From contig JBEGVQ010000167.1 of assembly GCA_041178345.1 (NCBI GenBank), forward strand, positions 8,986 to 72,985: DNA of 64,000 nt, given 5' to 3'. Position numbers and translations under genes: made by a program. Shown here one piece after another: positions 1-64,000 of this stretch. This DNA is from Acidobacteriota bacterium (lineage in GTDB: Bacteria > Acidobacteriota > Vicinamibacteria > Vicinamibacterales > UBA2999). The notes under the pieces were generated by a model. The model was given only the letters and a program-made list of their open reading frames with translations, was not told the DNA's origin and searched no databases. The number at the start of each line of letters is the position of its first letter. The first letter of the stretch is position 1.

Positions 1-170
1 CCGCCGGCGTCGAACTCGAGGACGGGCGCGGCCGGCGGACCTGGAGCGCGCAGCTGCAGGTGAGCAACCTGTCGAACCGAACCGCCCTCTACAACTTCCA
101 ATCGGTGTTCGTGGGCACCCGCGTGGTCGCCCCGCGCACGGTGTCGCTCCGCGTGGCGCGAAACTTCTAG
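1..170 (+). CDS. 3' end of an outer-membrane beta-barrel protein (TonB-dependent-receptor-like), partial
   Basis: Frame 3 is open from the window edge to TAG 168-170. Hand translation ends ...LYNFQSVFVGTRVVAPRTVSLRVARNF, with the terminal aromatic residue typical of OM barrels. It is absent from the ORF track because no start lies in the window. Confidence 0.4.
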   Translation, partial: AGVELEDGRGRRTWSAQLQVSNLSNRTALYNFQSVFVGTRVVAPRTVSLRVARNF

Positions 171-218
171 CCGCGGAATCGGGCCCTGGCCGGCCGGCTG
201 TCGCACTAGCATGGAGGT

Positions 219-656
219 ATGGCCGACCTGGCGCACCCTTCCCGCTCCGAGTTCACCGTGCTCCGCGCCATCCCCACGCGCTGGATGGACAACGACCACT
301 ACGGCCACGTCAACAACGTCGCCTATTACTCCTTCTTCGACACCGCCGTGAACGGCTTCCTGCTGGACGCCACCGGCACCGACATCCGCGACCTGCCAGC
401 CATTGGCATCGTCGCCGAGTCGGGGTGTCAGTTCCTGGACGCGCTGAGCTTTCCGGAGACGATTCACGCCGGAATCGGCCTTGAACGCCTCGGCACCACC
501 AGCGTCGTGTACCGAATTGCGTTGTTCAGGGAAGGGCAGGACCAGCCCTGCGCCGTGGGCCGGTTTGTGCACGTCTACGTGGACCGGACCACGCGCCGGC
601 CGGTCGCCATCCCGGCCGTGATCAAGGCCGTGCTGGACGGACTGAAACAAGGCTAG
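219..656 (+). CDS. acyl-CoA thioesterase, 4HBT/YbgC-like hotdog fold
   Basis: 145-aa ORF with the motif DNDHYGHVNNVAYYSFFD, characteristic of 4HBT thioesterases. Confidence 0.8.
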   Translation: MADLAHPSRSEFTVLRAIPTRWMDNDHYGHVNNVAYYSFFDTAVNGFLLDATGTDIRDLPAIGIVAESGCQFLDALSFPETIHAGIGLERLGTTSVVYRIALFREGQDQPCAVGRFVHVYVDRTTRRPVAIPAVIKAVLDGLKQG

Positions 657-664
657 GCCGCAGA

Positions 665-703
665 AGACAGCCACAGATTGGTCGCAGATTAGACGGATTC
701 CAC
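665..703. repeat. AGACAGCCACAGATT / CAGATTAG-type short repeat cluster (family F4)
   Basis: agacagccacagattggtcgcagattagacggattcc. The same core recurs at 6282-6425 in both orientations. Confidence 0.8.
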
Positions 704-731
704 CGACCGAAACGTGGGCTAGAATGGCCGC

Positions 732-1898
732 ATGTTGGAGGGGATCATGCCCGAGTGTTCCAGGCGGTCGATGGCCGCCGTCGTCCTCATCGTGTTCGCG
801 GGTGTCGCCACCGCCGTGTTCCCGGCAGGTGCGCAGACGCCGGCGGCAAAGCCGACTGCGACCAAGGGCAAGCCCTGGGTGGTGCCGCGCACGGCCGACG
901 GCAAGCCAGACCTGCAGGGGAACTGGACCAACGAGACGCAAACGCCCCTCGAGCGCATGGGCGCCGGCGGCACGACGCTGACCGATCAGCAGGCCGCGGC
1001 GATCGAAGATCGCGCGCAACTGGTCGAAGAGATCCGCGACCAGCCGAGCGATCCCAATCGTGGCGCGCCGCCGAAGGGCGGGGGTAGCGGCGGGTTCTCG
1101 GCGCCGGGCCAGCAATCGTTCATCGAGATCATCTCCGAGGCCGCCGGCGGCGCGGTGGGCGGCTACAACGGCTTCTGGCTCGACCCGGGCCTGAACGTGA
1201 TTCGCATCGATGGCGTCGCGCGCAGCTCGATCATCATCGATCCGCCGAACGGCCGGGTGCCGGCGCTGACCGATGCCGGCAAGAAGCGGCTGGCCGAGAT
1301 CGGCGCGCGCGCCCGGAAGTTCGGCGAGTTCGATCACCCCGAGATGCGGCCGCTGGCGGATCGCTGCCTGGTGTCGTTCGGCTCGAACGCCGGGCCGCCC
1401 ATGCTGCCGAATTACTTCTACAACAACAACTACACCATCGTGCAGACCAAGGATCACGTGATGATCCTCTCGGAGATGAACCACGACGCGCGCATCATCC
1501 GCCTGAACGCGAAAGATGCCCTGCCGGACGCCATTCGTCCGTGGTTCGGCGAATCGGCCGGCCGGTGGGAAGGCGACACCCTGGTCGTCGAGACCACGAA
1601 GATCAACCCGATGCAGCTGGCGCAGAACAGCATCCTGTGGGCATATCGCGGCGCGTCGGAGAAGCTCAAGGTTACCGAGCGCTTCACGCGCACCGGCCCG
1701 GACACCATCGTCTATCGCTTCACGATGGAAGACCCCGACACGTTCACCGCGCCGTTCACCGGCGAGCTGCCGTTCAACCGCATCGACGAGATGGTCTACG
1801 AGTACGCGTGCCACGAGGGCAACCACGCGATGGAGAACATCCTCTCCGGGGAGCGCTCGAGGGAACGGCAGTCAGCAGAGGCGAAGAAGCCGCAGTAG
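732..1898 (+). CDS. secreted conserved hypothetical protein
   Basis: 388-aa ORF with a signal-like N-terminus (MAAVVLIVFAGVATAVFPAGAQ). Codon third positions are GC-rich. I recognise no family. The start could be 732, 747 or 771. Confidence 0.65.
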   Translation: MLEGIMPECSRRSMAAVVLIVFAGVATAVFPAGAQTPAAKPTATKGKPWVVPRTADGKPDLQGNWTNETQTPLERMGAGGTTLTDQQAAAIEDRAQLVEEIRDQPSDPNRGAPPKGGGSGGFSAPGQQSFIEIISEAAGGAVGGYNGFWLDPGLNVIRIDGVARSSIIIDPPNGRVPALTDAGKKRLAEIGARARKFGEFDHPEMRPLADRCLVSFGSNAGPPMLPNYFYNNNYTIVQTKDHVMILSEMNHDARIIRLNAKDALPDAIRPWFGESAGRWEGDTLVVETTKINPMQLAQNSILWAYRGASEKLKVTERFTRTGPDTIVYRFTMEDPDTFTAPFTGELPFNRIDEMVYEYACHEGNHAMENILSGERSRERQSAEAKKPQ

Positions 1899-1922
1899 GC
1901 GGCGCGCCAGGCCTCGCCCGTC

Positions 1923-2303
1923 CTAGAAGCCTTCGATGAGCACGAACTGCGCCGTCGCGGCGCCCTCGCGGAGTTTCCTGGCGGCCACGTAGCCCGGGGA
2001 GTTGAAGAACTCCTGGGCTCGTTCGAAACTGGGGAACTCGATGATCACGACGCGGCTGGGCGCCGCGGGGCCTTCGAGCGTGGCGGTGCGGCCGCCGCGG
2101 GCGATGAAGTGTCCGCCGGCCTTCTCGATCAGCGCCGGCGTCAGCTTCGCGTACTCCGCGTACTGCTGCGGATTGGTAACCTCCACCTGCGCGATGATGT
2201 AGCCCTTCTTGCCGGTGCCTTGAAAGGCTCCCGCGCCTGCGATCGCGACAGTAGCGAACACGATCGCGAGTGCGAACTTCATCTTCGTCATCACCATCCC
2301 CAA
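1923..2303 (-). CDS. DUF1330 domain protein with signal peptide
   Basis: 126 aa. GYIIAQVEVTNPQQYAEYAKL...VVIIEFPSFERAQEFFNSPGY matches the DUF1330 pattern. Confidence 0.75.
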   Translation of the reverse strand: MGMVMTKMKFALAIVFATVAIAGAGAFQGTGKKGYIIAQVEVTNPQQYAEYAKLTPALIEKAGGHFIARGGRTATLEGPAAPSRVVIIEFPSFERAQEFFNSPGYVAARKLREGAATAQFVLIEGF

Positions 2304-2351
2304 TCTGTTGCTTCTTCATTAGTTCCGCACTCTGGCACGAGGGCGGGGCGC

Positions 2352-3587
2352 TTAAATGTCCTTCAGCCCGTGTCCCTTGATCAGGAAGAACGTGGCGACC
2401 AGCGCGAGGACAAGGCCGTTCACCATCAGCACCATCGGTGCTGAGCCGACCTGCGTCACCAGCCAGCCGGCGGCGAGGCCGCCGAGCGGCGAGCCGCCGC
2501 GGAACGCCACCATGTAGATGCTGACGACGCGGCCGCGCAGTTCGGCGGGGGCGAGCAATTGCGCCAGCGAGGTGGTGAGCGAGAAGCACATCACGAGCAG
2601 GCCGCCCGCCAGGAACAGGATCGCTGCGCTCAGGAGCGGCGTCCGCGACAGCGAGAACGCCGCCATCGCCACGCCGAAGAGTCCCAGGAACACCAGCAGC
2701 AGCCGGCCGATGTGGCGATGCTTGCCAATCCACGCCACGACCAGCGCGCCGACGACGGCGCCGGCGCCCGAGCAGGTCATCAGCCACGAATAGAACGCCA
2801 CGTCCTGCTGGAACACGTCCTTGGTGATGACCGGCAGGAACGTCAGCAGTGGCAGGCCCAGGAACGCGCCGATGAACCCGAGCGCGGTCACCGACATCAG
2901 GTTGCGCGAGTTGCGGACGTAGCGCAGGCCGTCCTTCATCTGCTCCAGCATGTTGCTGGTCGCCGCCGGCGGCACGTGGATGTTGCGCAGCGCGAGAATC
3001 GCCGCAATCACGAACAGGAACGACACGCCGTTCAGCCCGAAGCACGCCACCATGCCGAACGCGGCCAGGGCCGTGCCGGCGACGATCGGGCCAATCACGC
3101 GCGCGAGGTTGAACTGGATCGAGTTGAGCGCCACCGCGTTCGGGAGATCGTCCTTGGGCACGAGCGTGGGCACGAGCGACTGGTACGCCGGTCCGCCAAA
3201 GGCCTGGGCCAATCCCGTGATGAACGACAGCGTCAGGACCATCCAGATCTGGATCGTTTCGGTGAAGACCAGCGCCGCCAGCGTGAACGCGACCGTCATC
3301 TGCACGACCTGCGACATCAGCATCATGTGCCGGCGGTCGCGGCGATCGGCGACCACGCCGCCGATCAGCGTGAACAGCAGGATCGGCGCTTCGCCGACGA
3401 ACGCGTCCAGGCCGATGTAGAACGCCGACGCCGATCCGGTCATGGTGACGATCAGCCACGCCTGAGCGATTTTCTGCATCCAGGTGCCGATGCTCGAGGT
3501 GAGCGCGCCCAACCACAGGAGCCGGAAGTTGCGATGGGTGAGGGCAACCGCAATGCGTAATGCGGCTTGATTCAATCGGTTTTGCAA
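2352..3587 (-). CDS. MFS transporter (EntS/MFS_3-like)
   Basis: 411 aa with about 12 hydrophobic segments. The N-terminus NFRLLWLGALTSSIGTWMQ is typical of this MFS subgroup. Confidence 0.85.
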   Translation of the reverse strand: MQNRLNQAALRIAVALTHRNFRLLWLGALTSSIGTWMQKIAQAWLIVTMTGSASAFYIGLDAFVGEAPILLFTLIGGVVADRRDRRHMMLMSQVVQMTVAFTLAALVFTETIQIWMVLTLSFITGLAQAFGGPAYQSLVPTLVPKDDLPNAVALNSIQFNLARVIGPIVAGTALAAFGMVACFGLNGVSFLFVIAAILALRNIHVPPAATSNMLEQMKDGLRYVRNSRNLMSVTALGFIGAFLGLPLLTFLPVITKDVFQQDVAFYSWLMTCSGAGAVVGALVVAWIGKHRHIGRLLLVFLGLFGVAMAAFSLSRTPLLSAAILFLAGGLLVMCFSLTTSLAQLLAPAELRGRVVSIYMVAFRGGSPLGGLAAGWLVTQVGSAPMVLMVNGLVLALVATFFLIKGHGLKDI

Positions 3588-3607
3588 CAGGGTAGATTTT
3601 ATGCGAT

Positions 3608-5431
3608 TTGAGTATGCTAGGCCGCATGAAGAACATCCACCTCCGCCAAGGCGACGGCGGACAAGTCGACCAGACGCGGCGGCGGTTCATGGCCCACTTC
3701 GCGGGCGCGGGCCTGGGCGCCACGCTGGCCCCGGGCATTTTGTGGGCCCGCATGCAGGATGCCGGCGCCCAGCGCGTCACCCTGGCCATGGTCACCGACG
3801 CCCTCAGGCTGTCGGGTATCGAGCTGACGGAAGAGGAGCGCACGGCGCTCGTCGAGGGCGCCAATCGCAACCTCACCGGCTATGAAGCCATCCGCAAGCT
3901 CCACATCCCGCCCGATGTCTCGCCGCCGTTCCACTTCAGCCCGGTCGTGCCCGGCCTCACCGTGAACAAGACCCGGCAGCCCTTCCGCCTGAGCTCGGCG
4001 CCGTCGGTCAAGCGCCCGGCCAATCTCGAGGACGTCGCGTTCTGGCCGGTGCGCCACCTGGCCGAGCTGGTGCGCACCAGGCAAGTGTCGTCGCTCGAAC
4101 TCACCGAGATGTACCTGGCCCGCCTGCACCGCTACAACCCGCTCCTGAACAACGTGGTCACCTTTCTGGACGATTACGGCCGCGCCGAGGCCAGGCGCGC
4201 AGACGGCGAGATCGCCGCCGGCAAGTACAAGGGACCGCTGCACGGCATTCCGTGGGGCGCCAAGGACATCATCACCGTCAAGGGCCATCCGACGACGTGG
4301 GGGTCGGCGCCGTTCAAGGAACAGGTGCTCGACTACGACGCCAGCGTGGTGGAGATGTTGCGCGACGCCGGGGCGGTGCTGATTGCCAAGGTCACGACCG
4401 GTGAGCTGGCGGGCGGCGACAACTGGTTCGGCGGCCAGACCAAGAACCCGTGGGATCCCACCCAGGGCTCGAGCGGCTCGTCTGCCGGCCCTTCGTCCGC
4501 AACGGCGGCCGGGTGCATTGCCTTCGGGATTGGCACCGAGACCAGCGGATCGATCCTCAGCCCGTCGGCGCGCTGCGGCCTCGCGGGCCTGCGACCCACG
4601 TTCGGCCGGATCAGCCGTCACGGCTGCATGGCGTTGTCGTGGACGCTCGATCGCCTCGGTCCCATCTGCCGCTACGCCGAAGACACCGCCATCGTCATGC
4701 AGGCCATCGCGAAGCCCGACGGCCGCGACATGAGCGTGACCGACGTGCCGTTCAACTGGAACGCGCAGTTCGACATCAAGAAGCTGCGGGTCGGAATCGT
4801 CCAGGATTCGTTCGACAGCATCACCAACGCGTCGGCCAAGGCCAACGCCGAGAAGATGCTCGAGACGCTGCGCGCGATTGGCGTCGCGCAGTTCATCCCG
4901 GTGGACGTGCCCGAGTTCAACCCGAGCGTCAGCGGCCTCAACGTCGAGCGCACGGCGTATTTCGACGAGCACATCCGCGCCGGCCGCATGAACGGCACGC
5001 GTGGCGGCAACCAGGCCAACGGCCGCCTCATTCCGGCGCCCGACTACCTGCAGCAGCAGCGCGCGCGCATGATGATGATGATCGAGCTGGCCAAGGCCAC
5101 CTCGCACGTCGACGTCTACATCGTGGGATCAAACAACACCGGCGTCGGTGGCGGAGGCCGTCCGCCAGGCGCGGCCGGCGCGCCGCCCGCGGCGCCGCCG
5201 CCCGATCGGCCGCAGACGCCGACGCAGCGCCACTCGGGCATGGCCAACTCGGCCGGCTACCCGGCCATCAACCTGCCGAATGGCTTTGCCGACACCGGCA
5301 GCCCGACCAACGCGACGATTTTCGGTCAGCCGTATCGCGAGCTGGAAATCATCGCGCTCGCGAAGGCCTATCAGGATGCAGCCGGCTTCCACACGAGGAA
5401 GCCGGCCAAGTTGGTGGAGGCAACCCTTTAG
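3608..5431 (+). CDS. amidase (amidase-signature family), Tat-exported
   Basis: 607 aa with a twin-arginine motif (TRRRFMAHFAGAGLGA) and the amidase signature GSSGSSAGPSSATAAGCIAFGIGTETSGSILSPS. Confidence 0.9.
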   Translation: MSMLGRMKNIHLRQGDGGQVDQTRRRFMAHFAGAGLGATLAPGILWARMQDAGAQRVTLAMVTDALRLSGIELTEEERTALVEGANRNLTGYEAIRKLHIPPDVSPPFHFSPVVPGLTVNKTRQPFRLSSAPSVKRPANLEDVAFWPVRHLAELVRTRQVSSLELTEMYLARLHRYNPLLNNVVTFLDDYGRAEARRADGEIAAGKYKGPLHGIPWGAKDIITVKGHPTTWGSAPFKEQVLDYDASVVEMLRDAGAVLIAKVTTGELAGGDNWFGGQTKNPWDPTQGSSGSSAGPSSATAAGCIAFGIGTETSGSILSPSARCGLAGLRPTFGRISRHGCMALSWTLDRLGPICRYAEDTAIVMQAIAKPDGRDMSVTDVPFNWNAQFDIKKLRVGIVQDSFDSITNASAKANAEKMLETLRAIGVAQFIPVDVPEFNPSVSGLNVERTAYFDEHIRAGRMNGTRGGNQANGRLIPAPDYLQQQRARMMMMIELAKATSHVDVYIVGSNNTGVGGGGRPPGAAGAPPAAPPPDRPQTPTQRHSGMANSAGYPAINLPNGFADTGSPTNATIFGQPYRELEIIALAKAYQDAAGFHTRKPAKLVEATL

Positions 5432-5438
5432 GGTTGCC

Positions 5439-6281
5439 TTACTTCTTTAGCCGTGAAGCCCACTCCTTGAGCGACGTGGGCTTCACGCCGTACTTCGACG
5501 CATTCCCGGCAATGTCGGCGTCGTAACCGACGGCCTCGAACCACTCCAGCATCAGCGCGAAGTCGTCGCTATTCTTGCGGATCTCGCTCATCGGGATCTG
5601 CCGGTACTCGATCGTGCGGCCGAGCGCGCCGCTCAGGATCGCGGCGGTCTGCGGCATGGTGGCCGCATCGCCGGCAATGTCGAGCTCGAGGTTCCTGAAG
5701 CGCTCGTCGGTGAACGCGAGCGCGCCGTACTGGCCGATGTCGCTCACGGCAATCATCTGGAGGACCGTCTTCGGGTCGAGCGCGCTCACCAGCTTGTCGC
5801 CGTTCAGGAACCACGGGCTGGGCAGGTTCTCCATGAAGAACACCGGCCGAATGATGGCGTAGGAGGTGAACCCGAGGCTGCGCACCGTGTCTTCGACGCG
5901 AGACTTGTTGTCGAAGTGGGGAATGCCGGTCTTGCGATCGGCCGACGCCACCGACGCATACACGAAGTGCTGCACGCCGGCCGCGCGCGCGGCCTTGGCG
6001 AAGCGGTGCCCCTGTGCTTCTTCACCTGCTACGCCAGCGGTCCAGGTGTTCTGCACGGCATAGGCGCCCCAGGCATCCGCCAGCGCCGCCTTCAGCGACC
6101 CTTCATCGTCCAGGTCGCCCTTGACGAGCTCGGCGCCGGTGGCGGCCAATGCCTTGGCCGCGTCGCTGTCGGGATTGCGCGTAAGCGCGCGGATTTGGAA
6201 ACCCTTGCCGGCCAGAGCGCGGGCCGTCGCGCCGCCCTGCTGGCCAGTGGCGCCGGAGATGAGCACGATGCGATTCGTCAT
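5439..6281 (-). CDS. NmrA-family NAD(P)-binding protein
   Basis: MTNRIVLISGATGQQGGATARAL is a Rossmann motif. The ATG at 6281 is preferred over the GTG at 6287. Confidence 0.85.
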   Translation of the reverse strand: MTNRIVLISGATGQQGGATARALAGKGFQIRALTRNPDSDAAKALAATGAELVKGDLDDEGSLKAALADAWGAYAVQNTWTAGVAGEEAQGHRFAKAARAAGVQHFVYASVASADRKTGIPHFDNKSRVEDTVRSLGFTSYAIIRPVFFMENLPSPWFLNGDKLVSALDPKTVLQMIAVSDIGQYGALAFTDERFRNLELDIAGDAATMPQTAAILSGALGRTIEYRQIPMSEIRKNSDDFALMLEWFEAVGYDADIAGNASKYGVKPTSLKEWASRLKK

Positions 6282-6425
6282 GGCCACAGATTAGCGCAGA
6301 TTCAAGACAGCCACCGATTAGACACCGATTCGACACGGATGCGAGTTCGCTGGCTCAATAATCTGTGTTTCATCGGTGCCTAATCCGTGGCTGTCTGATC
6401 TCCTAATCCGTGGCTCGAATGGCTG
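6282..6425. repeat. inverted cluster of AGCCAC[AC]GATTAG units (family F4)
   Basis: The left arm (6282-6340) carries gccacagattag, agacagccaccgattag and caccgattcg. The right arm (6355-6425) carries the reverse complements ctaatccgtggctgtct and ctaatccgtggct. Confidence 0.85.
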
Positions 6426-6739
6426 TGCTGGGCGAGATGCCGGCGGCACGCCATGCCGGGATGAAGGCTGCTGCCAGTGAGGCGATCCCCAGCAGCCCGG
6501 CGGCCGTGGCCAGCGTGGCCACGGCGAACGGGCGGACCTGGAACATGGCCATTGGCACGTAGAGTTGCTCGCCGGCCGCCTCGGCGCCGGCCGAGGGCGA
6601 GCACGCTAATGGCGGTGAGCGTAAAGCCTGGATGGCGAAGCAGGAGCCGAAGGCTGTAGCGAAGATCTTGCAGCATGCTGCCCGAAGTAGACGGCTTTGC
6701 GGCTTGCTGAGCTCTTAGAATCGGCGTTATCTGCGTCAT
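6403..6739 (-). pseudogene. internally deleted ADOP/MacB-FtsX-type permease remnant
   Basis: The N-terminal 50 aa (MLQDLRYSLRLLLRHPGFTLTAISVLALG) match the start of ADOP permeases. After a frame change, the hand-translated C-terminus ...LLGIASLAAAFIPAWRAAGISPSTAIRATD* matches the last TM and tail of the same family. The roughly 700-aa middle is missing. Confidence 0.7.
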
Positions 6740-6763
6740 CTTCGGCCCTTGAACATCTGTGGC

Positions 6764-6820
6764 TTGACTTTCGCTTTTTATTCGCTACAATGACAAAAGT
6801 TAAGCGAATAGAGGTGAAAT
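6764..6820 (+). promoter_or_regulatory. sigma70-like promoter, 8-bp inverted repeat operator and SD for imuA
   Basis: TTGACT (6764-6769), 16-nt spacer, TACAAT (6786-6791). TATTCGCT (6779-6786) and AGCGAATA (6803-6810) form a perfect inverted repeat spanning the -10 box and the start site. GAGGTGA lies at 6811-6817. Confidence 0.6.
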
Positions 6821-7645
6821 ATGGCCGTCCGCGCCACCGTAGAAGCCCTGCTCCGAGAGCGAAACCTCGACCGAACCCTCACCTCTGCCATTCCCGAACG
6901 CCTGGGGGAAGACGCGGTCTCGCCGCTGGACGTCGAGGCCCTTGATCGCGGACTCGCCGGTGGCTTGCCGCGCGGGCAGGTGTCTGAAGTGGTGGGACCG
7001 GCTTCGTCTGGTCGTACGGGACTGGTGTGGGCCGCGTTGGCGGCGGCGACCCGCCGTGGCGAAACCGTGGCCCTGATCGACACCTTCGATCGCTTCGACC
7101 CGCCGACGGCAGCGGCCTGCGGCCTCGTGCTGCCGCGCCTGCTGTGGGTGCGTGGCCAGGCGGTATCGAAAACCGCGGTGGCCATCGACCCGGCCTGGCT
7201 CCCGGGCGTGCGCGCGGTCAACGGCCCCGGCACGTTCGTCGAGCGGGTGATCGATCGCGCGATTAAGTCGCTGAATTTGGTCGTCCAGTCGGGCGTGTGC
7301 ACGCTGGTCGCGATCGACCTGATCGACGTGCCGGCGCAGGCGCTGCGCCGGTTGCCGGCCTCCACCTGGTTCCGCATCGAACGCGCCATTGAAGGCCGCG
7401 ACACGGCGGTCGTCATTCTCGCCGCTCAGCCGGTGGCTCGCAGTAGCGGCGGCCGATCGATCGCGATGGGAACCGACTCCCGTGTTTCGACTCCCGACTC
7501 CCGACTCCCGACTCCCGTCTGGAAAGGCGGCCACGATCGCACGCGCCGCCTGGGTGGTGTTCGCTCTGGCGCGGCCGTCTCGGCCGCCCGCTGGTTGCAC
7601 GCCCAGCCAGTCGCTGTTCACACCCGTTTCGTGCCCGCGGTGTAA
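6821..7645 (+). CDS. imuA: ImuA (RecA/SulA-like subunit of the mutagenesis cassette)
   Basis: 274 aa. LDRGLAGGLPRGQVSEVVGPASSGRTGL is the ImuA P-loop-like motif. The gene sits directly upstream of imuB and dnaE2. Confidence 0.75.
   Translation: MAVRATVEALLRERNLDRTLTSAIPERLGEDAVSPLDVEALDRGLAGGLPRGQVSEVVGPASSGRTGLVWAALAAATRRGETVALIDTFDRFDPPTAAACGLVLPRLLWVRGQAVSKTAVAIDPAWLPGVRAVNGPGTFVERVIDRAIKSLNLVVQSGVCTLVAIDLIDVPAQALRRLPASTWFRIERAIEGRDTAVVILAAQPVARSSGGRSIAMGTDSRVSTPDSRLPTPVWKGGHDRTRRLGGVRSGAAVSAARWLHAQPVAVHTRFVPAV
7474..7522. repeat. CGACTCC heptamer tandem tract inside imuA (family F1, minus orientation)
   Basis: cgactcc cgtgttt then 4 perfect cgactcc units (7488-7515) then cgtctgg. Encodes ...DSRVSTPDSRLPTPV. 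Confidence 0.9.
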
Positions 7646-7647
7646 CC

Positions 7648-8961
7648 GTGTTTGCGGCACTCGTTGCTCAGTCGATTCCGGCGGCGGCCACCGTCGCGGT
7701 GGCGCGCGCCTTTACGCCCCGCTTCGAGCAGGTCGGCCCGCTCGTCCTGCTCGATGCCGGCGGCCTGTCGCGCTTGTTCGGCAACGCGCAGGAACTGGGC
7801 ACGCACCTGAGCGAGGCGCTGGCGAAGCACGGCCCCGGCACGTCAGCCCCCAGGGTCGCCATTGCCGCCACGCAGACGGCCGCGGCACTTCTGGCGCTGG
7901 GCCGTCCGGGTCTGACGGTGGTCGAGCCGGGCCACGAAGAGAAAGCGCTCGCATCGCTCAGCATCAGCGTGCTGGACCGCTACGAGAAGCTCAGGGATGC
8001 GTCCCTGAACCGCCATCTCGAGATCCTCTCCAAGTGGGGCATTCGCACGGTAGGTGCCTTTGCCGCGCTGGCGGGCCCAGACGTCTTCGAACGCCTGGGC
8101 GATCGCGGCCTGCAGTGGCAGGCGCTGGCGCGCGGGGTGGAGGTGCGGCCGCTGGTGCCGTGGGTGGACGAAGTGCCGTTCGAAGCCGCCCTCGAACTGG
8201 AATGGCCGATCGAAGGTCTCGAGCCGCTGTCGTTCGTGCTGGCGCGCTTGTTCGAGCCGTTGTCGGAACGGTTGGAGCAGGCCGACCGCGGCGCCGCCAC
8301 GATCTACACCTCGCTGCGCCTCACCACCAAGCGGGTGCACTCGCGCACGCTGCCACTGCCGTCGCCCATGCGCGATGCCAAGACGCTGCGCACGCTGGTG
8401 CTGCTCGATCTCGAAACGCACCCGCCCGATGCACCGATCGACACGGTGCGCGTGTGCATTGAGCCGACCCCGGGCCGCGTGCTGCAGTGGACGTTGCTCG
8501 AACGCGCGCAGCCGGCGCCCGAGCAGGTGTCCACGCTGGTCGCGCGGCTGGGCGCGCTCATGGGCGACACGCATGTCGGCTCGCCGCGACTGGTGGACAC
8601 CTGGAAACCAGGCGCGTTCGAAATGACGGCGTTCCAGGTGCTGGAGTGCTCAAGTGCTGAGGTGCTGAAGTGCGATGCGCAAGACTTGTCGAATGCCCTG
8701 CGCCGATTTCGGTTTCCCGTCCCCACGCGCGTCACCGTGCAGGAAGGCCGCCCCATTCGCGTGGCCACCGATCGCCAGGGTTTCTCGAGCGGCGCCATCG
8801 TCCAGTCCGCGGGACCGTGGCGCACCTCGGGCGAGTGGTGGCAGGAAGGGCAGGCATGGGATCGCGACGAGTGGGACGTGGCCATGGCCGACGGCACTAT
8901 CTATCGACTAGTCGTTGAACGCGGTGTCGGCCAGTGGTTCTTAGAGGGGATCGTGGATTAG
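7648..8961 (+). CDS. imuB: ImuB (Y-family-polymerase-like, inactive scaffold)
   Basis: 437 aa. GTG start 3 nt after the imuA stop. Called from its position between imuA and dnaE2 and an N-terminus of ImuB type (LVLLDAGGLSRLFG). Confidence 0.7.
   Translation: MFAALVAQSIPAAATVAVARAFTPRFEQVGPLVLLDAGGLSRLFGNAQELGTHLSEALAKHGPGTSAPRVAIAATQTAAALLALGRPGLTVVEPGHEEKALASLSISVLDRYEKLRDASLNRHLEILSKWGIRTVGAFAALAGPDVFERLGDRGLQWQALARGVEVRPLVPWVDEVPFEAALELEWPIEGLEPLSFVLARLFEPLSERLEQADRGAATIYTSLRLTTKRVHSRTLPLPSPMRDAKTLRTLVLLDLETHPPDAPIDTVRVCIEPTPGRVLQWTLLERAQPAPEQVSTLVARLGALMGDTHVGSPRLVDTWKPGAFEMTAFQVLECSSAEVLKCDAQDLSNALRRFRFPVPTRVTVQEGRPIRVATDRQGFSSGAIVQSAGPWRTSGEWWQEGQAWDRDEWDVAMADGTIYRLVVERGVGQWFLEGIVD
8637..8676. 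repeat. GGTGCTGR octamer tandem tract inside imuB (family F2)
   Basis: ggtgctgg agtgctca agtgctga ggtgctga agtgcgat. Encodes VLECSSAEVLKCD. Confidence 0.9.
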
Positions 8962-8978
8962 AGGACTCGGAGAGTTTG

Positions 8979-9087
8979 GCCACAGAGGCCACAGAGGACA
9001 CCGAGGAATATTTTCGAACTGTCACCTTATTCGGAAGTGTCGCTGCGCCTTTTTATAGAAATTGGTTGTCTCTGTGTCCTCTGTGGC
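8979..9087. repeat. 9-mer tandem (GCCACAGAG) and matching inverted copy flanking the imuB-dnaE2 spacer (family F5)
   Basis: gccacagag gccacagag gacaccgag at 8979-9005. Reverse complement ctctgtgtcctctgtggc at 9070-9087 matches 17 of 18 nt and overlaps the first dnaE2 codons. Confidence 0.9.
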
Positions 9088-12000
9088 TTACATCGAACTG
9101 CATACGTCCTCTGCTTTTAGTTTTCTGCGTGCGGCCTCCACACCGGAAACCCTGATCGAGCGCGCCGCCACGTTGGGTTATCCGGCAGTGGCGCTGCTCG
9201 ATCGCGACGGCGTCTCGGGAGCCCCGCGCTTCCATAAGGCCGCCCTCGCCGCCGGCCTGCGACCGCTGATTGGCGCCGAACTCACCCTCACGGGGAAGTC
9301 AGAAGGGAGAAGTCAGAAGTTAGAAGGGAAGAGGTCTTCTGCTCACTTCTCCCCTCTCACTTCTCACTTTCATCTTCCTGTCCTGGTGGCGTCGCAGGAA
9401 GGGTGGAGAAACCTCTGCCGGCTGCTGTCGCGCATGAAGCTGCGGGCGCCGAAAGGGGAGGGGGCGCTGGCCCTCGATGAACTCGACGGTGTTACGACCG
9501 GGCTCATCGCCATGCCGGGCCGCGCCTTGCTGCGGGCCGAGCGGTACGGGGTCGGCGGCCTGCTGGATCGCATTGTCGGCACGTTTGGCCGCGCCAACAC
9601 GTACGTCGAGTTACAGCGGCACTTGCACCGCGATCAAGAAGACGACAACGACGCGCTGGTGTGCCTGGCCGAGGCGTTTCGCGTGCCGCTCGTGGCCACC
9701 GGCGGCGTGGGCTTTGCCACGCCCGAGGAGCGGCCGTTGCTCGACGTGCTGACGTCGATTCGCGAGCACGTGCCGCTGCACCGGGCCGGCCGCCGCCTGG
9801 CGGCGAATGCCGAGCGCTACTTGAAACCGCCGGCGCAAATGGCGCGGCTGTTCGCGGATCGGCCCGGCGCCATCCACGCGACCCGCGACCTCGCCGATCG
9901 CCTGCAGTTCACGATGACCGATCTGGGCTATCGCTTTCCCCGGTACCCGGTGCCGGACGGCGAGACCGAGATCTCGTTTCTCCGCAAGATCGCCGAAGTG
10001 GGTGCGCGCGATCGCTACCGGCCGTATTACGACCAGGCCCGCGCGCAAGTGGCGCGCGAACTGGACCTGATCGAGAAGCTGCAACTGGCCGGCTACTTCC
10101 TGATCGTGTGGGACATCGTGAACTTCTGCCGCCAGCAGGACATCCTGGTGCAGGGCCGCGGCTCGGCCGCCAACAGCGCCGTCTGCTACAGCCTCGGCAT
10201 CACCGCCGTGGATCCGGTGGCGATGGAGTTGCTGTTCGAGCGCTTCCTGTCGGAGGAGCGCGGCGAGTGGCCCGACATCGATCTCGACCTGCCAAGCGGC
10301 GATCGGCGCGAGCGGGTGATTCAGCACGTCTACCAGAAGTACGGGCAACACGGCGCCGCCATGACCGCCAACGTCATCACCTATCGCGGCAAGAGCGCGG
10401 CACGGGAAGTGGGAAAGGCGCTCGACCTGGACGAGGGGCAGATCGATCGCCTGGCCAAGGTGATGCACCAGTTCGAGTTCATCGATCCCGCCGACACCTT
10501 GTCGAAGAAGCTCGCCGAGGTCGGCATGGCCGGCGACGAGCCGCGCGTGCGCCACTTTGCCGAGCTGTGGCGGCAAATGCAGGACCTGCCGCGTCACCTC
10601 GGCCAGCATTCCGGCGGCATGGTGGTGTGCCAGGGCGACCTGTCGTCGGTGGTGCCGCTCGAGAACGCCAGCATGCCCGGCCGCGTGGTGGTGCAGTGGG
10701 ACAAGGAAGACTGCGCCGACATGGGCATCATCAAGGTGGACTTGTTGGGACTCGGGATGATGGCCGTGCTGCAAGACACCATCCACCTGATTAACAGCCG
10801 GGAGCCGGGAGTCGGGAGTCGGGAGTCGGGTCGGGAGTCGGAGATGAGCCTGGCCACCATTCCCGCGGACGATCCCGAGGTCTACCAGATGCTGTGCGCG
10901 GCCGACACGATTGGCGTGTTCCAGGTCGAGTCGCGGGCGCAGATGGCAACGCTGCCGCGGCTCAAGCCCGAGAAGTTCTACGACCTGGTCGTCGAGGTCG
11001 CGATCATTCGCCCCGGCCCGATCGTCGGGCAGATGGTGCATCCGTACCTGAATCGCCGCGCGGGACGCGAAGCGGTGACGTACGACCATCCGCTGCTCGA
11101 GCCCATCCTCAAGCGCACGCTGGGCGTGCCGTTGTTCCAGGAGCAGTTACTGCGCATGGCCATGGTGGTGGCCAACTTCACCGGCGGGCAGGCCGAGGAC
11201 CTGCGGCGCGCCATGGGCTTCAAGCGCTCCGAGAAGCGCATGCGGCAGCTCGAGGGACTGTTGCGCGACGGCATGGCGAAGAACGGCATCACCGGCGAGG
11301 CCGCCGATCGCATCGTGCTGGCGATCACGTCGTTTGCCTTGTACGGCTTTCCCGAATCGCACGCCGCCAGCTTCGCGCTGCTGGCGTATGCGAGTGCGTA
11401 CTTCAAGCGGCACTACCCGGCGGCGTTCTACGCGGCGCTGCTCAACAACCAGCCGATGGGGTTCTATCATCCCGCCACCCTGGTGAAGGACGCGCAGCGG
11501 CGCGGTGTGCGCTTCAATCCCATCGACGTGCAGGTGTCGGATTGGGACTGCACGGTGGCAACAGATGGCTCGATCCGGCTCGGCCTGCGCTACGTGCGCG
11601 GGTTGCGGGCCGAGGCGGGGCAGGCGATCGCGAGCGTAAAGTCGGAAGTGAAAAGTGAAAAGCCAGAAGGGTGGAGCGAGCGTTGTCCGAAGTGCGGCTG
11701 CGACGATCCGACCATGTTGGAAACCACGCCGCAGGCGTCGCGGTTCTGCAACGTGTGTTCGCACGAGTGGACGGTCGCGCCGCCGCACACGGTCCGCTTC
11801 CGCAGCGTCGATGACCTGGTGCGCCGCGCGGGGCTCCGCCGCGACGAGATGGTGGCCCTGGCCGAGATCGGCGCGCTCAACTCGCTCGGCCATGACCGCC
11901 GCTCGGCCCTGTGGCAGGTCGAACGAGCGGTCCGTCCCGCCGGCAAGCTATTCGAAGAGGGCGGGACGGAGGGCCTCGGTACGGAGGGCCGGGACTTTAG

Positions 12001-12457
12001 TCCCGGCCATACAGTCGATAGTCCGCTGCCCGACATGAACGTCTCCGAACGCCTCATTGCCGACTACTCCGGTACCGGCCTCACTGTCGGCCCGCATCCG
12101 CTGACCTTCCGCCGCCACGAGCTGTCGATGCGCGGCGTGCTGCCGGCCATCGAGTTGCCGAAGGCGCGGGCGGGCCGCCGCGTGCGCACGGCCGGCATGG
12201 TGATCACGCGCCAGCGGCCAGGCACCGCCAAGGGCTTCGTCTTTCTCACCCTCGAAGACGAAACCGGCATCGCCAACATCATCGTCCGGCCCGATCTCTA
12301 CGCTACCGATCGCCTGACTATCATCGAGGCGTCGTTTCTCATGGTCGAGGGCGTGCTGCAGAACCAGGACGGCGTCACCTCGATCAAGGCCGAGCGGGTG
12401 TCGCGGCTGGCCGGCCTGCCCGACAGCGCAGCGATCGATTCGCACGATTTCCACTGA
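9062..12457 (+). CDS. dnaE2: error-prone DNA polymerase DnaE2 (ImuC)
   Basis: 1131 aa. PHP N-terminus YIELHTSSAFSFLRAAS, catalytic core ...ADTIGVFQVESRAQMATLPRLKP...AIIRPGPIVGQMVHPYLNRR, and a C-terminal OB region. The start is ambiguous (TTG 9062, GTG 9074 or GTG 9083). Confidence 0.95.
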   Translation: MVVSVSSVAYIELHTSSAFSFLRAASTPETLIERAATLGYPAVALLDRDGVSGAPRFHKAALAAGLRPLIGAELTLTGKSEGRSQKLEGKRSSAHFSPLTSHFHLPVLVASQEGWRNLCRLLSRMKLRAPKGEGALALDELDGVTTGLIAMPGRALLRAERYGVGGLLDRIVGTFGRANTYVELQRHLHRDQEDDNDALVCLAEAFRVPLVATGGVGFATPEERPLLDVLTSIREHVPLHRAGRRLAANAERYLKPPAQMARLFADRPGAIHATRDLADRLQFTMTDLGYRFPRYPVPDGETEISFLRKIAEVGARDRYRPYYDQARAQVARELDLIEKLQLAGYFLIVWDIVNFCRQQDILVQGRGSAANSAVCYSLGITAVDPVAMELLFERFLSEERGEWPDIDLDLPSGDRRERVIQHVYQKYGQHGAAMTANVITYRGKSAAREVGKALDLDEGQIDRLAKVMHQFEFIDPADTLSKKLAEVGMAGDEPRVRHFAELWRQMQDLPRHLGQHSGGMVVCQGDLSSVVPLENASMPGRVVVQWDKEDCADMGIIKVDLLGLGMMAVLQDTIHLINSREPGVGSRESGRESEMSLATIPADDPEVYQMLCAADTIGVFQVESRAQMATLPRLKPEKFYDLVVEVAIIRPGPIVGQMVHPYLNRRAGREAVTYDHPLLEPILKRTLGVPLFQEQLLRMAMVVANFTGGQAEDLRRAMGFKRSEKRMRQLEGLLRDGMAKNGITGEAADRIVLAITSFALYGFPESHAASFALLAYASAYFKRHYPAAFYAALLNNQPMGFYHPATLVKDAQRRGVRFNPIDVQVSDWDCTVATDGSIRLGLRYVRGLRAEAGQAIASVKSEVKSEKPEGWSERCPKCGCDDPTMLETTPQASRFCNVCSHEWTVAPPHTVRFRSVDDLVRRAGLRRDEMVALAEIGALNSLGHDRRSALWQVERAVRPAGKLFEEGGTEGLGTEGRDFSPGHTVDSPLPDMNVSERLIADYSGTGLTVGPHPLTFRRHELSMRGVLPAIELPKARAGRRVRTAGMVITRQRPGTAKGFVFLTLEDETGIANIIVRPDLYATDRLTIIEASFLMVEGVLQNQDGVTSIKAERVSRLAGLPDSAAIDSHDFH
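9295..9378. repeat. imperfect ~84-bp palindrome of GAAGTNAGAAG units in-frame in dnaE2 (family F3)
   Basis: Left arm gaagtcagaagggagaagtcagaagttagaaggg. Right arm ctcacttctcccctctcacttctcacttt is its approximate reverse complement. Encodes GKSEGRSQKLEGKRSSAHFSPLTSHFH. Confidence 0.9.
10800..10846. repeat. GGGAGTC heptamer tandem tract inside dnaE2 (family F1, plus orientation)
   Basis: gggagcc gggagtc x3 gggtc gggagtc ggagatg. Encodes EPGVGSRESGRESEM. Confidence 0.9.
11636..11671. repeat. GAAGTGAAAAG-type repeat inside dnaE2 (family F3)
   Basis: gtaaagtcggaagtgaaaagtgaaaagccagaaggg. Encodes VKSEVKSEKPEG, immediately 5' of the zinc-ribbon insert. Confidence 0.85.
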
Positions 12458-12461
12458 TTGA

Positions 12462-12485
12462 GGCCCCGCCTGCAACGCCGGGGCC
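12462..12485 (+). terminator. weak hairpin after dnaE2
   Basis: GGCCCCG, 10-nt loop, CGGGGCC, 5 nt after the TGA. There is no U-tract. Confidence 0.3.
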
Positions 12486-12513
12486 CGTAAAGGCGTCACA
12501 CTACGAACACATC

Positions 12514-13962
12514 ATGACCACTTCCCCTCGCATTCTGCTGACCGGCGCCACCGGCTATGTCGGCGGCCGGTTGCTGCCCGCGCTCGAGGCCGCCGGCCAC
12601 ACCGTGCGCTGCCTGACCCGGCGGCCCGAAGTATTGACACACGGTCACCCCGCCCGCGATGTCGTCAAGGGCGACGTGCTCGAGCGATCGACCCTAGATG
12701 CCGCCATGCGCGGCGTCGACGTGGCGTATTACCTGGTGCACTCGATGGGCGCCACCGGCTCATTCGAGGAGGCCGATCGCCAGGGCGCCGCCAACTTCGC
12801 CGCCGCCGCCAAGGCGGCCGGCGTCGGCCGGATCATCTACCTGGGCGGCCTGGGCCGCGAAGACGAAGACCTGTCGGCCCACCTGCGCAGCCGGCAGGAA
12901 GTGGGGCGCATCTTGCGCGAGTCGGGCGTGCCCGTGCTCGAGTTCCGCGCCTCGATCGTGATTGGGGCCGGCAGCCTGTCGTTCGAGATGATCCGGTCGC
13001 TCGTCGAGCGCCTGCCGTTCATGATCACGCCCAAGTGGGTGCGGGTGCCGGCGCAGCCCATCGCCATTGACGACTTGCTCGCCTACCTGATCGAGGCGCT
13101 GACCCTGCCCGACGCCGCCTGCCGCGTGTACGAGATTGGCGGCGCCGATCGCGTGTCGTATGCCGACATCATGCGGCTCTACGCGCGGTTGAGCGGGCGG
13201 CGCTTGCGGATGCTCGAGGTGCCAATTCTCACGCCCTATGTCTCTAGCCTGTGGCTGGGGCTGATTACGCCGCTCTATGCCCGCGTCGGCCGCAAGCTGA
13301 TCGAAAGCATCGTCCACAGCACGGTGGTCAGCGACGATATGGCGCTGCGCACGTTCGCGGTGCGGCCCATGGGCGTCGAAGCCGCGGTGCGCCGTGCGCT
13401 CGGCGAAGAGACCGCCGAACCGGCGACGCGATGGAACGACGCCTTGTCGTCGGCGCGGCCCCGCCCCTCGTGGCAGGGGGTGACCTTCGGCCGCCAACTG
13501 ACCGACGCGCGTGCCATTGCCGTGGGCGCGCCGGCGCCGGTGGTGTTCGCGTGCATCGAGCGCATTGGCGGCGATACCGGCTGGTACGCCTGGAACTGGC
13601 TGTGGCGACTCCGCGGTGTGCTCGACCTGCTGGCCGGCGGCGTCGGCATGCGGCGGGGACGGCCGTCGCCCACCCGGCTGCGCGTGGGCGACACGCTCGA
13701 CTTCTGGCGCGTCGAGGCGATCGAGCCCGGCGCGCGCCTGCGGCTGTCGGCCGAGATGCGGTTGCCCGGCCGCGCCTGGCTCGAGTTTGAGGTGCGACAG
13801 GACGGGCCGTTCACCACCATCAACCAGGTCGCGACCTTCGACCCGCACGGCGCGCTCGGCCAAGCCTATTGGTACTCGTTGTACCCGTTGCATCACCTGG
13901 TATTTGGCGGAATGCTTCGTGGCATCGCCCACGCCGCGCTGCAGCCGCCGGCCTCACGCTGA
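12514..13962 (+). CDS. NAD(P)H-binding SDR-like protein with DUF2867-type C-terminal domain
   Basis: 482 aa. ILLTGATGYVGGRLLPAL is a Rossmann motif. The C-terminal half resembles DUF2867 fusions. Confidence 0.75.
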   Translation: MTTSPRILLTGATGYVGGRLLPALEAAGHTVRCLTRRPEVLTHGHPARDVVKGDVLERSTLDAAMRGVDVAYYLVHSMGATGSFEEADRQGAANFAAAAKAAGVGRIIYLGGLGREDEDLSAHLRSRQEVGRILRESGVPVLEFRASIVIGAGSLSFEMIRSLVERLPFMITPKWVRVPAQPIAIDDLLAYLIEALTLPDAACRVYEIGGADRVSYADIMRLYARLSGRRLRMLEVPILTPYVSSLWLGLITPLYARVGRKLIESIVHSTVVSDDMALRTFAVRPMGVEAAVRRALGEETAEPATRWNDALSSARPRPSWQGVTFGRQLTDARAIAVGAPAPVVFACIERIGGDTGWYAWNWLWRLRGVLDLLAGGVGMRRGRPSPTRLRVGDTLDFWRVEAIEPGARLRLSAEMRLPGRAWLEFEVRQDGPFTTINQVATFDPHGALGQAYWYSLYPLHHLVFGGMLRGIAHAALQPPASR

Positions 13963-14142
13963 CACGGCGCCTCGGGTTTGGTGACAGTGGGCAGTCATGA
14001 CGCGGTTCCGCTCGAAGGTTGACGCGCTGAGCAGTGTCGCCCACCGACAAGGCCGGCGTCGTCGAGCTTGTTCGCCGGCGTAAACCCGACGCCCAGCTGG
14101 AAGGCTTCACCAGCTCAGTCCCGCAAGCCGTACAATAGGCCC

Positions 14143-14400
14143 GTGCGAGCGCTGGTTCTCTTCGGCGTCGTCGTCGGAGCCCTCGTCGCCCTGTTGTGGG
14201 CCCGGCCGGCCATGGTCATGGGCGCCGCGCCGCCCCGCCTGGCCTTCCAGACCTTCCGCCTGCCGATCGTCGGCAGCGGCAAGGCCGAGCAGGTCACCAG
14301 CGACCCCTCGCACAAGACCCAGCCGGCATGGTCGCCGGATGGGGCGCGTCTTGCCTCTACCGCCTGGAGCTACGAAGCCGTCTTCTTCGCCATGCGATGA
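14143..14400 (+). CDS. small membrane-anchored protein with a single PD40/TolB-like repeat (possible gene remnant)
   Basis: A GTG start gives VRALVLFGVVVGALVALLW (TM) followed by ...SDPSHKTQPAWSPDGARLAS (PD40 motif). Its stop overlaps the SulP ATG (ATGA at 14397-14400). Confidence 0.3.
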   Translation: MRALVLFGVVVGALVALLWARPAMVMGAAPPRLAFQTFRLPIVGSGKAEQVTSDPSHKTQPAWSPDGARLASTAWSYEAVFFAMR

Positions 14401-16079
14401 CGAAACCACTGCCAGAGTGGGCGCCTCGGTCGGTCCAGACGCTGGCCGGCGGGTACGATTCGGCGGCGCTGACCGCTGACGTGATCGCCGGTGTCACCGT
14501 TGGTTTGGTGGCCCTGCCGCTGGCGATGGCGTTTGCCATCGCCTCGGGCCTGCCGCCCCAGGCCGGCATCTACTGCGCCATCGTCACCGGCTTCATCATC
14601 TCGGCCCTGGGTGGGTCGCGCTTTCAGATTGGCGGACCGACGGGCGCGTTCGTGGTCGTCATCTCGGGCATCGTCTCTGAACACGGCGTCGATGGCCTGT
14701 TCATGTGCACCTTGATGGCCGGCGTGATCCTGGTCGTGATGGGACTGACCGGCACGGGTACGGCCGTGAAGTACATCCCCAAGCCGGTGATGGTCGGCTT
14801 CACCAACGGCATTGCCCTGGTGATTGCCAGCACCCAGATCAAGGACTTCCTGGGTCTCGAGATGGCGGTGCCCGGGGAGTTCATCGGGCGCATCGAGGTG
14901 ATTGGCGCCAATCTCGGCGCCGTGTCGTCCGACTCGCTGGCGCTCGGCGGGGGCACGTTGCTGTTGCTGATTCTCTGGAGCCGCCACTTCAAGCGGATTC
15001 CCGCGTACATCGTGGCGCTGTTTGCCGGCACCGGCATCGCGTTCGCGCTCCAACTCGACGTCGCCACGGTGGGGTCGCGGTTTGGTGGCATTCCGGCGGG
15101 CCTGCCCGGGTTCCACCTCCCGGCGTTCAGGCCCGAGCTGGTCCTGACGCTGCTCTCACCGGCCCTGACGGTTGCCATGCTCGGCGCGATCGAGTCGTTG
15201 CTGTCGGCGGTCGTGGCCGATCGCATGGGCGGTGGTCGCCACAATCCGAATACCGAGTTGTTTGCCCAGGGTGTCGCCAACATCGTATCGCCGATGTTTG
15301 GCGGGTTGCCGGCGACCGGCGCGCTGGCGCGCACGGCGACCAATATCCGCTCCGGTGCGCGATCGCCGATGTCGGGGATCATCCACGCCGTGACGTTGCT
15401 GGGCGTGCTGCTGTTCGGGGCGCGGCTGGCGGCGGATGTGCCGTTGCCGGTGCTGGCCGCCATCCTGTTCGTGGTCGCGTGGAACATGGGCGAGTGGCTG
15501 GAGATTGGCGAGGTCTTCAAGCAGTCGTACGCCGACATCCTGGTCTGGACCGCGACCTTCCTGCTCACGGTCCTGGCCGACCTGACGGTGGCGGTCGAGG
15601 TCGGCATGGTACTGGCGGCGTTGTTGTTCATCCGCCGGGTGGCGGCCACGACGACGGTGAGCCGCGTGACCCACGCGTACATTGAGGCGGGACGGCCGCA
15701 CATCCTGCAGGACAAGGTCATTCCCGACGACGTCGCCGTCTTCCGCATTCACGGCCCGTTCCTGTTCGGCGGCACCGACAAGCTGCGAGAGATTTCGGAT
15801 CGCGCCGACACGTTGCCGCCGGTCGTGGTGCTGCGTCTCCGGAACATGACGGCCATCGACGCCACCGGCATCAGCGCGATCGAGGAGCTGGCCGACGAGC
15901 TAAAAGCGAAGGGGCGGACGCTGGTGCTGTGTGGCGCGCCGCGACAGCCGATGGCCGCCCTGCAGAAGGCCGAACTCCACGAGCGGCTGGGCGAGGCCAA
16001 CATTTGCGAGAGCGTGCAAGCCGCGCTCGATCGCGCGGCGGTCGTGAACGCGGAAAAAGAAAAGGCCGAGGCGGGGTAG
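14397..16079 (+). CDS. SulP-family anion transporter with C-terminal STAS domain
   Basis: MTKPLPEW...ADVIAGVTVGLVALPLAMAFAIASGLPPQAGIY is the SulP signature. The STAS-like tail is VVVLRLRNMTAIDATGISAIEEL. The ORF-track start at 14196 is rejected. Confidence 0.9.
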   Translation: MTKPLPEWAPRSVQTLAGGYDSAALTADVIAGVTVGLVALPLAMAFAIASGLPPQAGIYCAIVTGFIISALGGSRFQIGGPTGAFVVVISGIVSEHGVDGLFMCTLMAGVILVVMGLTGTGTAVKYIPKPVMVGFTNGIALVIASTQIKDFLGLEMAVPGEFIGRIEVIGANLGAVSSDSLALGGGTLLLLILWSRHFKRIPAYIVALFAGTGIAFALQLDVATVGSRFGGIPAGLPGFHLPAFRPELVLTLLSPALTVAMLGAIESLLSAVVADRMGGGRHNPNTELFAQGVANIVSPMFGGLPATGALARTATNIRSGARSPMSGIIHAVTLLGVLLFGARLAADVPLPVLAAILFVVAWNMGEWLEIGEVFKQSYADILVWTATFLLTVLADLTVAVEVGMVLAALLFIRRVAATTTVSRVTHAYIEAGRPHILQDKVIPDDVAVFRIHGPFLFGGTDKLREISDRADTLPPVVVLRLRNMTAIDATGISAIEELADELKAKGRTLVLCGAPRQPMAALQKAELHERLGEANICESVQAALDRAAVVNAEKEKAEAG

Positions 16080-16089
16080 CCTCGGCCTT
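16062..16089. terminator. bidirectional hairpin between convergent SulP and RidA genes
   Basis: AAGGCCGAGGC, ggggta loop, GCCTCGGCCTT (11-bp perfect stem) followed by cttggtgtt. The stem includes the SulP stop codon. Confidence 0.6.
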
Positions 16090-16118
16090 CTTGGTGTTAA
16101 GCCGGCTAAAGCCGGATT

Positions 16119-17306
16119 CTACTTGGTCGCGATGAACATGATCTCGACCAGGCCGTCGGCGCCGACCAGCCCTGACTTCACCGTCGCTCGCGCGGGGAAG
16201 TCGTTCGAGATTACCGACCGGTAGCCGGCGTTCATGGCGTCGAAACCAGCGAGGTCCGTGATCCACACCATTCCGTCGACCAGGTCGTTCCAGCCAAAAC
16301 CGGCCGCGGTCAGCGTGCGGCCAACCCGCGCCAGGGTCTCTTTGGTCTGCGCTTCCATGTCACCCTTGTTGGTAGCGTTGTTGCCGAGCAAGCCGGCCAG
16401 GTAGAGCGTGTTGCCGACCTTGACGGCGCTGCTGAGCGTCGCGCTCGGCCGCCCCGGGGTGCCGTCGGCGTTCGGCGTGGCGAACGTCTCTTTCGGACGG
16501 CGGTTCGCCGTCATGGTGATCTCCACCTGATAGGTTGGGCCGGGCAGGCCAACGATGGTAGTCGCTCGGGCGGGCGGATCCTTCGGGAAATGCGGCACAT
16601 AGGCCTTGTTCATCTCGCCGAACTTGGTCCCGTCGGTAATGTAGACACGGTTGGCGACGACGTGTTCGAAGCCGAACCCGGCCGCCTTCAGCAGCTCGCC
16701 GGCGTTGCCCATGATCGTGTTCATCTGCGTCGTCATGTCGCCTTCGACCGGCACGTTGTCCTTGGCCCCGCGCGAGACCATGCCCGACAGGAACAGGAAG
16801 TCGCCCGTCTTGATGGCGTAGCTGTAGGGATTGGCGGTTGACCAGCCGGCGGGCGTGATGGCCACGCGCTCACCGCCCGTGGGCACGGCGACCGCCGACA
16901 TCTCGATTAGCGCGCCGGGGACGACGAAGTCGGCAATCACGGTCGTGCGCGCCGGCGCGTTCTTGGGCCAGGTCTGGCGCCACACTTCGGTCATGGCGGC
17001 GGCCTCGGCCGCGTTCTTCAGGTAAACGTTGACGCTGGCCACATTCTGCAGACTCGAGCCGGCCTTGGTCAGCGTCTGGCCCATGCTGTCGAGCACGGCC
17101 TTGGTCTGGGCCGTGATGTCGCCCTGGGCGACGATCGTGCCGGCGACGTAGATCAAGCCGTCCCCCTTGGCTGCCGCACTGAACGGCAGATTGCCGGCCG
17201 CCGGGAACAGCTGTCGCTGGCCTTGCAAAGTCACCCCCAAGCTCACAACGGATACAAGCACTAACGTCGTCAAGTAGCCTCGCACGGTGCACCTCTCGAC
17301 CGACAA
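16119..17306 (-). CDS. exported protein made of three tandem RidA/YjgF/L-PSP domains
   Basis: 395 aa. Signal-like N-terminus LTTLVLVSVVSLGVTLQG followed by three units of about 120 aa, each with the RidA pattern (G..Y..G......D...Q....L.......G......V....Y......F..N..Y...F....PAR). Confidence 0.8.
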   Translation of the reverse strand: MSVERCTVRGYLTTLVLVSVVSLGVTLQGQRQLFPAAGNLPFSAAAKGDGLIYVAGTIVAQGDITAQTKAVLDSMGQTLTKAGSSLQNVASVNVYLKNAAEAAAMTEVWRQTWPKNAPARTTVIADFVVPGALIEMSAVAVPTGGERVAITPAGWSTANPYSYAIKTGDFLFLSGMVSRGAKDNVPVEGDMTTQMNTIMGNAGELLKAAGFGFEHVVANRVYITDGTKFGEMNKAYVPHFPKDPPARATTIVGLPGPTYQVEITMTANRRPKETFATPNADGTPGRPSATLSSAVKVGNTLYLAGLLGNNATNKGDMEAQTKETLARVGRTLTAAGFGWNDLVDGMVWITDLAGFDAMNAGYRSVISNDFPARATVKSGLVGADGLVEIMFIATK

Positions 17307-17384
17307 TGTATCATTCCTTGCTACACTGGCTGAACTGGTACGAGCCGTTCACTCATTCGTTCATCGCGACCCAGACACCCACAA

Positions 17385-17807
17385 ATGCCCAAAGCGCCGA
17401 CCCTTCCGAAAGTCCGCCGAAAACGTTCCCAACTCCACGGCTTCGGCGTGTTCGCCCTGGAGCCCATCAATAAGAACAAGCGCATCATCGACTACGCCGG
17501 TGAGTTGATCACCAACAAGCAGAGCGAGAGCCGCGAAGATCGCTACCTGAAGAAGGGTTGCATCTGGGTGTTCCGCGTCAACCGCAACTGGAGCCGCGAC
17601 GCGCACGTCGGCGGCAACGACGCGCGCTTCATCAACCATTCCTGCAAGGGCAATTGCTGGATTGACGTGGACGCCGTGACCAAGACCATCTGGATTCGCG
17701 CCTCGAAGGCCATCGCCAAGGGCGAAGAGCTGACCTACGACTACAATACCGAGGGCGACAAGATCATCCCGTGCCTGTGCCGGCCGGGCTGCAAGACCAA
17801 GCTATGA
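17385..17807 (+). CDS. SET-domain protein lysine methyltransferase with post-SET Cys cluster
   Basis: 140 aa with HGFGVFA, RFINHSCKGNC, ELTYDY and PCLCRPGC motifs. Confidence 0.9.
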   Translation: MPKAPTLPKVRRKRSQLHGFGVFALEPINKNKRIIDYAGELITNKQSESREDRYLKKGCIWVFRVNRNWSRDAHVGGNDARFINHSCKGNCWIDVDAVTKTIWIRASKAIAKGEELTYDYNTEGDKIIPCLCRPGCKTKL

Positions 17808-20053
17808 GGTGGTGGCAGGGTGCGATCGCGCTGGCGATAATGGCCGCCGTGGCCGGCACGCACGCGCAGGCCGGCCCTGCCTTCTTCGTTCGCAACCTCG
17901 ACAACCCGCGCGAGCGGCGCGAGGCCCGCGCCGACATTCTCGACACCCCCGTCCTTCCCGGCTCCATCGTCAAGGCCGTGGCGCTGGTCGCCGCGCTCGA
18001 AGCAGGCGTGATCCGCGCCGATTCCAATCACATGTGCCGGCGCACGGTCACGGTTGATGGCCAGAGGTATGTGTGCGCGCATCCCGACCTCAAACGCGCG
18101 CTGTCGCCGGATGAAGCGCTCGCTTATTCCTGCAACGACTTCTTCGTGTCGCTGGCGCCGCGCCTGTCGCGCGACCGATTGAACCGCACGCGGCTTGCCG
18201 CCGGCCTGCCGCCGCTCGCCGCCGGCACGGCGCTGGCGTCCGCCCTGGTCGGACTCGCGGGCCCACGCACCAGCCCCCGCGCGATGATCGAGGTGTTGGC
18301 GCGACTGGCGGGTGCCAGCAAGGACACGCCCGTGCCCATGAGCCCCGCCACCAGGGCCGTGTTACTCGACGGTCTGCGCGGCGCAGCCGACTACGGCACG
18401 GCCGCGGCGCTGAAGGGTGCCGGTGTGCCGGCACTCGCCAAGACCGGCTCGATCCTGATGCCCAGCGGCGTCGTGCTCGGCCTGGTGGTCGCGCTCACAC
18501 CCGCCGACCGCCCGACTCACGGCGTCGTCGTCGCCGCGCCGGGCGGCGCCGGCGTGGACGCCGCGGCGATCGCCGCCGACGTTCTCCTGGAACGCACTTC
18601 AGCACCTCAGCACCCCAGCACCCCAGCACCTCTTCAGCCGATCAGGCTTGGGCGAACCCAGCCGAACGGCGCTACGCGAGTTGAAACGATCCCCGTCGAT
18701 AGCTACATTGCGCAGGTCTTGGCCGGCGAAGGGCAGCCGCGGGCGGGCGATGCGGCGCAGCAGGCGCTCGCCATCACCGCCCGAACCTTCGCCATCGCCA
18801 ATCGCAACCGCCATCGTCGCGAGGGGTTCGACTTGTGCGACACCACGCACTGCCAGGTGGTTCGCGCGGCAACGCCAACGACGACCCGTGCGGCGCAGGC
18901 GACCAGCGGGCGCTTGCTGCTCAGCAGGGGACAACCGGCGTTCGTGTTCTATTCCGCCTCGTGCGGCGGCCGCACCGAACTGGCCTCGGAAGTCTGGCCG
19001 GGGGCCATTGACTATGCCGGCGCGGCGTCGGTGCACGACGATGCGGACGCCGGCGAGCCGGCGTGGGAGAGTGAGGTGCGCGTGCGCGATGTCGAACGGG
19101 CACTGCGAAGCGCCGGCCTGCGCGGCGATCGCCTGCGCGACGTCCGCGTGCTGGCCCGCAACCAGTCGGGCCGCGTCTCGCGGGTGCGGGTCGATGGCCT
19201 TACGCCGTCAGAGATAAGCGGCCACGAGTTCCGGACGGCCGTCGGCCGCGTCGCCGGGTTCGCCGCCATCAAGAGCACGGCGTTCGACGTCACGCGGACC
19301 AGCAGTGGGTATCACTTCCGCGGACGCGGCTTTGGTCACGGCGTTGGCCTGTGCGTGATCGGCGCCGGCCTGCGCGCCGCACGCGGCTCGACCGCCGACG
19401 AGATCCTGAAGTTCTACTATCCAGGCCTGACGATTGGTTCGGGAGCACCAAACGTCCTGACAACAGTCGCACCGGTCACCGCCGTACCACCCGTGGCGCC
19501 TGTGGCACCCCTGGCACCCTTGGCACCGTCCTCCTCCGACATCGCCTTGGCCCTGCCCGGCAATGAAGAAGGCGAACGGGCCAGCCTGCTGAGTCTGATC
19601 CGCCGCAGCCGCGATGAGATCCTGAAGGCCACCGGCGCCAGGGCGCCCGCGCGCCTGCGTGTCACCGTCCATCCTTCAGTGGATAGCTTCGGCCGCGCCA
19701 CCGGCCAGCCGTGGTGGGTGTCGGGTGCGACCGAGGGCGCGGCTATCGAGCTGTTGCCGCTGACCACGCTCAAGCAGCGGGGACAGCTCGAGCGAACCCT
19801 CCGCCACGAAATGGCGCATGCGCTGCTGGACGAGGTGTTGTCGAAGCGACCGATGTGGGTGAGGGAAGGGGCCGCCGCGTACTTCGCCACCCCGCCGGCC
19901 TTGCGCACGGCCGCGTCGAGGGTCACCTGTCCAAAGGACGCAGAGTTGTTGCGCCCGATCTCCGCCGGCGCGCAGCGCGAAGCGTACGCCAGGGCCGAGG
20001 CGTGCTTTGCCAAGGGCATTGCCGACGGCAAGCGATGGGACCAGATTCGGTAG
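17804..20053 (+). CDS. secreted tri-domain protein: PBP/beta-lactamase-like transpeptidase fold, SpoIID/LytB domain and MA-type metallopeptidase-like tail
   Basis: The ATG at 17804 overlaps the SET stop (ATGA). Signal peptide MRWWQGAIALAIMAAVAGTHAQA. SxxK (GSIVKA), SxN (YSCND), KTG (AKTGS). SpoIID motifs ARTFAIANR, CDTTHCQV, YSASCGGRTE, GFGHGVGLCVIGA. HEMAH followed by REGAAAYF. Confidence 0.85.
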   Translation: MRWWQGAIALAIMAAVAGTHAQAGPAFFVRNLDNPRERREARADILDTPVLPGSIVKAVALVAALEAGVIRADSNHMCRRTVTVDGQRYVCAHPDLKRALSPDEALAYSCNDFFVSLAPRLSRDRLNRTRLAAGLPPLAAGTALASALVGLAGPRTSPRAMIEVLARLAGASKDTPVPMSPATRAVLLDGLRGAADYGTAAALKGAGVPALAKTGSILMPSGVVLGLVVALTPADRPTHGVVVAAPGGAGVDAAAIAADVLLERTSAPQHPSTPAPLQPIRLGRTQPNGATRVETIPVDSYIAQVLAGEGQPRAGDAAQQALAITARTFAIANRNRHRREGFDLCDTTHCQVVRAATPTTTRAAQATSGRLLLSRGQPAFVFYSASCGGRTELASEVWPGAIDYAGAASVHDDADAGEPAWESEVRVRDVERALRSAGLRGDRLRDVRVLARNQSGRVSRVRVDGLTPSEISGHEFRTAVGRVAGFAAIKSTAFDVTRTSSGYHFRGRGFGHGVGLCVIGAGLRAARGSTADEILKFYYPGLTIGSGAPNVLTTVAPVTAVPPVAPVAPLAPLAPSSSDIALALPGNEEGERASLLSLIRRSRDEILKATGARAPARLRVTVHPSVDSFGRATGQPWWVSGATEGAAIELLPLTTLKQRGQLERTLRHEMAHALLDEVLSKRPMWVREGAAAYFATPPALRTAASRVTCPKDAELLRPISAGAQREAYARAEACFAKGIADGKRWDQIR
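18599..18639. repeat. YCAGCACC octamer tandem tract in the inter-domain linker (family F2, opposite orientation)
   Basis: tcagcacc tcagcacc ccagcacc ccagcacc tcttcagcc. Encodes TSAPQHPSTPAPLQP. Confidence 0.9.
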
Positions 20054-20182
20054 GTGCTGGGGTGCTGAAGTGCTTGGCTGCTTGGGGGCTGAGGTGCCGG
20101 CCCGGCATTCCGATTCTCCCATCCCGTGGCTAGCGCTTGATCACCCGAGCACCCGAGCACCTCAGCACTTCAGCACCGTGAG
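20053..20182. repeat. inverted pair of F2 octamer tracts between convergent genes (likely bidirectional terminator)
   Basis: ggtgctgg ggtgctga agtgcttg gctgcttg ggggctga ggtgccgg at 20053-20100. cacccgag cacccgag cacctcag cacttcag caccgtga at 20142-20182. The right arm encodes the last residues (TVLKC*) of the 20162 gene. Confidence 0.85.
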
Positions 20183-20878
20183 AGTGGCCTGACGGATGAT
20201 AAGCGCGACGCCGGTCGCCATCAACAGCGCCGTCACGGCCAGCTTGCCGATCACGAACGCGAGTTCGACCGAGGTCGCGGGCAGGCCGCCGGGCCGCCAC
20301 GGCGCCAGGTAGATCCAGGGCGCGGCGACCAGGGCCGCGAACAGCAGCGTCGCCGTCGCGAGCGGCACCGGGGCGATGGCGCGCGTGATCCAGGCTGTGC
20401 GAGCGATCTCGCGCCAGCCGCCGTACAGGATGGCCGCCATCAGCGCCAGCGCCAACATCGGCGCGACCACCCCCTTCAGCCACACCGCCAGCCAACTGAT
20501 CCCCGTAAACAACCACGACACATCGTCCCAACCGACGGCGGTGATGAGCCACGCGTTGATCGGTCCGCTGTAGATGGTGACGCGGCCGGTGGCGGCGCCG
20601 ACGGCCCACCAGATCAGGCCCGCGATGATCGCGGCGGGGATGCTGGCCGGGACCCCCGCGGCCGCGGCACGAAAGAGGCTGGGCGACACGCCGCGTTGCC
20701 ACCCGAGCAGGGCGCCGCTCGCGGTCAAGGCCAGCAGGAAGCCCGCCGCGAGTAACAACAGCGCCGAAGCGGCCAGGCTCCAGATGGTGGATTCGGGCGT
20801 GATCAGAAACGACCAGTAGACGCCGCCGGTCAAGGCCGCGCCCACCAGAATCCACAAGGTGATCGTCACGAGCCTCAT
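20162..20878 (-). CDS. polytopic (~6 TM) membrane protein, unknown family, coupled to A2M
   Basis: The ATG at 20878 (MRLVTITLWILVGAAL...) overlaps the A2M stop (ATGA). The product is 238 aa and very hydrophobic. The ORF-track extension to 21100 is rejected. Confidence 0.7.
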   Translation of the reverse strand: MRLVTITLWILVGAALTGGVYWSFLITPESTIWSLAASALLLLAAGFLLALTASGALLGWQRGVSPSLFRAAAAGVPASIPAAIIAGLIWWAVGAATGRVTIYSGPINAWLITAVGWDDVSWLFTGISWLAVWLKGVVAPMLALALMAAILYGGWREIARTAWITRAIAPVPLATATLLFAALVAAPWIYLAPWRPGGLPATSVELAFVIGKLAVTALLMATGVALIIRQATLTVLKC

Positions 20879-23800
20879 CGCCTGCCCCCTTCCGGAGCCG
20901 TCACGATAAAGGCCTGGGGCTCGCTCGAGGCATGCACGCCGGGCACATACATGGGCGACACCTGCGCCGGAATCGCGCGGAACTGGCCCGGTGCGATCAC
21001 CTTCACGAGGTAGCGGTACTCGTAGCGGCCGCGGTCGAAGGACTCCTGGAAGAACACCGTGCGCGAGTCGCGGTACTCCACACGCGACCCGTACCACCAC
21101 TGCTCGGGCGCCTCACGTTCGAGAGGGTAGGCGGTCGTGTCCTGAATCGCTTCCACGCCGGCCGGCAGCGGGTCCTCGATGGCGAGGTATCGCCACTCGG
21201 GCGATCCGGCAACGGTGAGCCGGACGGTCAGTACGTCGCCCGGCTTCGCCGTGCCGGTGAACGGCTGCTCGCGATAGACGATGCGGCCCTTCACGGTGAC
21301 GGGTGTGAGCTGCGCGTACGTCCGCGTGAGGGCAAGTTGGCGGCTGCCGGCGGCGGCGCCGGCACCGGTCGTGTCGTAGTAGTTGGCCGCGGCCGACCAG
21401 TAAACGGTGCCACCATCCTCTTTGACCAGTCGCACCTGGTTGGCGCCGGCATTGGCCGGCACGGTGATCACCTGGGGATCCGGCGCCGTCATGGCCGCGG
21501 CCGAGAACGTGCGCCGGCCGGCATTGGCGCCGTTGACGAACACGTCCACCGAGAACGGTTGCGCCGACTCGCCACGGGCCTGCATGAACGACAGCAGGCC
21601 GTAGATCGCCATCGCGGTCTGCTTCGTGCTCGACCAGTAGCCGGCCGTCCGGTTCAACATCATCCAGCGCACGGCGCGTTCAACCAGCGGGCTCTTGGGA
21701 TCGCGGCGGGCGAGCGCCTGCACGGCGAACGCGGTCGCTTCGATGCTGGTCTCGGCCGCGTCGAGGAGCAGCGGGTCGTTGGCCACCGCCCACCACGACA
21801 CGTCGCCGCGCGTCTGCGCCTCGCCGGCCAGGGCCTGCGCCAGCTCGTGGCCGCGCGGGTCCTTGATCTCGTCGAGCAGCAGCAACAGCAGGGCGCGGCC
21901 GTAGGCGCTCATGCGGCTGCGTGCCTCCCACAACTCGTCGCGGGCTGCCACGTGGGTGTACTGGTGCTCGGTGCCGTCGGCGTACCAGGAGAGCTCGGTC
22001 TCGCCGCCGGCCGCCCGCTGCAGCACGTAGGCCTCGTACACCTTCAGGTCAGGCGCGACGCGCGGGTAATCTGCATACAGCCGCGCCAGGGCGCGGGCGC
22101 CGTTGTTGATGCGGTACTCCTGCACCTTCACGCCGGCGCGGCGCGCCTCGTCCATCGCCCACAGCGCGTACGCGGTCATGAACGGGTGATTGCCATCCGA
22201 CTTCCACCATCCCCACCCGCCATCGTCATGCTGGTAGTCGCCCAGGCGCAGAAGGCCGGCGGAGACCTGGCGATCGAGCGCCGACAGCCGCTCGGTCGGC
22301 GCCAGTTTCAACTCGGTGAGCGCCTTCGTCACCAGCAGGTTGGGCAGGAAGCTCGAGACCGTCTGCTCGGTGCAGCCGTAGGGATAGCCCGTCAGGAAGT
22401 CCAGCGCGCCCAGCATTGATCCCGCCAGCGACGGCGCCAGGGCAATCGAGACGGTGCGCGAGACCGGATTGGCGCCCTCGGGCACGGTGACGACCGTAGT
22501 CGCTTCACCGGCGCCAACAATCGAGCCGGCCGTGCCGGCTTCGCGGTGGATGCCGAATGGCAGCACGGGCAAGGGCAACTCCACCGCGTCGGTATCAACC
22601 GCGGTTCTCGCGGTCGCGGTGATGGTGGCCGTCCCGACGGTGCGGGCGGTGAAGCGCCAATCGTCGCGACGTTCGGCGCCGCTCGCGAGTGGGGACGACG
22701 GTGGGGCAGCGGCGGTCGTCGATGCGAGGCCGGTGGTCTGCACCGAGATGCTGGCCGTCTGCGTGTCGGGCCGATAGTTATGCACCATCGTCGGAATGAC
22801 CACCTCATCGCCCTCGGTGAGGAAGCGCGGCGTGATCACGCGGACGATCAGGTCCTTGGTCGTGGTGGTGCGCGCGACGGCGACGCCGGCTTTCGTGTCG
22901 TCGGTAATGGCGCGGGCGGTGAGCCGCCAGGTCGTCAGCGCATCCGGATAGTTCACCGCGATGCGGCCGCGCCCCTGCGCGTCGGTGACCAGGTCGCCGA
23001 CCCAGTAGATGGCGTCGGGAAAGTCCTTGCGCACCTCGGGTTGCACTTCCTTGTCGCCCTTGAAGTCGGCCAGCGTGAACGGACGCCGTCCGCGGCGGGC
23101 CAGTTGCAGGCGATCACGGCCTGAATAGCCCGTGAAGTAGTACTCGCGGGAGAACATGGTGTTCACGCGCGAGTACTCGCGACGGTAGAAGTGACGAATG
23201 GGATCGGGCGTGTCGTCGGCCTTCACGCCGTACACCGCTTCGTCGATCACCGCGAGGCTCACCTGTGCCCGCACCGGCTGGCCGGCCTGGTCGGTGACCA
23301 GCACCGAGAAGGCGCCGGGCTCGCGCGGTTTCGACACGGCCTGGTCGGCGGTCAGCGACACGGTCAACGTCCGGGAGGTGGCCGGCACGCCGAGGCGGCG
23401 TTCGGCCCGGCTCAAGCGCCCGTCGCGCAAGAACGCAATGCTCACGAACACGTCGCCGACGTCGCCCTCGTCGATCGGCACTTCGATGGCTTCGGTCGCC
23501 GTCGGTCTCAGCAGCCGGAACCACGACACGTGCTGGCCCTCCTTGGTGACCAGCACCGGGCCAGTAATGGTCTCGCCCCGGACGATCAGGCGGGCCGACT
23601 CACCGGGTTGGTATGTCCGCCGATCCGCCAGCAGTTCCAGGTAGCGCTCGCCGCTGTCGGCGGTGGTGTCACTCGGCCCCGGCACCCACAGCCACACATC
23701 GTCTTGAACCGTGCGGTCGCCGCTTGGCGCGGTCACGCGGACGCGGAAACTGCCGGTCTGTTGCGGCAACGTGACGCGCCCGGTCGCCAGTCCGCTCGCG

Positions 23801-25572
23801 TCGGTCGTCACGCCGCTCTCGCTGATCTGGTTCACCTCGGGTTCGCGGTAGTAGCCGGCTCGATAGGTGAGCTGTTCGAGCACGACGCTGACCGGAATGT
23901 TGCCCTGCGCGGCGCCGGTGTAGTCAACCGCGCGAATGGCGATGTCCACCGTGTTGCCGGCGCGGAACACCGAGTTGGTGGTCTGCGCCGCAACCAGGAA
24001 CGAACCAAAGGTGGCGTGCACCACGGTGTTGCCCGACACCTCGCGGTTGGCGGCGTCGGTGACCTGGGCCTCGATGCGCGCGCTGAAGTCGCGGCCGTTC
24101 TCGTCCACGCCCAGAGGCACGCGCAGCTGCGCCTTGCCGCTGGCATCCAGCCGCACGGAGCCCTGCGCCGTCTGGTGGTCGCCGTACCAGTAACTGCTTT
24201 CGCCGCCCTCGAACCCATCGTCCCATCGCAATGGCGAGTAGTACGGCTGCTGGTTGAGGACCCACCGCAGTTGACCGTTGGCGACCGGCTGCCCGAAGTA
24301 GTACCGGGCTTGGATTGAGATCACCGCGACGTCGCCCTGGCGCACGAACCGGGCGGCCGGTGCCACGAGGACTTCGAACTCCGGCTTGCGGTACTCCTGC
24401 ACTTCGAAGCCGCTCGAAGTCTGGAAGTCACCGCTTTGCACGCGCAGTGCGTAACTGCCGAGCGCGGCAGTCGGCGGAACCGCAAAGCTTGCGAGGACGG
24501 CGCCAAACGCATCCACCTTTACCTGCTGGCGGAAGATCACCTTGTCGTTCGGATCCGAAGCCACCACTTCAACCTCGGCACGGTCGAACTTCGCCAGCGC
24601 GTCGTGATGCCGCCAGCGCAGGATGCCCTTGAGGTGAACGGTGTGGCCGGGACGATAGATGGGCTTGTCGGTGTAGAGGTAACCGGCCAGCTCGCGCGCC
24701 GGTTCCTGCAGCGACCACGAGCCCGGGTCGGTCGCCGCCACCTGGTCGCCGCACTGCGCGATGCCGACCACGTTGTCCATCGGCTGCTCGGGCAGGACGG
24801 CTTCGAACAGGCCATCGACCGAGGTGCGGCCTTCGGCGACGGTCTGCTGCGACACGAGCACGCGCACGGCGCACTCGGCGACCGGTTCGCCGGTGAAGCG
24901 ATCGGCGGCAAAGAACAGCATCTGGCCCGGCGAGGTCTTGGTGACCAGGCCGACGTCGGAGACGATCACGATCGTGTAGGCCCGCAGCAGGTCGTGGACG
25001 GCTTCGACGACGTAGATGCCGGGCCGGCGCAGATCAACGGGTACACGGCGAACCTCGGGGTCGCGGTGGTTCGGCAGCAACTCGCGCCACGTGGTGACGA
25101 CCTGGTCGGAGTTGAGCAGCGGCACCTGTGCAAACGTGTTGGCGTTCAAGACCACGCGCTGGGCGACCACCGCCTGGTCGGTGGCGGCCCGCCGCGCGGC
25201 TCGGTAGGGCTGGCTGACCTGGCCGCGCGCGAAGCGCTGCACTGACTGGCGCTGGCCGCGCTTCCAGTCGGCGAGCTGCTCGATCCACGTCCGTTCCTGT
25301 GGCACCTCGACATCACCGCTGCCGAACTGATGCGGGTCGCGAAGGCTGGCAAAGAACGCGAACGGATCGCGGACCTGGTAGACCCGGAAGTCGAGCTGCG
25401 GCACGCGACGAAACGTCAGGTAGAAGTTCGGCGCATCCTTGGTCGTGAAGACCTCGCTCGTCGAGAGCGAGAACGCCGGGCGCTCGTCGCTCTCGCCTTG
25501 CGCGCTTGCCTCGCGCGAAGTCAGAAGTGAGAAGAGCGAAGTGAGAAGGATTAGCGAGCGGGCCAGCTTCAT
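20875..25572 (-). CDS. bacterial alpha-2-macroglobulin with intact thioester
   Basis: 1565 aa with signal peptide MKLARSLILLTSLFSLLTSREASA (no lipobox Cys) and thioester motif GYPYGCTEQTVSSF. Size and repeated beta-rich MG-like segments fit the family. Confidence 0.93.
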   Translation of the reverse strand: MKLARSLILLTSLFSLLTSREASAQGESDERPAFSLSTSEVFTTKDAPNFYLTFRRVPQLDFRVYQVRDPFAFFASLRDPHQFGSGDVEVPQERTWIEQLADWKRGQRQSVQRFARGQVSQPYRAARRAATDQAVVAQRVVLNANTFAQVPLLNSDQVVTTWRELLPNHRDPEVRRVPVDLRRPGIYVVEAVHDLLRAYTIVIVSDVGLVTKTSPGQMLFFAADRFTGEPVAECAVRVLVSQQTVAEGRTSVDGLFEAVLPEQPMDNVVGIAQCGDQVAATDPGSWSLQEPARELAGYLYTDKPIYRPGHTVHLKGILRWRHHDALAKFDRAEVEVVASDPNDKVIFRQQVKVDAFGAVLASFAVPPTAALGSYALRVQSGDFQTSSGFEVQEYRKPEFEVLVAPAARFVRQGDVAVISIQARYYFGQPVANGQLRWVLNQQPYYSPLRWDDGFEGGESSYWYGDHQTAQGSVRLDASGKAQLRVPLGVDENGRDFSARIEAQVTDAANREVSGNTVVHATFGSFLVAAQTTNSVFRAGNTVDIAIRAVDYTGAAQGNIPVSVVLEQLTYRAGYYREPEVNQISESGVTTDASGLATGRVTLPQQTGSFRVRVTAPSGDRTVQDDVWLWVPGPSDTTADSGERYLELLADRRTYQPGESARLIVRGETITGPVLVTKEGQHVSWFRLLRPTATEAIEVPIDEGDVGDVFVSIAFLRDGRLSRAERRLGVPATSRTLTVSLTADQAVSKPREPGAFSVLVTDQAGQPVRAQVSLAVIDEAVYGVKADDTPDPIRHFYRREYSRVNTMFSREYYFTGYSGRDRLQLARRGRRPFTLADFKGDKEVQPEVRKDFPDAIYWVGDLVTDAQGRGRIAVNYPDALTTWRLTARAITDDTKAGVAVARTTTTKDLIVRVITPRFLTEGDEVVIPTMVHNYRPDTQTASISVQTTGLASTTAAAPPSSPLASGAERRDDWRFTARTVGTATITATARTAVDTDAVELPLPVLPFGIHREAGTAGSIVGAGEATTVVTVPEGANPVSRTVSIALAPSLAGSMLGALDFLTGYPYGCTEQTVSSFLPNLLVTKALTELKLAPTERLSALDRQVSAGLLRLGDYQHDDGGWGWWKSDGNHPFMTAYALWAMDEARRAGVKVQEYRINNGARALARLYADYPRVAPDLKVYEAYVLQRAAGGETELSWYADGTEHQYTHVAARDELWEARSRMSAYGRALLLLLLDEIKDPRGHELAQALAGEAQTRGDVSWWAVANDPLLLDAAETSIEATAFAVQALARRDPKSPLVERAVRWMMLNRTAGYWSSTKQTAMAIYGLLSFMQARGESAQPFSVDVFVNGANAGRRTFSAAAMTAPDPQVITVPANAGANQVRLVKEDGGTVYWSAAANYYDTTGAGAAAGSRQLALTRTYAQLTPVTVKGRIVYREQPFTGTAKPGDVLTVRLTVAGSPEWRYLAIEDPLPAGVEAIQDTTAYPLEREAPEQWWYGSRVEYRDSRTVFFQESFDRGRYEYRYLVKVIAPGQFRAIPAQVSPMYVPGVHASSEPQAFIVTAPEGGRR
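25517..25554. repeat. F3 repeat (GAAGTGAGAAG units) encoding the A2M signal-peptide core
   Basis: gaagtcagaagtgagaagagcgaagtgagaaggattag. The reverse complement reads LILLTSLFSLLTS. Confidence 0.85.
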
Positions 25573-26246
25573 AGCACTGCCAGTCGATAGACGCCGATGA
25601 ACCGCGGGTTCGACGCGAGGGGCCGCCAGCGGGTGGCGGGGTGTTGTGCGAGCGTGCCGAGGCGGACCTTGCGCACCTCGCCGGGGCCGTCATCGGCCGG
25701 GCCGGTGTGATACACGACCCAGTCATCGCCTTCGGCTTCGAACGCAGAGCGGCCGACAAACACCATCAGGTGGTCGGGCACCTGTTGTGCCGGTTGGCGG
25801 AAGTAGAGCAAGTCGCCGGGGCGCAGGGCCCGGGTGTCGCGGCCGAGTGGCCGGGTATTCAGCGCGATCAACGTCTTCGCGTCGGCAAACTCGGCATACT
25901 GCGCGTCGGGGCCATCGGTGACCCGAAAGAGCGGCCACCCGTGGGCGCCCGGCTTCGGCGCCGATCGCACGTCGGCATATTGGGGCGCAAACGGGAGTGC
26001 CGCGCGGCGCACCCACTCGGGCGTGTGCGCCCGCATGGCTTCGCGATAGGCGTGGCGAATCAGCGCGGCACAGTCGGCGACGTCCGGTGTGGTGCGCTCG
26101 AACTGCGCGTCGGCCAGCAACACAAACCACGATCGGAACGCGGCGCGATCGGATTCATCGGCGAGCCGCGCTTGCGCTCCGGCTCGGGAACCGGCGACCG
26201 ACGCGAGCAGGACCGCGAGAACAACGATGGTTTTGGAAGCCGACAC
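25569..26246 (-). CDS. DUF1175/YfaT-like secreted protein with NlpC/P60-style Cys-His-His layout
   Basis: FRSWFVLLADAQF, DCAALIRHAYREA, PGDLLYF, DHLMVFVG, VVYHTG, NPRFIGVYRL. The stop overlaps the A2M ATG (ATGA). A GTG start at 26246 (VSASKTIVVLAVLLASVAG) is preferred, because the longer ORF would translate the heptamer repeat. Confidence 0.65.
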   Translation of the reverse strand: MSASKTIVVLAVLLASVAGSRAGAQARLADESDRAAFRSWFVLLADAQFERTTPDVADCAALIRHAYREAMRAHTPEWVRRAALPFAPQYADVRSAPKPGAHGWPLFRVTDGPDAQYAEFADAKTLIALNTRPLGRDTRALRPGDLLYFRQPAQQVPDHLMVFVGRSAFEAEGDDWVVYHTGPADDGPGEVRKVRLGTLAQHPATRWRPLASNPRFIGVYRLAVL

Positions 26247-26280
26247 GGTGGTTCTCTGGGTAGAGTGGACCAGTATATTC

Positions 26281-26329
26281 CGACTCCTGACTCCTGACTC
26301 CTGACTCCCGACTCCTGACTCCCGACTCC
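26281..26329. repeat. seven tandem GACTCC[CT] heptamers (family F1) in the spacer upstream of the DUF1175 gene
   Basis: cgactcc tgactcc tgactcc tgactcc cgactcc tgactcc cgactcc. On the minus-strand mRNA this is seven GGAGTC[AG] units. Confidence 0.95.
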
Positions 26330-26340
26330 CGGCAGTGTCC

Positions 26341-26844
26341 TTACAGCTCGACGACAAAGCCGGCGAACTTGCCCGCCAGCCAGCGCTCGTGCAGGCGGCC
26401 GCCGTGGGCCTGGACGACGGCGATGGCGATCGGGAGCTGCCGGCCGGTGCCGCCGCGGCTGATGTCGACCGGGCGTTCTTCGAGGGTGCCGCGGCCGAGC
26501 GTCCGCGGCTGCACCACGACCTGCGCGGTGGTTCGCCCCTTGACCAGGCGCAGGTCGAAGCCCGCCGCGCCCGATTGCACCCGCGCGAGGGTCGCGATCA
26601 GGGTGCAGAACACTACGCGCATGCGGGCCTCGTCCAGTCGCAGGCGGACGTCGGTGGGGGCCACCACGTCGAGGTCGGTTGCAAAGTGGCCGGGCAATTC
26701 CACGGCCTGCACCGCCTGGTTCAGCACCGAGCGCAGGGACGTGCGCTTCAGCGCCACCTTGATGCGGCCACCCGTGAGGAGGGCCGGCCCGCGAAGCTCG
26801 TGGGAGGCCAGCAACAACAAGGCGGGCAAGGCAGATTCGGCCAT
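26341..26844 (-). CDS. stand-alone degenerate histidine-kinase-like protein (HisKA H-box retained, ATP-lid motifs lost)
   Basis: MAESALPALLLLASHELRGP is an H-box. The C-terminal part resembles HATPase_c (GGTGRQLPIAIAVVQAHGGRL) but has no N-box Asn and no DxGxG. No sensor or TM region. The start may be 26844 or 26859. Confidence 0.5.
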   Translation of the reverse strand: MAESALPALLLLASHELRGPALLTGGRIKVALKRTSLRSVLNQAVQAVELPGHFATDLDVVAPTDVRLRLDEARMRVVFCTLIATLARVQSGAAGFDLRLVKGRTTAQVVVQPRTLGRGTLEERPVDISRGGTGRQLPIAIAVVQAHGGRLHERWLAGKFAGFVVEL

Positions 26845-26930
26845 GGGTCTGGGGTCCATAGTCCCCCGAAACCCCGGACCCTTGCGAGGCGTCAAAAGCC
26901 AACACCGGTGCGGTATCATCGGCGGGGAGC

Positions 26931-27908
26931 TTGGCGATGTTGATTAAAAAGGCTGCAGACCTGCGCGAATCCGACGTGACCCCAAAGGAAACCTTCCTGC
27001 GGCGCCGCGAATTTCTCGCCGTGGCCGGCAGCACGGCCGTGGCCGTGGCCACCAACGGCCTGGGCCCGGTGTTCACGGGGACGGCCACCGCGCTGGCGCA
27101 GAACCCGTCGGCGCAGAAGCTGGCCAACCTCAAGAAGAGCCCGTTCAGCACCGACGAGAAGCTCAACTCGTACAAGGACGTCACGACCTACAACAACTTC
27201 TACGAGTTCGGCCTCGACAAGGCCGACCCGTCGAAGTACGCGCACACGCTCAAGCCCAGGCCGTGGAGCGTGGTGGTGGAAGGGCAGTGCGCCAAGCCCG
27301 GCACGTACAATATCGAAGACATCCTGAAGTACGCGCCGCTCGAAGAGCGTATCTACCGCCTCCGCTGCGTCGAGGCGTGGTCGATGGTGGTGCCCTGGGT
27401 CGGCTATCCGCTGAGCGAGTTCCTCAAGCGCTTTGAGCCGACGTCGAAGGCGAAGTACGTCGAGTTCCGGACGCTGGTCGACACGCGACAGATGCCGGGC
27501 CAGACCGAGCCGGCGCTCAACTGGCCCTACGTCGAGGGCCTGCGCATGGACGAGGCGATGCACCCGCTCACGCTGCTCGGCCTTGGACTGTACGGCGAAG
27601 TGTTGCCCAACCAGAATGGCGCGCCGATTCGGCTGGTGGTGCCGTGGAAGTACGGCTTCAAGAGCATCAAGTCGATTGTCCGCGTGCGCTTCGTCGAGAA
27701 CGAACCGATCAACACGTGGAAGCAGCAGCAGTCGTCGGAGTACGGCTTCTACGCCAACGTCAACCCGCAGGTCGATCACCCGCGCTGGACGCAGGGCAGC
27801 GAGCGGCGGCTCGGCGAATTCTTTCGCCGCAAGACGCTGATGTTCAACGGCTACGGCGACCAGGTCGCATCCCTCTACGCCGGGATGGATCTGCGCAAGA
27901 ACTATTAG
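26931..27908 (+). CDS. msrP: protein-methionine-sulfoxide reductase catalytic subunit MsrP (YedY)
   Basis: 325 aa. [17 protein letters not shown] is a Tat leader. NNFYEFG and [17 protein letters not shown] are typical MsrP blocks. Confidence 0.9.
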
Positions 27909-28516
27909 TGACGCAAACGCAATGGCGGCGACGGGTGTTCAAGCCCGCCGCCTGGCTCGCCTGCCTGGCGCCTGCCGCGCTGTTGGTCTACCACGGCTTC
28001 CAGAGTGAGCTCGGCGCCAATCCGGTCGAAACCATCACCAACAGCACCGGCATCTGGACGCTGCGGCTGATCGTGATCGGCCTGGCGATCACGCCGCTGC
28101 GGTGGGCGAGCGGGCTCAATCAACTGATCAACTACCGGCGCCTGATCGGCCTGTTTGCGTTCTTCTACGGCACGCTGCACTTCCTGACTTACTTCATCCT
28201 CGACCACCAGCTGCAGTTCACCGGGCTGTGGGACGATGTCGTCAAGCGGCCGTACATCACTGCGGGGTTCACCGCGTTCGTGTTGATGATTCCTCTGGCG
28301 ATCACCTCGACCGGCGGCTGGATTCGCCGCATGGGCGGCCGGCAGTGGAACCGGCTGCACCGGCTGATCTACATCACGGCACTGGCTGCGGTGCTGCATT
28401 ACTTCTGGAAGGTAAAGCTGGATGCCACGTATCCGGTCTACTACGGCATCGGTGTGGCGGTCCTGCTTGGCATCCGCCTATGGCTTCAGTACCACCGCAA
28501 GCCGGCGTCACAATAG
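27908..28516 (+). CDS. msrQ: MsrQ (YedZ) heme-binding membrane subunit
   Basis: The GTG start overlaps the msrP TAG by 1 nt. KPAAWLACLAPAALLVY...RRLIGLFAFFYGTLHFLTY, with about 6 TM segments. Confidence 0.85.
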   Translation: MTQTQWRRRVFKPAAWLACLAPAALLVYHGFQSELGANPVETITNSTGIWTLRLIVIGLAITPLRWASGLNQLINYRRLIGLFAFFYGTLHFLTYFILDHQLQFTGLWDDVVKRPYITAGFTAFVLMIPLAITSTGGWIRRMGGRQWNRLHRLIYITALAAVLHYFWKVKLDATYPVYYGIGVAVLLGIRLWLQYHRKPASQ

Positions 28517-28583
28517 CTGATTGGTGGCAAACCCTTCCTGGGGTTGCCTGGCTCGACTTTCCGCCACCCCGCGCGCAAAGCAG

Positions 28584-29156
28584 CTACTTGGACGGCAGCG
28601 TGCCGCCTTCGGCAAGCGTCTTGATGTTCTGGATCGCGCGGGTGAAGACGGCGGTGCGCGACGCCTTGTCCTTCTCCCGCGCCGCATCGTCCGGCAACAT
28701 CGAGTTGTCGTAGATCAGCGTGTAGTAGAGGCGCGACGTCTTCGGCGTCACGGGGCGGACTTCAAGCGTGCCGTGATACAGGTTGTAGGGGCGGCCGGCC
28801 CGCACGGTTTGCGTGTAGGTGTACGAGAACTCGGTCTTGCCGACCAGCACTTCGTTGGCCACGGACCGCACCGCGCCGATCTCACCATCAACGCCCGACA
28901 GGATCTTGCAGCCCGCCGGGATCTGCAGCCACTCGGCGATGTCGCAGTATTTGCCAATGCGCTTCCACACCTCGGCGGCCGGCCGGTCGATGGCAATTTC
29001 CAGCGGGATCGAGATGTAGGTCGGGTTGTCGACGACGATGTTGGCGTTGGGGTTGGCGGGTGGCGCAGCGGCGGCCGGCGCCTGTGCGGCGGCGGTGAGC
29101 GGGAACGTGGACAGCAGCGCCACGGCGACAACGGTGTGAGCGAGTGTTCGCATCAA
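28584..29156 (-). CDS. secreted SRPBCC-fold protein
   Basis: 190 aa with a signal peptide. AAEVWKRIGKYCDIAEWL...GAVRSV resembles polyketide-cyclase/SRPBCC proteins. Confidence 0.55.
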   Translation of the reverse strand: MMRTLAHTVVAVALLSTFPLTAAAQAPAAAAPPANPNANIVVDNPTYISIPLEIAIDRPAAEVWKRIGKYCDIAEWLQIPAGCKILSGVDGEIGAVRSVANEVLVGKTEFSYTYTQTVRAGRPYNLYHGTLEVRPVTPKTSRLYYTLIYDNSMLPDDAAREKDKASRTAVFTRAIQNIKTLAEGGTLPSK

Positions 29157-29227
29157 TCCTCCGCGGGGAAGACTACACGATCATTGGCAGTTTGCGTTTG
29201 ATGTGTTAGTATCGGTCTCTTCCTTGT

Positions 29228-29304
<77 letters not shown>

Positions 29305-29351
29305 ACTTTCAAGCCAACATCGTAACCTCGGCAGAAAGTGGAGCCAAGTCA

Positions 29352-29558
29352 ATGACCGGAACAATCAAGACGCTACGAGCAGACAAGGGATTCGGCTTTA
29401 TCCGGGATACGTCTGGTAAAGAAGTGTTTTTCCACGCCAGCGCCATCTACGGGGAGGGCATCGACAACCTGCGCGAGGGCGATGGTGTCGAGTTCGATCT
29501 CAGCGAGGACGGCCCGAAGGGACCTCGGGCCACGAACGTCCGGCGAACGACGACCTAG
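29352..29558 (+). CDS. cold-shock protein (CspA family)
   Basis: 68 aa. GTIKTLRADKGFGFIRD...EVFFHASAI carries the RNP1 and RNP2 motifs. Confidence 0.95.
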   Translation: MTGTIKTLRADKGFGFIRDTSGKEVFFHASAIYGEGIDNLREGDGVEFDLSEDGPKGPRATNVRRTTT

Positions 29559-29796
29559 TGATTCCGACGCGCCTTCCTGCCGGCAAGCCTTCGACCCGCG
29601 GTGGTGCCGCTTTCTCGCGATAACTCGTGGTCGGTCAGTGCCCAGTGCGCGGCCGCAAGGCCCACACCCGATTCGGTCGCGTGCCGCCGCTGGCGGTGAA
29701 CCCCAGGTGGCCGGCCTCCCGTTGCTCAACGAGGCCAGCACTCGCGACGGCCGTGATCGGCGCCGTCGCCCCTTGCTCGTCCGCCACCAACACAGA

Positions 29797-29946
29797 CTAC
29801 GGCTGGTATTCGCGCGCGGTGATCTTCTCGCGGACGCCGTCGCTGTCGCCCGGCTTCATCTGCCGGAACTCCCGAATCGTAAAGGTCAGCCCGCCCACGA
29901 ACAGGCCGAAGGTCCCCACGCCGATGGTGAAAATCCAGAGGTCCAT
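29797..29946 (-). CDS. 49-aa single-TM micro-protein (pair 1, member B)
   Basis: Hand translation: MDLWIFTIGVGTFGLFVGGLTFTIREFRQMKPGDSDGVREKITAREYQP*. 44 of 48 codons end in G or C. GAGG lies about 9 nt upstream. It starts 3 nt after the stop of the 60-aa ORF and is below the ORF-track size cutoff. Confidence 0.45.
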   Translation of the reverse strand: MDLWIFTIGVGTFGLFVGGLTFTIREFRQMKPGDSDGVREKITAREYQP

Positions 29947-29949
29947 GGC

Positions 29950-30132
29950 CTATCGCCTCGTTGCCCGAAGCTGGATGTAAATGCCGGCTGCGAGGATCGA
30001 AGGGACCCACAGACCGACGTAGAGGCCGGCCTCTCGAGTGGGCGGCCCAAAGGCCCCAAACCACAGGGAGATGGAGAACAAGAATGAGATGAACGCCGCG
30101 CCGAGAATCATGAAATCTTGAATTTTGAACAT
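29950..30132 (-). CDS. 60-aa two-TM micro-protein (pair 1, member A)
   Basis: MFKIQDFMILGAAFISFLFSISLWFGAFGPPTREAGLYVGLWVPSILAAGIYIQLRATRR. An AGGTGA/AAGG SD-like sequence lies upstream. Confidence 0.5.
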   Translation of the reverse strand: MFKIQDFMILGAAFISFLFSISLWFGAFGPPTREAGLYVGLWVPSILAAGIYIQLRATRR

Positions 30133-30365
30133 GCCCTAGCCTTTCACCTGAAAGCGACCACTTCCCGGGTTAGACCCTCGAAGCACGGCGCGCGATTCAG
30201 CTGAACTGTTGGAACCGCCGTCGACCATAGCGGCGTCTTACCGGGGTGGCAAAACTGACCGGGTGGCTGGTGGGGCTGCCGCGGCTCGTCGAGCTCGGAA
30301 ACGCGAGCGCGATGGTCCGGTCTAGCGGCGTGATAGCGTTGGCCCTGACGGTGGCCCCGCGATGA

Positions 30366-30710
30366 TCAGTGTGTCAGCCAGCACCAGACGATGAAGAGGT
30401 TGAGGCCCATCAGCACCAGGGCTGGCAGGGTCTGGGCGAGTGAGTCGAGCACGCGGATGCGGGTGGCGATGCCGGCCAGCATCATCAGGGCAAGACCGCC
30501 CGCGCTGAGCGGCACGAGGGGCGGCCAGAGCAGGCCGACAATCAAACCCAGCGCGCCGAGCGCCTCGAGTGTGCCCGTGAGGATGCGAAGGCGACTGAGG
30601 CCGAATCGCTCGAAGTCACGCTTCATTCCGTCCAGGCACAGGCACGCGATGCCGTAGAACAGGAACACGGCGGACGACATGACGATCGACGCATAACAGG
30701 CGCCCGTCAT
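30366..30710 (-). CDS. DoxX-like small membrane protein
   Basis: 114 aa, 4 TM. The ...[20 protein letters not shown]... pattern is typical of DoxX-like proteins. Confidence 0.6.
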
Positions 30711-30767
30711 CGCGCGTCCATTTCCAGCCAGCGACGTCGGAGATTAGTCATTGTTGAGGAGGAACCC

Positions 30768-31142
30768 ATGATGGAGTGGTTGTCACTGTCGAGTGTGCTT
30801 CAAATAATTGTCGGACTCGGGCTGCTGAATGTCTGGCTGGTGCGCGGACGCTCCTCCACATCGTATCGCGGCGGCGCCGCGCAGACGCTGCAGGCCGAGT
30901 TTGCAGCCTACGGCCTTCCCGGCTTCGCCTTCTACGTCGTGGGCGCACTCAAGATCAGCGCCGCCATCGTCCTGATTGCCGGCGTGTGGCTCGCGCTCCC
31001 AGCCCGGGAGGCAGCGGCGCTGGTCGCCGTGCTCATGATTGGTGCGCTTGCCATGCACCTGAAGGTCGGCGACCCGCCGATGAAGTCGCTCCCCGCGGCG
31101 CTGATGCTCGTGATGAGTGTCGCGATCGCCGCCCTGCGCTAA
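30768..31142 (+). CDS. DoxX-like small membrane protein
   Basis: 124 aa, 4 [18 protein letters not shown]...[14 protein letters not shown]. Confidence 0.6.
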
Positions 31143-31166
31143 CGCCATCGGCGTGGCCAATGCGCC

Positions 31167-32870
31167 GTGTCTGAATCATCCGTAGCCATGCCACGCACTG
31201 CCGCCCACGACGCCCGCCACTCGTCGCGTGAACGCACGACGGGGCGTCTAGTGATCGTCTTTGGCGATCAGCTCGACCCGGATGCGGCACTCATGCGCTC
31301 GCTGGCGCCGGACGACACCATCCTGATGATGGAGGTCGCCAGCGAGTCGCGCCATGTGCCCAGCCACAGGCAGCGGACGGCCCTGTTCCTGTCGGCGATG
31401 CGCCACTTCGCCGCCACGCTGACGCGGCGGCAGGTTCGCGTCCGGTATATCGCGCTTGACGACCCCGGGAACACCGGCGCGTTCGAGACGGAGATCGCGC
31501 GAGCGGTCGCCGCGCTCCGTCCGACTCAGCTCGTCTGTACTCACCCGGGCGAGTGGCGGGTGCTGGCGATGCTTGAGCGGGTCGGCGACTCGACGGGCAT
31601 TCCGATCAGCATGCTGCCCGACGAGCACTTCATCACCACACCGGAGGAGTTTGCCGCCTGGGCCAAGGACCGCGCGTCGCTGACGATGGAGTTCTTCTAC
31701 CGCGAGCAGCGCCGCAAGACCGGCTATCTGATGGAAGGCACGGGCAAGAGCGCCAAGCCCGCAGGTGGCGAGTGGAACTTCGACAAGGAGAACCGGCTGC
31801 CCTTCGGCAAGCACGGCCCGAGTCCGCGGCCACGGCCGCCGCTCGCCTTCGCGCCCGACGCGACCACCCGCGCGGTGTTGGCAGCCATGACCCGTACGCT
31901 CCCCGATCTGCCCGGCGCGGTCGAGGCCTTCATCTGGCCGGTGACGCGTGAGCAGGCCCTCGCCGCCCTCGACGACTTCATCACCCATCGTCTGGCTCAG
32001 TTCGGCCCCTTCGAAGACGCGATGTGGACCAACGAAGCCACGCTCTACCACTCGACGCTGTCAAGTTCGCTCAACCTCAAGCTGCTCAATCCGCGCGAGT
32101 GCTGCGAGCGGGCCATCCAGGCCTATCAGGCCGGCGAGGCGCCCCTGCAATCGGTCGAGGCATTCGTGAGGCAGATCATCGGCTGGCGCGAGTTCATCCG
32201 CGGCGTCTATCACCTCGAAGGCCCTCCCTATGCCGATCGCAACGGCCTTGATCAGCACGGCAAACTGCCATCGTTGTATTGGACTGCCGAAACCGATATG
32301 GCCTGCATGAAGGCCTGCGTGGGGCAGGTGCTCGAGACCGGCTTCGGCCACCACATCCAGCGCCTGATGGTCACCGGCAACTTCGCCCTCATCAGCGGCG
32401 TCCACCCGCGAGCCGTCAGCGACTGGTATCTCGGGATGTTTGTCGATGGCGTGGACTGGGTGACGCTCCCTAACGCGCTCGGCATGGTCATGCATGCTGA
32501 TCGGCGCCAGGGCGCGGCCACGGGGGTCACCGGACTGGTCGGGACCAAGCCCTACGCCGCCAGCGGCAAGTACATCCAGCGGATGAGCAACTACTGCACC
32601 ACATGCCGCTACGACCCCGCCGAACGCAGCGGCCCTGCCGCCTGCCCGGTCACGGTCTTCTACTGGGACTTCTTGCTTCGCACCCGCCAGACGTTCGCAC
32701 CGAACCAGCGGATGGCGATGATGCTGAAGAACGTTGACCGACTGACACCTGACGCCCGCGCCCAGATCGCGATCAGCGCAGACCTGCTTCGTCGCAAGCT
32801 TGGGATTGACAGGGACGACGCGGCACCAGTGGCGGCGCCGGCCGAAAACGGCTCCGGCGCGAAGGTCTGA
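31167..32870 (+). CDS. FeS-containing bacterial cryptochrome/(6-4) photolyase (PhrB/CryB, COG3046-type)
   Basis: 567 aa. LVIVFGDQLD N-terminus. Cys cluster CTTCRYDPAERSGPAAC (C-x2-C-x12-C) plus the upstream ACMKAC, matching the 4Fe-4S ligand spacing of this family. Confidence 0.85.
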   Translation: MSESSVAMPRTAAHDARHSSRERTTGRLVIVFGDQLDPDAALMRSLAPDDTILMMEVASESRHVPSHRQRTALFLSAMRHFAATLTRRQVRVRYIALDDPGNTGAFETEIARAVAALRPTQLVCTHPGEWRVLAMLERVGDSTGIPISMLPDEHFITTPEEFAAWAKDRASLTMEFFYREQRRKTGYLMEGTGKSAKPAGGEWNFDKENRLPFGKHGPSPRPRPPLAFAPDATTRAVLAAMTRTLPDLPGAVEAFIWPVTREQALAALDDFITHRLAQFGPFEDAMWTNEATLYHSTLSSSLNLKLLNPRECCERAIQAYQAGEAPLQSVEAFVRQIIGWREFIRGVYHLEGPPYADRNGLDQHGKLPSLYWTAETDMACMKACVGQVLETGFGHHIQRLMVTGNFALISGVHPRAVSDWYLGMFVDGVDWVTLPNALGMVMHADRRQGAATGVTGLVGTKPYAASGKYIQRMSNYCTTCRYDPAERSGPAACPVTVFYWDFLLRTRQTFAPNQRMAMMLKNVDRLTPDARAQIAISADLLRRKLGIDRDDAAPVAAPAENGSGAKV

Positions 32871-32891
32871 CAGGCAACGCCTGGGGACTCG

Positions 32892-34118
32892 CTACTGTCG
32901 TTCCGGGCTCCTGGCCTGTCCCGCGAAGGCCTGCGCGAGTGTGATCGCCAGCGCGTGGGTATCTGCGTAAGAGGTGTTCGATGTGACGGCGACGACGAGG
33001 CCGTGCTCGGGAAATGTCTGGAACGACATCGCCATCCCGCCCAGCACATTCCCGTCGTGACCGACGCCGAGGGTTGGTTTGCCAGACAGCTCGACGGACT
33101 CGAGATCCCAGCCGAGCCCGTAACCCGTATCCTCACCTGACGGGAGCCGCAGCGAGGTCTGCAGCAATTGCACCGTCGCCGGCTGCAGCAGCTTGCCGCT
33201 ATTGAGCGCCATTCCGAAACGCACCAGGTCGGATGGCGTGGACAGGAAAGCGCCGGCGCCGGCGTAACACGACAGGTTGAGCGGCCGCATCACGTCCGGG
33301 CCGTAGCGCGGGTCGCCCGCGAACTTGGGGAAGTAGTCGGTCGTGCGCTCGGGGCCCGGTCCGGCTTCGAAGTCGGCCTCCGTGTGGTCCATGCCCAGCG
33401 GCGCGAAGACCTGCTTGCGCATGAACGACAGGAAGGATTCGTCCGCTGCCGCTTCGACCGCCGCGCTCACGAGGATCCAGCCAAAGTTCGAAAACTGGTA
33501 TTGGGTTCCCGGTTCGAACCGCTGCTCGTGGCCGAAGTGCGGCAGCGCCTCGGCCGGCCGATCGCATTGCTCACCGAACAGCGGTCCTTCGTCGCCGCCG
33601 TCGCTCCGGATGCCGGCGAGATGTCCCATCACCTGGCGCAGGGTCGCGGGCCACTGGGTCGGCGTGAACTCCGGCACGTAGGTCTGGATCTGCTCGTCGA
33701 GCGTCAGGCGATCCTTCTCGAGCAACAGGCCGACGGCGGCCGAGGTGAGCACGATGGAGGCGGTGCCGATCCGGAACCGCGTCTCTGGCGACACGGGCAC
33801 TTTGTGATCGAGGTTCGCCCAGCCGAAACCCTCGGCCCAGACGAGCTCGCCACCGGCGCCAACCGCCACCGACACGCCCGGCAGGTTATGTTCGGCGAGC
33901 GCCGCGCGGACCGCGTGCCGTCCCTGTTCGGCCGCGCTAGTCCACTGTTGCAGCGGCGCCGCACTCGCCACCGAGGTGACGTCCTGCGCGCTGGGGTGCA
34001 GGACCGGCGCTGTCGCGCTGGCGTAAACAAACAGCCCGAGGATGGCCGTCGGCACAAGGCCGATCCCGACGACTACCAGCGTGAGCCCGATCGTGGTCCA
34101 CTTGCTCTTGGTCGTCAC
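32892..34118 (-). CDS. beta-lactamase/serine-hydrolase-fold protein with substituted catalytic motifs
   Basis: The GTG at 34118 overlaps the mpaB-like stop (GTGA). One N-terminal TM. The fold blocks are present, but SxxK reads S-I-V-L (RIGTASIVLTSAAVGLL) and Y-x-N reads F-S-N (PGTQYQFSNFGW). Confidence 0.75.
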   Translation of the reverse strand: MTTKSKWTTIGLTLVVVGIGLVPTAILGLFVYASATAPVLHPSAQDVTSVASAAPLQQWTSAAEQGRHAVRAALAEHNLPGVSVAVGAGGELVWAEGFGWANLDHKVPVSPETRFRIGTASIVLTSAAVGLLLEKDRLTLDEQIQTYVPEFTPTQWPATLRQVMGHLAGIRSDGGDEGPLFGEQCDRPAEALPHFGHEQRFEPGTQYQFSNFGWILVSAAVEAAADESFLSFMRKQVFAPLGMDHTEADFEAGPGPERTTDYFPKFAGDPRYGPDVMRPLNLSCYAGAGAFLSTPSDLVRFGMALNSGKLLQPATVQLLQTSLRLPSGEDTGYGLGWDLESVELSGKPTLGVGHDGNVLGGMAMSFQTFPEHGLVVAVTSNTSYADTHALAITLAQAFAGQARSPERQ

Positions 34119-35095
34119 CGGTTGCCAACTCCTGCGACCCGGACCTTGGTTCGCTGATCGGCCCCGCGAATATCTGCATGCCTCGCCATGGGCCATTCGC
34201 GCGCGCGCCGCGGCATCAGCCGTCGCACGGTGCGGAGCAGCGTGGTCCAGCGCGCCAGAGCGCGCTCGTCGTGGTCGCGCCAGTCGAACCGGTACGCCTG
34301 CCGCAGCGACGGCGTCAGCGTTCCGATCGTGAGCAACTGCATGGCCCGGAATGCCGGCCACGCCAGGTGCCAGCGCGGCGGATACAACACCGCTCGTGCG
34401 AGAGCGCGGCTGGTGTCGGTGACCACGAGGCTCCCGCCGGCCAGGATGTCTTCCAGACAGGTGTCGAGGTGCGCCGCACTGCGGGGGAGCGATCCGGCCG
34501 GCATCCCCAGCAGCGGTTCCATGATCGCCGCTTCCTGGCAGTAGCGGTCCCGCTCTGTCGCCGTCAGTGGGCCGACGAGGCGCTCGTAGGCGAGGAGCAT
34601 CGATTCGACCAGGGTCGCGTGCACCCAGCGCTGCAGAGCGGGATCGTGAGCGGAGTAGGCCAGCGGGCCTGCCCCCCGTGGCTTTAGCGGAGGTGGGGCG
34701 TGGCCCCGTACCCGATCGTGAATCACGTTGATGCCGGCGGCCGCCGCGATCACCCGCTCGGGGTCGCCGAACGTGATCGCGAGCATGGCGCCAGCGGTCG
34801 AGCGCAGGCGCCGGAGACTGGCGGCAAGGCTCCCGCGGAACGCGCTGTGACCGTGCACGCCGGCGGCGACTGCGGGGTGCGCCAGCTGCAGCAGGATGGC
34901 GCGTCCCCAGCCGGCCAGGACGACGGCCTCGCGGTTGATCTGCCAGGTGATGCTGCCGGGTCCGGCCGGGACCAGCGCCGATCGCAGCAGCCGTGCGCGG
35001 ACCGCGGCACGATGGCGGTGCCCCGCGTCGCCGGGCCTCGCCACGGGCATGCCGTGGGGCGCGTCGCTCAGCGTCGTGGGGCGGGCGGGGAGCAC
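34115..35095 (-). CDS. MpaB/DUF2236-family oxygenase-like protein
   Basis: 326 aa. ITWQINREAVVLAGWGRAILLQLAHPAVAAGV is the DUF2236 hallmark. Confidence 0.8.
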   Translation of the reverse strand: MLPARPTTLSDAPHGMPVARPGDAGHRHRAAVRARLLRSALVPAGPGSITWQINREAVVLAGWGRAILLQLAHPAVAAGVHGHSAFRGSLAASLRRLRSTAGAMLAITFGDPERVIAAAAGINVIHDRVRGHAPPPLKPRGAGPLAYSAHDPALQRWVHATLVESMLLAYERLVGPLTATERDRYCQEAAIMEPLLGMPAGSLPRSAAHLDTCLEDILAGGSLVVTDTSRALARAVLYPPRWHLAWPAFRAMQLLTIGTLTPSLRQAYRFDWRDHDERALARWTTLLRTVRRLMPRRAREWPMARHADIRGADQRTKVRVAGVGNR

Positions 35096-35099
35096 GGAG

Positions 35100-35130
35100 T
35101 AACTTTAAGACACAAAGTTATTTACGTCAA
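35100..35130 (-). promoter_or_regulatory. promoter with overlapping 7-bp inverted repeat upstream of the mpaB-like gene
   Basis: On the minus strand: TTGACG (35130-35125), 17-nt spacer, TAAAGT (35107-35102). TAACTTT-N7-AAAGTTA (35100-35120) covers the -10 box. The GTG start at 35095 is only 6 nt from the -10 box. Confidence 0.4.
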
Positions 35131-35287
35131 TGCCGTTCAGGCCTCATCCCGCCTCGAAGCCAAGCGCGGCGCCGGCGCCACAGCTGGGCGACCACGGACC
35201 CGATTCACGTAACCGAAGGACCCTCGCAGAACGACCGCCCCACGTCACCGACACCCGCCGGCGCGGCGATCGCGCGCCAGCGCCGCG

Positions 35288-35437
35288 CTACGGGTGCGAC
35301 TGGTTGTACTCAGCGAGCCACTGCCGGCTCATGGTGCCCATGTCGCTGGTATTCGATTCCATCCAGTAGTGCCCGGTCAGCAGCAGGATGGCGACGGCGC
35401 CGACGCCGATGGCCAGGTAAATCATCGTGCTGTCCAT
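35288..35437 (-). CDS. 49-aa single-TM micro-protein (pair 2, member B)
   Basis: Hand translation: MDSTMIYLAIGVGAVAILLLTGHYWMESNTSDMGTMSRQWLAEYNQSHP*. Same length as 29797..29946, with shared MD start, IGVG and an EY.Q..P end. Confidence 0.45.
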   Translation of the reverse strand: MDSTMIYLAIGVGAVAILLLTGHYWMESNTSDMGTMSRQWLAEYNQSHP

Positions 35438-35443
35438 GGCGAT

Positions 35444-35620
35444 TCACAGTCCCGGGAAGACCATCCGCCCAAGGCGGAGGGCGAGGGCGAACGCGAGCGC
35501 GATCGGCAGGCCAATAACCAGCACGCCCAGGGCGACGCCCCAGACTGCCGCAAACGCGCCGAGCGAATCGGTAATTATGGTGCCCCACGACGCGAGACGA
35601 CGATCAGTGCTGTTGCTCAC
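35444..35620 (-). CDS. 58-aa two-TM micro-protein (pair 2, member A)
   Basis: GTG start preceded by GAGGGG. VSNSTDRRLASWGTIITDSLGAFAAVWGVALGVLVIGLPIALAFALALRLGRMVFPGL. The longer 144-aa ORF-track version has an Arg/Pro-rich, non-protein-like N-terminus. Confidence 0.4.
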   Translation of the reverse strand: MSNSTDRRLASWGTIITDSLGAFAAVWGVALGVLVIGLPIALAFALALRLGRMVFPGL

Positions 35621-35728
35621 AAGCCCCTCGATGACGTGCCTTGGTGAGGGCTGGAAGGCCAGAACGGCCACAGTGCTCAGGAAAGCGGAACTACGGTCCC
35701 CAGTATACCTTGGGAGTAAGCTGAAGCG

Positions 35729-36166
35729 ATGAAGTCCCTGCTGATTGCGACCGCGGTCGTGGTGGCCGGCGGCCTGACCTGGGCACAGGAAAAGCCGGTG
35801 CCGAAGGATTCCTCGCGGCTCACCGTCGCGGGCTGCGCCTACGATCGCTTGTTCCTTGTCGACATCAGCCCCGAGCACGAACGGTCGGGCACCCCACTCA
35901 AGCCCGGCCGGCGGCTGCGGCTGTCGGGCCCGAAGAAGTTGCTCGAGGAGATCAAGGCTCGCCAGGGCAGCGTCGTGGAATTGACGGGACTCATGCGAAA
36001 GTCGGATCTGATTGAGCAGGGCGTCGGCCTGGCGGGCGGCACGGTGCGCATCATGCCAGGGCGCTCGCCGATCGGCGCCACCGGCGGACCCAACGCCAAC
36101 GTGACGCAGGCCGTGATCGACGTGGAGTCATGGCGGCTCTTGAACGCGCCGTGCCCGGACCGGTGA
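35729..36166 (+). CDS. secreted hypothetical protein
   Basis: 145 aa with signal peptide MKSLLIATAVVVAGGLTWAQ. No family recognised. Confidence 0.55.
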   Translation: MKSLLIATAVVVAGGLTWAQEKPVPKDSSRLTVAGCAYDRLFLVDISPEHERSGTPLKPGRRLRLSGPKKLLEEIKARQGSVVELTGLMRKSDLIEQGVGLAGGTVRIMPGRSPIGATGGPNANVTQAVIDVESWRLLNAPCPDR

Positions 36167-36182
36167 CCCGGTCATCGCTTGG

Positions 36183-36530
36183 ATGACCGCCGTCATTTTC
36201 AAGATCGTGCCGGCGTCCCTGTGGCGCGAAGCGGTGGAGCAGGGCGCCTTCACCGGCTCGCCGGTCGATCAGCAGGATGGATTCATTCACTTCTCCACGG
36301 CAGCCCAGGTACGCCAGACCGCGGCGAAACATTTCGCCGGCATCCCTGATCTCCTGTTGGTGGCGGTGTCGACCGATGGTCTCGACCTGCAGTGGGAGCC
36401 CTCGCGTGGCGGCGCCCTGTTCCCGCACCTCTATGGGCCGCTGCCGCTGACAGCCGCGCGCTGGGTCAAGCCGTTGCCCCTCGACGCCGACGGCGCGCAC
36501 GTGTTTCCCGAACTCGATCCGGCACCCTAG
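36183..36530 (+). CDS. DUF952 family protein
   Basis: IFKIVPASLWREA...DGFIHFSTAAQV...LFPHLYGPL matches the DUF952 pattern. Confidence 0.85.
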   Translation: MTAVIFKIVPASLWREAVEQGAFTGSPVDQQDGFIHFSTAAQVRQTAAKHFAGIPDLLLVAVSTDGLDLQWEPSRGGALFPHLYGPLPLTAARWVKPLPLDADGAHVFPELDPAP

Positions 36531-36551
36531 GCACCTGAGGCACCCTGGCTC

Positions 36552-36800
<249 letters not shown>

Positions 36801-36851
36801 CAGTCGAGAGCTTGATCCTGCCCCGCATCGGGACTGCCGTCAAGGCCAGGA

Positions 36852-39221
36852 ATGACCGCGATCAATCGGCTACCATGGCCGGGCGTGCCGAATCGCGCCC
36901 AGTTCCGCGGCGTCCTGTTGTTCCTGCTCGGCGCGGTCGCCGTGCTGGCCCCGCTGTTCTCGTCGGCGTGGGGCCTGGCGGTCGTCGGCCTTGCCATCCT
37001 GCTGTCCGGGATCATCGAGCTGGTCGATGCGTGGGTGTCCGGGGGGCGGCATGTCCACTACAGCAGCGGCGCCTTCTCGGTGTTGGCCGGCGTGCTCATT
37101 TCGTTCCAGAACGCGCTGGTGTTCTCCGGCCTGCTGATCCTGGTGAGCCTCGTCTTGCTCGCCGACGGCGGGGTGAACATCGTCCGCGCCGTCCGCGGCA
37201 CGACGCCGGGCAGCCGGTTGTGGGATTTCCTCAATGGCAGCGCCAACGTCGGCATCGCGGTGCTGGTGTGGCTGCTGCGCGACACGCTGGGGCCGCTGGG
37301 CTTCGGCATGGTTCTCGGCGTGCGCATGGCGGCGTCGGGTTGGCACGCGATGTTCGCGCCGGCGCCGATCGACGCCGACGAGTTCGCGCGCATCGAGGAC
37401 GAGCATCCGAATCGCGCGCTCGGGCTCGGGCCGCATCCGCTGATCGGGTTCATCCATCGGGAAGCGATCGCTGACGCCCGCGCGCAGACGCCGTCAGATC
37501 TCTACTGGAGCGTGATCTTCGTGATCGTGTTCTTCGCTATCCACGTAGGCCGGCTCGAGGCGGAATGGACGCTGCTCGGCATGGTGTCGCCGGCGGTGGC
37601 GACGGCCGGCGACGTAGTGGTGTCGCTGCTGCTGGCAATCGTGGTGATCTTTCCGTTCGACCTGGCGCTGCAGCGGGTGACCCGCCCGATGGAGCGGCTG
37701 GTGTGGTTGCGGATGCTGCACGATCGAGCCCCCGAACAATCGCAGCGGTGGAGCGAACGGGCGTTGCGGTTCTGGGCCGAGCGGCGCCTGCGCCGCAACG
37801 TGGCGCGCGATCGCGAGAACAACACGCTGCACGGCGCCGTGCGCCAGGCCATTCGTGCCGGCCTGCCGCTGACGGCGGTGCTGATCGCGGTGAACCCGAT
37901 CTGGGGGTTCTCGTGGTATTTCAACAGTGAGAACTGGGCCTCGGCGGTGTGGCAGAAAGTCGCGGAGTCGCGCACCGACGTGTGGCGCCACGCGATGATT
38001 GGCGCGGCGCTCGACCGCGAGGGCACGGCCGACCCGGGCCAGCCGGGCCTGTTCGCGGTGCGGCCGCCCGGCGTGCCGGCCGAGGGCGACTTCTCGTTCA
38101 TCGTGATTGGCGACCCGGGCGAGGGCGACCCCTCGCAGCATTCGTTACGTGATCGCCTGCTGGTCACCGCCGGTCAGGACGCGGTCAAGTTCGTGGTGAT
38201 TGCGTCCGACGTGGTCTACCCGGAAGGCGCGATGCGCGACTACGAGGCCAACTTCTACCTGCCGTTCAAGGGGATCGGCAAGCCGATCTACGCCATCCCC
38301 GGCAACCACGACTGGTTCAACGCGCTCGACGGCTTTGCCGCGAACCTGATGGCGCCCGACCGGGCCCGCGCGGCGATGCGGGCCCGGGTGGATGCCGACC
38401 TGCGCCTGTCGAGCACGACCGACCAACGCATCGAGCGGTTGATTGCCGAGGCCGCGCGATTGCGGTCGCTGTACGGCGTCTCGGCCGCGCACCAGCAGGC
38501 GCCGTTCTTCGAAATGCAGAGTGGCGGCTTCGCGCTGATTGCCGCCGACACCGGTGCGCTCCGCCGTCTCGACGATCGGCAGTTGGCCTGGCTGCGGGCC
38601 GCACTCGAGCGCAGCCGCGGCCATTTCACGATGGTCATTCTCGGCCATCCGTTCTATGCCGGCGGCGCCTACGCCGGCGGCGGCGACCCGGCGTTTGCGG
38701 CGTTGCACGACCTGCTGCGCGAGCACCGCGTGGCCGTCGTGATGGCCGGCGACACCCACGACTTCGAGTACTACCGTGAGCCGGGCGAAGAGGGGGCCCG
38801 TCACTTCGTGAACGGCGGCGGCGGCGCGTACTTGAGCATCGGCACCGCGCTCGACTGGCCGGAGCAGCCGCCGGTGCGTGACTACGCGTTCTACCCGCCC
38901 ACCGCTGCCGTGGCGGCCAAGCTGGCGAACGAGACGCCATGGTGGAAGTGGCCGGCGTGGTGGTGGGTGCGCCGCTTTGGCGCGTGGCCGTTCTCGGCCG
39001 AGGCGCTGTCGGCGGTCTTTGACTTCAACCGCGCGCCGTTCTACCAGAGCTTCATGGAAGTGCGGGTGGAGCGGTCCGCGCAGCAGGTGACGCTCGCCTT
39101 GCATGGGGTCGACGGTCCGCTCCGCTGGCGCGACATCCAGGTCGGCGGCGCCACCCGTCCGGCGGACAGCACGGATGGTGACCCGGTCGAATTCGTCGTC
39201 GCGTGGCCGGTCCCGCGCTAG
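36852..39221 (+). CDS. membrane-anchored metallophosphoesterase (HdeD/DUF308-like N-terminal TM bundle plus calcineurin-like domain)
   Basis: 789 aa with several N-terminal TM segments. Phosphoesterase motifs FIVIGDPGEGD, ASDVVYPEG, IPGNHDW and GHPFY. Confidence 0.8.
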   Translation: MTAINRLPWPGVPNRAQFRGVLLFLLGAVAVLAPLFSSAWGLAVVGLAILLSGIIELVDAWVSGGRHVHYSSGAFSVLAGVLISFQNALVFSGLLILVSLVLLADGGVNIVRAVRGTTPGSRLWDFLNGSANVGIAVLVWLLRDTLGPLGFGMVLGVRMAASGWHAMFAPAPIDADEFARIEDEHPNRALGLGPHPLIGFIHREAIADARAQTPSDLYWSVIFVIVFFAIHVGRLEAEWTLLGMVSPAVATAGDVVVSLLLAIVVIFPFDLALQRVTRPMERLVWLRMLHDRAPEQSQRWSERALRFWAERRLRRNVARDRENNTLHGAVRQAIRAGLPLTAVLIAVNPIWGFSWYFNSENWASAVWQKVAESRTDVWRHAMIGAALDREGTADPGQPGLFAVRPPGVPAEGDFSFIVIGDPGEGDPSQHSLRDRLLVTAGQDAVKFVVIASDVVYPEGAMRDYEANFYLPFKGIGKPIYAIPGNHDWFNALDGFAANLMAPDRARAAMRARVDADLRLSSTTDQRIERLIAEAARLRSLYGVSAAHQQAPFFEMQSGGFALIAADTGALRRLDDRQLAWLRAALERSRGHFTMVILGHPFYAGGAYAGGGDPAFAALHDLLREHRVAVVMAGDTHDFEYYREPGEEGARHFVNGGGGAYLSIGTALDWPEQPPVRDYAFYPPTAAVAAKLANETPWWKWPAWWWVRRFGAWPFSAEALSAVFDFNRAPFYQSFMEVRVERSAQQVTLALHGVDGPLRWRDIQVGGATRPADSTDGDPVEFVVAWPVPR

Positions 39222-39468
39222 CTCATGAGTTCCCGCAGCCCCGGCGGACGTTTTTGGCGCTGAAACCTGTCATTTATGCGGCTGGGGCGGGTGAAGTGCG
39301 CTTCCGTAATTTTTCGTATCGCGCCTGACCCTAACGGTGGTAACCTACCCACTCGTTCTCTGCACGTATGCCTGCCAGCGTCTATCCAGCGCCGACGGCC
39401 TCAGGGCAGCGCTGGGGAATCTCCCAAACCTGCCAAATTTACTCGATGGATTACGGACGGACTCTCAC

Positions 39469-39675
39469 ATGGCTCCAATGAACGGTACGATCAAGCGGCT
39501 CGTCAGCGACAAGGGTTTCGGTTTCATCCTTGCCAGCGACGGCAACGAATACTTCTTCCACAACAGCGCCTGCACCAACACTCGTTTCGACGAACTGCGT
39601 GAAGGCCAGAACGTGACGTTCGAAAAGGGCCAGGGTCCCAAGGGTCCCCGTGGCGAGAACGTTCAGGTCGTCTAA
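39469..39675 (+). CDS. cold-shock protein (CspA family) with long 5' leader
   Basis: MAPMNGTIKRLVSDKGFGFILASDGNEYFFHNS. About 245 nt of non-coding DNA lies upstream. Confidence 0.9.
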   Translation: MAPMNGTIKRLVSDKGFGFILASDGNEYFFHNSACTNTRFDELREGQNVTFEKGQGPKGPRGENVQVV

Positions 39676-39942
39676 GATCGACCTGGCTAGCCGGTCGGGC
39701 ATTGGCCTGACCACGGTCAGGCATCAGGCCTGACCAGCGTGCACTACCTACCAATCTCGAGCGGCCGGTTATCTAGCGATGTTCCGGCTGCTCTCGTTGG
39801 GCCTCAGTGTGACGGGCTCAGGGTTTCGGCCCTGAGCAGCCACTCCCCCCAGGGCCTCTCGCAATCCCCACCCGTCTAGTCCTATCGTACCCCCGTCATG
39901 GGATCGACCCGCCACGCGTGGGTTGTGGGTGATAATCACCCG

Positions 39943-40440
39943 ATGATTTACGAACTGACGGTCAACGGCACGGCGACCCAGGTCGATGTGGCTGCGGACA
40001 CCCCGCTTTTGTGGGTGCTTCGCGACGTCCTGAATTTCAAGGGCACGAAGTTCGGCTGCGGGGCCGGCCTGTGCGGCGCCTGCACCGTGCTGATCGACGG
40101 CAAGGCCGCCCGTTCGTGCCAGACACGGGTGTCGGCCGTCAGGGCGGCGATTACCACCATCGAGGGGCTGTCGCCGGACGGTTCCCATCCGCTCCAGCAG
40201 GCGTGGATGGAACTGGATGTGCCACAGTGCGGCTATTGCCAGGCCGGCCAGATCCTGGCTGCCGCTGCCTTGTTGGCCCAGACGCCAAAACCCACTGATG
40301 CCGATATCGATCGGGCGATGAACGGCAACCTGTGCCGCTGCGGGACGTACCCGCGGATTCGGCAGGCGATTCACCGGGCGGCCGGAACCGTCACCTCCAC
40401 TGCAGCTGATGCCGCGGGCGACGCGGACGGGAGGTCGTAA
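39943..40440 (+). CDS. (2Fe-2S)-binding small subunit of a molybdopterin aldehyde/isoquinoline oxidoreductase
   Basis: MIYELTVNG...[12 protein letters not shown]...CGYCQAGQ...NLCRCGTY carries two 2Fe-2S Cys motifs. Confidence 0.9.
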
Positions 40441-42662
40441 TGGCACCCACCATTGCCCGGCGCTCGTTCCTGAAGGTGGCCTCGCTGGCCGGTGGCGGCC
40501 TGATGGTCGGCCTTTATCTCGATGTCCCCGAGACGGTTGCGCAGACGCTGGGACGCGACCCCGGCCTGCTGCCGAATGCCTTCGTTCGCATCGCCGCCGA
40601 TGGCACCGTCACCATCATCGCCAAGAACCCCGAAACCGGCCAGGGCGTGAAGACGATGCTGCCGATGCTGGTGGCCGAGGAGCTCGACGCCGACTGGCCC
40701 AAGGTCAAGATCGAGCAGGCCGACTTCGACGACACGAAGTACGCCGCGCAGTTTGCCGGCGGCAGCATGGCGACGCCCATGAACTGGGATGGTATGCGCC
40801 GGGTCGGCGCCGCGTCGCGGTACCTGCTGGTCGCCGCGGCCGCCGAACTGTGGTCGGTACCTGCCGGACAGATCACCACGGTGGCTGGTCGCGCCCATCA
40901 TCGCGCGTCGAATCGGTCGGCCGGCTACGGCGAGCTGGCCGCGAAAGCCGCCACGCTGCCGGCGCCCGACCTGACGACGCTGGTCCTGAAAGATGCGAAG
41001 GACTTCACCATCATCGGCCGTTCGCAACGCGGCTATGACGTGAAGGACATCGTGACGGGGAAACCGGCCTATGGCATCGATTTCACCGTGCCCGGCATGC
41101 TGTTCGCCGTGTTCCACAAGTGCCCCGTCTTCAACGGCAAGCCGGTCAGCGCCAATCTCGACGAGATCAAGAAGCAGCCCGGCGTGCGGCACGCCTTCCT
41201 GGTGGAGGGACGCGTGAAGGAGGGCCAGGTGCTGGGCTTCGAGGTGGATCTCGAGCCTGGCGTCGCCATCGTGGCCGACACCTGGTGGCAGGCGCAGAGC
41301 GCCCGCCGGCTGCTGCAGGTGACGTGGGATGAGGGAGCCGGCTCCCAACAGAGCAGCGCGGCCTTTGCACGGCGGGCCCAGCAACTGTCGGCGCAGAAGG
41401 GGTTCAAGACCATTCGCGAGGACGGCGACGCCGAGGCATCGCTGAAGACCGCGGCCAGGACGGTGACCGCCGCCTACTCGTACCCGTTCATTGCGCACGC
41501 GCCGCTCGAACCGCAGAATTGTGTGGCCGACTGCCGCGGCGGGAAGGCGGAGATCTGGTCGAACACGCAGATTCCGGCGGGAGGCCGGCTCCTCGTGTCG
41601 CAGACGCTCGGCATCCCCGAGAGCGCGATCACCATTCACATGCAGCGCGCCGGCGGTGGGTTCGGGCGCCGCCTGACCAACGACTACATGGTCGAAGCCG
41701 CGTGGATTTCAAAGACCGTTGGTGCGCCCGTCAAGCTGCTGTGGACGCGTGAAGACGACATGCAGCACGACTTCTATCGCTCGGGCGGGTTCCAGTTCCT
41801 GAAGGCCGGCCTCGATGCGTCAGGGCGCATCGTCGCGTGGCACAACCACTATGTCGGCTATGGCAAGGACGACCAGTTCGTGTCGGCGGGTGACATCAGT
41901 CCCGACGAGTTCCCGGCGCGGCTGATTCCAAACCTGACCCTCGAGTTCAGCCTGATGCCGCTGTGGATGAAGACCGGCGCCTTGCGCGCGCCCGGCTCGA
42001 ACGTCTACGCCTTCGTGTTCCAGTCGTTCCTCGACGAGCTGGCGCACGCCGCGGGCCAGGATCCGGTCGCGTTCCGGCTGCAGCTGCTCGAGCAGCCGCA
42101 GCTGGCGGCGGTGGACAAGGGGCCGTTTTCCAGTCCGTTCGATCCGGCGCGGATGAAGGCCGTGCTGCAACTGGTGGCGGAGCGGTCCGGCTGGCGAAAG
42201 ACGGCGCTGCCCAAGGGCCGCGCGCTTGGCGTCGCCTGCCACTTCAGCCACATGGGATATTTCGCCGAGGTCGCCGACGTCGGCGTCAGTGGCGACAATC
42301 GCGTCAAGGTGCACAAGGTGTGGGTAGTGGCCGACGTCGGCAGCCAGATCATCAACCCGGCTGCCGCCGAGAACATGGTGCAGGGGGCGGTGATCGACGG
42401 CCTCAGCGAATTGATGGCGCAGGAGATCACCCTCGAGCGAGGGGCCGTGGTTCAGAGCAATTACCACCAGCACCCGATGCTGCGCATGTCGCAGGCGCCG
42501 GTCATCGACGTGCACTTCCTCAAGACCGGCAATCCGCCGACCGGGCTGGGCGAGCCGGCGTTGCCGCCGGTCTTGCCGGCGGTGGCGAATGCGATCTTCA
42601 CGGCGACGGGCAAGCGAGTACGCGACCTGCCGCTGGCCAAGAGCGGCTACCGCTGGGCGTGA
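40440..42662 (+). CDS. molybdopterin-binding large subunit (IorB-like), Tat-exported
   Basis: 740 aa. The ATG overlaps the upstream TAA (TAATG). RRSFLKVASLAGGGL is a Tat motif. Blocks typical of aldehyde oxidase/xanthine dehydrogenase Mo-binding domains are present. Confidence 0.88.
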   Translation: MAPTIARRSFLKVASLAGGGLMVGLYLDVPETVAQTLGRDPGLLPNAFVRIAADGTVTIIAKNPETGQGVKTMLPMLVAEELDADWPKVKIEQADFDDTKYAAQFAGGSMATPMNWDGMRRVGAASRYLLVAAAAELWSVPAGQITTVAGRAHHRASNRSAGYGELAAKAATLPAPDLTTLVLKDAKDFTIIGRSQRGYDVKDIVTGKPAYGIDFTVPGMLFAVFHKCPVFNGKPVSANLDEIKKQPGVRHAFLVEGRVKEGQVLGFEVDLEPGVAIVADTWWQAQSARRLLQVTWDEGAGSQQSSAAFARRAQQLSAQKGFKTIREDGDAEASLKTAARTVTAAYSYPFIAHAPLEPQNCVADCRGGKAEIWSNTQIPAGGRLLVSQTLGIPESAITIHMQRAGGGFGRRLTNDYMVEAAWISKTVGAPVKLLWTREDDMQHDFYRSGGFQFLKAGLDASGRIVAWHNHYVGYGKDDQFVSAGDISPDEFPARLIPNLTLEFSLMPLWMKTGALRAPGSNVYAFVFQSFLDELAHAAGQDPVAFRLQLLEQPQLAAVDKGPFSSPFDPARMKAVLQLVAERSGWRKTALPKGRALGVACHFSHMGYFAEVADVGVSGDNRVKVHKVWVVADVGSQIINPAAAENMVQGAVIDGLSELMAQEITLERGAVVQSNYHQHPMLRMSQAPVIDVHFLKTGNPPTGLGEPALPPVLPAVANAIFTATGKRVRDLPLAKSGYRWA

Positions 42663-42679
42663 GGATGAATTGAGATAAC

Positions 42680-42703
42680 GGGACGGCACCGAAGTGCCGT
42701 CCC
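42680..42703. terminator. bidirectional hairpin between iorB-like and osmC
   Basis: GGGACGGCAC, cgaa loop, GTGCCGTCCC: a 10-bp perfect stem. Confidence 0.6.
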
Positions 42704-42710
42704 GGCGGAA

Positions 42711-43139
42711 CTACTTCTTGAGCGTGGCCGTCACGGTGACCGTCGGCACGGCCGCCATGGCGCGCTTGATGATGCAGCCGGTGTTGGTCTTCTCGACGTG
42801 CTGCTGGAAGGTGGCGTCATCGACGTTCGGCACCACTGCGGTGACCGTGAGCTCGACGAGGTTGACCAGGAAGCCCGTGTCGTCCTTGCCCAGGTGGACG
42901 TCCGCGCTGCTGTGCACGCTGGTGGCGGTGAAGCCCGCCGTGGCGAGCGAGTTGGCGAGGGCCATCGAATAGCAGCCGGCCAGCGCTGCGCCGATCAGTT
43001 CCTCGGGGTTGGCGCCGCTCCCGTTTTCAAATCGCGTGGCGAACGAGTAGTTGCCTTCGTACGCGCCGCTGCCGAGCTTGACGCGGCCGCTGCCGCCCTT
43101 GAGGTCGCCCTTCCATTCCGCTTCTGCCTGACGTGCCAT
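42711..43139 (-). CDS. osmC: OsmC-family peroxiredoxin
   Basis: AEWKGDLKGGSGRV...NPEELIGAALAGCYSMAL is a classical OsmC pattern with both Cys. Confidence 0.9.
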   Translation of the reverse strand: MARQAEAEWKGDLKGGSGRVKLGSGAYEGNYSFATRFENGSGANPEELIGAALAGCYSMALANSLATAGFTATSVHSSADVHLGKDDTGFLVNLVELTVTAVVPNVDDATFQQHVEKTNTGCIIKRAMAAVPTVTVTATLKK

Positions 43140-43184
43140 GAGTCCTCCTCGAAAGTGTTGCGAGAAAGATAAGGGTACGCCGTC

Positions 43185-43547
43185 TTAGGGTTTCTTGTCG
43201 ACGTCCTTGATGAAGAAGACGACTTCGCCCGGCTTGATGAAGCCGAGCTGGCGGCGGGCCTGGTCTTCGATCGCCGCGGGTTCCTCGCGCAGTCGCCGCG
43301 CCTGTTCCCGCAGATCCGCATTCTCCGTGCGCGCGCGTTCGAGCGAACGTTCGAGGGCGGCGTACTCGCGGCGCGCCTGCAGCAGAGCCAGCAAGCCCTT
43401 TTCGCCGGCCACCGCGTCAACGACGATGACGAAGGTGAAGAAGAGCAGGCCGTGACGGAATAGCCGCCGGCCGCGATGCGCAAGGGGCGCCTTGGGGGCC
43501 AGGGGGGCTGGCGACGGCGACGGTGCGGTCGATTCGGGCTCGGTCAT
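43185..43547 (-). CDS. ftsB: septum formation initiator FtsB/DivIC-like protein
   Basis: One TM, then the coiled coil LLALLQARREYAALERSLERARTENADLREQARRL, then QLGFIKPGEVVF. Confidence 0.8.
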   Translation of the reverse strand: MTEPESTAPSPSPAPLAPKAPLAHRGRRLFRHGLLFFTFVIVVDAVAGEKGLLALLQARREYAALERSLERARTENADLREQARRLREEPAAIEDQARRQLGFIKPGEVVFFIKDVDKKP

Positions 43548-43708
43548 CGGCTTGTCGGACTGTTGCTAACAATCGGTTCCGGCGGCCCGTCGCGCAGGTA
43601 ATCCTCGAGCGCGCGAATCAGCACCGTGCGAAGGTCGGCCCGTTCATCCATGGCCCGAATCTTCGCGGCCCGCCAAAGCTCCCCCGGGAGTTCGACGGTC
43701 GTTTTCAC
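43544..43708 (-). CDS. small ribbon-helix-helix (CopG-like) protein
   Basis: VKTTVELPGELWRAAKIRAMDERADLRTVLIRALEDYL has a beta-strand-helix-helix pattern. Its stop overlaps the ftsB start by 4 nt. The start is uncertain (GTG 43708 versus ATG 43831). Confidence 0.4.
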   Translation of the reverse strand: MKTTVELPGELWRAAKIRAMDERADLRTVLIRALEDYLRDGPPEPIVSNSPTSR

Positions 43709-43886
43709 CGTGTCGCTGTCAGTCCGTCGTGCCGCCACTACGGGGGGCAGTGTATCTATCCTTACGGCACAACGGCAAGACGTAAAAGCGGTGCGACTGC
43801 TGCACACTTTTACAGCAATACAGCGAACCATGCAAGCAGAAATATGCTTTTACGGTTTTACGGGTCTAGGGATTAGAATCTGGCCC

Positions 43887-44225
43887 ATGGCGGAGCCTGA
43901 ATACAGCCTGGTGCTGACGACCTTTCCGATGGAGGGCGGGTTGGAGGCGTTTGCGCGGACGCTGGTGGACGAGCGGCTGGCGGCGTGCGTGAGCGTGCTG
44001 CCGCCGATGCAGTCGTTTTACCGGTGGAAGGGGGCAGTCGAAACCGTTAGCGAGCGGCAAGTGATCGTCAAGACCAAGGCCGCCCAGGTGGCGGCCCTTG
44101 AACAGCGTGTGCAGGCGTTGCACCCTTACGACGTGCCGGAATTTCTCGTCCTCGACATTGAGGCGGGCAGCCCCGCCTATCTCGCCTGGCTCAACGAAAG
44201 CACCGGCCAGGAAAGTCCTGGCTAG
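43887..44225 (+). CDS. cutA: divalent-cation tolerance protein CutA
   Basis: LVLTTFP...RLAACVSVLPPMQSFYRWKG......KT......L......HPYDVPEF. Confidence 0.9.
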   Translation: MAEPEYSLVLTTFPMEGGLEAFARTLVDERLAACVSVLPPMQSFYRWKGAVETVSERQVIVKTKAAQVAALEQRVQALHPYDVPEFLVLDIEAGSPAYLAWLNESTGQESPG

Positions 44226-45382
44226 ATCGTCGCGAGCGCCTGCGCCAGGTCCGCCTGCAGGTCCTCGACATCCTCGATGCCGACGGAAATGCGGATCAGG
44301 CCGTCGGTGATGCCCAGCATCGCGCGCCGCTCGGGCGGCACCGACGCATGGGTCATGATCGCCGGGTGCGAAATCAGCGTCTCGACGCCGCCCAGGCTTT
44401 CGGCCAGCGCCATCAGCTTCAGGTTGTTCAAGACACTCTTGGCGGCGTCCAGTGAACCCACGTCAAATGAAATCAGGCCGCCAAACCCGCGCATTTGCCG
44501 CTTGGCGAGCGCATGGTGCGGGTGCGACGTGAGACCGGGGTAGATGGTCCGCTGGACTTGCTTGTGGCCCGCCAGGAATTCGGCCATGACCTGCGCGTTG
44601 GAGTTGGTCCGCTCCATGCGCACGGTCAGCGTCTTGGTCCCGCGAAGGATCAGCCACGAGTCCATTGGCCCCAGGATTGCACCCGCTGCGTTCTGCACGA
44701 ACTTGAACCAATCGACATCGTCCTGGTGCTTGAGAATGACCACGCCGCCGACGCTGTCGCTGTGGCCGTTCAGGAACTTCGTGGTGCTGTGCAGCGCCAT
44801 GTCGGCGCCGAGCGTGAGGGGTTGCTGGATGTAGGGACTGGCGAACGTGTTGTCCACGACGACGCGGACGTTCCTGGCGTGCGCAATCTCGCTCACCGCG
44901 GCGATGTCGGTGATGTGCAGCATCGGGTTGGTCGGGGTCTCGATGAACAGGTACTTCGTATTGGGCTTGATGGCCGGTCCCACGAGTTCCGGCTTCGAGG
45001 TGTCGACGTAGGTAAAGTCGAGGCCGAACTTGCGGCGGACCCGTTCGAACAGCCGGAAGGTGCCGCCGTAGGTGTTATCGCTGACGAGCACGTGGTCTCC
45101 GGATTCGAGGCGGGTGAGCACCGCATCGATCGCCGCCATGCCCGAGGCAAACGCGAACGCCGCCGTGCCGGCCTCGATCGCGGCAATGTTCCGCTCGAGG
45201 GCCATGCGGGTCGGGTTCTGGGTGCGGCCGTACTCGAAGCCGGCGTGCGGCTGGCCGAGGCCGTCCTGCACGTAGGTGGACGTCTGGTAAATCGGCGTGA
45301 TGATGGCGCCGGTGGCCGGGTCAGGTTCCTGACCGGCATGGATGCAGATGGTACTGAAGCGGGCGGAGTCGTTAAGTTTCAT
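44222..45382 (-). CDS. PLP-dependent Cys/Met-metabolism enzyme (cystathionine gamma-synthase, gamma-lyase or beta-lyase)
   Basis: 386 aa. STTKFLNGHSD is the PLP-lysine motif. YGRTQNPT N-terminal block. Confidence 0.9.
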   Translation of the reverse strand: MKLNDSARFSTICIHAGQEPDPATGAIITPIYQTSTYVQDGLGQPHAGFEYGRTQNPTRMALERNIAAIEAGTAAFAFASGMAAIDAVLTRLESGDHVLVSDNTYGGTFRLFERVRRKFGLDFTYVDTSKPELVGPAIKPNTKYLFIETPTNPMLHITDIAAVSEIAHARNVRVVVDNTFASPYIQQPLTLGADMALHSTTKFLNGHSDSVGGVVILKHQDDVDWFKFVQNAAGAILGPMDSWLILRGTKTLTVRMERTNSNAQVMAEFLAGHKQVQRTIYPGLTSHPHHALAKRQMRGFGGLISFDVGSLDAAKSVLNNLKLMALAESLGGVETLISHPAIMTHASVPPERRAMLGITDGLIRISVGIEDVEDLQADLAQALATI

Positions 45383-45467
45383 GGGATCTGTCGGTTAACG
45401 ATACTCTGGTATGATTTTCGCGCGCAATTGCCGCGCGCCGCCCGGCGCCGTGGCGCCGAAGCGCCCC

Positions 45468-47666
45468 ATGAATAATCCTGTCCGTCCTGCCGCCTTGCTG
45501 CCCGGCGATATGCCGTCGCGGTGGCACGTGTGGCGACGGTGGCTGCTCCGCACCTTCCCCGGTCGCGCGCTTCTGCTCGGCCTGGCGATCAAGCTCGTGA
45601 CGTGGCCGCTCGGCTTCGCGATGCCGCTGCCGGCGGCGGTCGAGGCGATCGACATGGCCGGCAGCCTGGCGCTGCTGTTCGCCTGTGCGTACGGGCTGAC
45701 ACGGCTCGGGATGTGGGGCAAGCGGCGGCTGCTATGGCGGGTCCGCCGCAAGCTGATCCTGTCGTACGTGTTCGTCGGCGTCGTGCCGGCCCTGCTCGTG
45801 ATCACGTTCTTCTTGCTGGCCGGCTTGATCCTGCTGTTCAACGTGAGTTCCTACCTGGTGCAGACGCGCGTGCGCTCGCTGACCGACCAGGCGCGGTTTC
45901 TCGCGCAGACCGCACAGCTCGAGGTGCAGCGCAGCGCGACCGCCGCCAACGTCGCCGAAGCCCTCGAGCGCCGGCAGTCGAGCACCGAGACCCGGTACCC
46001 CTATCTCTCGCTCGCGATCATTCCGGCCTCGGGGCTGAGCTGCCCGGCGGCAGGTGCGCGTGCCGCGCGCGTGCCGCGGGCGCTGCCGGCCCAGCTGCCC
46101 ATTGCGGCCGGGGCCTGGTCGCACCTCGAGGTGCCGGCGGCGCTGCCCAAGTGGGTCACGTGCGACGGCTTCGCCGGGATCGTGGCGTTCGAGGTGCCGC
46201 CGGACGGCACCGGCGAAGAGGGCGGCACCCGCCTGGTCATGCGGGCGGTCGCGTTGCCGGAAGTGGCGAACCCGGCGTGGGCGGTCGTCCTCGACATGCC
46301 GCTGTCGACGGCCATCGAACAGCGGCTCACCGAGGAAACCGGCATCCGCATGGGGGCGGTCACGGCGTTACTCGGCGAAGCGCGGCGGCTGCCGCTCGGC
46401 CGCGCATTCGAGCGGCGCCCGCCGGATCCCGAGAACACCCCGTTCTTCTCGCTGGCGACGCAGCGGTGGGTGGCGTTTCTCGATGTTTCCGACTGGACCA
46501 CCGGCGAGCCCGAGAGCGCATCGGTCGCGATCCTGATCAACGTCTGGGAGATCTACAACCGCCTCTCGATCGTGTCGCAGGCGGGCGTCGGCAGCATGAG
46601 CTTCGGGCAGCTGCTGTTGCTGGTCCTGGCGGTGATCGGCACGCTGTTCCTGATCATCCAGTTCGTGGCGCTGGTGATCGGCTTCGTTCTGGCGCGGCAG
46701 ATCACGGGCGCGGTCCACGACTTGTTTACCGGCACACAGCACGTGCGCGCCGGCGACTTCGGCCACCAGATTCCCGTGCGCGCGCGCGATCAACTCGGCG
46801 AGCTCGCCGAATCGTTCAACCTGATGACCGGCGAAGTGACGACGCTGCTCGGCGAGATGGCCGACAAGGGCCGCATGGAGCAGGAGATGTTCGCGGCGCG
46901 CGCCATCCAGCAGAAGCTGCTGCCGAGCGGGCCGCTGCGCGTGGCCGGGCTGGCGATCTCGGCGTTTTGTGAACCGGCGCGCGAAGTGGCCGGGGACTAC
47001 TACGACTTCCTGCCGATCACCGACACCATGACCGGCGTGCTGATTGCCGACGTGGCGGGCAAGGGCCTGGCGGCCGGCCTGTACATGGCCCAGCTCAAGG
47101 TGATCGTGCAATCGCTCGCGCGGCTGCATCACGAGCCGAAAGAATTCCTGTCGGCGGTGAACCGGGTGGTCTCGGCCAACCTCGACGCCGCCAGCTTCAT
47201 CACCATGACCTACGGCGTGATCGACGTCGAGCGGCGCGAGATGACGTTCGCGCGCGCCGGTCATTGCCCGCTGATTCACGTGCCGGCGGATCAGCCGCCG
47301 GGCCGCCGCAAGGCGCGGTTGCTCGTCCCCGATGGCCTGGTCGTCGGCCTGCAGATCGACGATGGCACCATGTTCGACGGGCTGCTGCAGGAACAGACCA
47401 TCAGCCTGGCGCCCGGGGACCTCGTGGTGTGGTTCACCGACGGCATCTCGGAAACCATGAACGAGGCCTTCGACTGCTTCGGAGAGGAACGCCTGGCCCA
47501 GGTGGTGGAGCAATACGCGCACCTGCCGTTCGACCAGTTGCGGTCGTATATCCTGGCCGAGCTGCGCGCCTTCGCGAGCGGCGCCGACCAGCACGACGAC
47601 ATGACCATGATCCTGATGAAGATGGACCTGCCGGCGCCGGCGATCGGTTCAGGGACGGTGGCGTGA
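45468..47666 (+). CDS. membrane HAMP-domain PP2C (SpoIIE/RsbU-type) serine phosphatase
   Basis: N-terminal TMs, a HAMP-like segment (ARQITGAVHDLFTGTQHVRAGDFGHQIPVRARDQLGELAESFNLM) and PP2C blocks VAGDYYDF, DVAGKG, TDGISE and DDMT. The start may be 45411 or 45468. Confidence 0.85.
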   Translation: MNNPVRPAALLPGDMPSRWHVWRRWLLRTFPGRALLLGLAIKLVTWPLGFAMPLPAAVEAIDMAGSLALLFACAYGLTRLGMWGKRRLLWRVRRKLILSYVFVGVVPALLVITFFLLAGLILLFNVSSYLVQTRVRSLTDQARFLAQTAQLEVQRSATAANVAEALERRQSSTETRYPYLSLAIIPASGLSCPAAGARAARVPRALPAQLPIAAGAWSHLEVPAALPKWVTCDGFAGIVAFEVPPDGTGEEGGTRLVMRAVALPEVANPAWAVVLDMPLSTAIEQRLTEETGIRMGAVTALLGEARRLPLGRAFERRPPDPENTPFFSLATQRWVAFLDVSDWTTGEPESASVAILINVWEIYNRLSIVSQAGVGSMSFGQLLLLVLAVIGTLFLIIQFVALVIGFVLARQITGAVHDLFTGTQHVRAGDFGHQIPVRARDQLGELAESFNLMTGEVTTLLGEMADKGRMEQEMFAARAIQQKLLPSGPLRVAGLAISAFCEPAREVAGDYYDFLPITDTMTGVLIADVAGKGLAAGLYMAQLKVIVQSLARLHHEPKEFLSAVNRVVSANLDAASFITMTYGVIDVERREMTFARAGHCPLIHVPADQPPGRRKARLLVPDGLVVGLQIDDGTMFDGLLQEQTISLAPGDLVVWFTDGISETMNEAFDCFGEERLAQVVEQYAHLPFDQLRSYILAELRAFASGADQHDDMTMILMKMDLPAPAIGSGTVA

Positions 47667-48613
47667 TCGACCACGGCCTGACCGTCATTTTCCGGACGCA
47701 ATCCGACATCGAAGCCAACGTCATCGAGGGCTTGCTCGACAGCCATGGCATTGAATCGCTGCGAACCGCCGGTCCGATACCGGGCCTGTTCCCGTTTTCG
47801 CTGAACCCGCTCGGCGAAACCCAGATCTCGGTGCGCACCGACGAAGCGGCCGAGGCGGTGCGGGTCATCGACAGCTACCGGGCGCAGGCGGGCGCCGGCG
47901 TCGTGGTCCCGCTGTCGCAGGCATTCTCCGCGCTCGAAAGTCGCGTGGGCTACCGTTTCCGCGATCGTGGCCTGCTCGAGCACGCCTTGACGCACAAGTC
48001 GAAAGCCCACGAGGACCCGAGCGGCGGGGTGGTCGACAACGAGTCGCTGGAGTTCCTGGGCGACGCGGTGCTGGGGCTGGTCGTGTCGGACGCGCTGTTT
48101 CGCGCGTTCCCCACTTACTCGGAAGGGCAGAAGTCGAAGATCAAGGCCAACCTGGTCTCGACCGCGTCGCTGGCGGAAATGGCCGACCTGCTGGGCCTCG
48201 GCGAGCACATGATTCTTGGCCGGGGCGAGGAGAAGACCGGCGGCCGTCACAAGCAGGCGCTGCTGGCCGACACCTGCGAGGCGCTGATTGCGGCGATTTA
48301 CCTCGACGGAGGACTCGAACCGGCGCGGCAGTTCCTGATGCGCGAGCTGGCGGGCCACATCGAAGACGCGCGGCAGCCCGAGTACTTCGGCCGCGATCAC
48401 AAGTCGCGGTTGCAGGAGCGGCTGCAGGGCCTGGGCCGCCCGCTGCCGGCGTACCGCATTGCCAGCGAGCTCGGCCCCGATCATCGCAAGCTGTTCTACG
48501 TTGACGTGGTGGTGGGCGACGCGGTACTGGCGCAGGGGGCGGGACGGACGAAGAAGGAAGCCGAACAGGAAGGGGCCAGGCTGGCGCTCGCCGAGATTAC
48601 GAAGACCGAATAG
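47663..48613 (+). CDS. rnc: ribonuclease III with ~75-aa N-terminal DUF2007-like extension
   Basis: The GTG overlaps the phosphatase stop (GTGA). RNase III signature ESLEFLGDAVLGLVV. dsRBD DHKSRLQERLQG...KKEAEQEGARLAL. Confidence 0.9.
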   Translation: MIDHGLTVIFRTQSDIEANVIEGLLDSHGIESLRTAGPIPGLFPFSLNPLGETQISVRTDEAAEAVRVIDSYRAQAGAGVVVPLSQAFSALESRVGYRFRDRGLLEHALTHKSKAHEDPSGGVVDNESLEFLGDAVLGLVVSDALFRAFPTYSEGQKSKIKANLVSTASLAEMADLLGLGEHMILGRGEEKTGGRHKQALLADTCEALIAAIYLDGGLEPARQFLMRELAGHIEDARQPEYFGRDHKSRLQERLQGLGRPLPAYRIASELGPDHRKLFYVDVVVGDAVLAQGAGRTKKEAEQEGARLALAEITKTE

Positions 48614-48720
48614 CGACGGTCCGGCTACAAAGCCGGACGCCACAAACAACCTCAAGCCGGACGCCACCGCCGAGACGGTCATGTGCCGCCGAGCGATCCG
48701 GAACGGCCCGCCTAGCTGGC

Positions 48721-48748
48721 GGGAGTCGGGAGCCGGGAACCGGGAGTC
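48721..48748. repeat. GGGAGYC heptamers (family F1) next to a TCGACTAGTCGA palindrome
   Basis: gggagtc gggagcc gggaacc gggagtc, then the perfect 12-bp palindrome at 48747-48758 that contains the ATPase stop codon. Confidence 0.85.
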
Positions 48749-48750
48749 GA

Positions 48751-49899
48751 CTAGTCGATCTCGATGATGCCCCAGTCCTTGCGATCGCCGGCGCCGGCCG
48801 CGGCCATGGCGTGCGCCGGTTCGGCCTGCGGCAGGCGCGCCATCGCGTACGCCTGCACTTCGCGCGCCACCTCATCCACCGACGGCGGCACCGGGCGGCA
48901 GTGCAGCCGGACCCACAGGCGCATCAGCGGATCCGAGAAGCTGTAGCGCTTCTGCCGCGACCCGATCAGATCCACGTCTTCGAGCCACGACAGGTAGTCC
49001 TTGGTCGAGCCCGGCGTGCGATGCAGCCGGTGGGCGACTTCGGTGAGCGTGAGTGGCTCTTCCTCGGCGAGGATCTCGAGAATCGCCTTCAGTGCGCCGT
49101 AGCCGCGGGCCTTGTGCAGGCGCAGCTCGTAGCGGTGGCCGCACCAGCCGGCCAGCGCGCCCTCGCCGGTGAGCAGCGCCGTCAGCGCGCTGATCGGGTC
49201 GCCGCCGCGGCCGCTCATCGAGGACGCGGCGTCGCCGAGCGCGCGCACGTACGCGGCGCGGCCGTCGGCCAGCGCCTGGATGGTGCGCCCCAGGTAATCG
49301 CGATCGTCGGCCGAGGTATCGCCCATCGGTGGCAGCATCGCCGTGACTTCGGCCGCGCCGAGCGGCGGCAGGTGGATCACTTCAAAGCGTGGGTGCCCGT
49401 CGCGCAGCAGGCGGTGCGCACGCGCGACATAGCGGCTGGTCAGCACGAAGCGGTTCGAGCTGTCCGCCATCGCGTGCAGCATCTCGCGCAGCACGTGGCG
49501 CAGGCCCGGGAAGCTCTCGAACGTGCGCAACTCGAGCACTTCGTCGAACAGGAAAGTGGCGGGCGCGCCATTGCGGGCGCGGGTGCGGCCAATCAAGCTC
49601 AGGGTGCGGTCGAAGGCATCGCGCGCCGACGCGACGGCGTCCTGGGGCGCCGCGGCGGCGGCGCCGTTGAGCGAAAACGGCGAGGCCGCCGCGACCGCCT
49701 GGTGGAAGCGCTCGGGCGTGCTGGCGGCCCGTTCGACGTCCACGTACTGGCACTGGTCGCGGCCCATGCGATCGCCAAGCGCGTGCAACAGCGTGGTGCG
49801 GCCCGAGCCGCACCCGCCGATGACCACCGGAATGCGTGGCGGCGTCGCGTCGAGCGCGGCGAGAACGCGGCGTTCAAGGCCGGCGTGGGGAGCCATCAT
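48751..49899 (-). CDS. P-loop ATPase (archaeal-ATPase/ORC-like) with C-terminal winged-helix region
   Basis: 382 aa. [14 protein letters not shown] is Walker A and FLFDEV is Walker B. The C-terminal [30 protein letters not shown] is wHTH-like. The start overlaps the hutU stop (ATGA). Confidence 0.7.
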
Positions 49900-51572
49900 C
49901 GGCTCGTCTCCTGCATGGGAATGCGTACTCCGTGATCGCGTGCGGTCTGAATCGCTTCGGGATAACCCGCATCGGCGTGCCGCACCACACCCATGCCGGG
50001 ATCGCAGGTCAGGACCCGCGCCAGGCGGTCGTCCGCCTCGCGCGTGCCGTCGGCCACGATCACCATGCCCGCATGAATGGAATAGCCAATGCCGACGCCG
50101 CCGCCGTGATGCACCGAGACCCAGGTTGCGCCCGCCGAAGCGTTCACGAGTGCATTCAAGATTGGCCAGTCGGCAATGGCGTCGCTGCCGTCGCGCATGC
50201 CCTCGGTTTCGCGATTGGGCGAGGCCACCGATCCGGTGTCGAGATGATCGCGGCCAATGACGATCGGCGCCGACACGGCGCCGGTGCGCACCAACTCGTT
50301 GAGCTTAAGGCCGAACCGGGCGCGGTCGCCCTGCCCGAGCCAGCAAATGCGCGCCGGCAGGCCCTGGAACGGCACGCGCTCGCCGGCCAGCCGGATCCAC
50401 CGGCAGAGCGGCTCGTCATGCGGGAACAACTCCAGCACCGCGCGGTCGGTGACGCGAATGTCTTCGGGGTCGCCCGACAGGGCCACCCAGCGGAACGGGC
50501 CCTTGCCCTCGCAGAACAGCGGCCGGATGTACGCCGGCACGAACCCCGGGATCTCGAACGCGTCGGCGACGCCGGCCGTGACCGCGTGCGCGCGGATGTT
50601 GTTGCCGTAGTCGAAGACCACCGCGCCGCGTTGTTGCCAGGCGCGCATGGCGGTGACGTGCACACCCATGCTGGCGACCGAACGCCGCTGGTAGCCGGCT
50701 GGATCGGCGGCGCGCAGCCGCGCGGCCTCGGCCAGCGACAGGCGCGCGGGAATGTAGCCGACGAGTGGATCGTGCGCGGAGGTCTGGTCGGTGACGACGT
50801 CGGGCAGGAACCCCCGCGCGACGAGCGCCGGCAGCACCTCGGCGGCGTTGCCGAGCACGCCGATCGAGCGCGCCACGCCGCCGGCGGCGCACTGCTGCGC
50901 GCGGCGCACCGCGGCGTCGAGGTCAGTGGTGCTCTCGTCCAGGTACTGCGACGCCAGCCGCTTGTCGATGCGCGCCGGGTCGACCTCGACGACCAGCGCC
51001 ACGCCGCCATTCATGGTGACCGCGAGCGGCTGGGCGCCGCCCATGCCGCCGAGGCCGGCGGTCACGACAATCTTGCCGCTGAGCGTTCCGCCGAAATGCC
51101 GGCGCGCGATCGCGGCGAGCGTTTCGTAGGTGCCCTGGAGAATGCCCTGCGTGCCGATGTAGATCCAGCTGCCGGCCGTCATCTGCCCGTACATCGTGAG
51201 GCCGCGGTCTTCGAGGTCGCGAAACGTCTCCCAGGTCGCCCATTTCGGCACCAGGTTCGCGTTGGCAATCAACACCCGCGGCGCGCCCGCGTGCGTTTTG
51301 AAGATGCCGACGGGTTTTCCTGATTGAACGAGGAGTGTCTCGTCGTGGGACAGCGAACGCAGCGAGCGAACGATGGCGTCAAACGCCTCCCAGCTGCGCG
51401 CCGCCTTGCCGGTGCCGCCGTAGACGATTAAATCTTCGGGCCGCTCGGCGACTTCGGGATCGAGATTGTTCATTAACATCCGCAGCGCGGCTTCCTGTGG
51501 CCAGCCCAGGCACGAGAGCGACGTGCCGCGAGGAGCGCGGAGGGAACGAACGGTCATGGGCATCGGCGGCAA
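49896..51572 (-). CDS. hutU: urocanate hydratase
   Basis: [32 protein letters not shown]...GKPVGIF...[25 protein letters not shown]. The start is ambiguous (TTG 51572, ATG 51563 or 51557). Confidence 0.95.
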
Positions 51573-51659
51573 CGTCGGCTCGGACGAGGGGGGGTGAGCG
51601 AGACCACATGAAACTAAGCACTGGTGCGTCGATTGTCAAACTGAAAGTGCAAACCAAAA

Positions 51660-53174
51660 TCAGTTGACAACGATGCCGGTCGCGTGCTCCAGCCTTCCGT
51701 GACGGATCAAGTTCGTGATCGCATCGATGTCGGGTGCCGGCGGCCGGTCATCAACGAGCGTCGGCACCTGCTGTCGCACCGCTGCGTGCGCGCGCATTAA
51801 CGGCTCTGAACTGCAGAGCGGCGCATGCAGGTCAATCGCCTGACACCCGCAGAGTATCTCAATCCCGATGACGTGCGTGACTAGCTGCAAGGCGCGTTCC
51901 GCTTTGAGCGCGGCATGCATGCTCATGCTCACATGATCTTCTTTGTTCGCCGAGGTGGGAATCGTGTCGACCGAGGCGGGATGCGCGAGTGTCTTGATTT
52001 CGGACGTCAGGGCGGCGGCCGTGACCTGTGCGATCATGAAACCGGATTGCAGGCCGCCATGCTGGGTCAGGAACGCCGGCAGGCCGCTCAGCGCGGGATT
52101 AACCAGTCGTTCCGACCGCCGCTCGCTGATGGTCGCAAACTGCGCCAGCGCCATGGCCAGCAAATCGGCGGCCAACGCCAGCGGCGCGCCGTGAAAATTT
52201 CCGCCCGAGACCATGTCACCTTCGGCCGCGAACACCATCGGGTTGTCGGTCGCCGAGTTCATCTCGGTGTGAACGATATGACGGACCCAGGTCAGCGCTT
52301 CCCGCGCCGCGCCATGCACCTGCGGCGTACACCGCATCGAGTAGGCATCCTGGACACGACCGCAATTGACGTGCGATGAGTTGATGCCGCTGCCCGCCAT
52401 CAAGCGCAGCAAGTTGCCCGCGACTGCGCCCTGTCCCGCAAACGGGCGAGCGTCGTGAATGCGCGCCTCGAACGGGTGCATCGAGCCCTTGAGGCCATCG
52501 ATGGACATGGCGGCCGCGAGATCGGCGGCGCGGGCCAGGCGCTCGGCGCCGGCCAGCGCCAGCGCCAGCACCGCGGTCGAGACCTGGGTGCCGTTGATCA
52601 GGGCCAACCCTTCTTTCGGGCCGAGCACCACCGGGGTCAGTCCGGCCGCCGCCAGGGCCGTCGCCCCCGCGACGCGCGCGCCCTCGTCCCAGGTCTCGCC
52701 TTCGCCGACCAGGACCAGCGCCAGGTGCGCCAGTGGCGCCAGATCGCCGCTGGCGCCGACCGACCCGCGCGACGGGACGTGCGGATGCACCCGGCGATTG
52801 AGCAGGGCCAGCAGCGCCTCGAGGGTTTCGATGCGAATACCCGAATAGCCCTTGGCGAGCACGTTGGCGCGCAGCGCCATCGAGGCGCGCACCGCCCGCA
52901 CCGGCAGCGGCGCGTCCACGCCGGCGGCATGGCTGCGCAGCAGGTTCAGTTGCAGCGCGGCGAGGTCGGCCGGTGCGATGCGCGTTTCGGCGAAGTTGCC
53001 GAAGCCGGTGTTCACGCCGTAAACCGCTTCGGTCCCAGCGGCCTTGGCCGCCACCACCGCGCGCGAGGCCGCCACGCGCGCCCGCGCCTCTGGGGCGAGA
53101 CCGACCGCTGCATAGTCGTCGGCAATCGCGAGCAGGTTGTCGAGGGAGAGCGTGGCGCCGTCCAGCAGGATCAT
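51660..53174 (-). CDS. hutH: histidine ammonia-lyase
   Basis: Starts MILLDGATLSL. The MIO-forming motif is GSVGASGDLAPLAHL. The upstream 292 codons of the 796-aa ORF-track entry are antisense to purA and are rejected. Confidence 0.95.
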   Translation of the reverse strand: MILLDGATLSLDNLLAIADDYAAVGLAPEARARVAASRAVVAAKAAGTEAVYGVNTGFGNFAETRIAPADLAALQLNLLRSHAAGVDAPLPVRAVRASMALRANVLAKGYSGIRIETLEALLALLNRRVHPHVPSRGSVGASGDLAPLAHLALVLVGEGETWDEGARVAGATALAAAGLTPVVLGPKEGLALINGTQVSTAVLALALAGAERLARAADLAAAMSIDGLKGSMHPFEARIHDARPFAGQGAVAGNLLRLMAGSGINSSHVNCGRVQDAYSMRCTPQVHGAAREALTWVRHIVHTEMNSATDNPMVFAAEGDMVSGGNFHGAPLALAADLLAMALAQFATISERRSERLVNPALSGLPAFLTQHGGLQSGFMIAQVTAAALTSEIKTLAHPASVDTIPTSANKEDHVSMSMHAALKAERALQLVTHVIGIEILCGCQAIDLHAPLCSSEPLMRAHAAVRQQVPTLVDDRPPAPDIDAITNLIRHGRLEHATGIVVN

Positions 53175-53195
53175 CGAGTCATTAGGATACAGTAG

Positions 53196-55165
<1,970 letters not shown>

Positions 55166-55300
55166 AGGCCGCGGAGTGTACCACGGCTCAGTGGGACGCG
55201 CCGAGCAGGCCGGGTGGTCGGACCAGCGGCACTGCTGACTGTCACACTGGATACGCTGGCCCAACTGGACGAGTCCGAGCAGAGAACCGGTGAACAGGGT

Positions 55301-57472
<2,172 letters not shown>

Positions 57473-57527
57473 GCGTCAATTCTACTGGTGGTATTCGGGC
57501 GGGTGATACGCGTGTAACAACGGTGTC

Positions 57528-58730
57528 TCAGGGCACGATCTTCAGGACGCGCCCACGCGAGTAACTCACTATATACATCTCGCCGGACGCGTCCACGCCG
57601 AACGAGCTGATCAAGCCAAGTTCCGCGGTCCCGCCGAGCAGGTCGGTCAACACCAGCAGATCCACGGCGGTAGCTTCCTGGTGTTCGTCGAGGGCGAGGC
57701 CGATCGAGTAGACGCGGCCCGCCACGTAGTCGGCGAAGAAGTATCGCCCGTTGAACATGGGGGCCAGTGCGGTGCCGCGATAGACCACCCCGCCGGTGAT
57801 CGATTGCCCATCGCTGCGCGGGTACTCGTGAATCGGGTCGGTGAGCGGCTGGTAGGCGGCCGGCTGCCGCGCATCGAACGGGTTGCGACCCTCTCGCACG
57901 CGCCACCCATAGTTGCGCCCGCCCGCACCGCGAGGCTCCCAGTTCACTTCTTCGCGCGCGCTTTGCCCGACGTCGGCAATCACCAGCGCGCCGGTGCCGC
58001 CGCGCGTCCAGTCGTCGAAGCTGTAGCGCCACGGGTTGCGCAGCCCGAAGGCCCAGATCTCCGCGAGCGCGGCAAGCGGGTCGCGGTCAACGAAGGGGTT
58101 GTCCCCGGGCACGCGGTAGCCGCGGGCGTCGCCATCGTCCACGCCGACATCGATCCGCAGCATCTTGCCGAGCAGCGAGTTCGGGTTCTGCGCGTGATTC
58201 TGCGGATCGCCGGCGCTGCCCCCGTCGCCCAGGCCGATGTACAGGAAGCCGTCGGGGCCGAAGGCCAGGTGTCCGCCGTTGTGATTCGAGAAAGGCTGCT
58301 CGATGAAGGCGCGCCCATCGGGCCAGACCAGGTCAAACCGGGAGCCAGGATCGGCCCGGCCCGTCGCGTCGCGCGTGTAGCGCGCGACGACGGTATGACC
58401 GTTGGGATCGGTGAAGTTGGCGAAGAACCGGCGCGAGGTCGCGGCGTCGGGCGGAAACGCCATGCCGAGCAGGCCGCGCTCGCCGCCCGTTGACACGTGC
58501 CCGCGAAGGTCCAGAAAGGGGGCGGGCGCAATCACGCCATTGGTGATGCGGCGAATCGTGCCGCGCTGCTCGACGACGAAGAGGGTGGCGGGATCGGTAG
58601 GGTCGGCGACAACGGCCACCGGATTGGTGAGTCCAGTCGCGACGACCGAGGTGCGCAGTTGCGCCGCCGCTTCAAGCGCGGCAGCGACGCTGAAGAAGCC
58701 GGCCAGCGCGACAAGGAGCACGGTCCGCAT
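57528..58730 (-). CDS. PQQ-dependent (soluble) sugar dehydrogenase, secreted
   Basis: HNGGHLAFGPDGFLYIGLGDGGSAGDP and RNPWRYSFD are glucose/sorbosone dehydrogenase blocks. Confidence 0.85.
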   Translation of the reverse strand: MRTVLLVALAGFFSVAAALEAAAQLRTSVVATGLTNPVAVVADPTDPATLFVVEQRGTIRRITNGVIAPAPFLDLRGHVSTGGERGLLGMAFPPDAATSRRFFANFTDPNGHTVVARYTRDATGRADPGSRFDLVWPDGRAFIEQPFSNHNGGHLAFGPDGFLYIGLGDGGSAGDPQNHAQNPNSLLGKMLRIDVGVDDGDARGYRVPGDNPFVDRDPLAALAEIWAFGLRNPWRYSFDDWTRGGTGALVIADVGQSAREEVNWEPRGAGGRNYGWRVREGRNPFDARQPAAYQPLTDPIHEYPRSDGQSITGGVVYRGTALAPMFNGRYFFADYVAGRVYSIGLALDEHQEATAVDLLVLTDLLGGTAELGLISSFGVDASGEMYIVSYSRGRVLKIVP

Positions 58731-58823
58731 CCCACGAGCTTAGCCTAACGGTGCTTGCCCTGAGCGAGCGCGCCGCCCATCGGTGCCGCGCGTGAGTGAG
58801 TCGAAGCGTAGAAGTGCGCAGTT

Positions 58824-59588
58824 CTAGCTAAACCAGAGCAGAATCGCGAACAGGATCACCGTCACGGTCACCACTTGCTGCAGCCATTTGTGGCCCTTCA
58901 GCACGGCCATGCGCACGCCGATTGCGGCGCCGCCCCAGTTGCCAACCGCCAGTGCCAGCCCGCGTGGCCAGTCCACTTGTCCGGCGCCGGCGAACACCAC
59001 CAGCGACAACACCGTCAGCAGCAGTACGCTCAACAGCTTGACCGCGTTGCCGCGGACCAGGTCCATGCCCGCCGCCGACGTGATGGCCAGGACCAGAAAA
59101 CCGACGCCGGCCTGGATGAACCCGCCGTAGAGGCCGACGGCGAAGAAGCCGAGGACGACGAACCAGTGCGTGGGGGGCTTGAGATCGGCCGCGGCCACGG
59201 GTTTGCGTCCCTGGCTGGCCAGCGACCAGATCGTGACGGCCACCATCGCGATCGACAGGATGCGGCGAAAGGCGAAGTCGGGCACGGCCAAGGCCGCCCA
59301 TACGCCCAGCGCGGCTCCGGCCAGGGCCGGGATGCTGGCCTTGAGCGCCCAGGGCCAATCGACCGCCCCGTGACGGTGGAAGCCAATGACGCCGCCCAGG
59401 TTCTGCGAGAGCACGCCGACGCGATTGGTGCCGTTGGCCAGCGAGGCCGGCAACCCAAAGAACAGCAACAGGGGCAGGGTCAGGAACGAACCGCCGCCCG
59501 CGATGACGTTGAGGGCGCCGGCGACGACGCCGGCCACGGCCAGCGCCACGAGTTCAAGCGAGTAAGGCACGCGCAGATCGTATAGCAT
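58824..59588 (-). CDS. TauE/SafE-family anion exporter
   Basis: 254 aa, about 8 TM. GGGSFLTLPLLLFFGLP... is typical of TauE. Confidence 0.8.
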   Translation of the reverse strand: MLYDLRVPYSLELVALAVAGVVAGALNVIAGGGSFLTLPLLLFFGLPASLANGTNRVGVLSQNLGGVIGFHRHGAVDWPWALKASIPALAGAALGVWAALAVPDFAFRRILSIAMVAVTIWSLASQGRKPVAAADLKPPTHWFVVLGFFAVGLYGGFIQAGVGFLVLAITSAAGMDLVRGNAVKLLSVLLLTVLSLVVFAGAGQVDWPRGLALAVGNWGGAAIGVRMAVLKGHKWLQQVVTVTVILFAILLWFS

Positions 59589-59601
59589 CCCCGATCACTC
59601 C

Positions 59602-60903
59602 ATGAGCCCCCTCCGTCGCGCGATCGGCTTGCCCGCGGCCACGGCCCTGGTCGTGGGCACGATCATCGGGTCGGCGATCTTCGTCCAGGCGTCCGAGATC
59701 ACCGCGCTCGTGCCGTCGCCGCCGGCCGTGGTGCTGGCGTGGGCCGTGGCCGGCGCGCTCACGTTGATCGGCGCGCTGGTGTGCGCCGAGCTGGCGTCGG
59801 CCTATCCGCGCACCGGCGGGGTGTACGTCTTCCTGAAGGAGATCTACTCGCCCGTGCTCGGCTTTCTGTGGGGCTGGGCGATGTTCTGGACCATGCACAG
59901 CGGCATTCTGGCCGCGATTGCGACGGTGTTTGCCCGTTACACGGGCTACTTTGTGCCGCTGGACGATGCCGCCACCCGCGGCGTGGCGATTGGCGCCATT
60001 CTCGTCCTGTCGGCCGTCAACTACCTGGGCGTGCGGTTCGGCAGCGGCCTGCAGTCGGCATTCACGGTGGTGAAAGTGGCGGCTGTGATGGCGATCATCG
60101 CCATTGGGTGGGCGCTCAGCGGGCCGCCGGCGGCCGAGGCGGCCGTGGCCCCGGCGGCGGCCGTGACCGCCGGCAACTTCATGCTGGCGGTCGGCGCCGG
60201 TTTGTTCGCCTTTGGTGGCTGGCACATGGTCACCTACACCGCCGAAGAAACCGTCAACCCGACGCGCACCATCCCGCGCTCGCTGCTGATTGGCGTGGTG
60301 GTGGTGACGCTCTGTTACATCGGCCTCAACGCCATCTACCTGCGCGTGCTGTCGGTGGACAAGGTGATCGCTTCGTCTCGCGTGGCGGCCGACACCTTTG
60401 ACGTGCTGATGGGGTCGGGCGGCGGGAGCGTGATCTCGGCGCTGGTCATGTTCAGCGCGTTTGGGGCGCTGAACGGGATCGTCATGGTCGGGCCGCGCGT
60501 GTATTACCAGATGTCGCAGGATGGCTTGTGGTTCAAGTGGGCCGGTCACCTGCATCCGCAGTTCCAGACGCCGGGCCGAGCCATCGTGCTGCAGGCGGTG
60601 TGGTCGTCGGCGCTGGTGCTCACCGGCACCTATCGCGCGTTGTTCACCCGCGTGATCTACACCGAGTGGATCTTCTTCGCGCTGCTGGCGCTCGGCGTGG
60701 TGCTGCTGCGGCGACGGCCGGGCTACCAGCCGGCGTGGCGCATGCCGCTCGTCCCGCTGGCGCCGGTCCTGTTCGTGCTGGCCTCGGCGGCGATCGTGTT
60801 CAACCAGGTGCGCGCCGATCTCACCAGCAGTGCCATCGGGTTGGCGATTGTCGCCTCTGGCATCCCCGCGTATTATCTGTGGACTCGCCGGGCAAGCCCG
60901 TGA
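59602..60903 (+). CDS. APC-family amino acid permease
   Basis: 433 aa, 12 TM. VVGTIIGSAIFV...AELASAYPRTGGVYVF. Confidence 0.85.
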   Translation: MSPLRRAIGLPAATALVVGTIIGSAIFVQASEITALVPSPPAVVLAWAVAGALTLIGALVCAELASAYPRTGGVYVFLKEIYSPVLGFLWGWAMFWTMHSGILAAIATVFARYTGYFVPLDDAATRGVAIGAILVLSAVNYLGVRFGSGLQSAFTVVKVAAVMAIIAIGWALSGPPAAEAAVAPAAAVTAGNFMLAVGAGLFAFGGWHMVTYTAEETVNPTRTIPRSLLIGVVVVTLCYIGLNAIYLRVLSVDKVIASSRVAADTFDVLMGSGGGSVISALVMFSAFGALNGIVMVGPRVYYQMSQDGLWFKWAGHLHPQFQTPGRAIVLQAVWSSALVLTGTYRALFTRVIYTEWIFFALLALGVVLLRRRPGYQPAWRMPLVPLAPVLFVLASAAIVFNQVRADLTSSAIGLAIVASGIPAYYLWTRRASP

Positions 60904-60932
60904 ACCCGTGAACCCGTGAACCTTTGAACCCG
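60893..60932. repeat. GTGAACCC octamer tandem tract bridging two genes (family F6)
   Basis: gcaagccc gtgaaccc gtgaaccc gtgaacct ttgaaccc. It carries the permease TGA and ends 2 nt before the next ATG. Confidence 0.9.
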
Positions 60933-60934
60933 TC

Positions 60935-61909
60935 ATGAAAATCGACTTCCACAACCACTACTACCCGCCGGAGTATCTGGCCGCGGTCAAGAAGGGCCCC
61001 ACGAAAGTCCGCATGGACTTCGACGCCGACGGCAACCCGCGCCTGCATTATCCGGGCGACTACAACATCCTGGTGCCGGGGCATCGTGACCTCGACTACC
61101 GCGAGGGCGTGCTGAAGAAACACGGCGTCGACAAGCAGGTGATCACGTTCACCACGCCGGGCACGCACTTCGAGGAGCCGGCGACCGCGGTCCAGATGGC
61201 CAGGCACGTGAACGATGCCTTTGCCGCCGCCGTCAAGCAGCGCCAGCACTTCCTGTCGCTTGCCACGTTGCCCTTGAACGACCCGGCGGCGTCGGTCATC
61301 GAGCTCGAGCGCGCCATGGCCACCCTTGGCCTGCCGGGCGCGATGGTCTTCAGCAACGTGAACGGCGTGGCGCTGGCCGACAAGGTCTACGAACCGCTCT
61401 GGCAGAAGGCCAACGACCTGAACGCGGTGATCTACATTCATCCGGCGCATCCGCTGGGGGTGGAGGCGATGGAGCAGTACTGGCTGATGCCGCTCGTGGG
61501 GTTCCTGATGGACACCACGCTGGCCGCCGCGCACCTGGTGTTCGCCGGCGTGCCGGAGCGGTACCCGAAGATCAAGTGGGTGCTGTGCCACATGGGCGGG
61601 GCGGTGCCGTACCTGGCGGAGCGGTTCGATCGCGGCTACGAGGCGTTCGCCGAATGCCGCGCCCACATCAGCCGCGCGCCGAGCACGTACTTGAAGCAGT
61701 TCTATTACGACACGGTCAATTTCGATCTCAATAACATCGAACTGGCCATCAAGTTCGCGGGGGCCGATCACATCCTGGCCGGTAGCGACTACCCGCACCA
61801 GATTGGCAGCATTCCGAAGATGTTGGACGCGATCAGCCGCTTGCCGATTTCGCCGGCCGAGCGCGAAGGCATCTACGGGCGCAACGCCACAAACCTACTG
61901 GGGGTCTGA
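60935..61909 (+). CDS. amidohydrolase-2 family (ACMSD-like decarboxylase/hydratase)
   Basis: MKIDFHNHYYPPEYL...IYIHPAHP...GSDYPH are metal-ligand motifs. Confidence 0.85.
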   Translation: MKIDFHNHYYPPEYLAAVKKGPTKVRMDFDADGNPRLHYPGDYNILVPGHRDLDYREGVLKKHGVDKQVITFTTPGTHFEEPATAVQMARHVNDAFAAAVKQRQHFLSLATLPLNDPAASVIELERAMATLGLPGAMVFSNVNGVALADKVYEPLWQKANDLNAVIYIHPAHPLGVEAMEQYWLMPLVGFLMDTTLAAAHLVFAGVPERYPKIKWVLCHMGGAVPYLAERFDRGYEAFAECRAHISRAPSTYLKQFYYDTVNFDLNNIELAIKFAGADHILAGSDYPHQIGSIPKMLDAISRLPISPAEREGIYGRNATNLLGV

Positions 61910-61942
61910 CCCCGAGCAAGAAGTTCCGAGGGGTCTGACCCC
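61901..61942. repeat. two copies of the palindrome GGGGTCTGACCCC, 29 nt apart
   Basis: Copy 1 (61901-61913) contains the amidohydrolase TGA. Copy 2 is at 61930-61942. The AGGAGAA SD and the ATG of the cupin gene follow. Confidence 0.9.
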
Positions 61943-61958
61943 CTCGCAGGAGAACCGC

Positions 61959-62345
61959 ATGAAGCTCAAAGTGATGGCAGGGATGACAGTAATCGGCGCG
62001 GTCTTTGCCGCCGGCGTCGTGGTGGGGCAGCAGGCGAACACGAGCCGCCGCGAACCGCAGTTCGAGAACAGCGAGCTCAAGGTGTGGAAGTCGATCATCA
62101 TGCCGAACCAGCCGCTCGCGCTGCATCGCCACGATCACGGCCGGGCCGCGGTCGTGCTCAAGGGCGGCGATCTCGACGTCGTCGACGCCAAGGGCGCGAC
62201 GCAGCAGACCTACAAGTGGGAGACCGGCAAGGCGTATTGGCTCGACGCCGATCCGGCCGGCACCCAGCACGGCGACATGAACCGCGGCCAGGAGCCGATC
62301 GAGGTGGTGATCGTCGAACTGAAGAACGACACGCCCAAAATGTAG
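61959..62345 (+). CDS. secreted cupin-like protein
   Basis: Signal MKLKVMAGMTVIGAVFAAGVVVG. LALHRHDHGRAAVVLKGG...HGD has a cupin-like His pattern. Confidence 0.6.
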   Translation: MKLKVMAGMTVIGAVFAAGVVVGQQANTSRREPQFENSELKVWKSIIMPNQPLALHRHDHGRAAVVLKGGDLDVVDAKGATQQTYKWETGKAYWLDADPAGTQHGDMNRGQEPIEVVIVELKNDTPKM

Positions 62346-62408
62346 CGTCCGGCGCTCGCGGTATACTTCGGCCATGCGAGCGCTGATTGTGGTCGAGCCG
62401 AAGAGGCC

Positions 62409-62885
62409 GTGAGCGTGTCGGAATTTCGGGTCGAGAAACGGCGCGAGGCGGCGGAGCTCACCCTGTCAACCGGGACGACGGTGAGCGGCCATTTTTTCCT
62501 GTCGGGATCGAGCCAGGGGCATGCCGGCCCCGAGCGGGTCGGCGACCTGCTCAACCTGGCCGCGGGCTTCTTCCCGTTCGAGGCGCCCAACGGGGAAACC
62601 TCGTTGATCAACCGCGCGCACGTCATCAAGGTGGTGCTGCCCGAGCACGTGATCGAGGCGCAGCTTGAAGATGGCTACGACGTCGCGACGCGGCGGCACG
62701 TCACGATCCTGCTGTCGAGCGGCGAGACGGTGACCGGCCAGGTGGCGGTGTACCGGCCGCCCGGCCGCGACCGGTTGAGCGACTACGCGCACATCGACGA
62801 TCGCTTTCGCTATGTCGAGCAGTCCGATCGCACGCTGTTGATTAATGCCTTGCACATCGTGTCGTTGCTCGAGGTGACCGAATAG
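62409..62885 (+). CDS. hypothetical protein built from two tandem ~65-aa beta-rich (Sm-like?) repeats
   Basis: Repeat 1 is LSTGTTVSGHFF...ERVGDLL...FFPFEAPNGETSLINRAHVIKVV. Repeat 2 is LSSGETVTGQVA...DRLSDYA...FRYVEQSDRTLLINALHIVSLLEV. Its stop overlaps the pilT GTG. Confidence 0.6.
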   Translation: MSVSEFRVEKRREAAELTLSTGTTVSGHFFLSGSSQGHAGPERVGDLLNLAAGFFPFEAPNGETSLINRAHVIKVVLPEHVIEAQLEDGYDVATRRHVTILLSSGETVTGQVAVYRPPGRDRLSDYAHIDDRFRYVEQSDRTLLINALHIVSLLEVTE

Positions 62886-64000
62886 TGGCCGCCGCCGTGG
62901 ACGACTTGTTGAAGAGCATGACCGAGACCGGGGCGCGCGGCTTGCGCCTGGCCGTCGGCAGCCCGGCGCGCATGCTTGACGCCAACGGCACGGCGCAGGA
63001 CGCGAGCACGGCCCCGCTCACCAGGCAGGAGATTCTCACGCTGCTCAGCCCGATCATCCCGGAACAGGCCCGGCGGCGGCTGCCGCAGGAATCGACCGTG
63101 GATTTCGATTACGTGTCGCCCGAGGCCGGGGCCTTCAAGGTGACCGTGCTGCGCAACGGCACCGAACTGGCGGTGAGCTTCGTGCCCGACAAGTCGGCGC
63201 CGGCCCCCGCCGTTGCGGCCGGAGGTGCGGCCTCGGCGCCGGTGGCTGCGCCGGTCGCGAAGCCGGTGATGCGTCCCGTGACCACCGCGGCGCCGGCCGG
63301 CGGCGGCAACGCGATCGATGCACTGTTCCGGTTGATGGTCGAGTCGAAGTCATCGGATCTGCACCTGTCGTCGGCCATGCCGCCGCTCATCCGCAAGGAC
63401 GGCCACATGCAGCCGCTCGACGCCAGCCTCGGTGCGATGTCGCCCGAGGAGGTCATGGCGCTGCTGCACCCGATCATGCCGGTGCCCAATCGCGAGGAGT
63501 TCGAGACCCGCCACGACACCGACTTTGCCTACGAGATCACGGGCCTGGCCCGGTTCCGAGCCAACATGTTCCTCGATCGCAAGGGGCCGGGCGCGGTGTT
63601 TCGCGTGATTCCGGCGCAGATCCTGACGGCCGAGCAACTCGGGCTGTCGCCGCACATCCTGCAGCTGTGCCGGCTGACCAAGGGCCTGGTGCTCGTGACC
63701 GGTCCGACCGGTTCGGGCAAGTCGACCACGCTCTGCGCGATGATCGACTACATCAACAAGACGCGGACCGATCACATCATCACCATCGAGGATCCGATCG
63801 AGTTCGTGCACGAGAACCAGCGCTGCCTGATCAACCAGCGCGAGGTCGGCACGCACACCGGCGGCTTCAAGAACGCGCTGCGCGCCGCGATGCGCGAGGA
63901 CCCCGACATCATCCTGGTGGGCGAGTTGCGCGACCTCGAGACGGTGGCCATTGCCATCGAGACGGCCGAGACCGGCCACCTGGTGTTCGGCACGCTGCAC
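62885..64000 (+). CDS. pilT: PilT-family type IV pilus retraction ATPase with extra N-terminal domain, 3' partial
   Basis: Hand translation is open to the window end. ...SSDLHLSSAMPPLIRKDG...GLVLVTGPTGSGKSTT (Walker A)...IITIEDPIEFVH...DPDIILVGELRD (Walker B)...ETGHLVFGTLH. It is not in the ORF track because no stop lies in the window. The start may be 62885, 62897 or 62918. Confidence 0.9.
   Translation, partial: MAAAVDDLLKSMTETGARGLRLAVGSPARMLDANGTAQDASTAPLTRQEILTLLSPIIPEQARRRLPQESTVDFDYVSPEAGAFKVTVLRNGTELAVSFVPDKSAPAPAVAAGGAASAPVAAPVAKPVMRPVTTAAPAGGGNAIDALFRLMVESKSSDLHLSSAMPPLIRKDGHMQPLDASLGAMSPEEVMALLHPIMPVPNREEFETRHDTDFAYEITGLARFRANMFLDRKGPGAVFRVIPAQILTAEQLGLSPHILQLCRLTKGLVLVTGPTGSGKSTTLCAMIDYINKTRTDHIITIEDPIEFVHENQRCLINQREVGTHTGGFKNALRAAMREDPDIILVGELRDLETVAIAIETAETGHLVFGTLH

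Follow-up and report, generated by a model that had tools for sequence, protein, structure and literature searches.

The 7-9 bp tandem arrays that punctuate the window (the whole 64 kb stretch of DNA analysed here) are best read as long simple-sequence repeats of the heptamer class, products of slippage and template switching, tolerated at the ends of genes and within protein loops, with hairpins as side effects; we consider this account somewhat likelier to be right than wrong. The class itself is long known. What is new is its occurrence in an acidobacterial (Vicinamibacterales) genome and its crowding into imuA-imuB-dnaE2, the operon of an error-prone DNA polymerase; the homologues of the window's DnaE2 carry the names Vicinamibacterales or Acidobacteriota.

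Tandem Repeats Finder, applied to the 64 kb, returned arrays at essentially every tract singled out by the initial annotation (Table 1). The window has 15 arrays with a period of 7-9 and three or more copies, as against a mean of 1.5 and a maximum of 5 in 30 order-3 Markov simulations, a roughly ten-fold excess. The units also recur far apart, as had been proposed, at three or four distant sites each where only about 0.02-0.2 chance matches are expected: unit dimers of F1 match 11 times at 4 loci and those of F2 6 times at 4 loci (0.02 expected in each case), those of F3 11 times at 3 loci (0.17 expected), and those of F4 8 times (2.5 expected). Since simulations and dimer counts both show an excess, composition does not account for the units. 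The exclusion of CRISPR holds, as does that of REP elements, since no single arm is palindromic; no Rfam family was matched. The tracts do overlap stop codons, start codons and protein linkers. One assignment needs changing: the GGCACC variant at 36521-36546, taken for a member of F2, fits better with the 9-mer array at 19488-19527 (TGGCACCCN). A different element, the palindrome GGGGTCTGACCCC in two copies, lies at 61900-61942.

Table 1. Tandem arrays of the window, in + strand coordinates.
Array	Position	Strand	Context
F4, AGCCACAGATTGG / TCGCAGATTAG / ACGGATTCC	665-705	+	thioesterase stop (219-656) to next ORF start (732)
F4 left arm, GCCACAGATTAG-type 11-13-mers	6282-6340	+	begins directly at ATG of minus-strand NmrA-family gene (5439-6287)
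F4 right arm, CTAATCCGTGGCT units	6361-6425	+	inverted partner of 6282-6340
F1, GACTCCC x6.4	7473-7517	+	imuA, in frame, aa 218-232
F2, GGTGCTGA x4.5 (GGTGCTGR family)	8638-8673	+	imuB variable loop, in frame, aa 331-342
F5 left arm, GCCACAGAG x3.2	8978-9006	+	imuB stop codon 17 nt before
F5 right arm, CTCTGTGKC x2	9070-9087	+	includes dnaE2 GTG start region
F3 inverted pair, GAAGTSA/GAAGGGA x5 and TCACTTC-type x4, loop 12-19 nt (two Tandem Repeats Finder arrays, 9295-9329 and 9339-9375)	9295-9375	+	DnaE2 PHP domain loop, in frame, aa 78-105
F1, CGGGAGT x6.4, one unit cut to 6 nt; canonical G-quadruplex motif	10799-10843	+	DnaE2, in frame, palm/NTPase-finger boundary
F3, GAAGTGA-type	11636-11665	+	DnaE2, in frame; HHH_6 domain match split by array
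F2 reversed, TCAGCACC x4.9	18594-18632	+	transpeptidase-SpoIID linker, 760-aa protein (17771-20053)
9-mer, TGGCACCCN x4.4	19488-19527	+	760-aa PBP/SpoIID protein (17771-20053), in frame, aa 573-586
F2 left arm, GGTGCTGR x5.6	20053-20097	+	first base is last base of TAG stop codon of PBP/SpoIID gene
F2 right arm, CAGCACC-type (Tandem Repeats Finder array 20142-20177)	20142-20182	+	overlaps 3' end of convergent minus-strand gene
F3, GAAGTGA x4.6	25517-25548	+	on minus strand, predicted signal peptide hydrophobic core of alpha-2-macroglobulin gene (MKLARSLILLTSLFSLLTS...)
F1, GACTCCY x6.9	26280-26329	+	12 nt past stop of minus-strand gene 26341-26919; at/before DUF1175 gene start
9-mer, GGCACCCTA x2.9	36521-36546	+	covers DUF952 gene stop codon; convergent small ORF opposite
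F1, GGGAGYC x3.9, G-quadruplex motif	48720-48746	+	gap between RNase III gene and convergent gene 48751-49899
F6, CCCGTGAA x4.6	60897-60933	+	first unit holds amino-acid permease TGA stop; ends 1 nt before amidohydrolase ATG

Inverted pairs, which the initial annotation had placed often between convergent genes, are indeed present at four places (6305-6396, 8979-9087, 9295-9363 and 20061-20177) and are among the window's longest inverted repeats, but only the last of the four lies between convergent genes. Three fold very stably (dG -47 to -81 kcal/mol, z -5.6 to -8): the F4 pair (6282-6425; -59.4 kcal/mol, z -8.0), found at the same position in loci L002 and L003; the F5 pair (8978-9006 with 9070-9087; -47.1 kcal/mol, z -5.6), whose hairpin occupies the whole imuB-dnaE2 junction; and the F2 pair (20053-20182; -81.2 kcal/mol, z -6.2), identical in sequence in L001. 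The in-gene F3 pair (9295-9375) shows no advantage over shuffled sequence in folding (z -1.75). None of the pairs carries T-tracts; a canonical hairpin-plus-T terminator lies elsewhere in the window, at 16060-16091. A single RNA contig spans the F2 pair completely, and may represent read-through or DNA carry-over. The 5' arm of pairs is the purine-rich one in 65 cases against 18, counts that are phylogenetically non-independent; the loops between arms show no conservation among copies, and no target duplications were seen. Hairpins formed by the inverted pairs probably affect transcript stability or 3' ends; the one at the imuB-dnaE2 junction probably influences the initiation of translation as well.

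Array size was examined in 84 acidobacterial dnaE2 loci, which yielded 193 unique heptamer arrays. Their lengths peak at 30-32 nt, or about 4.4 units (68 of the 193, in 43 unit families), and runs of 3, 4, 5 and at least 6 units number 85, 85, 15 and 5. The four-unit mode is equally strong for units lacking a G3 or C3 tract, 54 of whose 144 arrays fall within the 30-32 nt bin, so a requirement for quadruplex formation cannot be its general cause.

Heptamer arrays are about 12-fold denser in the operon than in its flanks (3.9 against 0.32 per 10 kb), with 23 loci denser in the operon and 3 the reverse; periods 3-6 (0.5-fold) and 10-20 (1.7-fold) show no such excess. These counts reflect some ten long-lived sites inherited by descent, not 221 independent events. 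The sites turn over between orthologues: DnaE2 proteins otherwise 80-92% identical carry differing insertions in five loops. In the PHP loop the window and L001 have an F3 pair, L003 has an F1 pair and L002 half an element; the arms have switched unit family, yet GGCAAGAG, a part of the loop, was retained, a pattern suggestive of in-place conversion and not of replacement. The Zn-finger site, empty in the window, is filled by (CGGGAGT)x4.4 in L003 and by (CAAGCCCT)x4 in L001, and the imuA site of the 7473-7517 array has the opposite orientation (CGGGAGT) in L001 and L003. At the imuB-dnaE2 junction the window and L001 have the F5 pair, L002 and L003 have a GAGATCAG pair, and different units stand elsewhere; of 64 junctions, 26 have a fold with z < -3. 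In many lineages the insertion sits precisely between the imuB stop and the dnaE2 start, the junction of others being 3-11 nt. Within L003 an identical (CGGGAGT)x4.4 stands at three sites inside 5 kb, and L174, L179, L133 and L135 share other units in the same way. Dozens of unrelated unit sequences occur per phylum, several families together in one genome. Many acidobacterial loci have the operon without arrays, many lineages are array-free at the same sites, and arrays are absent from the plasmid-borne dnaE2 genes of Burkholderia, Ralstonia and Manganitrophus.

Selection preserves the reading frame of genic arrays and purges their stop-forming positions. All three genes remain in frame at the arrays in 84 of 84 loci, with no frameshift, and the arrays are translated as low-complexity linkers. 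GAAGTGA repeats offer TGA in every frame; in-gene copies are degenerate exactly there, while an intergenic copy (L124) is perfect. Such degeneracy, general among genic arrays (70-90% unit identity), suppresses slippage. Four arrays show no change of unit number against L001 over 8.25 kb at 99.7% identity, and contigs from four independent metagenome studies spanning the arrays at 8638-9375 contain no indels; at the perfect F1 arrays the k=31 contigs break. The suggested slippage hot spots, if that means hypervariable loci, thus lack support: strain-level stability, gap-free contigs and intact frames mean that the arrays are not hypervariable or phase-variation switches. The idea that genes such as those of the mutasome are toggled when 7- or 8-nt units are added or lost, which would shift frame or promoter spacing, draws on unit lengths that are not multiples of three and on arrays within imuA, imuB and dnaE2 and beside start codons; given the stability just described and the suppressed slippage, it is already close to refuted, and we give it hardly any credence.

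The account we prefer would have replication slippage create and renew arrays at the DNA level, template switching or ectopic gene conversion copy units from array to array, and an intramolecular strand switch produce the inverted partner; array size would settle at about four units (~31 bp), and arrays would survive only in tolerant places: just past stop codons, ahead of start codons and, within proteins, in surface loops or linkers. Slippage predicts monotonically falling lengths, however, not the sharp 30-32 nt mode, and does not alone explain same-phase identical four-unit blocks at several sites; nor does it account for the 5'-purine-rich polarity of pairs, or for the excess in the operon, whose flanks contain intergenic DNA that is fully permissive. 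Some of these features would suit non-autonomous mobile elements, in which a ~31 nt block of 4.4 heptamers, or a convergent pair of blocks, is moved in trans by a single-copy enzyme of RAYT, IS200/IS605 or unknown kind, in the manner of REPINs or of the palindromic elements of Rickettsia, which enter genes in frame. The sharp mode over 43 families, the identical blocks within one genome, equal-length arms, orthologous sites filled in some loci and empty in others, and insertion exactly into the imuB-dnaE2 gap all speak for mobility, and lack of target duplication is expected of single-strand Y1 transposases. But the arms, singly non-palindromic, offer a Y1 enzyme no hairpin, the loops are unrelated from copy to copy, unrelated units number dozens per phylum, with several families side by side in one genome, the PHP site resembles conversion in place, and a Pfam scan of the 39 predicted window proteins (an incomplete annotation) found no transposase, reverse transcriptase or RAYT-like domain. 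We regard mobility as unlikely.

We judge similarly improbable that the arrays are selected cis-acting structures, G-rich ones working as G-quadruplexes and pairs as RNA or DNA hairpins, with possible roles in protecting 3' ends or in termination, in processing by RNase III, or in hiding the ribosome-binding or start region of dnaE2, and with persistence at fixed sites reflecting function. Of the four canonical G-quadruplex motifs found in the 64 kb, three are F1 arrays, related units form quadruplexes in vitro (Rehm 2015, PMC4692102), the hairpins are very stable, and the junction keeps structure while swapping sequence; arrays at 20053, 26280 and 48720 begin at stop codons with the G-rich strand as sense, matching the position preference reported by Rehm. 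Against this, the four-unit mode is indifferent to G3/C3 tracts, the same sites are array-free in many lineages, as are plasmid dnaE2 genes, the pairs lack T-tracts in a genome that has canonical terminators, and the in-gene pair does not outfold shuffled sequence. Less probable still is that ImuA-ImuB-DnaE2, or synthesis or break repair in the SOS state, writes or renews heptamer blocks, preferentially at the operon then being expressed. The period-specific operon excess favours such a footprint, as does the polarity, since purine- or G-rich 5' arms on both strands would result from extending both 3' ends at a break; a proposal by Mrazek, as summarised in PMC4679880, ties the 7-nt period to a polymerase footprint. 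Array-free operons in many acidobacteria and array-free plasmid dnaE2 in Proteobacteria and Nitrospirota weigh against it, the excess derives from about ten inherited sites, a rarely expressed, SOS-repressed protein may simply have unusually tolerant loops, and no known mechanism would let it act in cis.

The arrays had been thought a lineage-specific system; the same architecture is, however, published for Xanthomonas, Nostoc, Beggiatoaceae and others (PMC4692102, PMC4679880), and more than 120 genome stretches, spread over many phyla, contain exact (GGGAGTC)x4, so that this designation is rejected. They match the long, mainly heptameric simple-sequence repeats described by Mrazek (2007), Rehm (2015) and MacGregor (2015). 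In the summary given in PMC4679880, Mrazek (2007) found heptamers the most abundant among repeats of 5-11 nt and proposed polymerase slippage. Rehm (2015; PMC4692102) described GGGANTN and GGGNATC heptamers of unknown function, mostly of four units and adjoining ORF ends, with 70-75 convergent inverted pairs per genome, the same intergenic site varying in length and sequence among related species. Our arrays resemble those GGGNATC repeats of Xanthomonas and Nostoc in being heptamers of about four copies in convergent pairs by ORF ends, and belong to one kind of DNA with them, with the TAACTGA repeats found in Beggiatoaceae and with the STRRs of cyanobacteria.

The tandem arrays picked out by eye in the initial annotation are real. 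Tandem Repeats Finder placed arrays at essentially all of the coordinates named there, and 15 arrays of period 7-9 in the window reach three copies or more, whereas 30 order-3 Markov simulations averaged 1.5 and never exceeded 5, which bears out the claim that they are not random. Heptamers are the commonest, with 7 arrays to the octamers' 5 and the nonamers' 3. That the same units recur kilobases apart was also upheld: dimers of GGGAGTC (family F1, one mismatch allowed) gave 11 matches at 4 loci where 0.02 were expected, dimers of GGTGCTGA gave 6 at 4 loci (0.02 expected) and those of GAAGTGA (F3) 11 at 3 loci (0.17 expected), the dimers of F1, F2 and F3 lying 50-500-fold above expectation; GCCACAGATTAG was matched 8 times against 2.5 expected. 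F1, with 3.9-6.9 units per array, is the one family with a G3-tract unit fitting GGGANTN; F2-F6 do not fit. CRISPR had rightly been set aside, the units being of 7-13 nt and abutting head to tail whereas a CRISPR has repeats of 23-47 nt and unique spacers of similar length, and no array in the window matched an Rfam family. Collapse of repeats during assembly at k ~31 was excluded as a source of the arrays, since reading frames are kept and independent assemblies agree; arrays also turn up in finished genomes and in MEGAHIT contigs assembled at k=141.

Overlap with gene boundaries, described there as recurrent, holds for roughly half of the window arrays; the remainder lie in frame inside predicted genes, dnaE2 alone having four of them, linker regions of the PBP/SpoIID protein two, and imuA and imuB one each. 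Units whose perfect form would create stop codons are degenerate within genes at just the position that would form the stop. GAAGTGA, for example, reads as TGA in every frame, whereas the intergenic GAAGTGA array of L124, a further acidobacterial dnaE2 locus, is made of perfect units; this shows that the arrays undergo translation and that purifying selection acts on them.

Arrays and neighbouring features of the window, with array hot spots of the related imuA-imuB-dnaE2 loci in the last three lines
Feature	Position	Strand	Context
Array	6282		adjoins the ATG of the NmrA-family gene
Array pair	6305-6396		inverted repeat
MacB-type ABC permease remnant	6415-6739	minus	beside the F4 pair
ATCTGYG units	6720-6800		5' of imuA; related to F4 and F5
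Sigma-70-like promoter	6764-6791		TTGACT, 16 nt, TACAAT
Array pair	8979-9087		inverted repeat
Array	9070-9087		includes the GTG start region of dnaE2
Array pair	9295-9363		inverted repeat
Canonical terminator	16060-16091		hairpin and T-tract
Array	20053 (start)		TAG stop of the PBP/SpoIID gene
Array pair	20061-20177		inverted repeat
GAAGTGA-family array	25517-25548	minus	hydrophobic core of the predicted signal peptide of a 1565-aa alpha-2-macroglobulin (MKLARSLILLTSLFSLLTSREASAQ...)
Array	26280		downstream of a stop codon
tRNA-Met	29228-29304		anticodon CAT
Array	48720		downstream of a stop codon
796-aa ORF	51660-54050	minus	aromatic amino-acid lyase domain from residue 301 only
Array	60897-60933		includes the TGA stop of the permease gene; ends 1 nt 5' of the next ATG
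Palindrome GGGGTCTGACCCC, two copies	61900-61942		17 nt apart, overlapping the TGA stop of the amidohydrolase gene
Hot spot	imuB-dnaE2 junction
Hot spots	DnaE2 residues 70-100, 570-590, 830-990
Hot spots	ImuB residues 100-120, 330-350, ~390		and the C-terminus

The window as a whole (G+C 67%) carries ordinary chromosomal genes, for a thioesterase, MFS transporter, amidase, NmrA-family protein, imuA-imuB-dnaE2, sulfate permease, PBP/SpoIID protein, alpha-2-macroglobulin, urocanase, histidine ammonia-lyase, RNase III and others. The nearest public DnaE2 proteins are 76-92% identical, those with names coming from metagenome-assembled genomes of Vicinamibacterales or Acidobacteriota, and near-identical DNA is found in drinking-water, freshwater and estuary metagenomes of at least seven studies. 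The tRNA gene is the sole Rfam or ARAGORN match in the window, and the start annotated for the 796-aa lyase ORF is probably too far upstream, the other reading being an unexplained N-terminal extension. Upstream of imuA the promoter overlaps a candidate SOS operator, made of palindromic TTCGC...GCGAA words (TTCGCTTTTTATTCGCTACAATGACAAAAGTTAAGCGAATAG) that recur in L001, one of three orthologous loci compared at the DNA level (L001-L003), where they are conserved. The MacB-type permease is intact (840-850 aa) in L002 and L003, and L001, like the window, is without an intact copy; the remnant in the window retains a 3' end and first 29 codons 100% identical to those of L003, the middle being deleted. 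The neighbouring F4 array was considered as the deletion junction and rejected, as both ends of the gene remain and the F4 pair is ancestral, so that the junction is not marked by an array.

Comparison of orthologous sites reveals where arrays are accommodated and how their content changes. An alignment of 20 DnaE2 orthologs, 1061-1191 aa long, has hundreds of invariant columns and five places where low-complexity insertions vary with lineage. In the PHP-domain loop the window and L001 share a GAAGTSA hairpin pair, of which L002 has the left half alone; L003 has a CGGGAGT/ACTCCCG pair there, with a part of the loop, GGCAAGAG, common to both types of pair. At the palm-finger site the window and L003 have a lone GGGAGTC array; L001 has a CCGGGAT/GATCCCG pair there, and L002 an in-frame repeat of 18 nt. 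Nothing is inserted at the zinc-finger site of the window or of L002, while L003 has (CGGGAGT)x4.4 at it and L001 (CAAGCCCT)x4, and an imuA site with GACTCCC in the window has the opposite orientation in L001 and L003. A 31-nt block, (CGGGAGT)4CGG, is present in identical form at three sites within 5 kb of L003. The sites are therefore long-lived while their content turns over, one family being reused within a genome.

Insertions of other kinds occur in the same operon. At the DnaE2 HHH site, which carries a GAAGTGA array in the window, L003 (12430-12510) has a perfect 19-bp inverted repeat, GACGCCGGGTGTATTTTTC ... GAAAAATACACCCGGCGTC, seen also for proteins P0008, P0013 and P0014 and translated in frame (KTPGVF...EKNTPGVL); it is a second type of hairpin insertion using one permissive loop. 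L002 has in-frame 18-nt repeats encoding EVPSRQ/DVPSRQ in both imuA (~8050-8170) and imuB (~8480-8540), so sharing of a family within the operon extends to longer units; its dnaE2 has a different 18-nt repeat (GREGTA).

We then extended the sample to 80 further acidobacterial dnaE2 loci, with protein identities of 52-71%. Many have heptamer arrays and others have none, and the units include lineage-specific ones such as AACTGAG, AGCCATC, ACACAGAG, AAAGTCC, ACCGAGT and ATCCCGG; CTGA/TCAG is enriched among acidobacterial units, at 19 of 94 families against 5.7 expected. Heptamer arrays, numbering 197 over 84 related loci, outnumber those of octamers (63) and nonamers (65). The commonest element is a convergent pair, in which ~4.4 units are followed by a loop of 0-90 nt and ~4.4 reverse-complement units, and no conserved loop sequence or target duplication was found among copies of such pairs. 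Length has a sharp mode at 30-32 nt (~4.4 units), comprising 68 of 193 unique heptamer arrays from 43 unit families—the F1 arrays of L003 have exactly 4.4 units—and the peak is equally strong among arrays with neither a G3 nor a C3 tract (54 of 144); the published G-quadruplex account of the four-unit preference is thus not general. Pairs also tend to have a polarity that reads alike on both strands: the purine-rich arm is 5' in 65 and 3' in 18, counts that are phylogenetically non-independent. Over all loci, G exceeds C in the left arm of 58 pairs and C exceeds G in that of 22. There are exceptions, with both orientations found for one unit at one site.

Arrays are concentrated in the imuA-imuB-dnaE2 operon, which lies at 6821-12457 in the window. 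In the 45 loci whose flanks measure 5 kb or more, arrays of period 7-9 number 5.3 per 10 kb in the operon and 0.90 in the flanks, and heptamer arrays 3.9 and 0.32, a 12-fold difference; heptamer density is higher in the operon than in the flanks at 23 loci and lower at 3. No comparable excess was seen at other periods (0.5-fold for periods 3-6, 1.7-fold for 10-20). The imuB-dnaE2 junction measures 3-11 nt in some loci and in the others contains an array pair as an insertion of 70-260 nt; 26 of 64 junctions fold with z < -3. The operon counts reflect about ten sites inherited by descent, not hundreds of events, and heptamer arrays are absent from plasmid-borne dnaE2 in Burkholderia glumae, Ralstonia solanacearum and Candidatus Manganitrophus. 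The excess could be due to tolerance in a rarely expressed protein, to selection on mRNA structure or to a mechanistic link with SOS repair.

The four array pairs of the window are its longest short-range inverted repeats. Three have predicted hairpins of -47 to -81 kcal/mol (z -5.6 to -8.0); the fold of the pair within dnaE2 is unremarkable (z -1.75), and single arrays, for example those within 48700-48770 and 36515-36575, have no advantage in folding over shuffled sequence. No end motif is common to the arrays, and REP elements were rejected on this ground together with the folding result for single arrays, a REP being an imperfect palindrome with conserved ends. A Pfam scan of the 39 predicted proteins of the window yielded no RAYT (TnpA-REP) gene. 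A MITE origin was likewise dismissed, as loops between arms are unrelated among copies and filled junctions have no target-site duplication. The pairs do not have the form of intrinsic terminators: a terminator scan called none of them and they have no T-runs, the window's canonical terminator lying elsewhere. Metatranscriptome contigs over the region, of depth ~2 and strand-less, include one that spans the entire 20053-20182 pair. Three F1 arrays match the motif G3N1-7 x4 and are, as sequence motifs, putative quadruplexes. The palindrome at the end of the amidohydrolase gene, which folds at -31.2 kcal/mol (z -4.3), is REP-like or terminator-like and of another kind than the tandem arrays.

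Phase-variable contingency loci vary in unit number within populations and include frameshifted alleles. Relative to L001 the window is a mosaic: 15690-23943 and L001 9627-17880 are 99.7% identical over 8.25 kb without gaps, and the four arrays within are unchanged, whereas the operon is 80-91% identical and its arrays differ in unit, number or orientation. On sequence identity, this juxtaposition points to recent recombination or transfer between otherwise diverged lineages. Spanning contigs from four independent studies have no indels at the arrays of 8638-9375, a result that concerns degenerate arrays only, since Logan k=31 contigs end at the perfect F1 arrays (7488-7515 and 10799-10826); and no change of frame coincides with an array in 84 loci. 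The absence of indels in the four studies, of change at 99.7% identity and of frameshifts in 84 loci leads us to reject a phase-variable contingency locus: the arrays are not hypervariable switches.

The window arrays are, accordingly, a real example of a known but unexplained kind of repeat, in a phylum for which we found no published description. The best-supported reading is an origin by slippage and template switching, with retention at permissive positions and hairpins as by-products. Arrays would be born and renewed by slippage and template switching, with exchange between arrays besides, and would be kept at permissive positions only; their hairpins would be a structural by-product, possibly influencing transcripts. 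This reading does not account for a four-unit mode that needs no G-tracts, for copies in the form of blocks, for the polarity of pairs or for the operon hot spot, which keeps more active mechanisms in play. One that we put forward as a long shot is that blocks of ~31 nt (~4.4 heptamers) are written whatever the unit sequence, convergent pairs arising because both 3' ends of a lesion are often written on, and that this writing is tied to SOS-state repair by the ImuA-ImuB-DnaE2 mutasome, which would prefer its own operon. Were it true, the 35-year-old heptamer puzzle would be the mark left by one particular polymerase or repair activity and not by generic slippage; and were the operon excess a matter of mechanism, not tolerance, the origin of the repeats would be directly testable with dnaE2 or imuB mutants. 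Any explanation, slippage with template switching included, is constrained by a four-unit (~31 nt) preference independent of G-tracts, by the finding of different families at one loop or junction according to lineage and of one family at several sites in one genome, and by a density of heptamer arrays in the SOS mutagenesis operon that is ~12 times that of the flanks. The arrays also enlarge and diversify otherwise conserved proteins and break short-read assembly graphs, both of which matter when soil and freshwater metagenomes are annotated and binned.

Records of bacterial heptamer repeats go back to 1990, first for cyanobacteria and later for Xanthomonas, Burkholderia and Beggiatoaceae, and we know of no accepted origin or function for them. 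The window and its relatives add Acidobacteriota to the host phyla: the best 15 of 111 literature matches contain no description of heptanucleotide tandem repeats in Acidobacteria, and a literature string search found no published occurrence of the F1 dimer. Exact (GGGAGTC)x4 occurs in at least 120 genome stretches, in up to 25 copies, from hosts that include Cyanobacteria, Lysobacterales/Xanthomonas, Acidobacteriota, Planctomycetota, Verrucomicrobiota, Gemmatimonadota, Bacteroidota and Chloroflexales. Viral contigs gave one match to it against 4, 1 and 7 for three composition-matched heptamers; as it is no commoner there than the controls, we claim no special status for GGGAGTC. The cyanobacterial STRR reportedly described by Mazel et al. 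in 1990 are said to be tandem heptamers in intergenic DNA and at permissive gene positions; the likeness to our arrays, dispersed tandem heptamers found also at permissive positions of functional genes, is one of architecture only, unit sequences and host phylum being different. REP elements and REPINs resemble the arrays here in having ~30-nt arms, singlets alongside hairpin-forming inverted doublets and long persistence at orthologous sites, and Rickettsia palindromic elements in inserting in frame into protein genes; the arms here, however, are non-palindromic tandem heptamers of dozens of families, with no conserved end motif or internal sequence.

Long simple-sequence repeats have units of 5-11 nt, with heptamers most abundant, and polymerase slippage has been proposed for them (Mrazek, Guo and Shah 2007, as summarised in PMC4679880). 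The window arrays are of this description, exceeding composition with units in that size range, and share with the class, as summarised, the dominance of heptamers and a scattered phylogeny. The summary of that survey does not include recurrent unit families, paired arms or a 31-nt mode, and it gives unit lengths that are multiples of three as favoured in genes, whereas here 7- and 8-mers lie within genes with compensating partial units. TAACTGA direct repeats are common to Beggiatoaceae, Cyanobacteria and Bacteroidetes (MacGregor 2015, PMC4679880); like ours they lie a few nucleotides from start codons and share a unit between distant phyla without a known transfer mechanism, and the CTGA-enriched acidobacterial units include a common one, AACTGAG, that is one base off TAACTGA. 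One unit dominates MacGregor's Beggiatoaceae genome, which has only one inverted pair (PMC4679880), whereas there are many units and many pairs here.

Close counterparts are the G-rich heptamers of the GGGNATC type, namely the GGGAATC/GGGANTN repeats of Xanthomonas and GGGGAYT repeats of Nostoc (Rehm et al. 2015, PLoS One, PMC4692102). These have 2-26 units with a clear preference for four, form 70-75 convergent inverted pairs per genome, adjoin ORF ends, vary at the same site between related species and form a quadruplex in vitro, their function not having been identified (PMC4692102). Shared with them are heptamer units, an F1 unit (GGGAGTC) that fits GGGANTN, the four-unit preference, many convergent pairs with the G-rich strand first on both strands, location after stop codons or just 5' of ORFs, same-site variation in relatives and dispersal over housekeeping genes. 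Only 7-11% of the Xanthomonas repeats are intragenic and about 90% intergenic (PMC4692102), whereas about half of the window arrays are intragenic and translated. The acidobacterial arrays differ, too, in the coexistence of several unit families, mostly without G-tracts yet keeping to the four-unit rule, in their host, and in their strong concentration in imuA-imuB-dnaE2.

Follow-up and report, generated by a model that had tools for sequence, protein, structure and literature searches.

A thioester-retaining, MagC-linked alpha-2-macroglobulin cassette of Acidobacteriota that looks like a third bacterial type

The window, a 64-kb stretch of DNA (64,000 nucleotides) from a soil/freshwater Acidobacteriota genome, was found to contain a gene cassette on the minus strand. 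In the order of the strand, the cassette contained a magC-like gene (25569..26246), followed by an alpha-2-macroglobulin (A2M) gene (20875..25572) and a gene for a six-helix inner-membrane protein (6-TM protein; 20162..20878), joined by ATGA overlaps. Both junctions were read directly, the magC stop and A2M start as ...gtgctATGAagctg... at 25569-25572 and the A2M stop and 6-TM start as ...ggcgATGAggctc... at 20875-20878, and the three genes are translationally coupled. A histidine kinase-like (HK-like) ORF of 167 aa (26341..26844, minus strand) lay 5' of magC. The spacer between them contained 6.9 tandem copies of the heptamer GGAGTCR (26281-26329), 36-83 bp 5' of the magC start; the array was not found upstream of magC in relatives and was lineage-specific. 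All four minus-strand ORFs were thus confirmed as the sequence-only reading had placed them, linked by ATGA overlaps or one repeat-filled spacer. On the plus strand a gene encoding a transpeptidase, a SpoIID/LytB and a C-terminal HExxH domain (17804..20053) converged on the cassette. The intergenic region (20054..20161) contained octamer repeats in an inverted array, which fold into a long hairpin (MFE -70.6 kcal/mol, z -5.67). The hairpin is probably a terminator that acts in both directions and ends the two convergent units; RNA-derived contigs over it recurred in 5 metatranscriptomes. Metatranscriptome contigs at >=99% identity crossed the magC/A2M junction (25428-25695 and 25445-25619) and the A2M/6-TM junction (20806-20956), and one RNA contig fell within the HK-like ORF (26541-26779). 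The magC, A2M and 6-TM genes are expressed according to these RNA data, which are sparse, consist of contigs alone and may include DNA carry-over. The cassette occupies a core-like, stable chromosomal site beside msrPQ and not a defence island; PADLOC gave zero matches for the module.

The MagC protein, of 225 aa with a Sec signal peptide, matched the DUF1175/MagC family of Pfam (PF06672) with an E-value of 7.6e-55 and 186.3 bits (cut-off 27), followed by a weak match to NlpC/P60. The solved structure of the P. aeruginosa MagC (PDB 7bk8) was matched with an E-value of 5.5e-26. The motifs DCAALIRHAY, DHLMVFVG and VYHTG were all found in the protein. The Cys59 (26061-26075), His159 (25761-25775) and His180 (25701-25712) residues, all on the minus strand, were invariant in the MagC alignment, including E. 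coli YfaT and P. aeruginosa MagC. Both the profile score over the curated cut-off and the Cys-His-His layout place the protein in the DUF1175/MagC family, as had been proposed from its YfaT-like, NlpC/P60-style layout. The P. aeruginosa MagC binds peptidoglycan, and hydrolysis was not detected, according to the account of that work given in a later paper (Zouhir 2021, as cited in PMC10318531).

The A2M protein, of 1565 aa, contained MG2, bMG5, A2M_BRD, A2M, TED and bMG10 domains of Pfam, a TED_complement match (E 8.6e-16) and a match to the YfhM/SaA2M structures of the PDB (E 1e-29). The thioester motif GCTEQ was present at residues 1066-1070 (22363-22377, minus strand), and RDSR and SPMY were found where ECAM carries the RDDR/EXMY lock motifs (PMC4498604). 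Thioester motif and lock residues of the C-terminal part are both retained in the A2M. The N-terminus MKLARSLILLTSLFSLLTSREASA/QG was Cys-free, the signal peptide MKLARSLILLTSLFSLLTSREASAQG was of type I without Cys, and the first Cys was residue 234; the protein contains no lipobox Cys and is therefore not a lipoprotein. On the thioester motif and the missing lipobox Cys, the earlier description of the A2M held in full. The Arg/Lys-rich segment equivalent to the bait, mapped by alignment to SaA2M, was located at about residues 815-850, and it was conserved across classes, not hypervariable.

The 6-TM protein, of 238 aa, had 119 close homologs of equal length, and 232 representatives were found among 1.84e9 proteins. 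No family match was found in Pfam, NCBIfam or PADLOC. Its AF2 model had a pLDDT of 91 and gave no fold match against the PDB. The 6-TM proteins from different Acidobacteriota classes were homologous by hhalign (prob 98.5%, E 3.7e-15). Counts of K/R residues placed the K/R-rich loops in the cytoplasm, and the most conserved loops and motifs on the periplasmic face. The motifs, all on the minus strand, were TPEST (20786-20800), SGPINAW..GWDDVSW (20513-20569) and PWRPxxLP (20279-20305). The 6-TM protein is the product of a real, conserved gene and belongs to a new, unannotated family.

The start of the convergent gene is most likely ATG 17804, overlapping the upstream SET-domain gene. The product scored 42.3 bits against Transpeptidase PF00905 (cut-off 22.1), with the SxxK, SxN and KTG motifs present as SIVK (17963-17974), SCN (18128-18136) and KTG (18440-18448) on the plus strand. 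The lytic-transglycosylase-like SpoIID/LytB domain matched SpoIID in Pfam, scored 151.7 bits against TIGR02669 (cut-off 83.3) and matched PDB SpoIID 4rwr (E 3e-14), in agreement with the PBP-transpeptidase/SpoIID fusion described earlier. The third domain, missing from that description, contained HEMAH (19805-19819, plus strand) and WVREGAA (19856-19876, plus strand). The pattern RHExxH...WxxEGxA was kept in about 60 proteins from two phyla, in all classes. Pfam matches of the HExxH domain were below threshold (SprT-like, DUF1570 and Peptidase_MA_2), and its single-sequence structure model, with a pLDDT of 46, was unusable. Absence of pbpC, yfaA, yfaP and yfaQ had also been claimed, and no BLAST match to any of the four was found anywhere in the window; for yfaQ, the claim needs qualification. 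DUF2300 (YfaQ/MagE) gave no BLAST or Pfam match, whereas an HMM of the SpoIID+HExxH part scored 27-31 bits on YfaQ-family proteins vs <=4.2 for 2000 shuffles. The SpoIID domain of YfaQ itself scored 27 bits (cut-off 23), and the YfaQ/MagE tail bears HEYLH...EG. The hhalign comparison with YfaQ over the HExxH tail, a single match against a two-sequence profile, gave an E-value of 1.2e-6 (prob 90.8%). From these profile comparisons, YfaQ/MagE probably has a distant counterpart in the SpoIID+HExxH part of the convergent gene.

The HK-like ORF retained the H-box SHELRGP (26785-26805), followed by an in-frame loss of about 45 HisKA residues in comparison with its orthologs. No Pfam match and no intact HisKA were found in the ORF, whereas the orthologs, of about 215 aa, contained HisKA (33.8 bits) and a weak HATPase_c. 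The ORF was missing in the closest relatives (loci L003, L006, L008 and L051). It is a mini histidine kinase with an internal deletion, and a variable, non-core neighbour; the protein is degenerate, as supposed from the sequence.

Conservation was studied in the best 80 of at least 562 MagC loci from a genome scan, and the distribution is described for two phyla. The set of 83 loci compared covered Vicinamibacteria, Terriglobia, Blastocatellia/Pyrinomonadaceae, Chloracidobacterium and Solibacteraceae, and the cassette was found in every Acidobacteriota class sampled. MagC was followed by the A2M in 80 of the 83 loci, YPYGC[TV]EQT was kept in all scorable A2Ms (71/71), and a 6-TM homolog was present 3' of the A2M in 64/64 loci. 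The SpoIID/HExxH gene was found within 5 kb of the cassette in at least 47 of 51 loci and was convergent in 40 loci. In Blastocatellia it ran in the same direction as the 6-TM gene, overlapping it by 4 bp (L069), and belonged to the same operon, and in Terriglobia it was split into two genes. The 6-TM gene and the SpoIID/HExxH (plus transpeptidase) gene are conserved partners of the cassette. The membrane-protein gene noted earlier was thereby found throughout, and the linkage to the convergent gene, at first merely suspected, was found to be conserved. Wider synteny (msrP, RidA, SET) was also conserved within Vicinamibacteria, as would be expected if an A2M of ordinary type I or type II and its neighbours were kept together by shared ancestry within one taxonomic order, without forming a functional unit. 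We consider this explanation very improbable. The trio persists to 42% MagC identity across classes although the flanks differ, the adjacency of the partner gene survives inversion and gene fission, stop/start overlaps join the genes, and defining features of both type I and type II were looked for and not found. The cassette also recurs in a second phylum with unrelated flanks.

In Deinococcota, five loci with unrelated flanks were found to contain MagC, a thioester A2M and a stand-alone HExxH protein, so that the gene set is Acidobacteriota-wide with a reduced form in Deinococcota and is not limited to one genome. One example is pMtWR-220 of Meiothermus taiwanensis (MTAI_RS14165-14175), where the genes are annotated merely as DUF1175, 'MG2 domain-containing protein' and 'hypothetical protein'. 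The A2Ms of both phyla belong to the same clade (31% identity over about 1400 aa), and the HMM from Acidobacteriota A2Ms scored about 1000-1050 bits on those of Deinococcota. Both cassettes contain an upstream MagC, a retained thioester, an A2M without lipobox and a homologous HExxH partner; the Acidobacteriota HExxH domain matched the Deinococcota protein with prob 99.7% and E 1e-26. The Deinococcota cassette differs in that SpoIID and transpeptidase are absent, the HExxH protein is free and secreted (about 200 aa), and the N-terminal end of the A2M is shorter by about 80 residues. It is often plasmid-borne, in varied contexts. The 6-TM gene is also absent and therefore is not universally required.

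The system may function as a trap for proteases in the periplasm, with an anchor at the inner membrane and a coupling to the binding and remodelling of peptidoglycan. The A2M would reach the periplasm by the Sec route as a soluble protein, and the 6-TM protein would hold it at the inner membrane, taking the role of the YfhM lipid anchor or of the single-pass MagB, which anchors and stabilises MagD (PMC5764988). MagC would tether or target the complex to peptidoglycan. Once in the periplasm, a protease would cleave the Arg/Lys-rich bait, exposing the Cys1067-Gln1070 thioester for covalent capture of the protease. The neighbouring transpeptidase/SpoIID/HExxH protein may then remodel or repair the wall at the same site, in parallel with PBP1c beside type I A2Ms, for which a defence/repair idea has been proposed (PMC4498604), and with the mag operon, which protects from peptidoglycan-targeting T6SS effectors (PMC12663445). 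A broad-spectrum arms-race trap fits less well with a bait-equivalent segment that is conserved and not hypervariable. The stable core-like context, the lack of a defence island and the negative PADLOC result also speak against a trap.

The A2M could instead restrain or scaffold the cell's own peptidoglycan enzymes (the NlpC/P60 MagC, SpoIID, transpeptidase and zincin) in growth, division or envelope stress, with no defensive role, which we regard as unlikely, though not negligible. All the conserved partners are peptidoglycan-related enzymes or binders, the context beside the msrPQ envelope-repair genes is vertically inherited, and no defence-island signature was found. However, the strictly conserved thioester and lock motifs point to covalent protease capture, which is, to our knowledge, the only known use of thioester chemistry in A2Ms. 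The protection against foreign effectors by the related mag operon, and the plasmid-borne, SpoIID- and transpeptidase-free cassettes of Deinococcota, also argue against such a housekeeping role.

The HExxH protein is the only partner besides MagC and A2M common to both phyla, and its gene overlaps the A2M gene by 4-14 bp in three of the five Deinococcota loci (L088, L089 and L091). In a dedicated-protease model, the HExxH zincin would cleave the bait of its own A2M in the manner of a complement convertase, and the thioester would then link the A2M covalently to an invader or to amines in peptidoglycan; in this model the A2M does not lie in wait for foreign proteases. The conserved bait-equivalent segment, the HEYLH...EG of the YfaQ/MagE tail and the need of MagD for its operon partners in correct processing to the 100-kDa form (PMC3735191) are in favour of this model. 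Against it, the zincin assignment consists of a motif and the sub-threshold Pfam matches, with the low-scoring structure model, and MagE gave no stable complex with MagD in vitro (PMC5764988), so that we hold the model to be rather improbable. We know of no HExxH-partner member with protease activity. A fuller version, to which we give slightly less credence still, takes the thioester A2M and the zincin 'convertase' as a complement-like pair, in which the bait cut leads to covalent coupling to peptidoglycan or an invading protein at a site set by MagC (and by the 6-TM protein in Acidobacteriota), and the type II Mag systems as thioester-less descendants of an ancestral cassette.

Returning to the protease-trap reading, its setting was compared with the known systems. 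Previous studies described two bacterial A2M types: type I is a thioester-bearing lipoprotein with PbpC, and type II, without thioester, is encoded in a six-gene mag/yfa operon (PMC5764988, PMC3735191). No catalogued cluster with the present A2M gene set was found in the searchable literature, Pfam, NCBIfam or PADLOC, and the hybrid reading, of a thioester A2M with a YfaT-like gene and a membrane partner, was borne out across Acidobacteriota. Type I, represented by E. coli YfhM (ECAM) and Salmonella SaA2M with PbpC, shares the CXEQ thioester in the TED, the lock-type motifs in the C-terminal MG domain, an alignment over about 1400 residues and the pairing with a transpeptidase-domain peptidoglycan enzyme. 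It differs in its lipobox Cys, in PbpC/PBP1c with a GT51 glycosyltransferase, both absent here, where SpoIID and HExxH are joined to the transpeptidase instead, and in lacking MagC and the 6-TM partner. The N-terminal extension of YfhM is also absent here, the HMM alignment beginning at YfhM residue 228, and E. coli PbpC gave no match in the 83 related loci.

The Acidobacteriota A2M HMM scored 352 bits on YfaS/type II vs 273 on YfhM, and by these scores the A2M is closer to type II than to type I. Type II, represented by P. aeruginosa magABCDEF and E. coli yfaA-yfaT-yfaS-yfaQ-yfaP, shares a DUF1175/MagC gene directly 5' of the A2M gene, overlapping or abutting it (the order of E. coli and Citrobacter), an A2M with a Sec signal peptide and no lipobox, a membrane partner (MagB there, the 6-TM protein here) and probably a SpoIID-like/HExxH component (YfaQ/MagE there). 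It differs in that CXEQ, kept here, is absent in YfaS and in the Citrobacter type II A2M, the membrane partner here is an unrelated six-helix protein, and SpoIID/HExxH here forms a fusion with a PBP transpeptidase that is mostly encoded on the opposite strand. DUF2138 (YfaA) and DUF2135 (YfaP; MagA/MagF) were found neither in the window nor in the related loci; the two apparent 'YfaP' matches were rejected as CarboxypepD_reg domains. We infer that the cassette is related to the type II (Mag/Yfa) operon and has kept the thioester; MagC, the A2M and probably the MagE/YfaQ-like SpoIID/HExxH component are common to both, and MagA, MagB and MagF are missing from the cassette. A thioester A2M of the protease-trap kind here stands with partners for which we found no such pairing described in the searchable literature, and the accepted two-type picture does not accommodate it. 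The system looks like a third, thioester-retaining, MagC-linked A2M type with two unannotated partner families, and it is reasonably probable that the region represents a third bacterial A2M architecture, vertically conserved in Acidobacteriota and related to the three-gene cassette of Deinococcota.

The G+C content was 66-70% across the window. The MagC (DUF1175) gene (25569..26246), the alpha-2-macroglobulin (A2M) gene (20875..25572, encoding 1565 aa) and the gene of a six-transmembrane (6-TM) protein (20162..20878, 238 aa, from ORF reading) were found in this order on the minus strand. ATGA stop/start overlaps, read directly in the sequence, translationally coupled the MagC gene with the A2M gene and the A2M gene with the 6-TM gene. 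An HK-like ORF (26341..26844, minus strand, H-box SHELRGP) was separated from the MagC gene by a spacer of 94 bp containing 6.9 copies of the heptamer GGAGTCR, and the minus-strand ORFs, overlaps and repeat-filled spacer described in the sequence-only reading were thus all recovered. Downstream of the 6-TM gene, a transpeptidase/SpoIID/HExxH gene was present on the plus strand, convergent to the A2M unit and ending at 20053, with the ATG at 17804 as the most likely start. Its start shared an ATGA overlap with a lysine methyltransferase-like SET-domain gene (17385-17807, plus strand, 140 aa; Pfam E 1.6e-22), and the same pairing was found in two relatives' loci (L002 and L003). The intergenic gap between the convergent genes (20054-20161, 108 bp) was made up of the octamer GGTGCTGR in inverted arrays and folded into a long hairpin of -70.6 kcal/mol (z -5.7). 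Upstream of the module, the periplasmic methionine-sulfoxide repair genes msrP/msrQ (26931-28516, plus strand) were found in divergent orientation; MsrP lay beside magC in 36 related loci, so that in the Vicinamibacteria two units for envelope protection have remained neighbours.

The product of 25569..26246 was identified as DUF1175 by Pfam (E 7.6e-55) and was matched by the solved MagC structure of P. aeruginosa (7bk8, E 5.5e-26), which bears out its proposed YfaT-like nature. The Cys-His-His layout that had been read from the sequence was invariant in a MagC alignment including E. coli YfaT and P. aeruginosa MagC. Peptidoglycan is reported to be bound by P. aeruginosa MagC (Zouhir 2021, as cited in PMC10318531). 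On plasmid p_2 of Deinococcus sp. D7000 (L087), the DUF1175 gene (11848-12594) had no accompanying A2M gene; its neighbours were the peptidoglycan-recycling genes anmK and murQ and a gene of the beta-lactamase family. MagC-like proteins thus also occur away from A2Ms, in other cell-wall settings.

The A2M contained the complete bacterial set of Pfam domains (MG2, bMG5, BRD, A2M, TED and bMG10), with the thioester motif GCTEQ at residues 1066-1070. RDSR and SPMY were present at the positions of the thioester-lock motifs of ECAM, which are RDDR/EXMY (PMC4498604). No Cys was found in the signal peptide on reading the sequence, hence no lipobox Cys, and the description of this protein as a thioester A2M without a lipobox was correct. 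The segment equivalent to the bait region, as mapped on SaA2M, corresponded to residues about 815-850 and was rich in Arg/Lys; across classes it was one of the better conserved regions of the A2M.

The 6-TM protein was without match in Pfam, NCBIfam or PADLOC, and PADLOC gave 0 hits among the five proteins of the locus. It had 119 close homologs of equal length, and 232 members of the family were recovered by profile search among 1.84 billion representatives. All three contigs encoding divergent members contained MagC, A2M and 6-TM genes in this order. No link was detectable by BLAST between the Vicinamibacteria family and the 6-TM genes of other classes, but profile-profile comparison aligned them with a probability of 98.5% (E 3.7e-15) and with the TPES motif in register; by this alignment the two are homologous. 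AlphaFold2 with the family alignment gave a confident six-helix model (pLDDT 91, pTM 0.83), for which the PDB fold search returned no significant match (best E 0.38, TM 0.25 or less). K/R counts predicted a cytoplasmic location for both termini and for loops 2 and 4. By far the highest conservation was found in the three periplasmic loops (TPEST, SGPINAW..GWDDVSW and PWRPxxLP), a pattern that would be expected if the protein anchors a periplasmic partner to the membrane or serves as its receptor. In some Vicinamibacteria (L001, L002 and L003) a CarboxypepD_reg/OMP beta-barrel gene, sometimes accompanied by a T2SSE ATPase gene, was present between the 6-TM and SpoIID genes; the window is without the beta-barrel insertion.

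The convergent gene encoded a PBP transpeptidase domain and a SpoIID/LytB domain, as the sequence-only reading had described, but that reading had missed a C-terminal domain of ~170 residues with RHEMAH...WVREGAA. NCBIfam contained no family for the HExxH protein, and the single-sequence AlphaFold model of this domain was of low confidence (pLDDT 46); from its motif, the domain is a candidate zincin. The interdomain linkers were encoded by tandem DNA repeats, GCACCTCA x 4.9 at 18594-18632 and CACCCGTGG x 4.4 at 19488-19527, and these Pro/Ala/Val-rich linkers may vary in length. A SpoIID + HExxH gene was present at most 5 kb from the module in at least 47 of 51 loci. It was convergent in the Vicinamibacteria. 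In the Terriglobia it was likewise convergent, but the transpeptidase and the SpoIID/HExxH part were encoded by two separate genes. In the Blastocatellia it was co-directional and overlapped the 6-TM gene by 4 bp, forming a four-gene operon (L069). That the genes have stayed neighbours through inversion and splitting points to a functional link more than to inheritance of gene order.

The HK-like ORF behaved differently. Its orthologs were soluble proteins of ~215 aa with a HisKA score of 33.8 bits and a weak HATPase_c match, whereas the product of 26341..26844 had lost ~45 residues in frame right after the H-box and gave no Pfam match. The gene was present upstream of magC in only some Vicinamibacteria and was absent from the closest relatives (L003, L006, L008 and L051), on which ground the proposal of a pseudo-kinase as a core member of the module was rejected. 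The HK-like ORF is a variable neighbour, degenerate in the window. The GGAGTCR array was likewise considered as a conserved regulatory element of magC and rejected. Tandem arrays of this heptamer were dispersed in the window (26281-26329, 7488-7515, 10808-10828 and, weakly, 48722-48734), one of them within a dnaE-like ORF (9062..12457), and the two-unit pattern was matched 13 times against 0.1 expected. Since the array occurs at these other sites and the relatives have none upstream of magC, it is not part of the module.

To follow the module beyond this genome, one genome per GTDB species was scanned with the MagC alignment, and the best 80 of at least 562 confirmed MagC loci were analysed. 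All 80 were on Acidobacteriota-type contigs, from Vicinamibacteria, Terriglobia, Blastocatellia/Pyrinomonadaceae, Chloracidobacterium and Solibacteraceae. In these 80 together with the three contigs encoding divergent 6-TM members (n=83), MagC was followed by A2M in 80 loci, YPYGC[TV]EQT was kept in 71/71 A2Ms with a readable TED, and the 6-TM gene came directly after the A2M gene in 64/64 loci with enough downstream sequence. In four records labelled Acidimicrobiia or Bifidobacteriaceae (L014, L018, L026 and L039), the module was present with a MagC identity of 57-75% and a gene order of the Vicinamibacteria type; these are probably mis-binned or mislabelled MAG contigs.

The MagC/A2M pair was also found in Deinococcota, in records reached by tblastn of plasmids with MagC, so that recurrence of the gene set outside this genome extends to a second phylum. 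Five loci contained DUF1175, then A2M, then a secreted protein: Meiothermus taiwanensis, Deinococcus sp. KNUC1210, D. psychrotolerans, a Trueperaceae chromosome and a further 4.5-Mb contig. The A2Ms were 1467-1491 aa long with a single Cys, in GYPYGC[ST]EQT, and no lipobox, and they scored about 1000-1050 bits with the Acidobacteriota A2M HMM. The third gene overlapped the A2M gene by 4-14 bp in L088, L089 and L091 and followed it after 7-9 bp in L086 and L092. It encoded an unannotated secreted protein of ~200 aa with RHExFH...W(L/K)AEG, and hhalign aligned this with the C-terminal domain of the Acidobacteriota SpoIID gene over 172 columns (probability 99.7%, E 1e-26); on this alignment the two are homologous. 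The 6-TM HMMs gave no match in the Deinococcota loci or in the Citrobacter type II locus. The flanks differed in every Deinococcota locus, and the three genes therefore travel as a cassette.

Sequence of the module was found in metagenomes and metatranscriptomes only. Eight riverine metatranscriptomes contained contigs with at least 99% identity on all three core genes, which shows their expression, at low depth and with DNA carry-over possible. Contigs 25428-25695, 25301-25578 and 25445-25619 spanned the MagC/A2M junction and contig 20806-20956 the A2M/6-TM junction, consistent with co-transcription of the core genes. Short contigs covering just the intergenic hairpin recurred in five metatranscriptome runs, as expected of a stable 3'-end structure.

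In our proposal, the A2M would, after export, be tethered to the inner membrane through the 6-TM protein, by analogy with the lipid anchor of YfhM and with single-pass MagB, which stabilises MagD (PMC5764988). MagC would supply peptidoglycan binding. Cutting of the bait-equivalent segment would expose the thioester, which would capture the protease, and the transpeptidase/SpoIID/HExxH protein might remodel the wall locally, for which the A2M-PBP1c idea offers a parallel (PMC4498604). A further parallel is the protection by the mag operon against peptidoglycan-targeting T6SS effectors (PMC12663445). A conserved bait-equivalent segment sits uneasily with a broad-spectrum trap. Its conservation across classes, and the presence of the HExxH partner in both phyla, would suit a dedicated zincin that activates its own A2M, a reading that we nevertheless hold to be quite improbable. 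A housekeeping role, in which the module controls the cell's own wall enzymes, appears unlikely, though somewhat less so. The protease trap at the inner membrane remains our preferred reading.

Bacterial A2Ms of type I possess the thioester, are lipoproteins and adjoin pbpC, whereas those of type II are without the thioester and without Cys and belong to the six-gene mag/yfa operon (PMC5764988, PMC3735191). The A2M of the window departs from type I in two of these three characters (lipobox and pbpC). It departs from type II in the central one, the absence of a thioester, and the module is without DUF2138 and DUF2135. With type II it has in common the gene pair of MagC followed by A2M and a closer MG-domain similarity; the Acidobacteriota A2M HMM gave about 350 bits for E. 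coli YfaS and the Citrobacter type II protein, against 273 bits for YfhM. E. coli PbpC, YfaA, YfaP and YfaQ gave no match anywhere in the 64-kb window, as the sequence-only reading had held, but the module probably does include a component resembling YfaQ. YfaQ of E. coli (DUF2300, counterpart of MagE) scored 27 bits with SpoIID, above the Pfam cut-off, the SpoIID+HExxH HMM of the module scored YfaQ-family proteins at 27-31 bits against at most 4.2 in 2000 shuffles, and hhalign aligned the HExxH tail with that of YfaQ (THEYLH...EG) at E 1.2e-6. These scores are modest; they suggest that YfaQ of E. coli and MagE of P. aeruginosa both resemble SpoIID and carry an HExxH tail, and that the convergent gene is probably their distant counterpart, which would give the module three components in common with the Mag operon. 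The yfaQ gene of the E. coli yfa locus (L004:3149-4798) and the DUF2300 gene of the Citrobacter locus (L090:14133-15779) were both above the SpoIID cut-off and ended in HEYLH...(I)EG(L)A. Matches to 'YfaP' obtained by BLAST in L018 and L019 were CarboxypepD_reg domains and not Mag partners.

The simplest reading is that the MagC/A2M/(SpoIID-)HExxH cassette would be ancestral, with the thioester kept in Acidobacteriota and Deinococcota, and that the proteobacterial type II line would have lost the thioester and gained MagA/B/F. The module is an intermediate found in nature with which the roles of MagC and MagE/YfaQ can be addressed, and culturable, genetically tractable carriers such as Deinococcus and Meiothermus make such questions directly testable. 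Our results support a conserved third architecture of the bacterial A2M system, of wider reach than the sequence-only reading had supposed, with two unannotated partner families: a confidently modelled membrane protein of six helices, without a relative among solved structures, and the HExxH domain. The two-type scheme, as drawn from PMC3735191, PMC5764988 and PMC4498604, ties chemistry to partners, either thioester with PbpC or no thioester with Mag partners; the module separates them, with a thioester A2M linked to MagC, a linkage conserved throughout an entire, very abundant phylum of soil bacteria and also in the Deinococcota.
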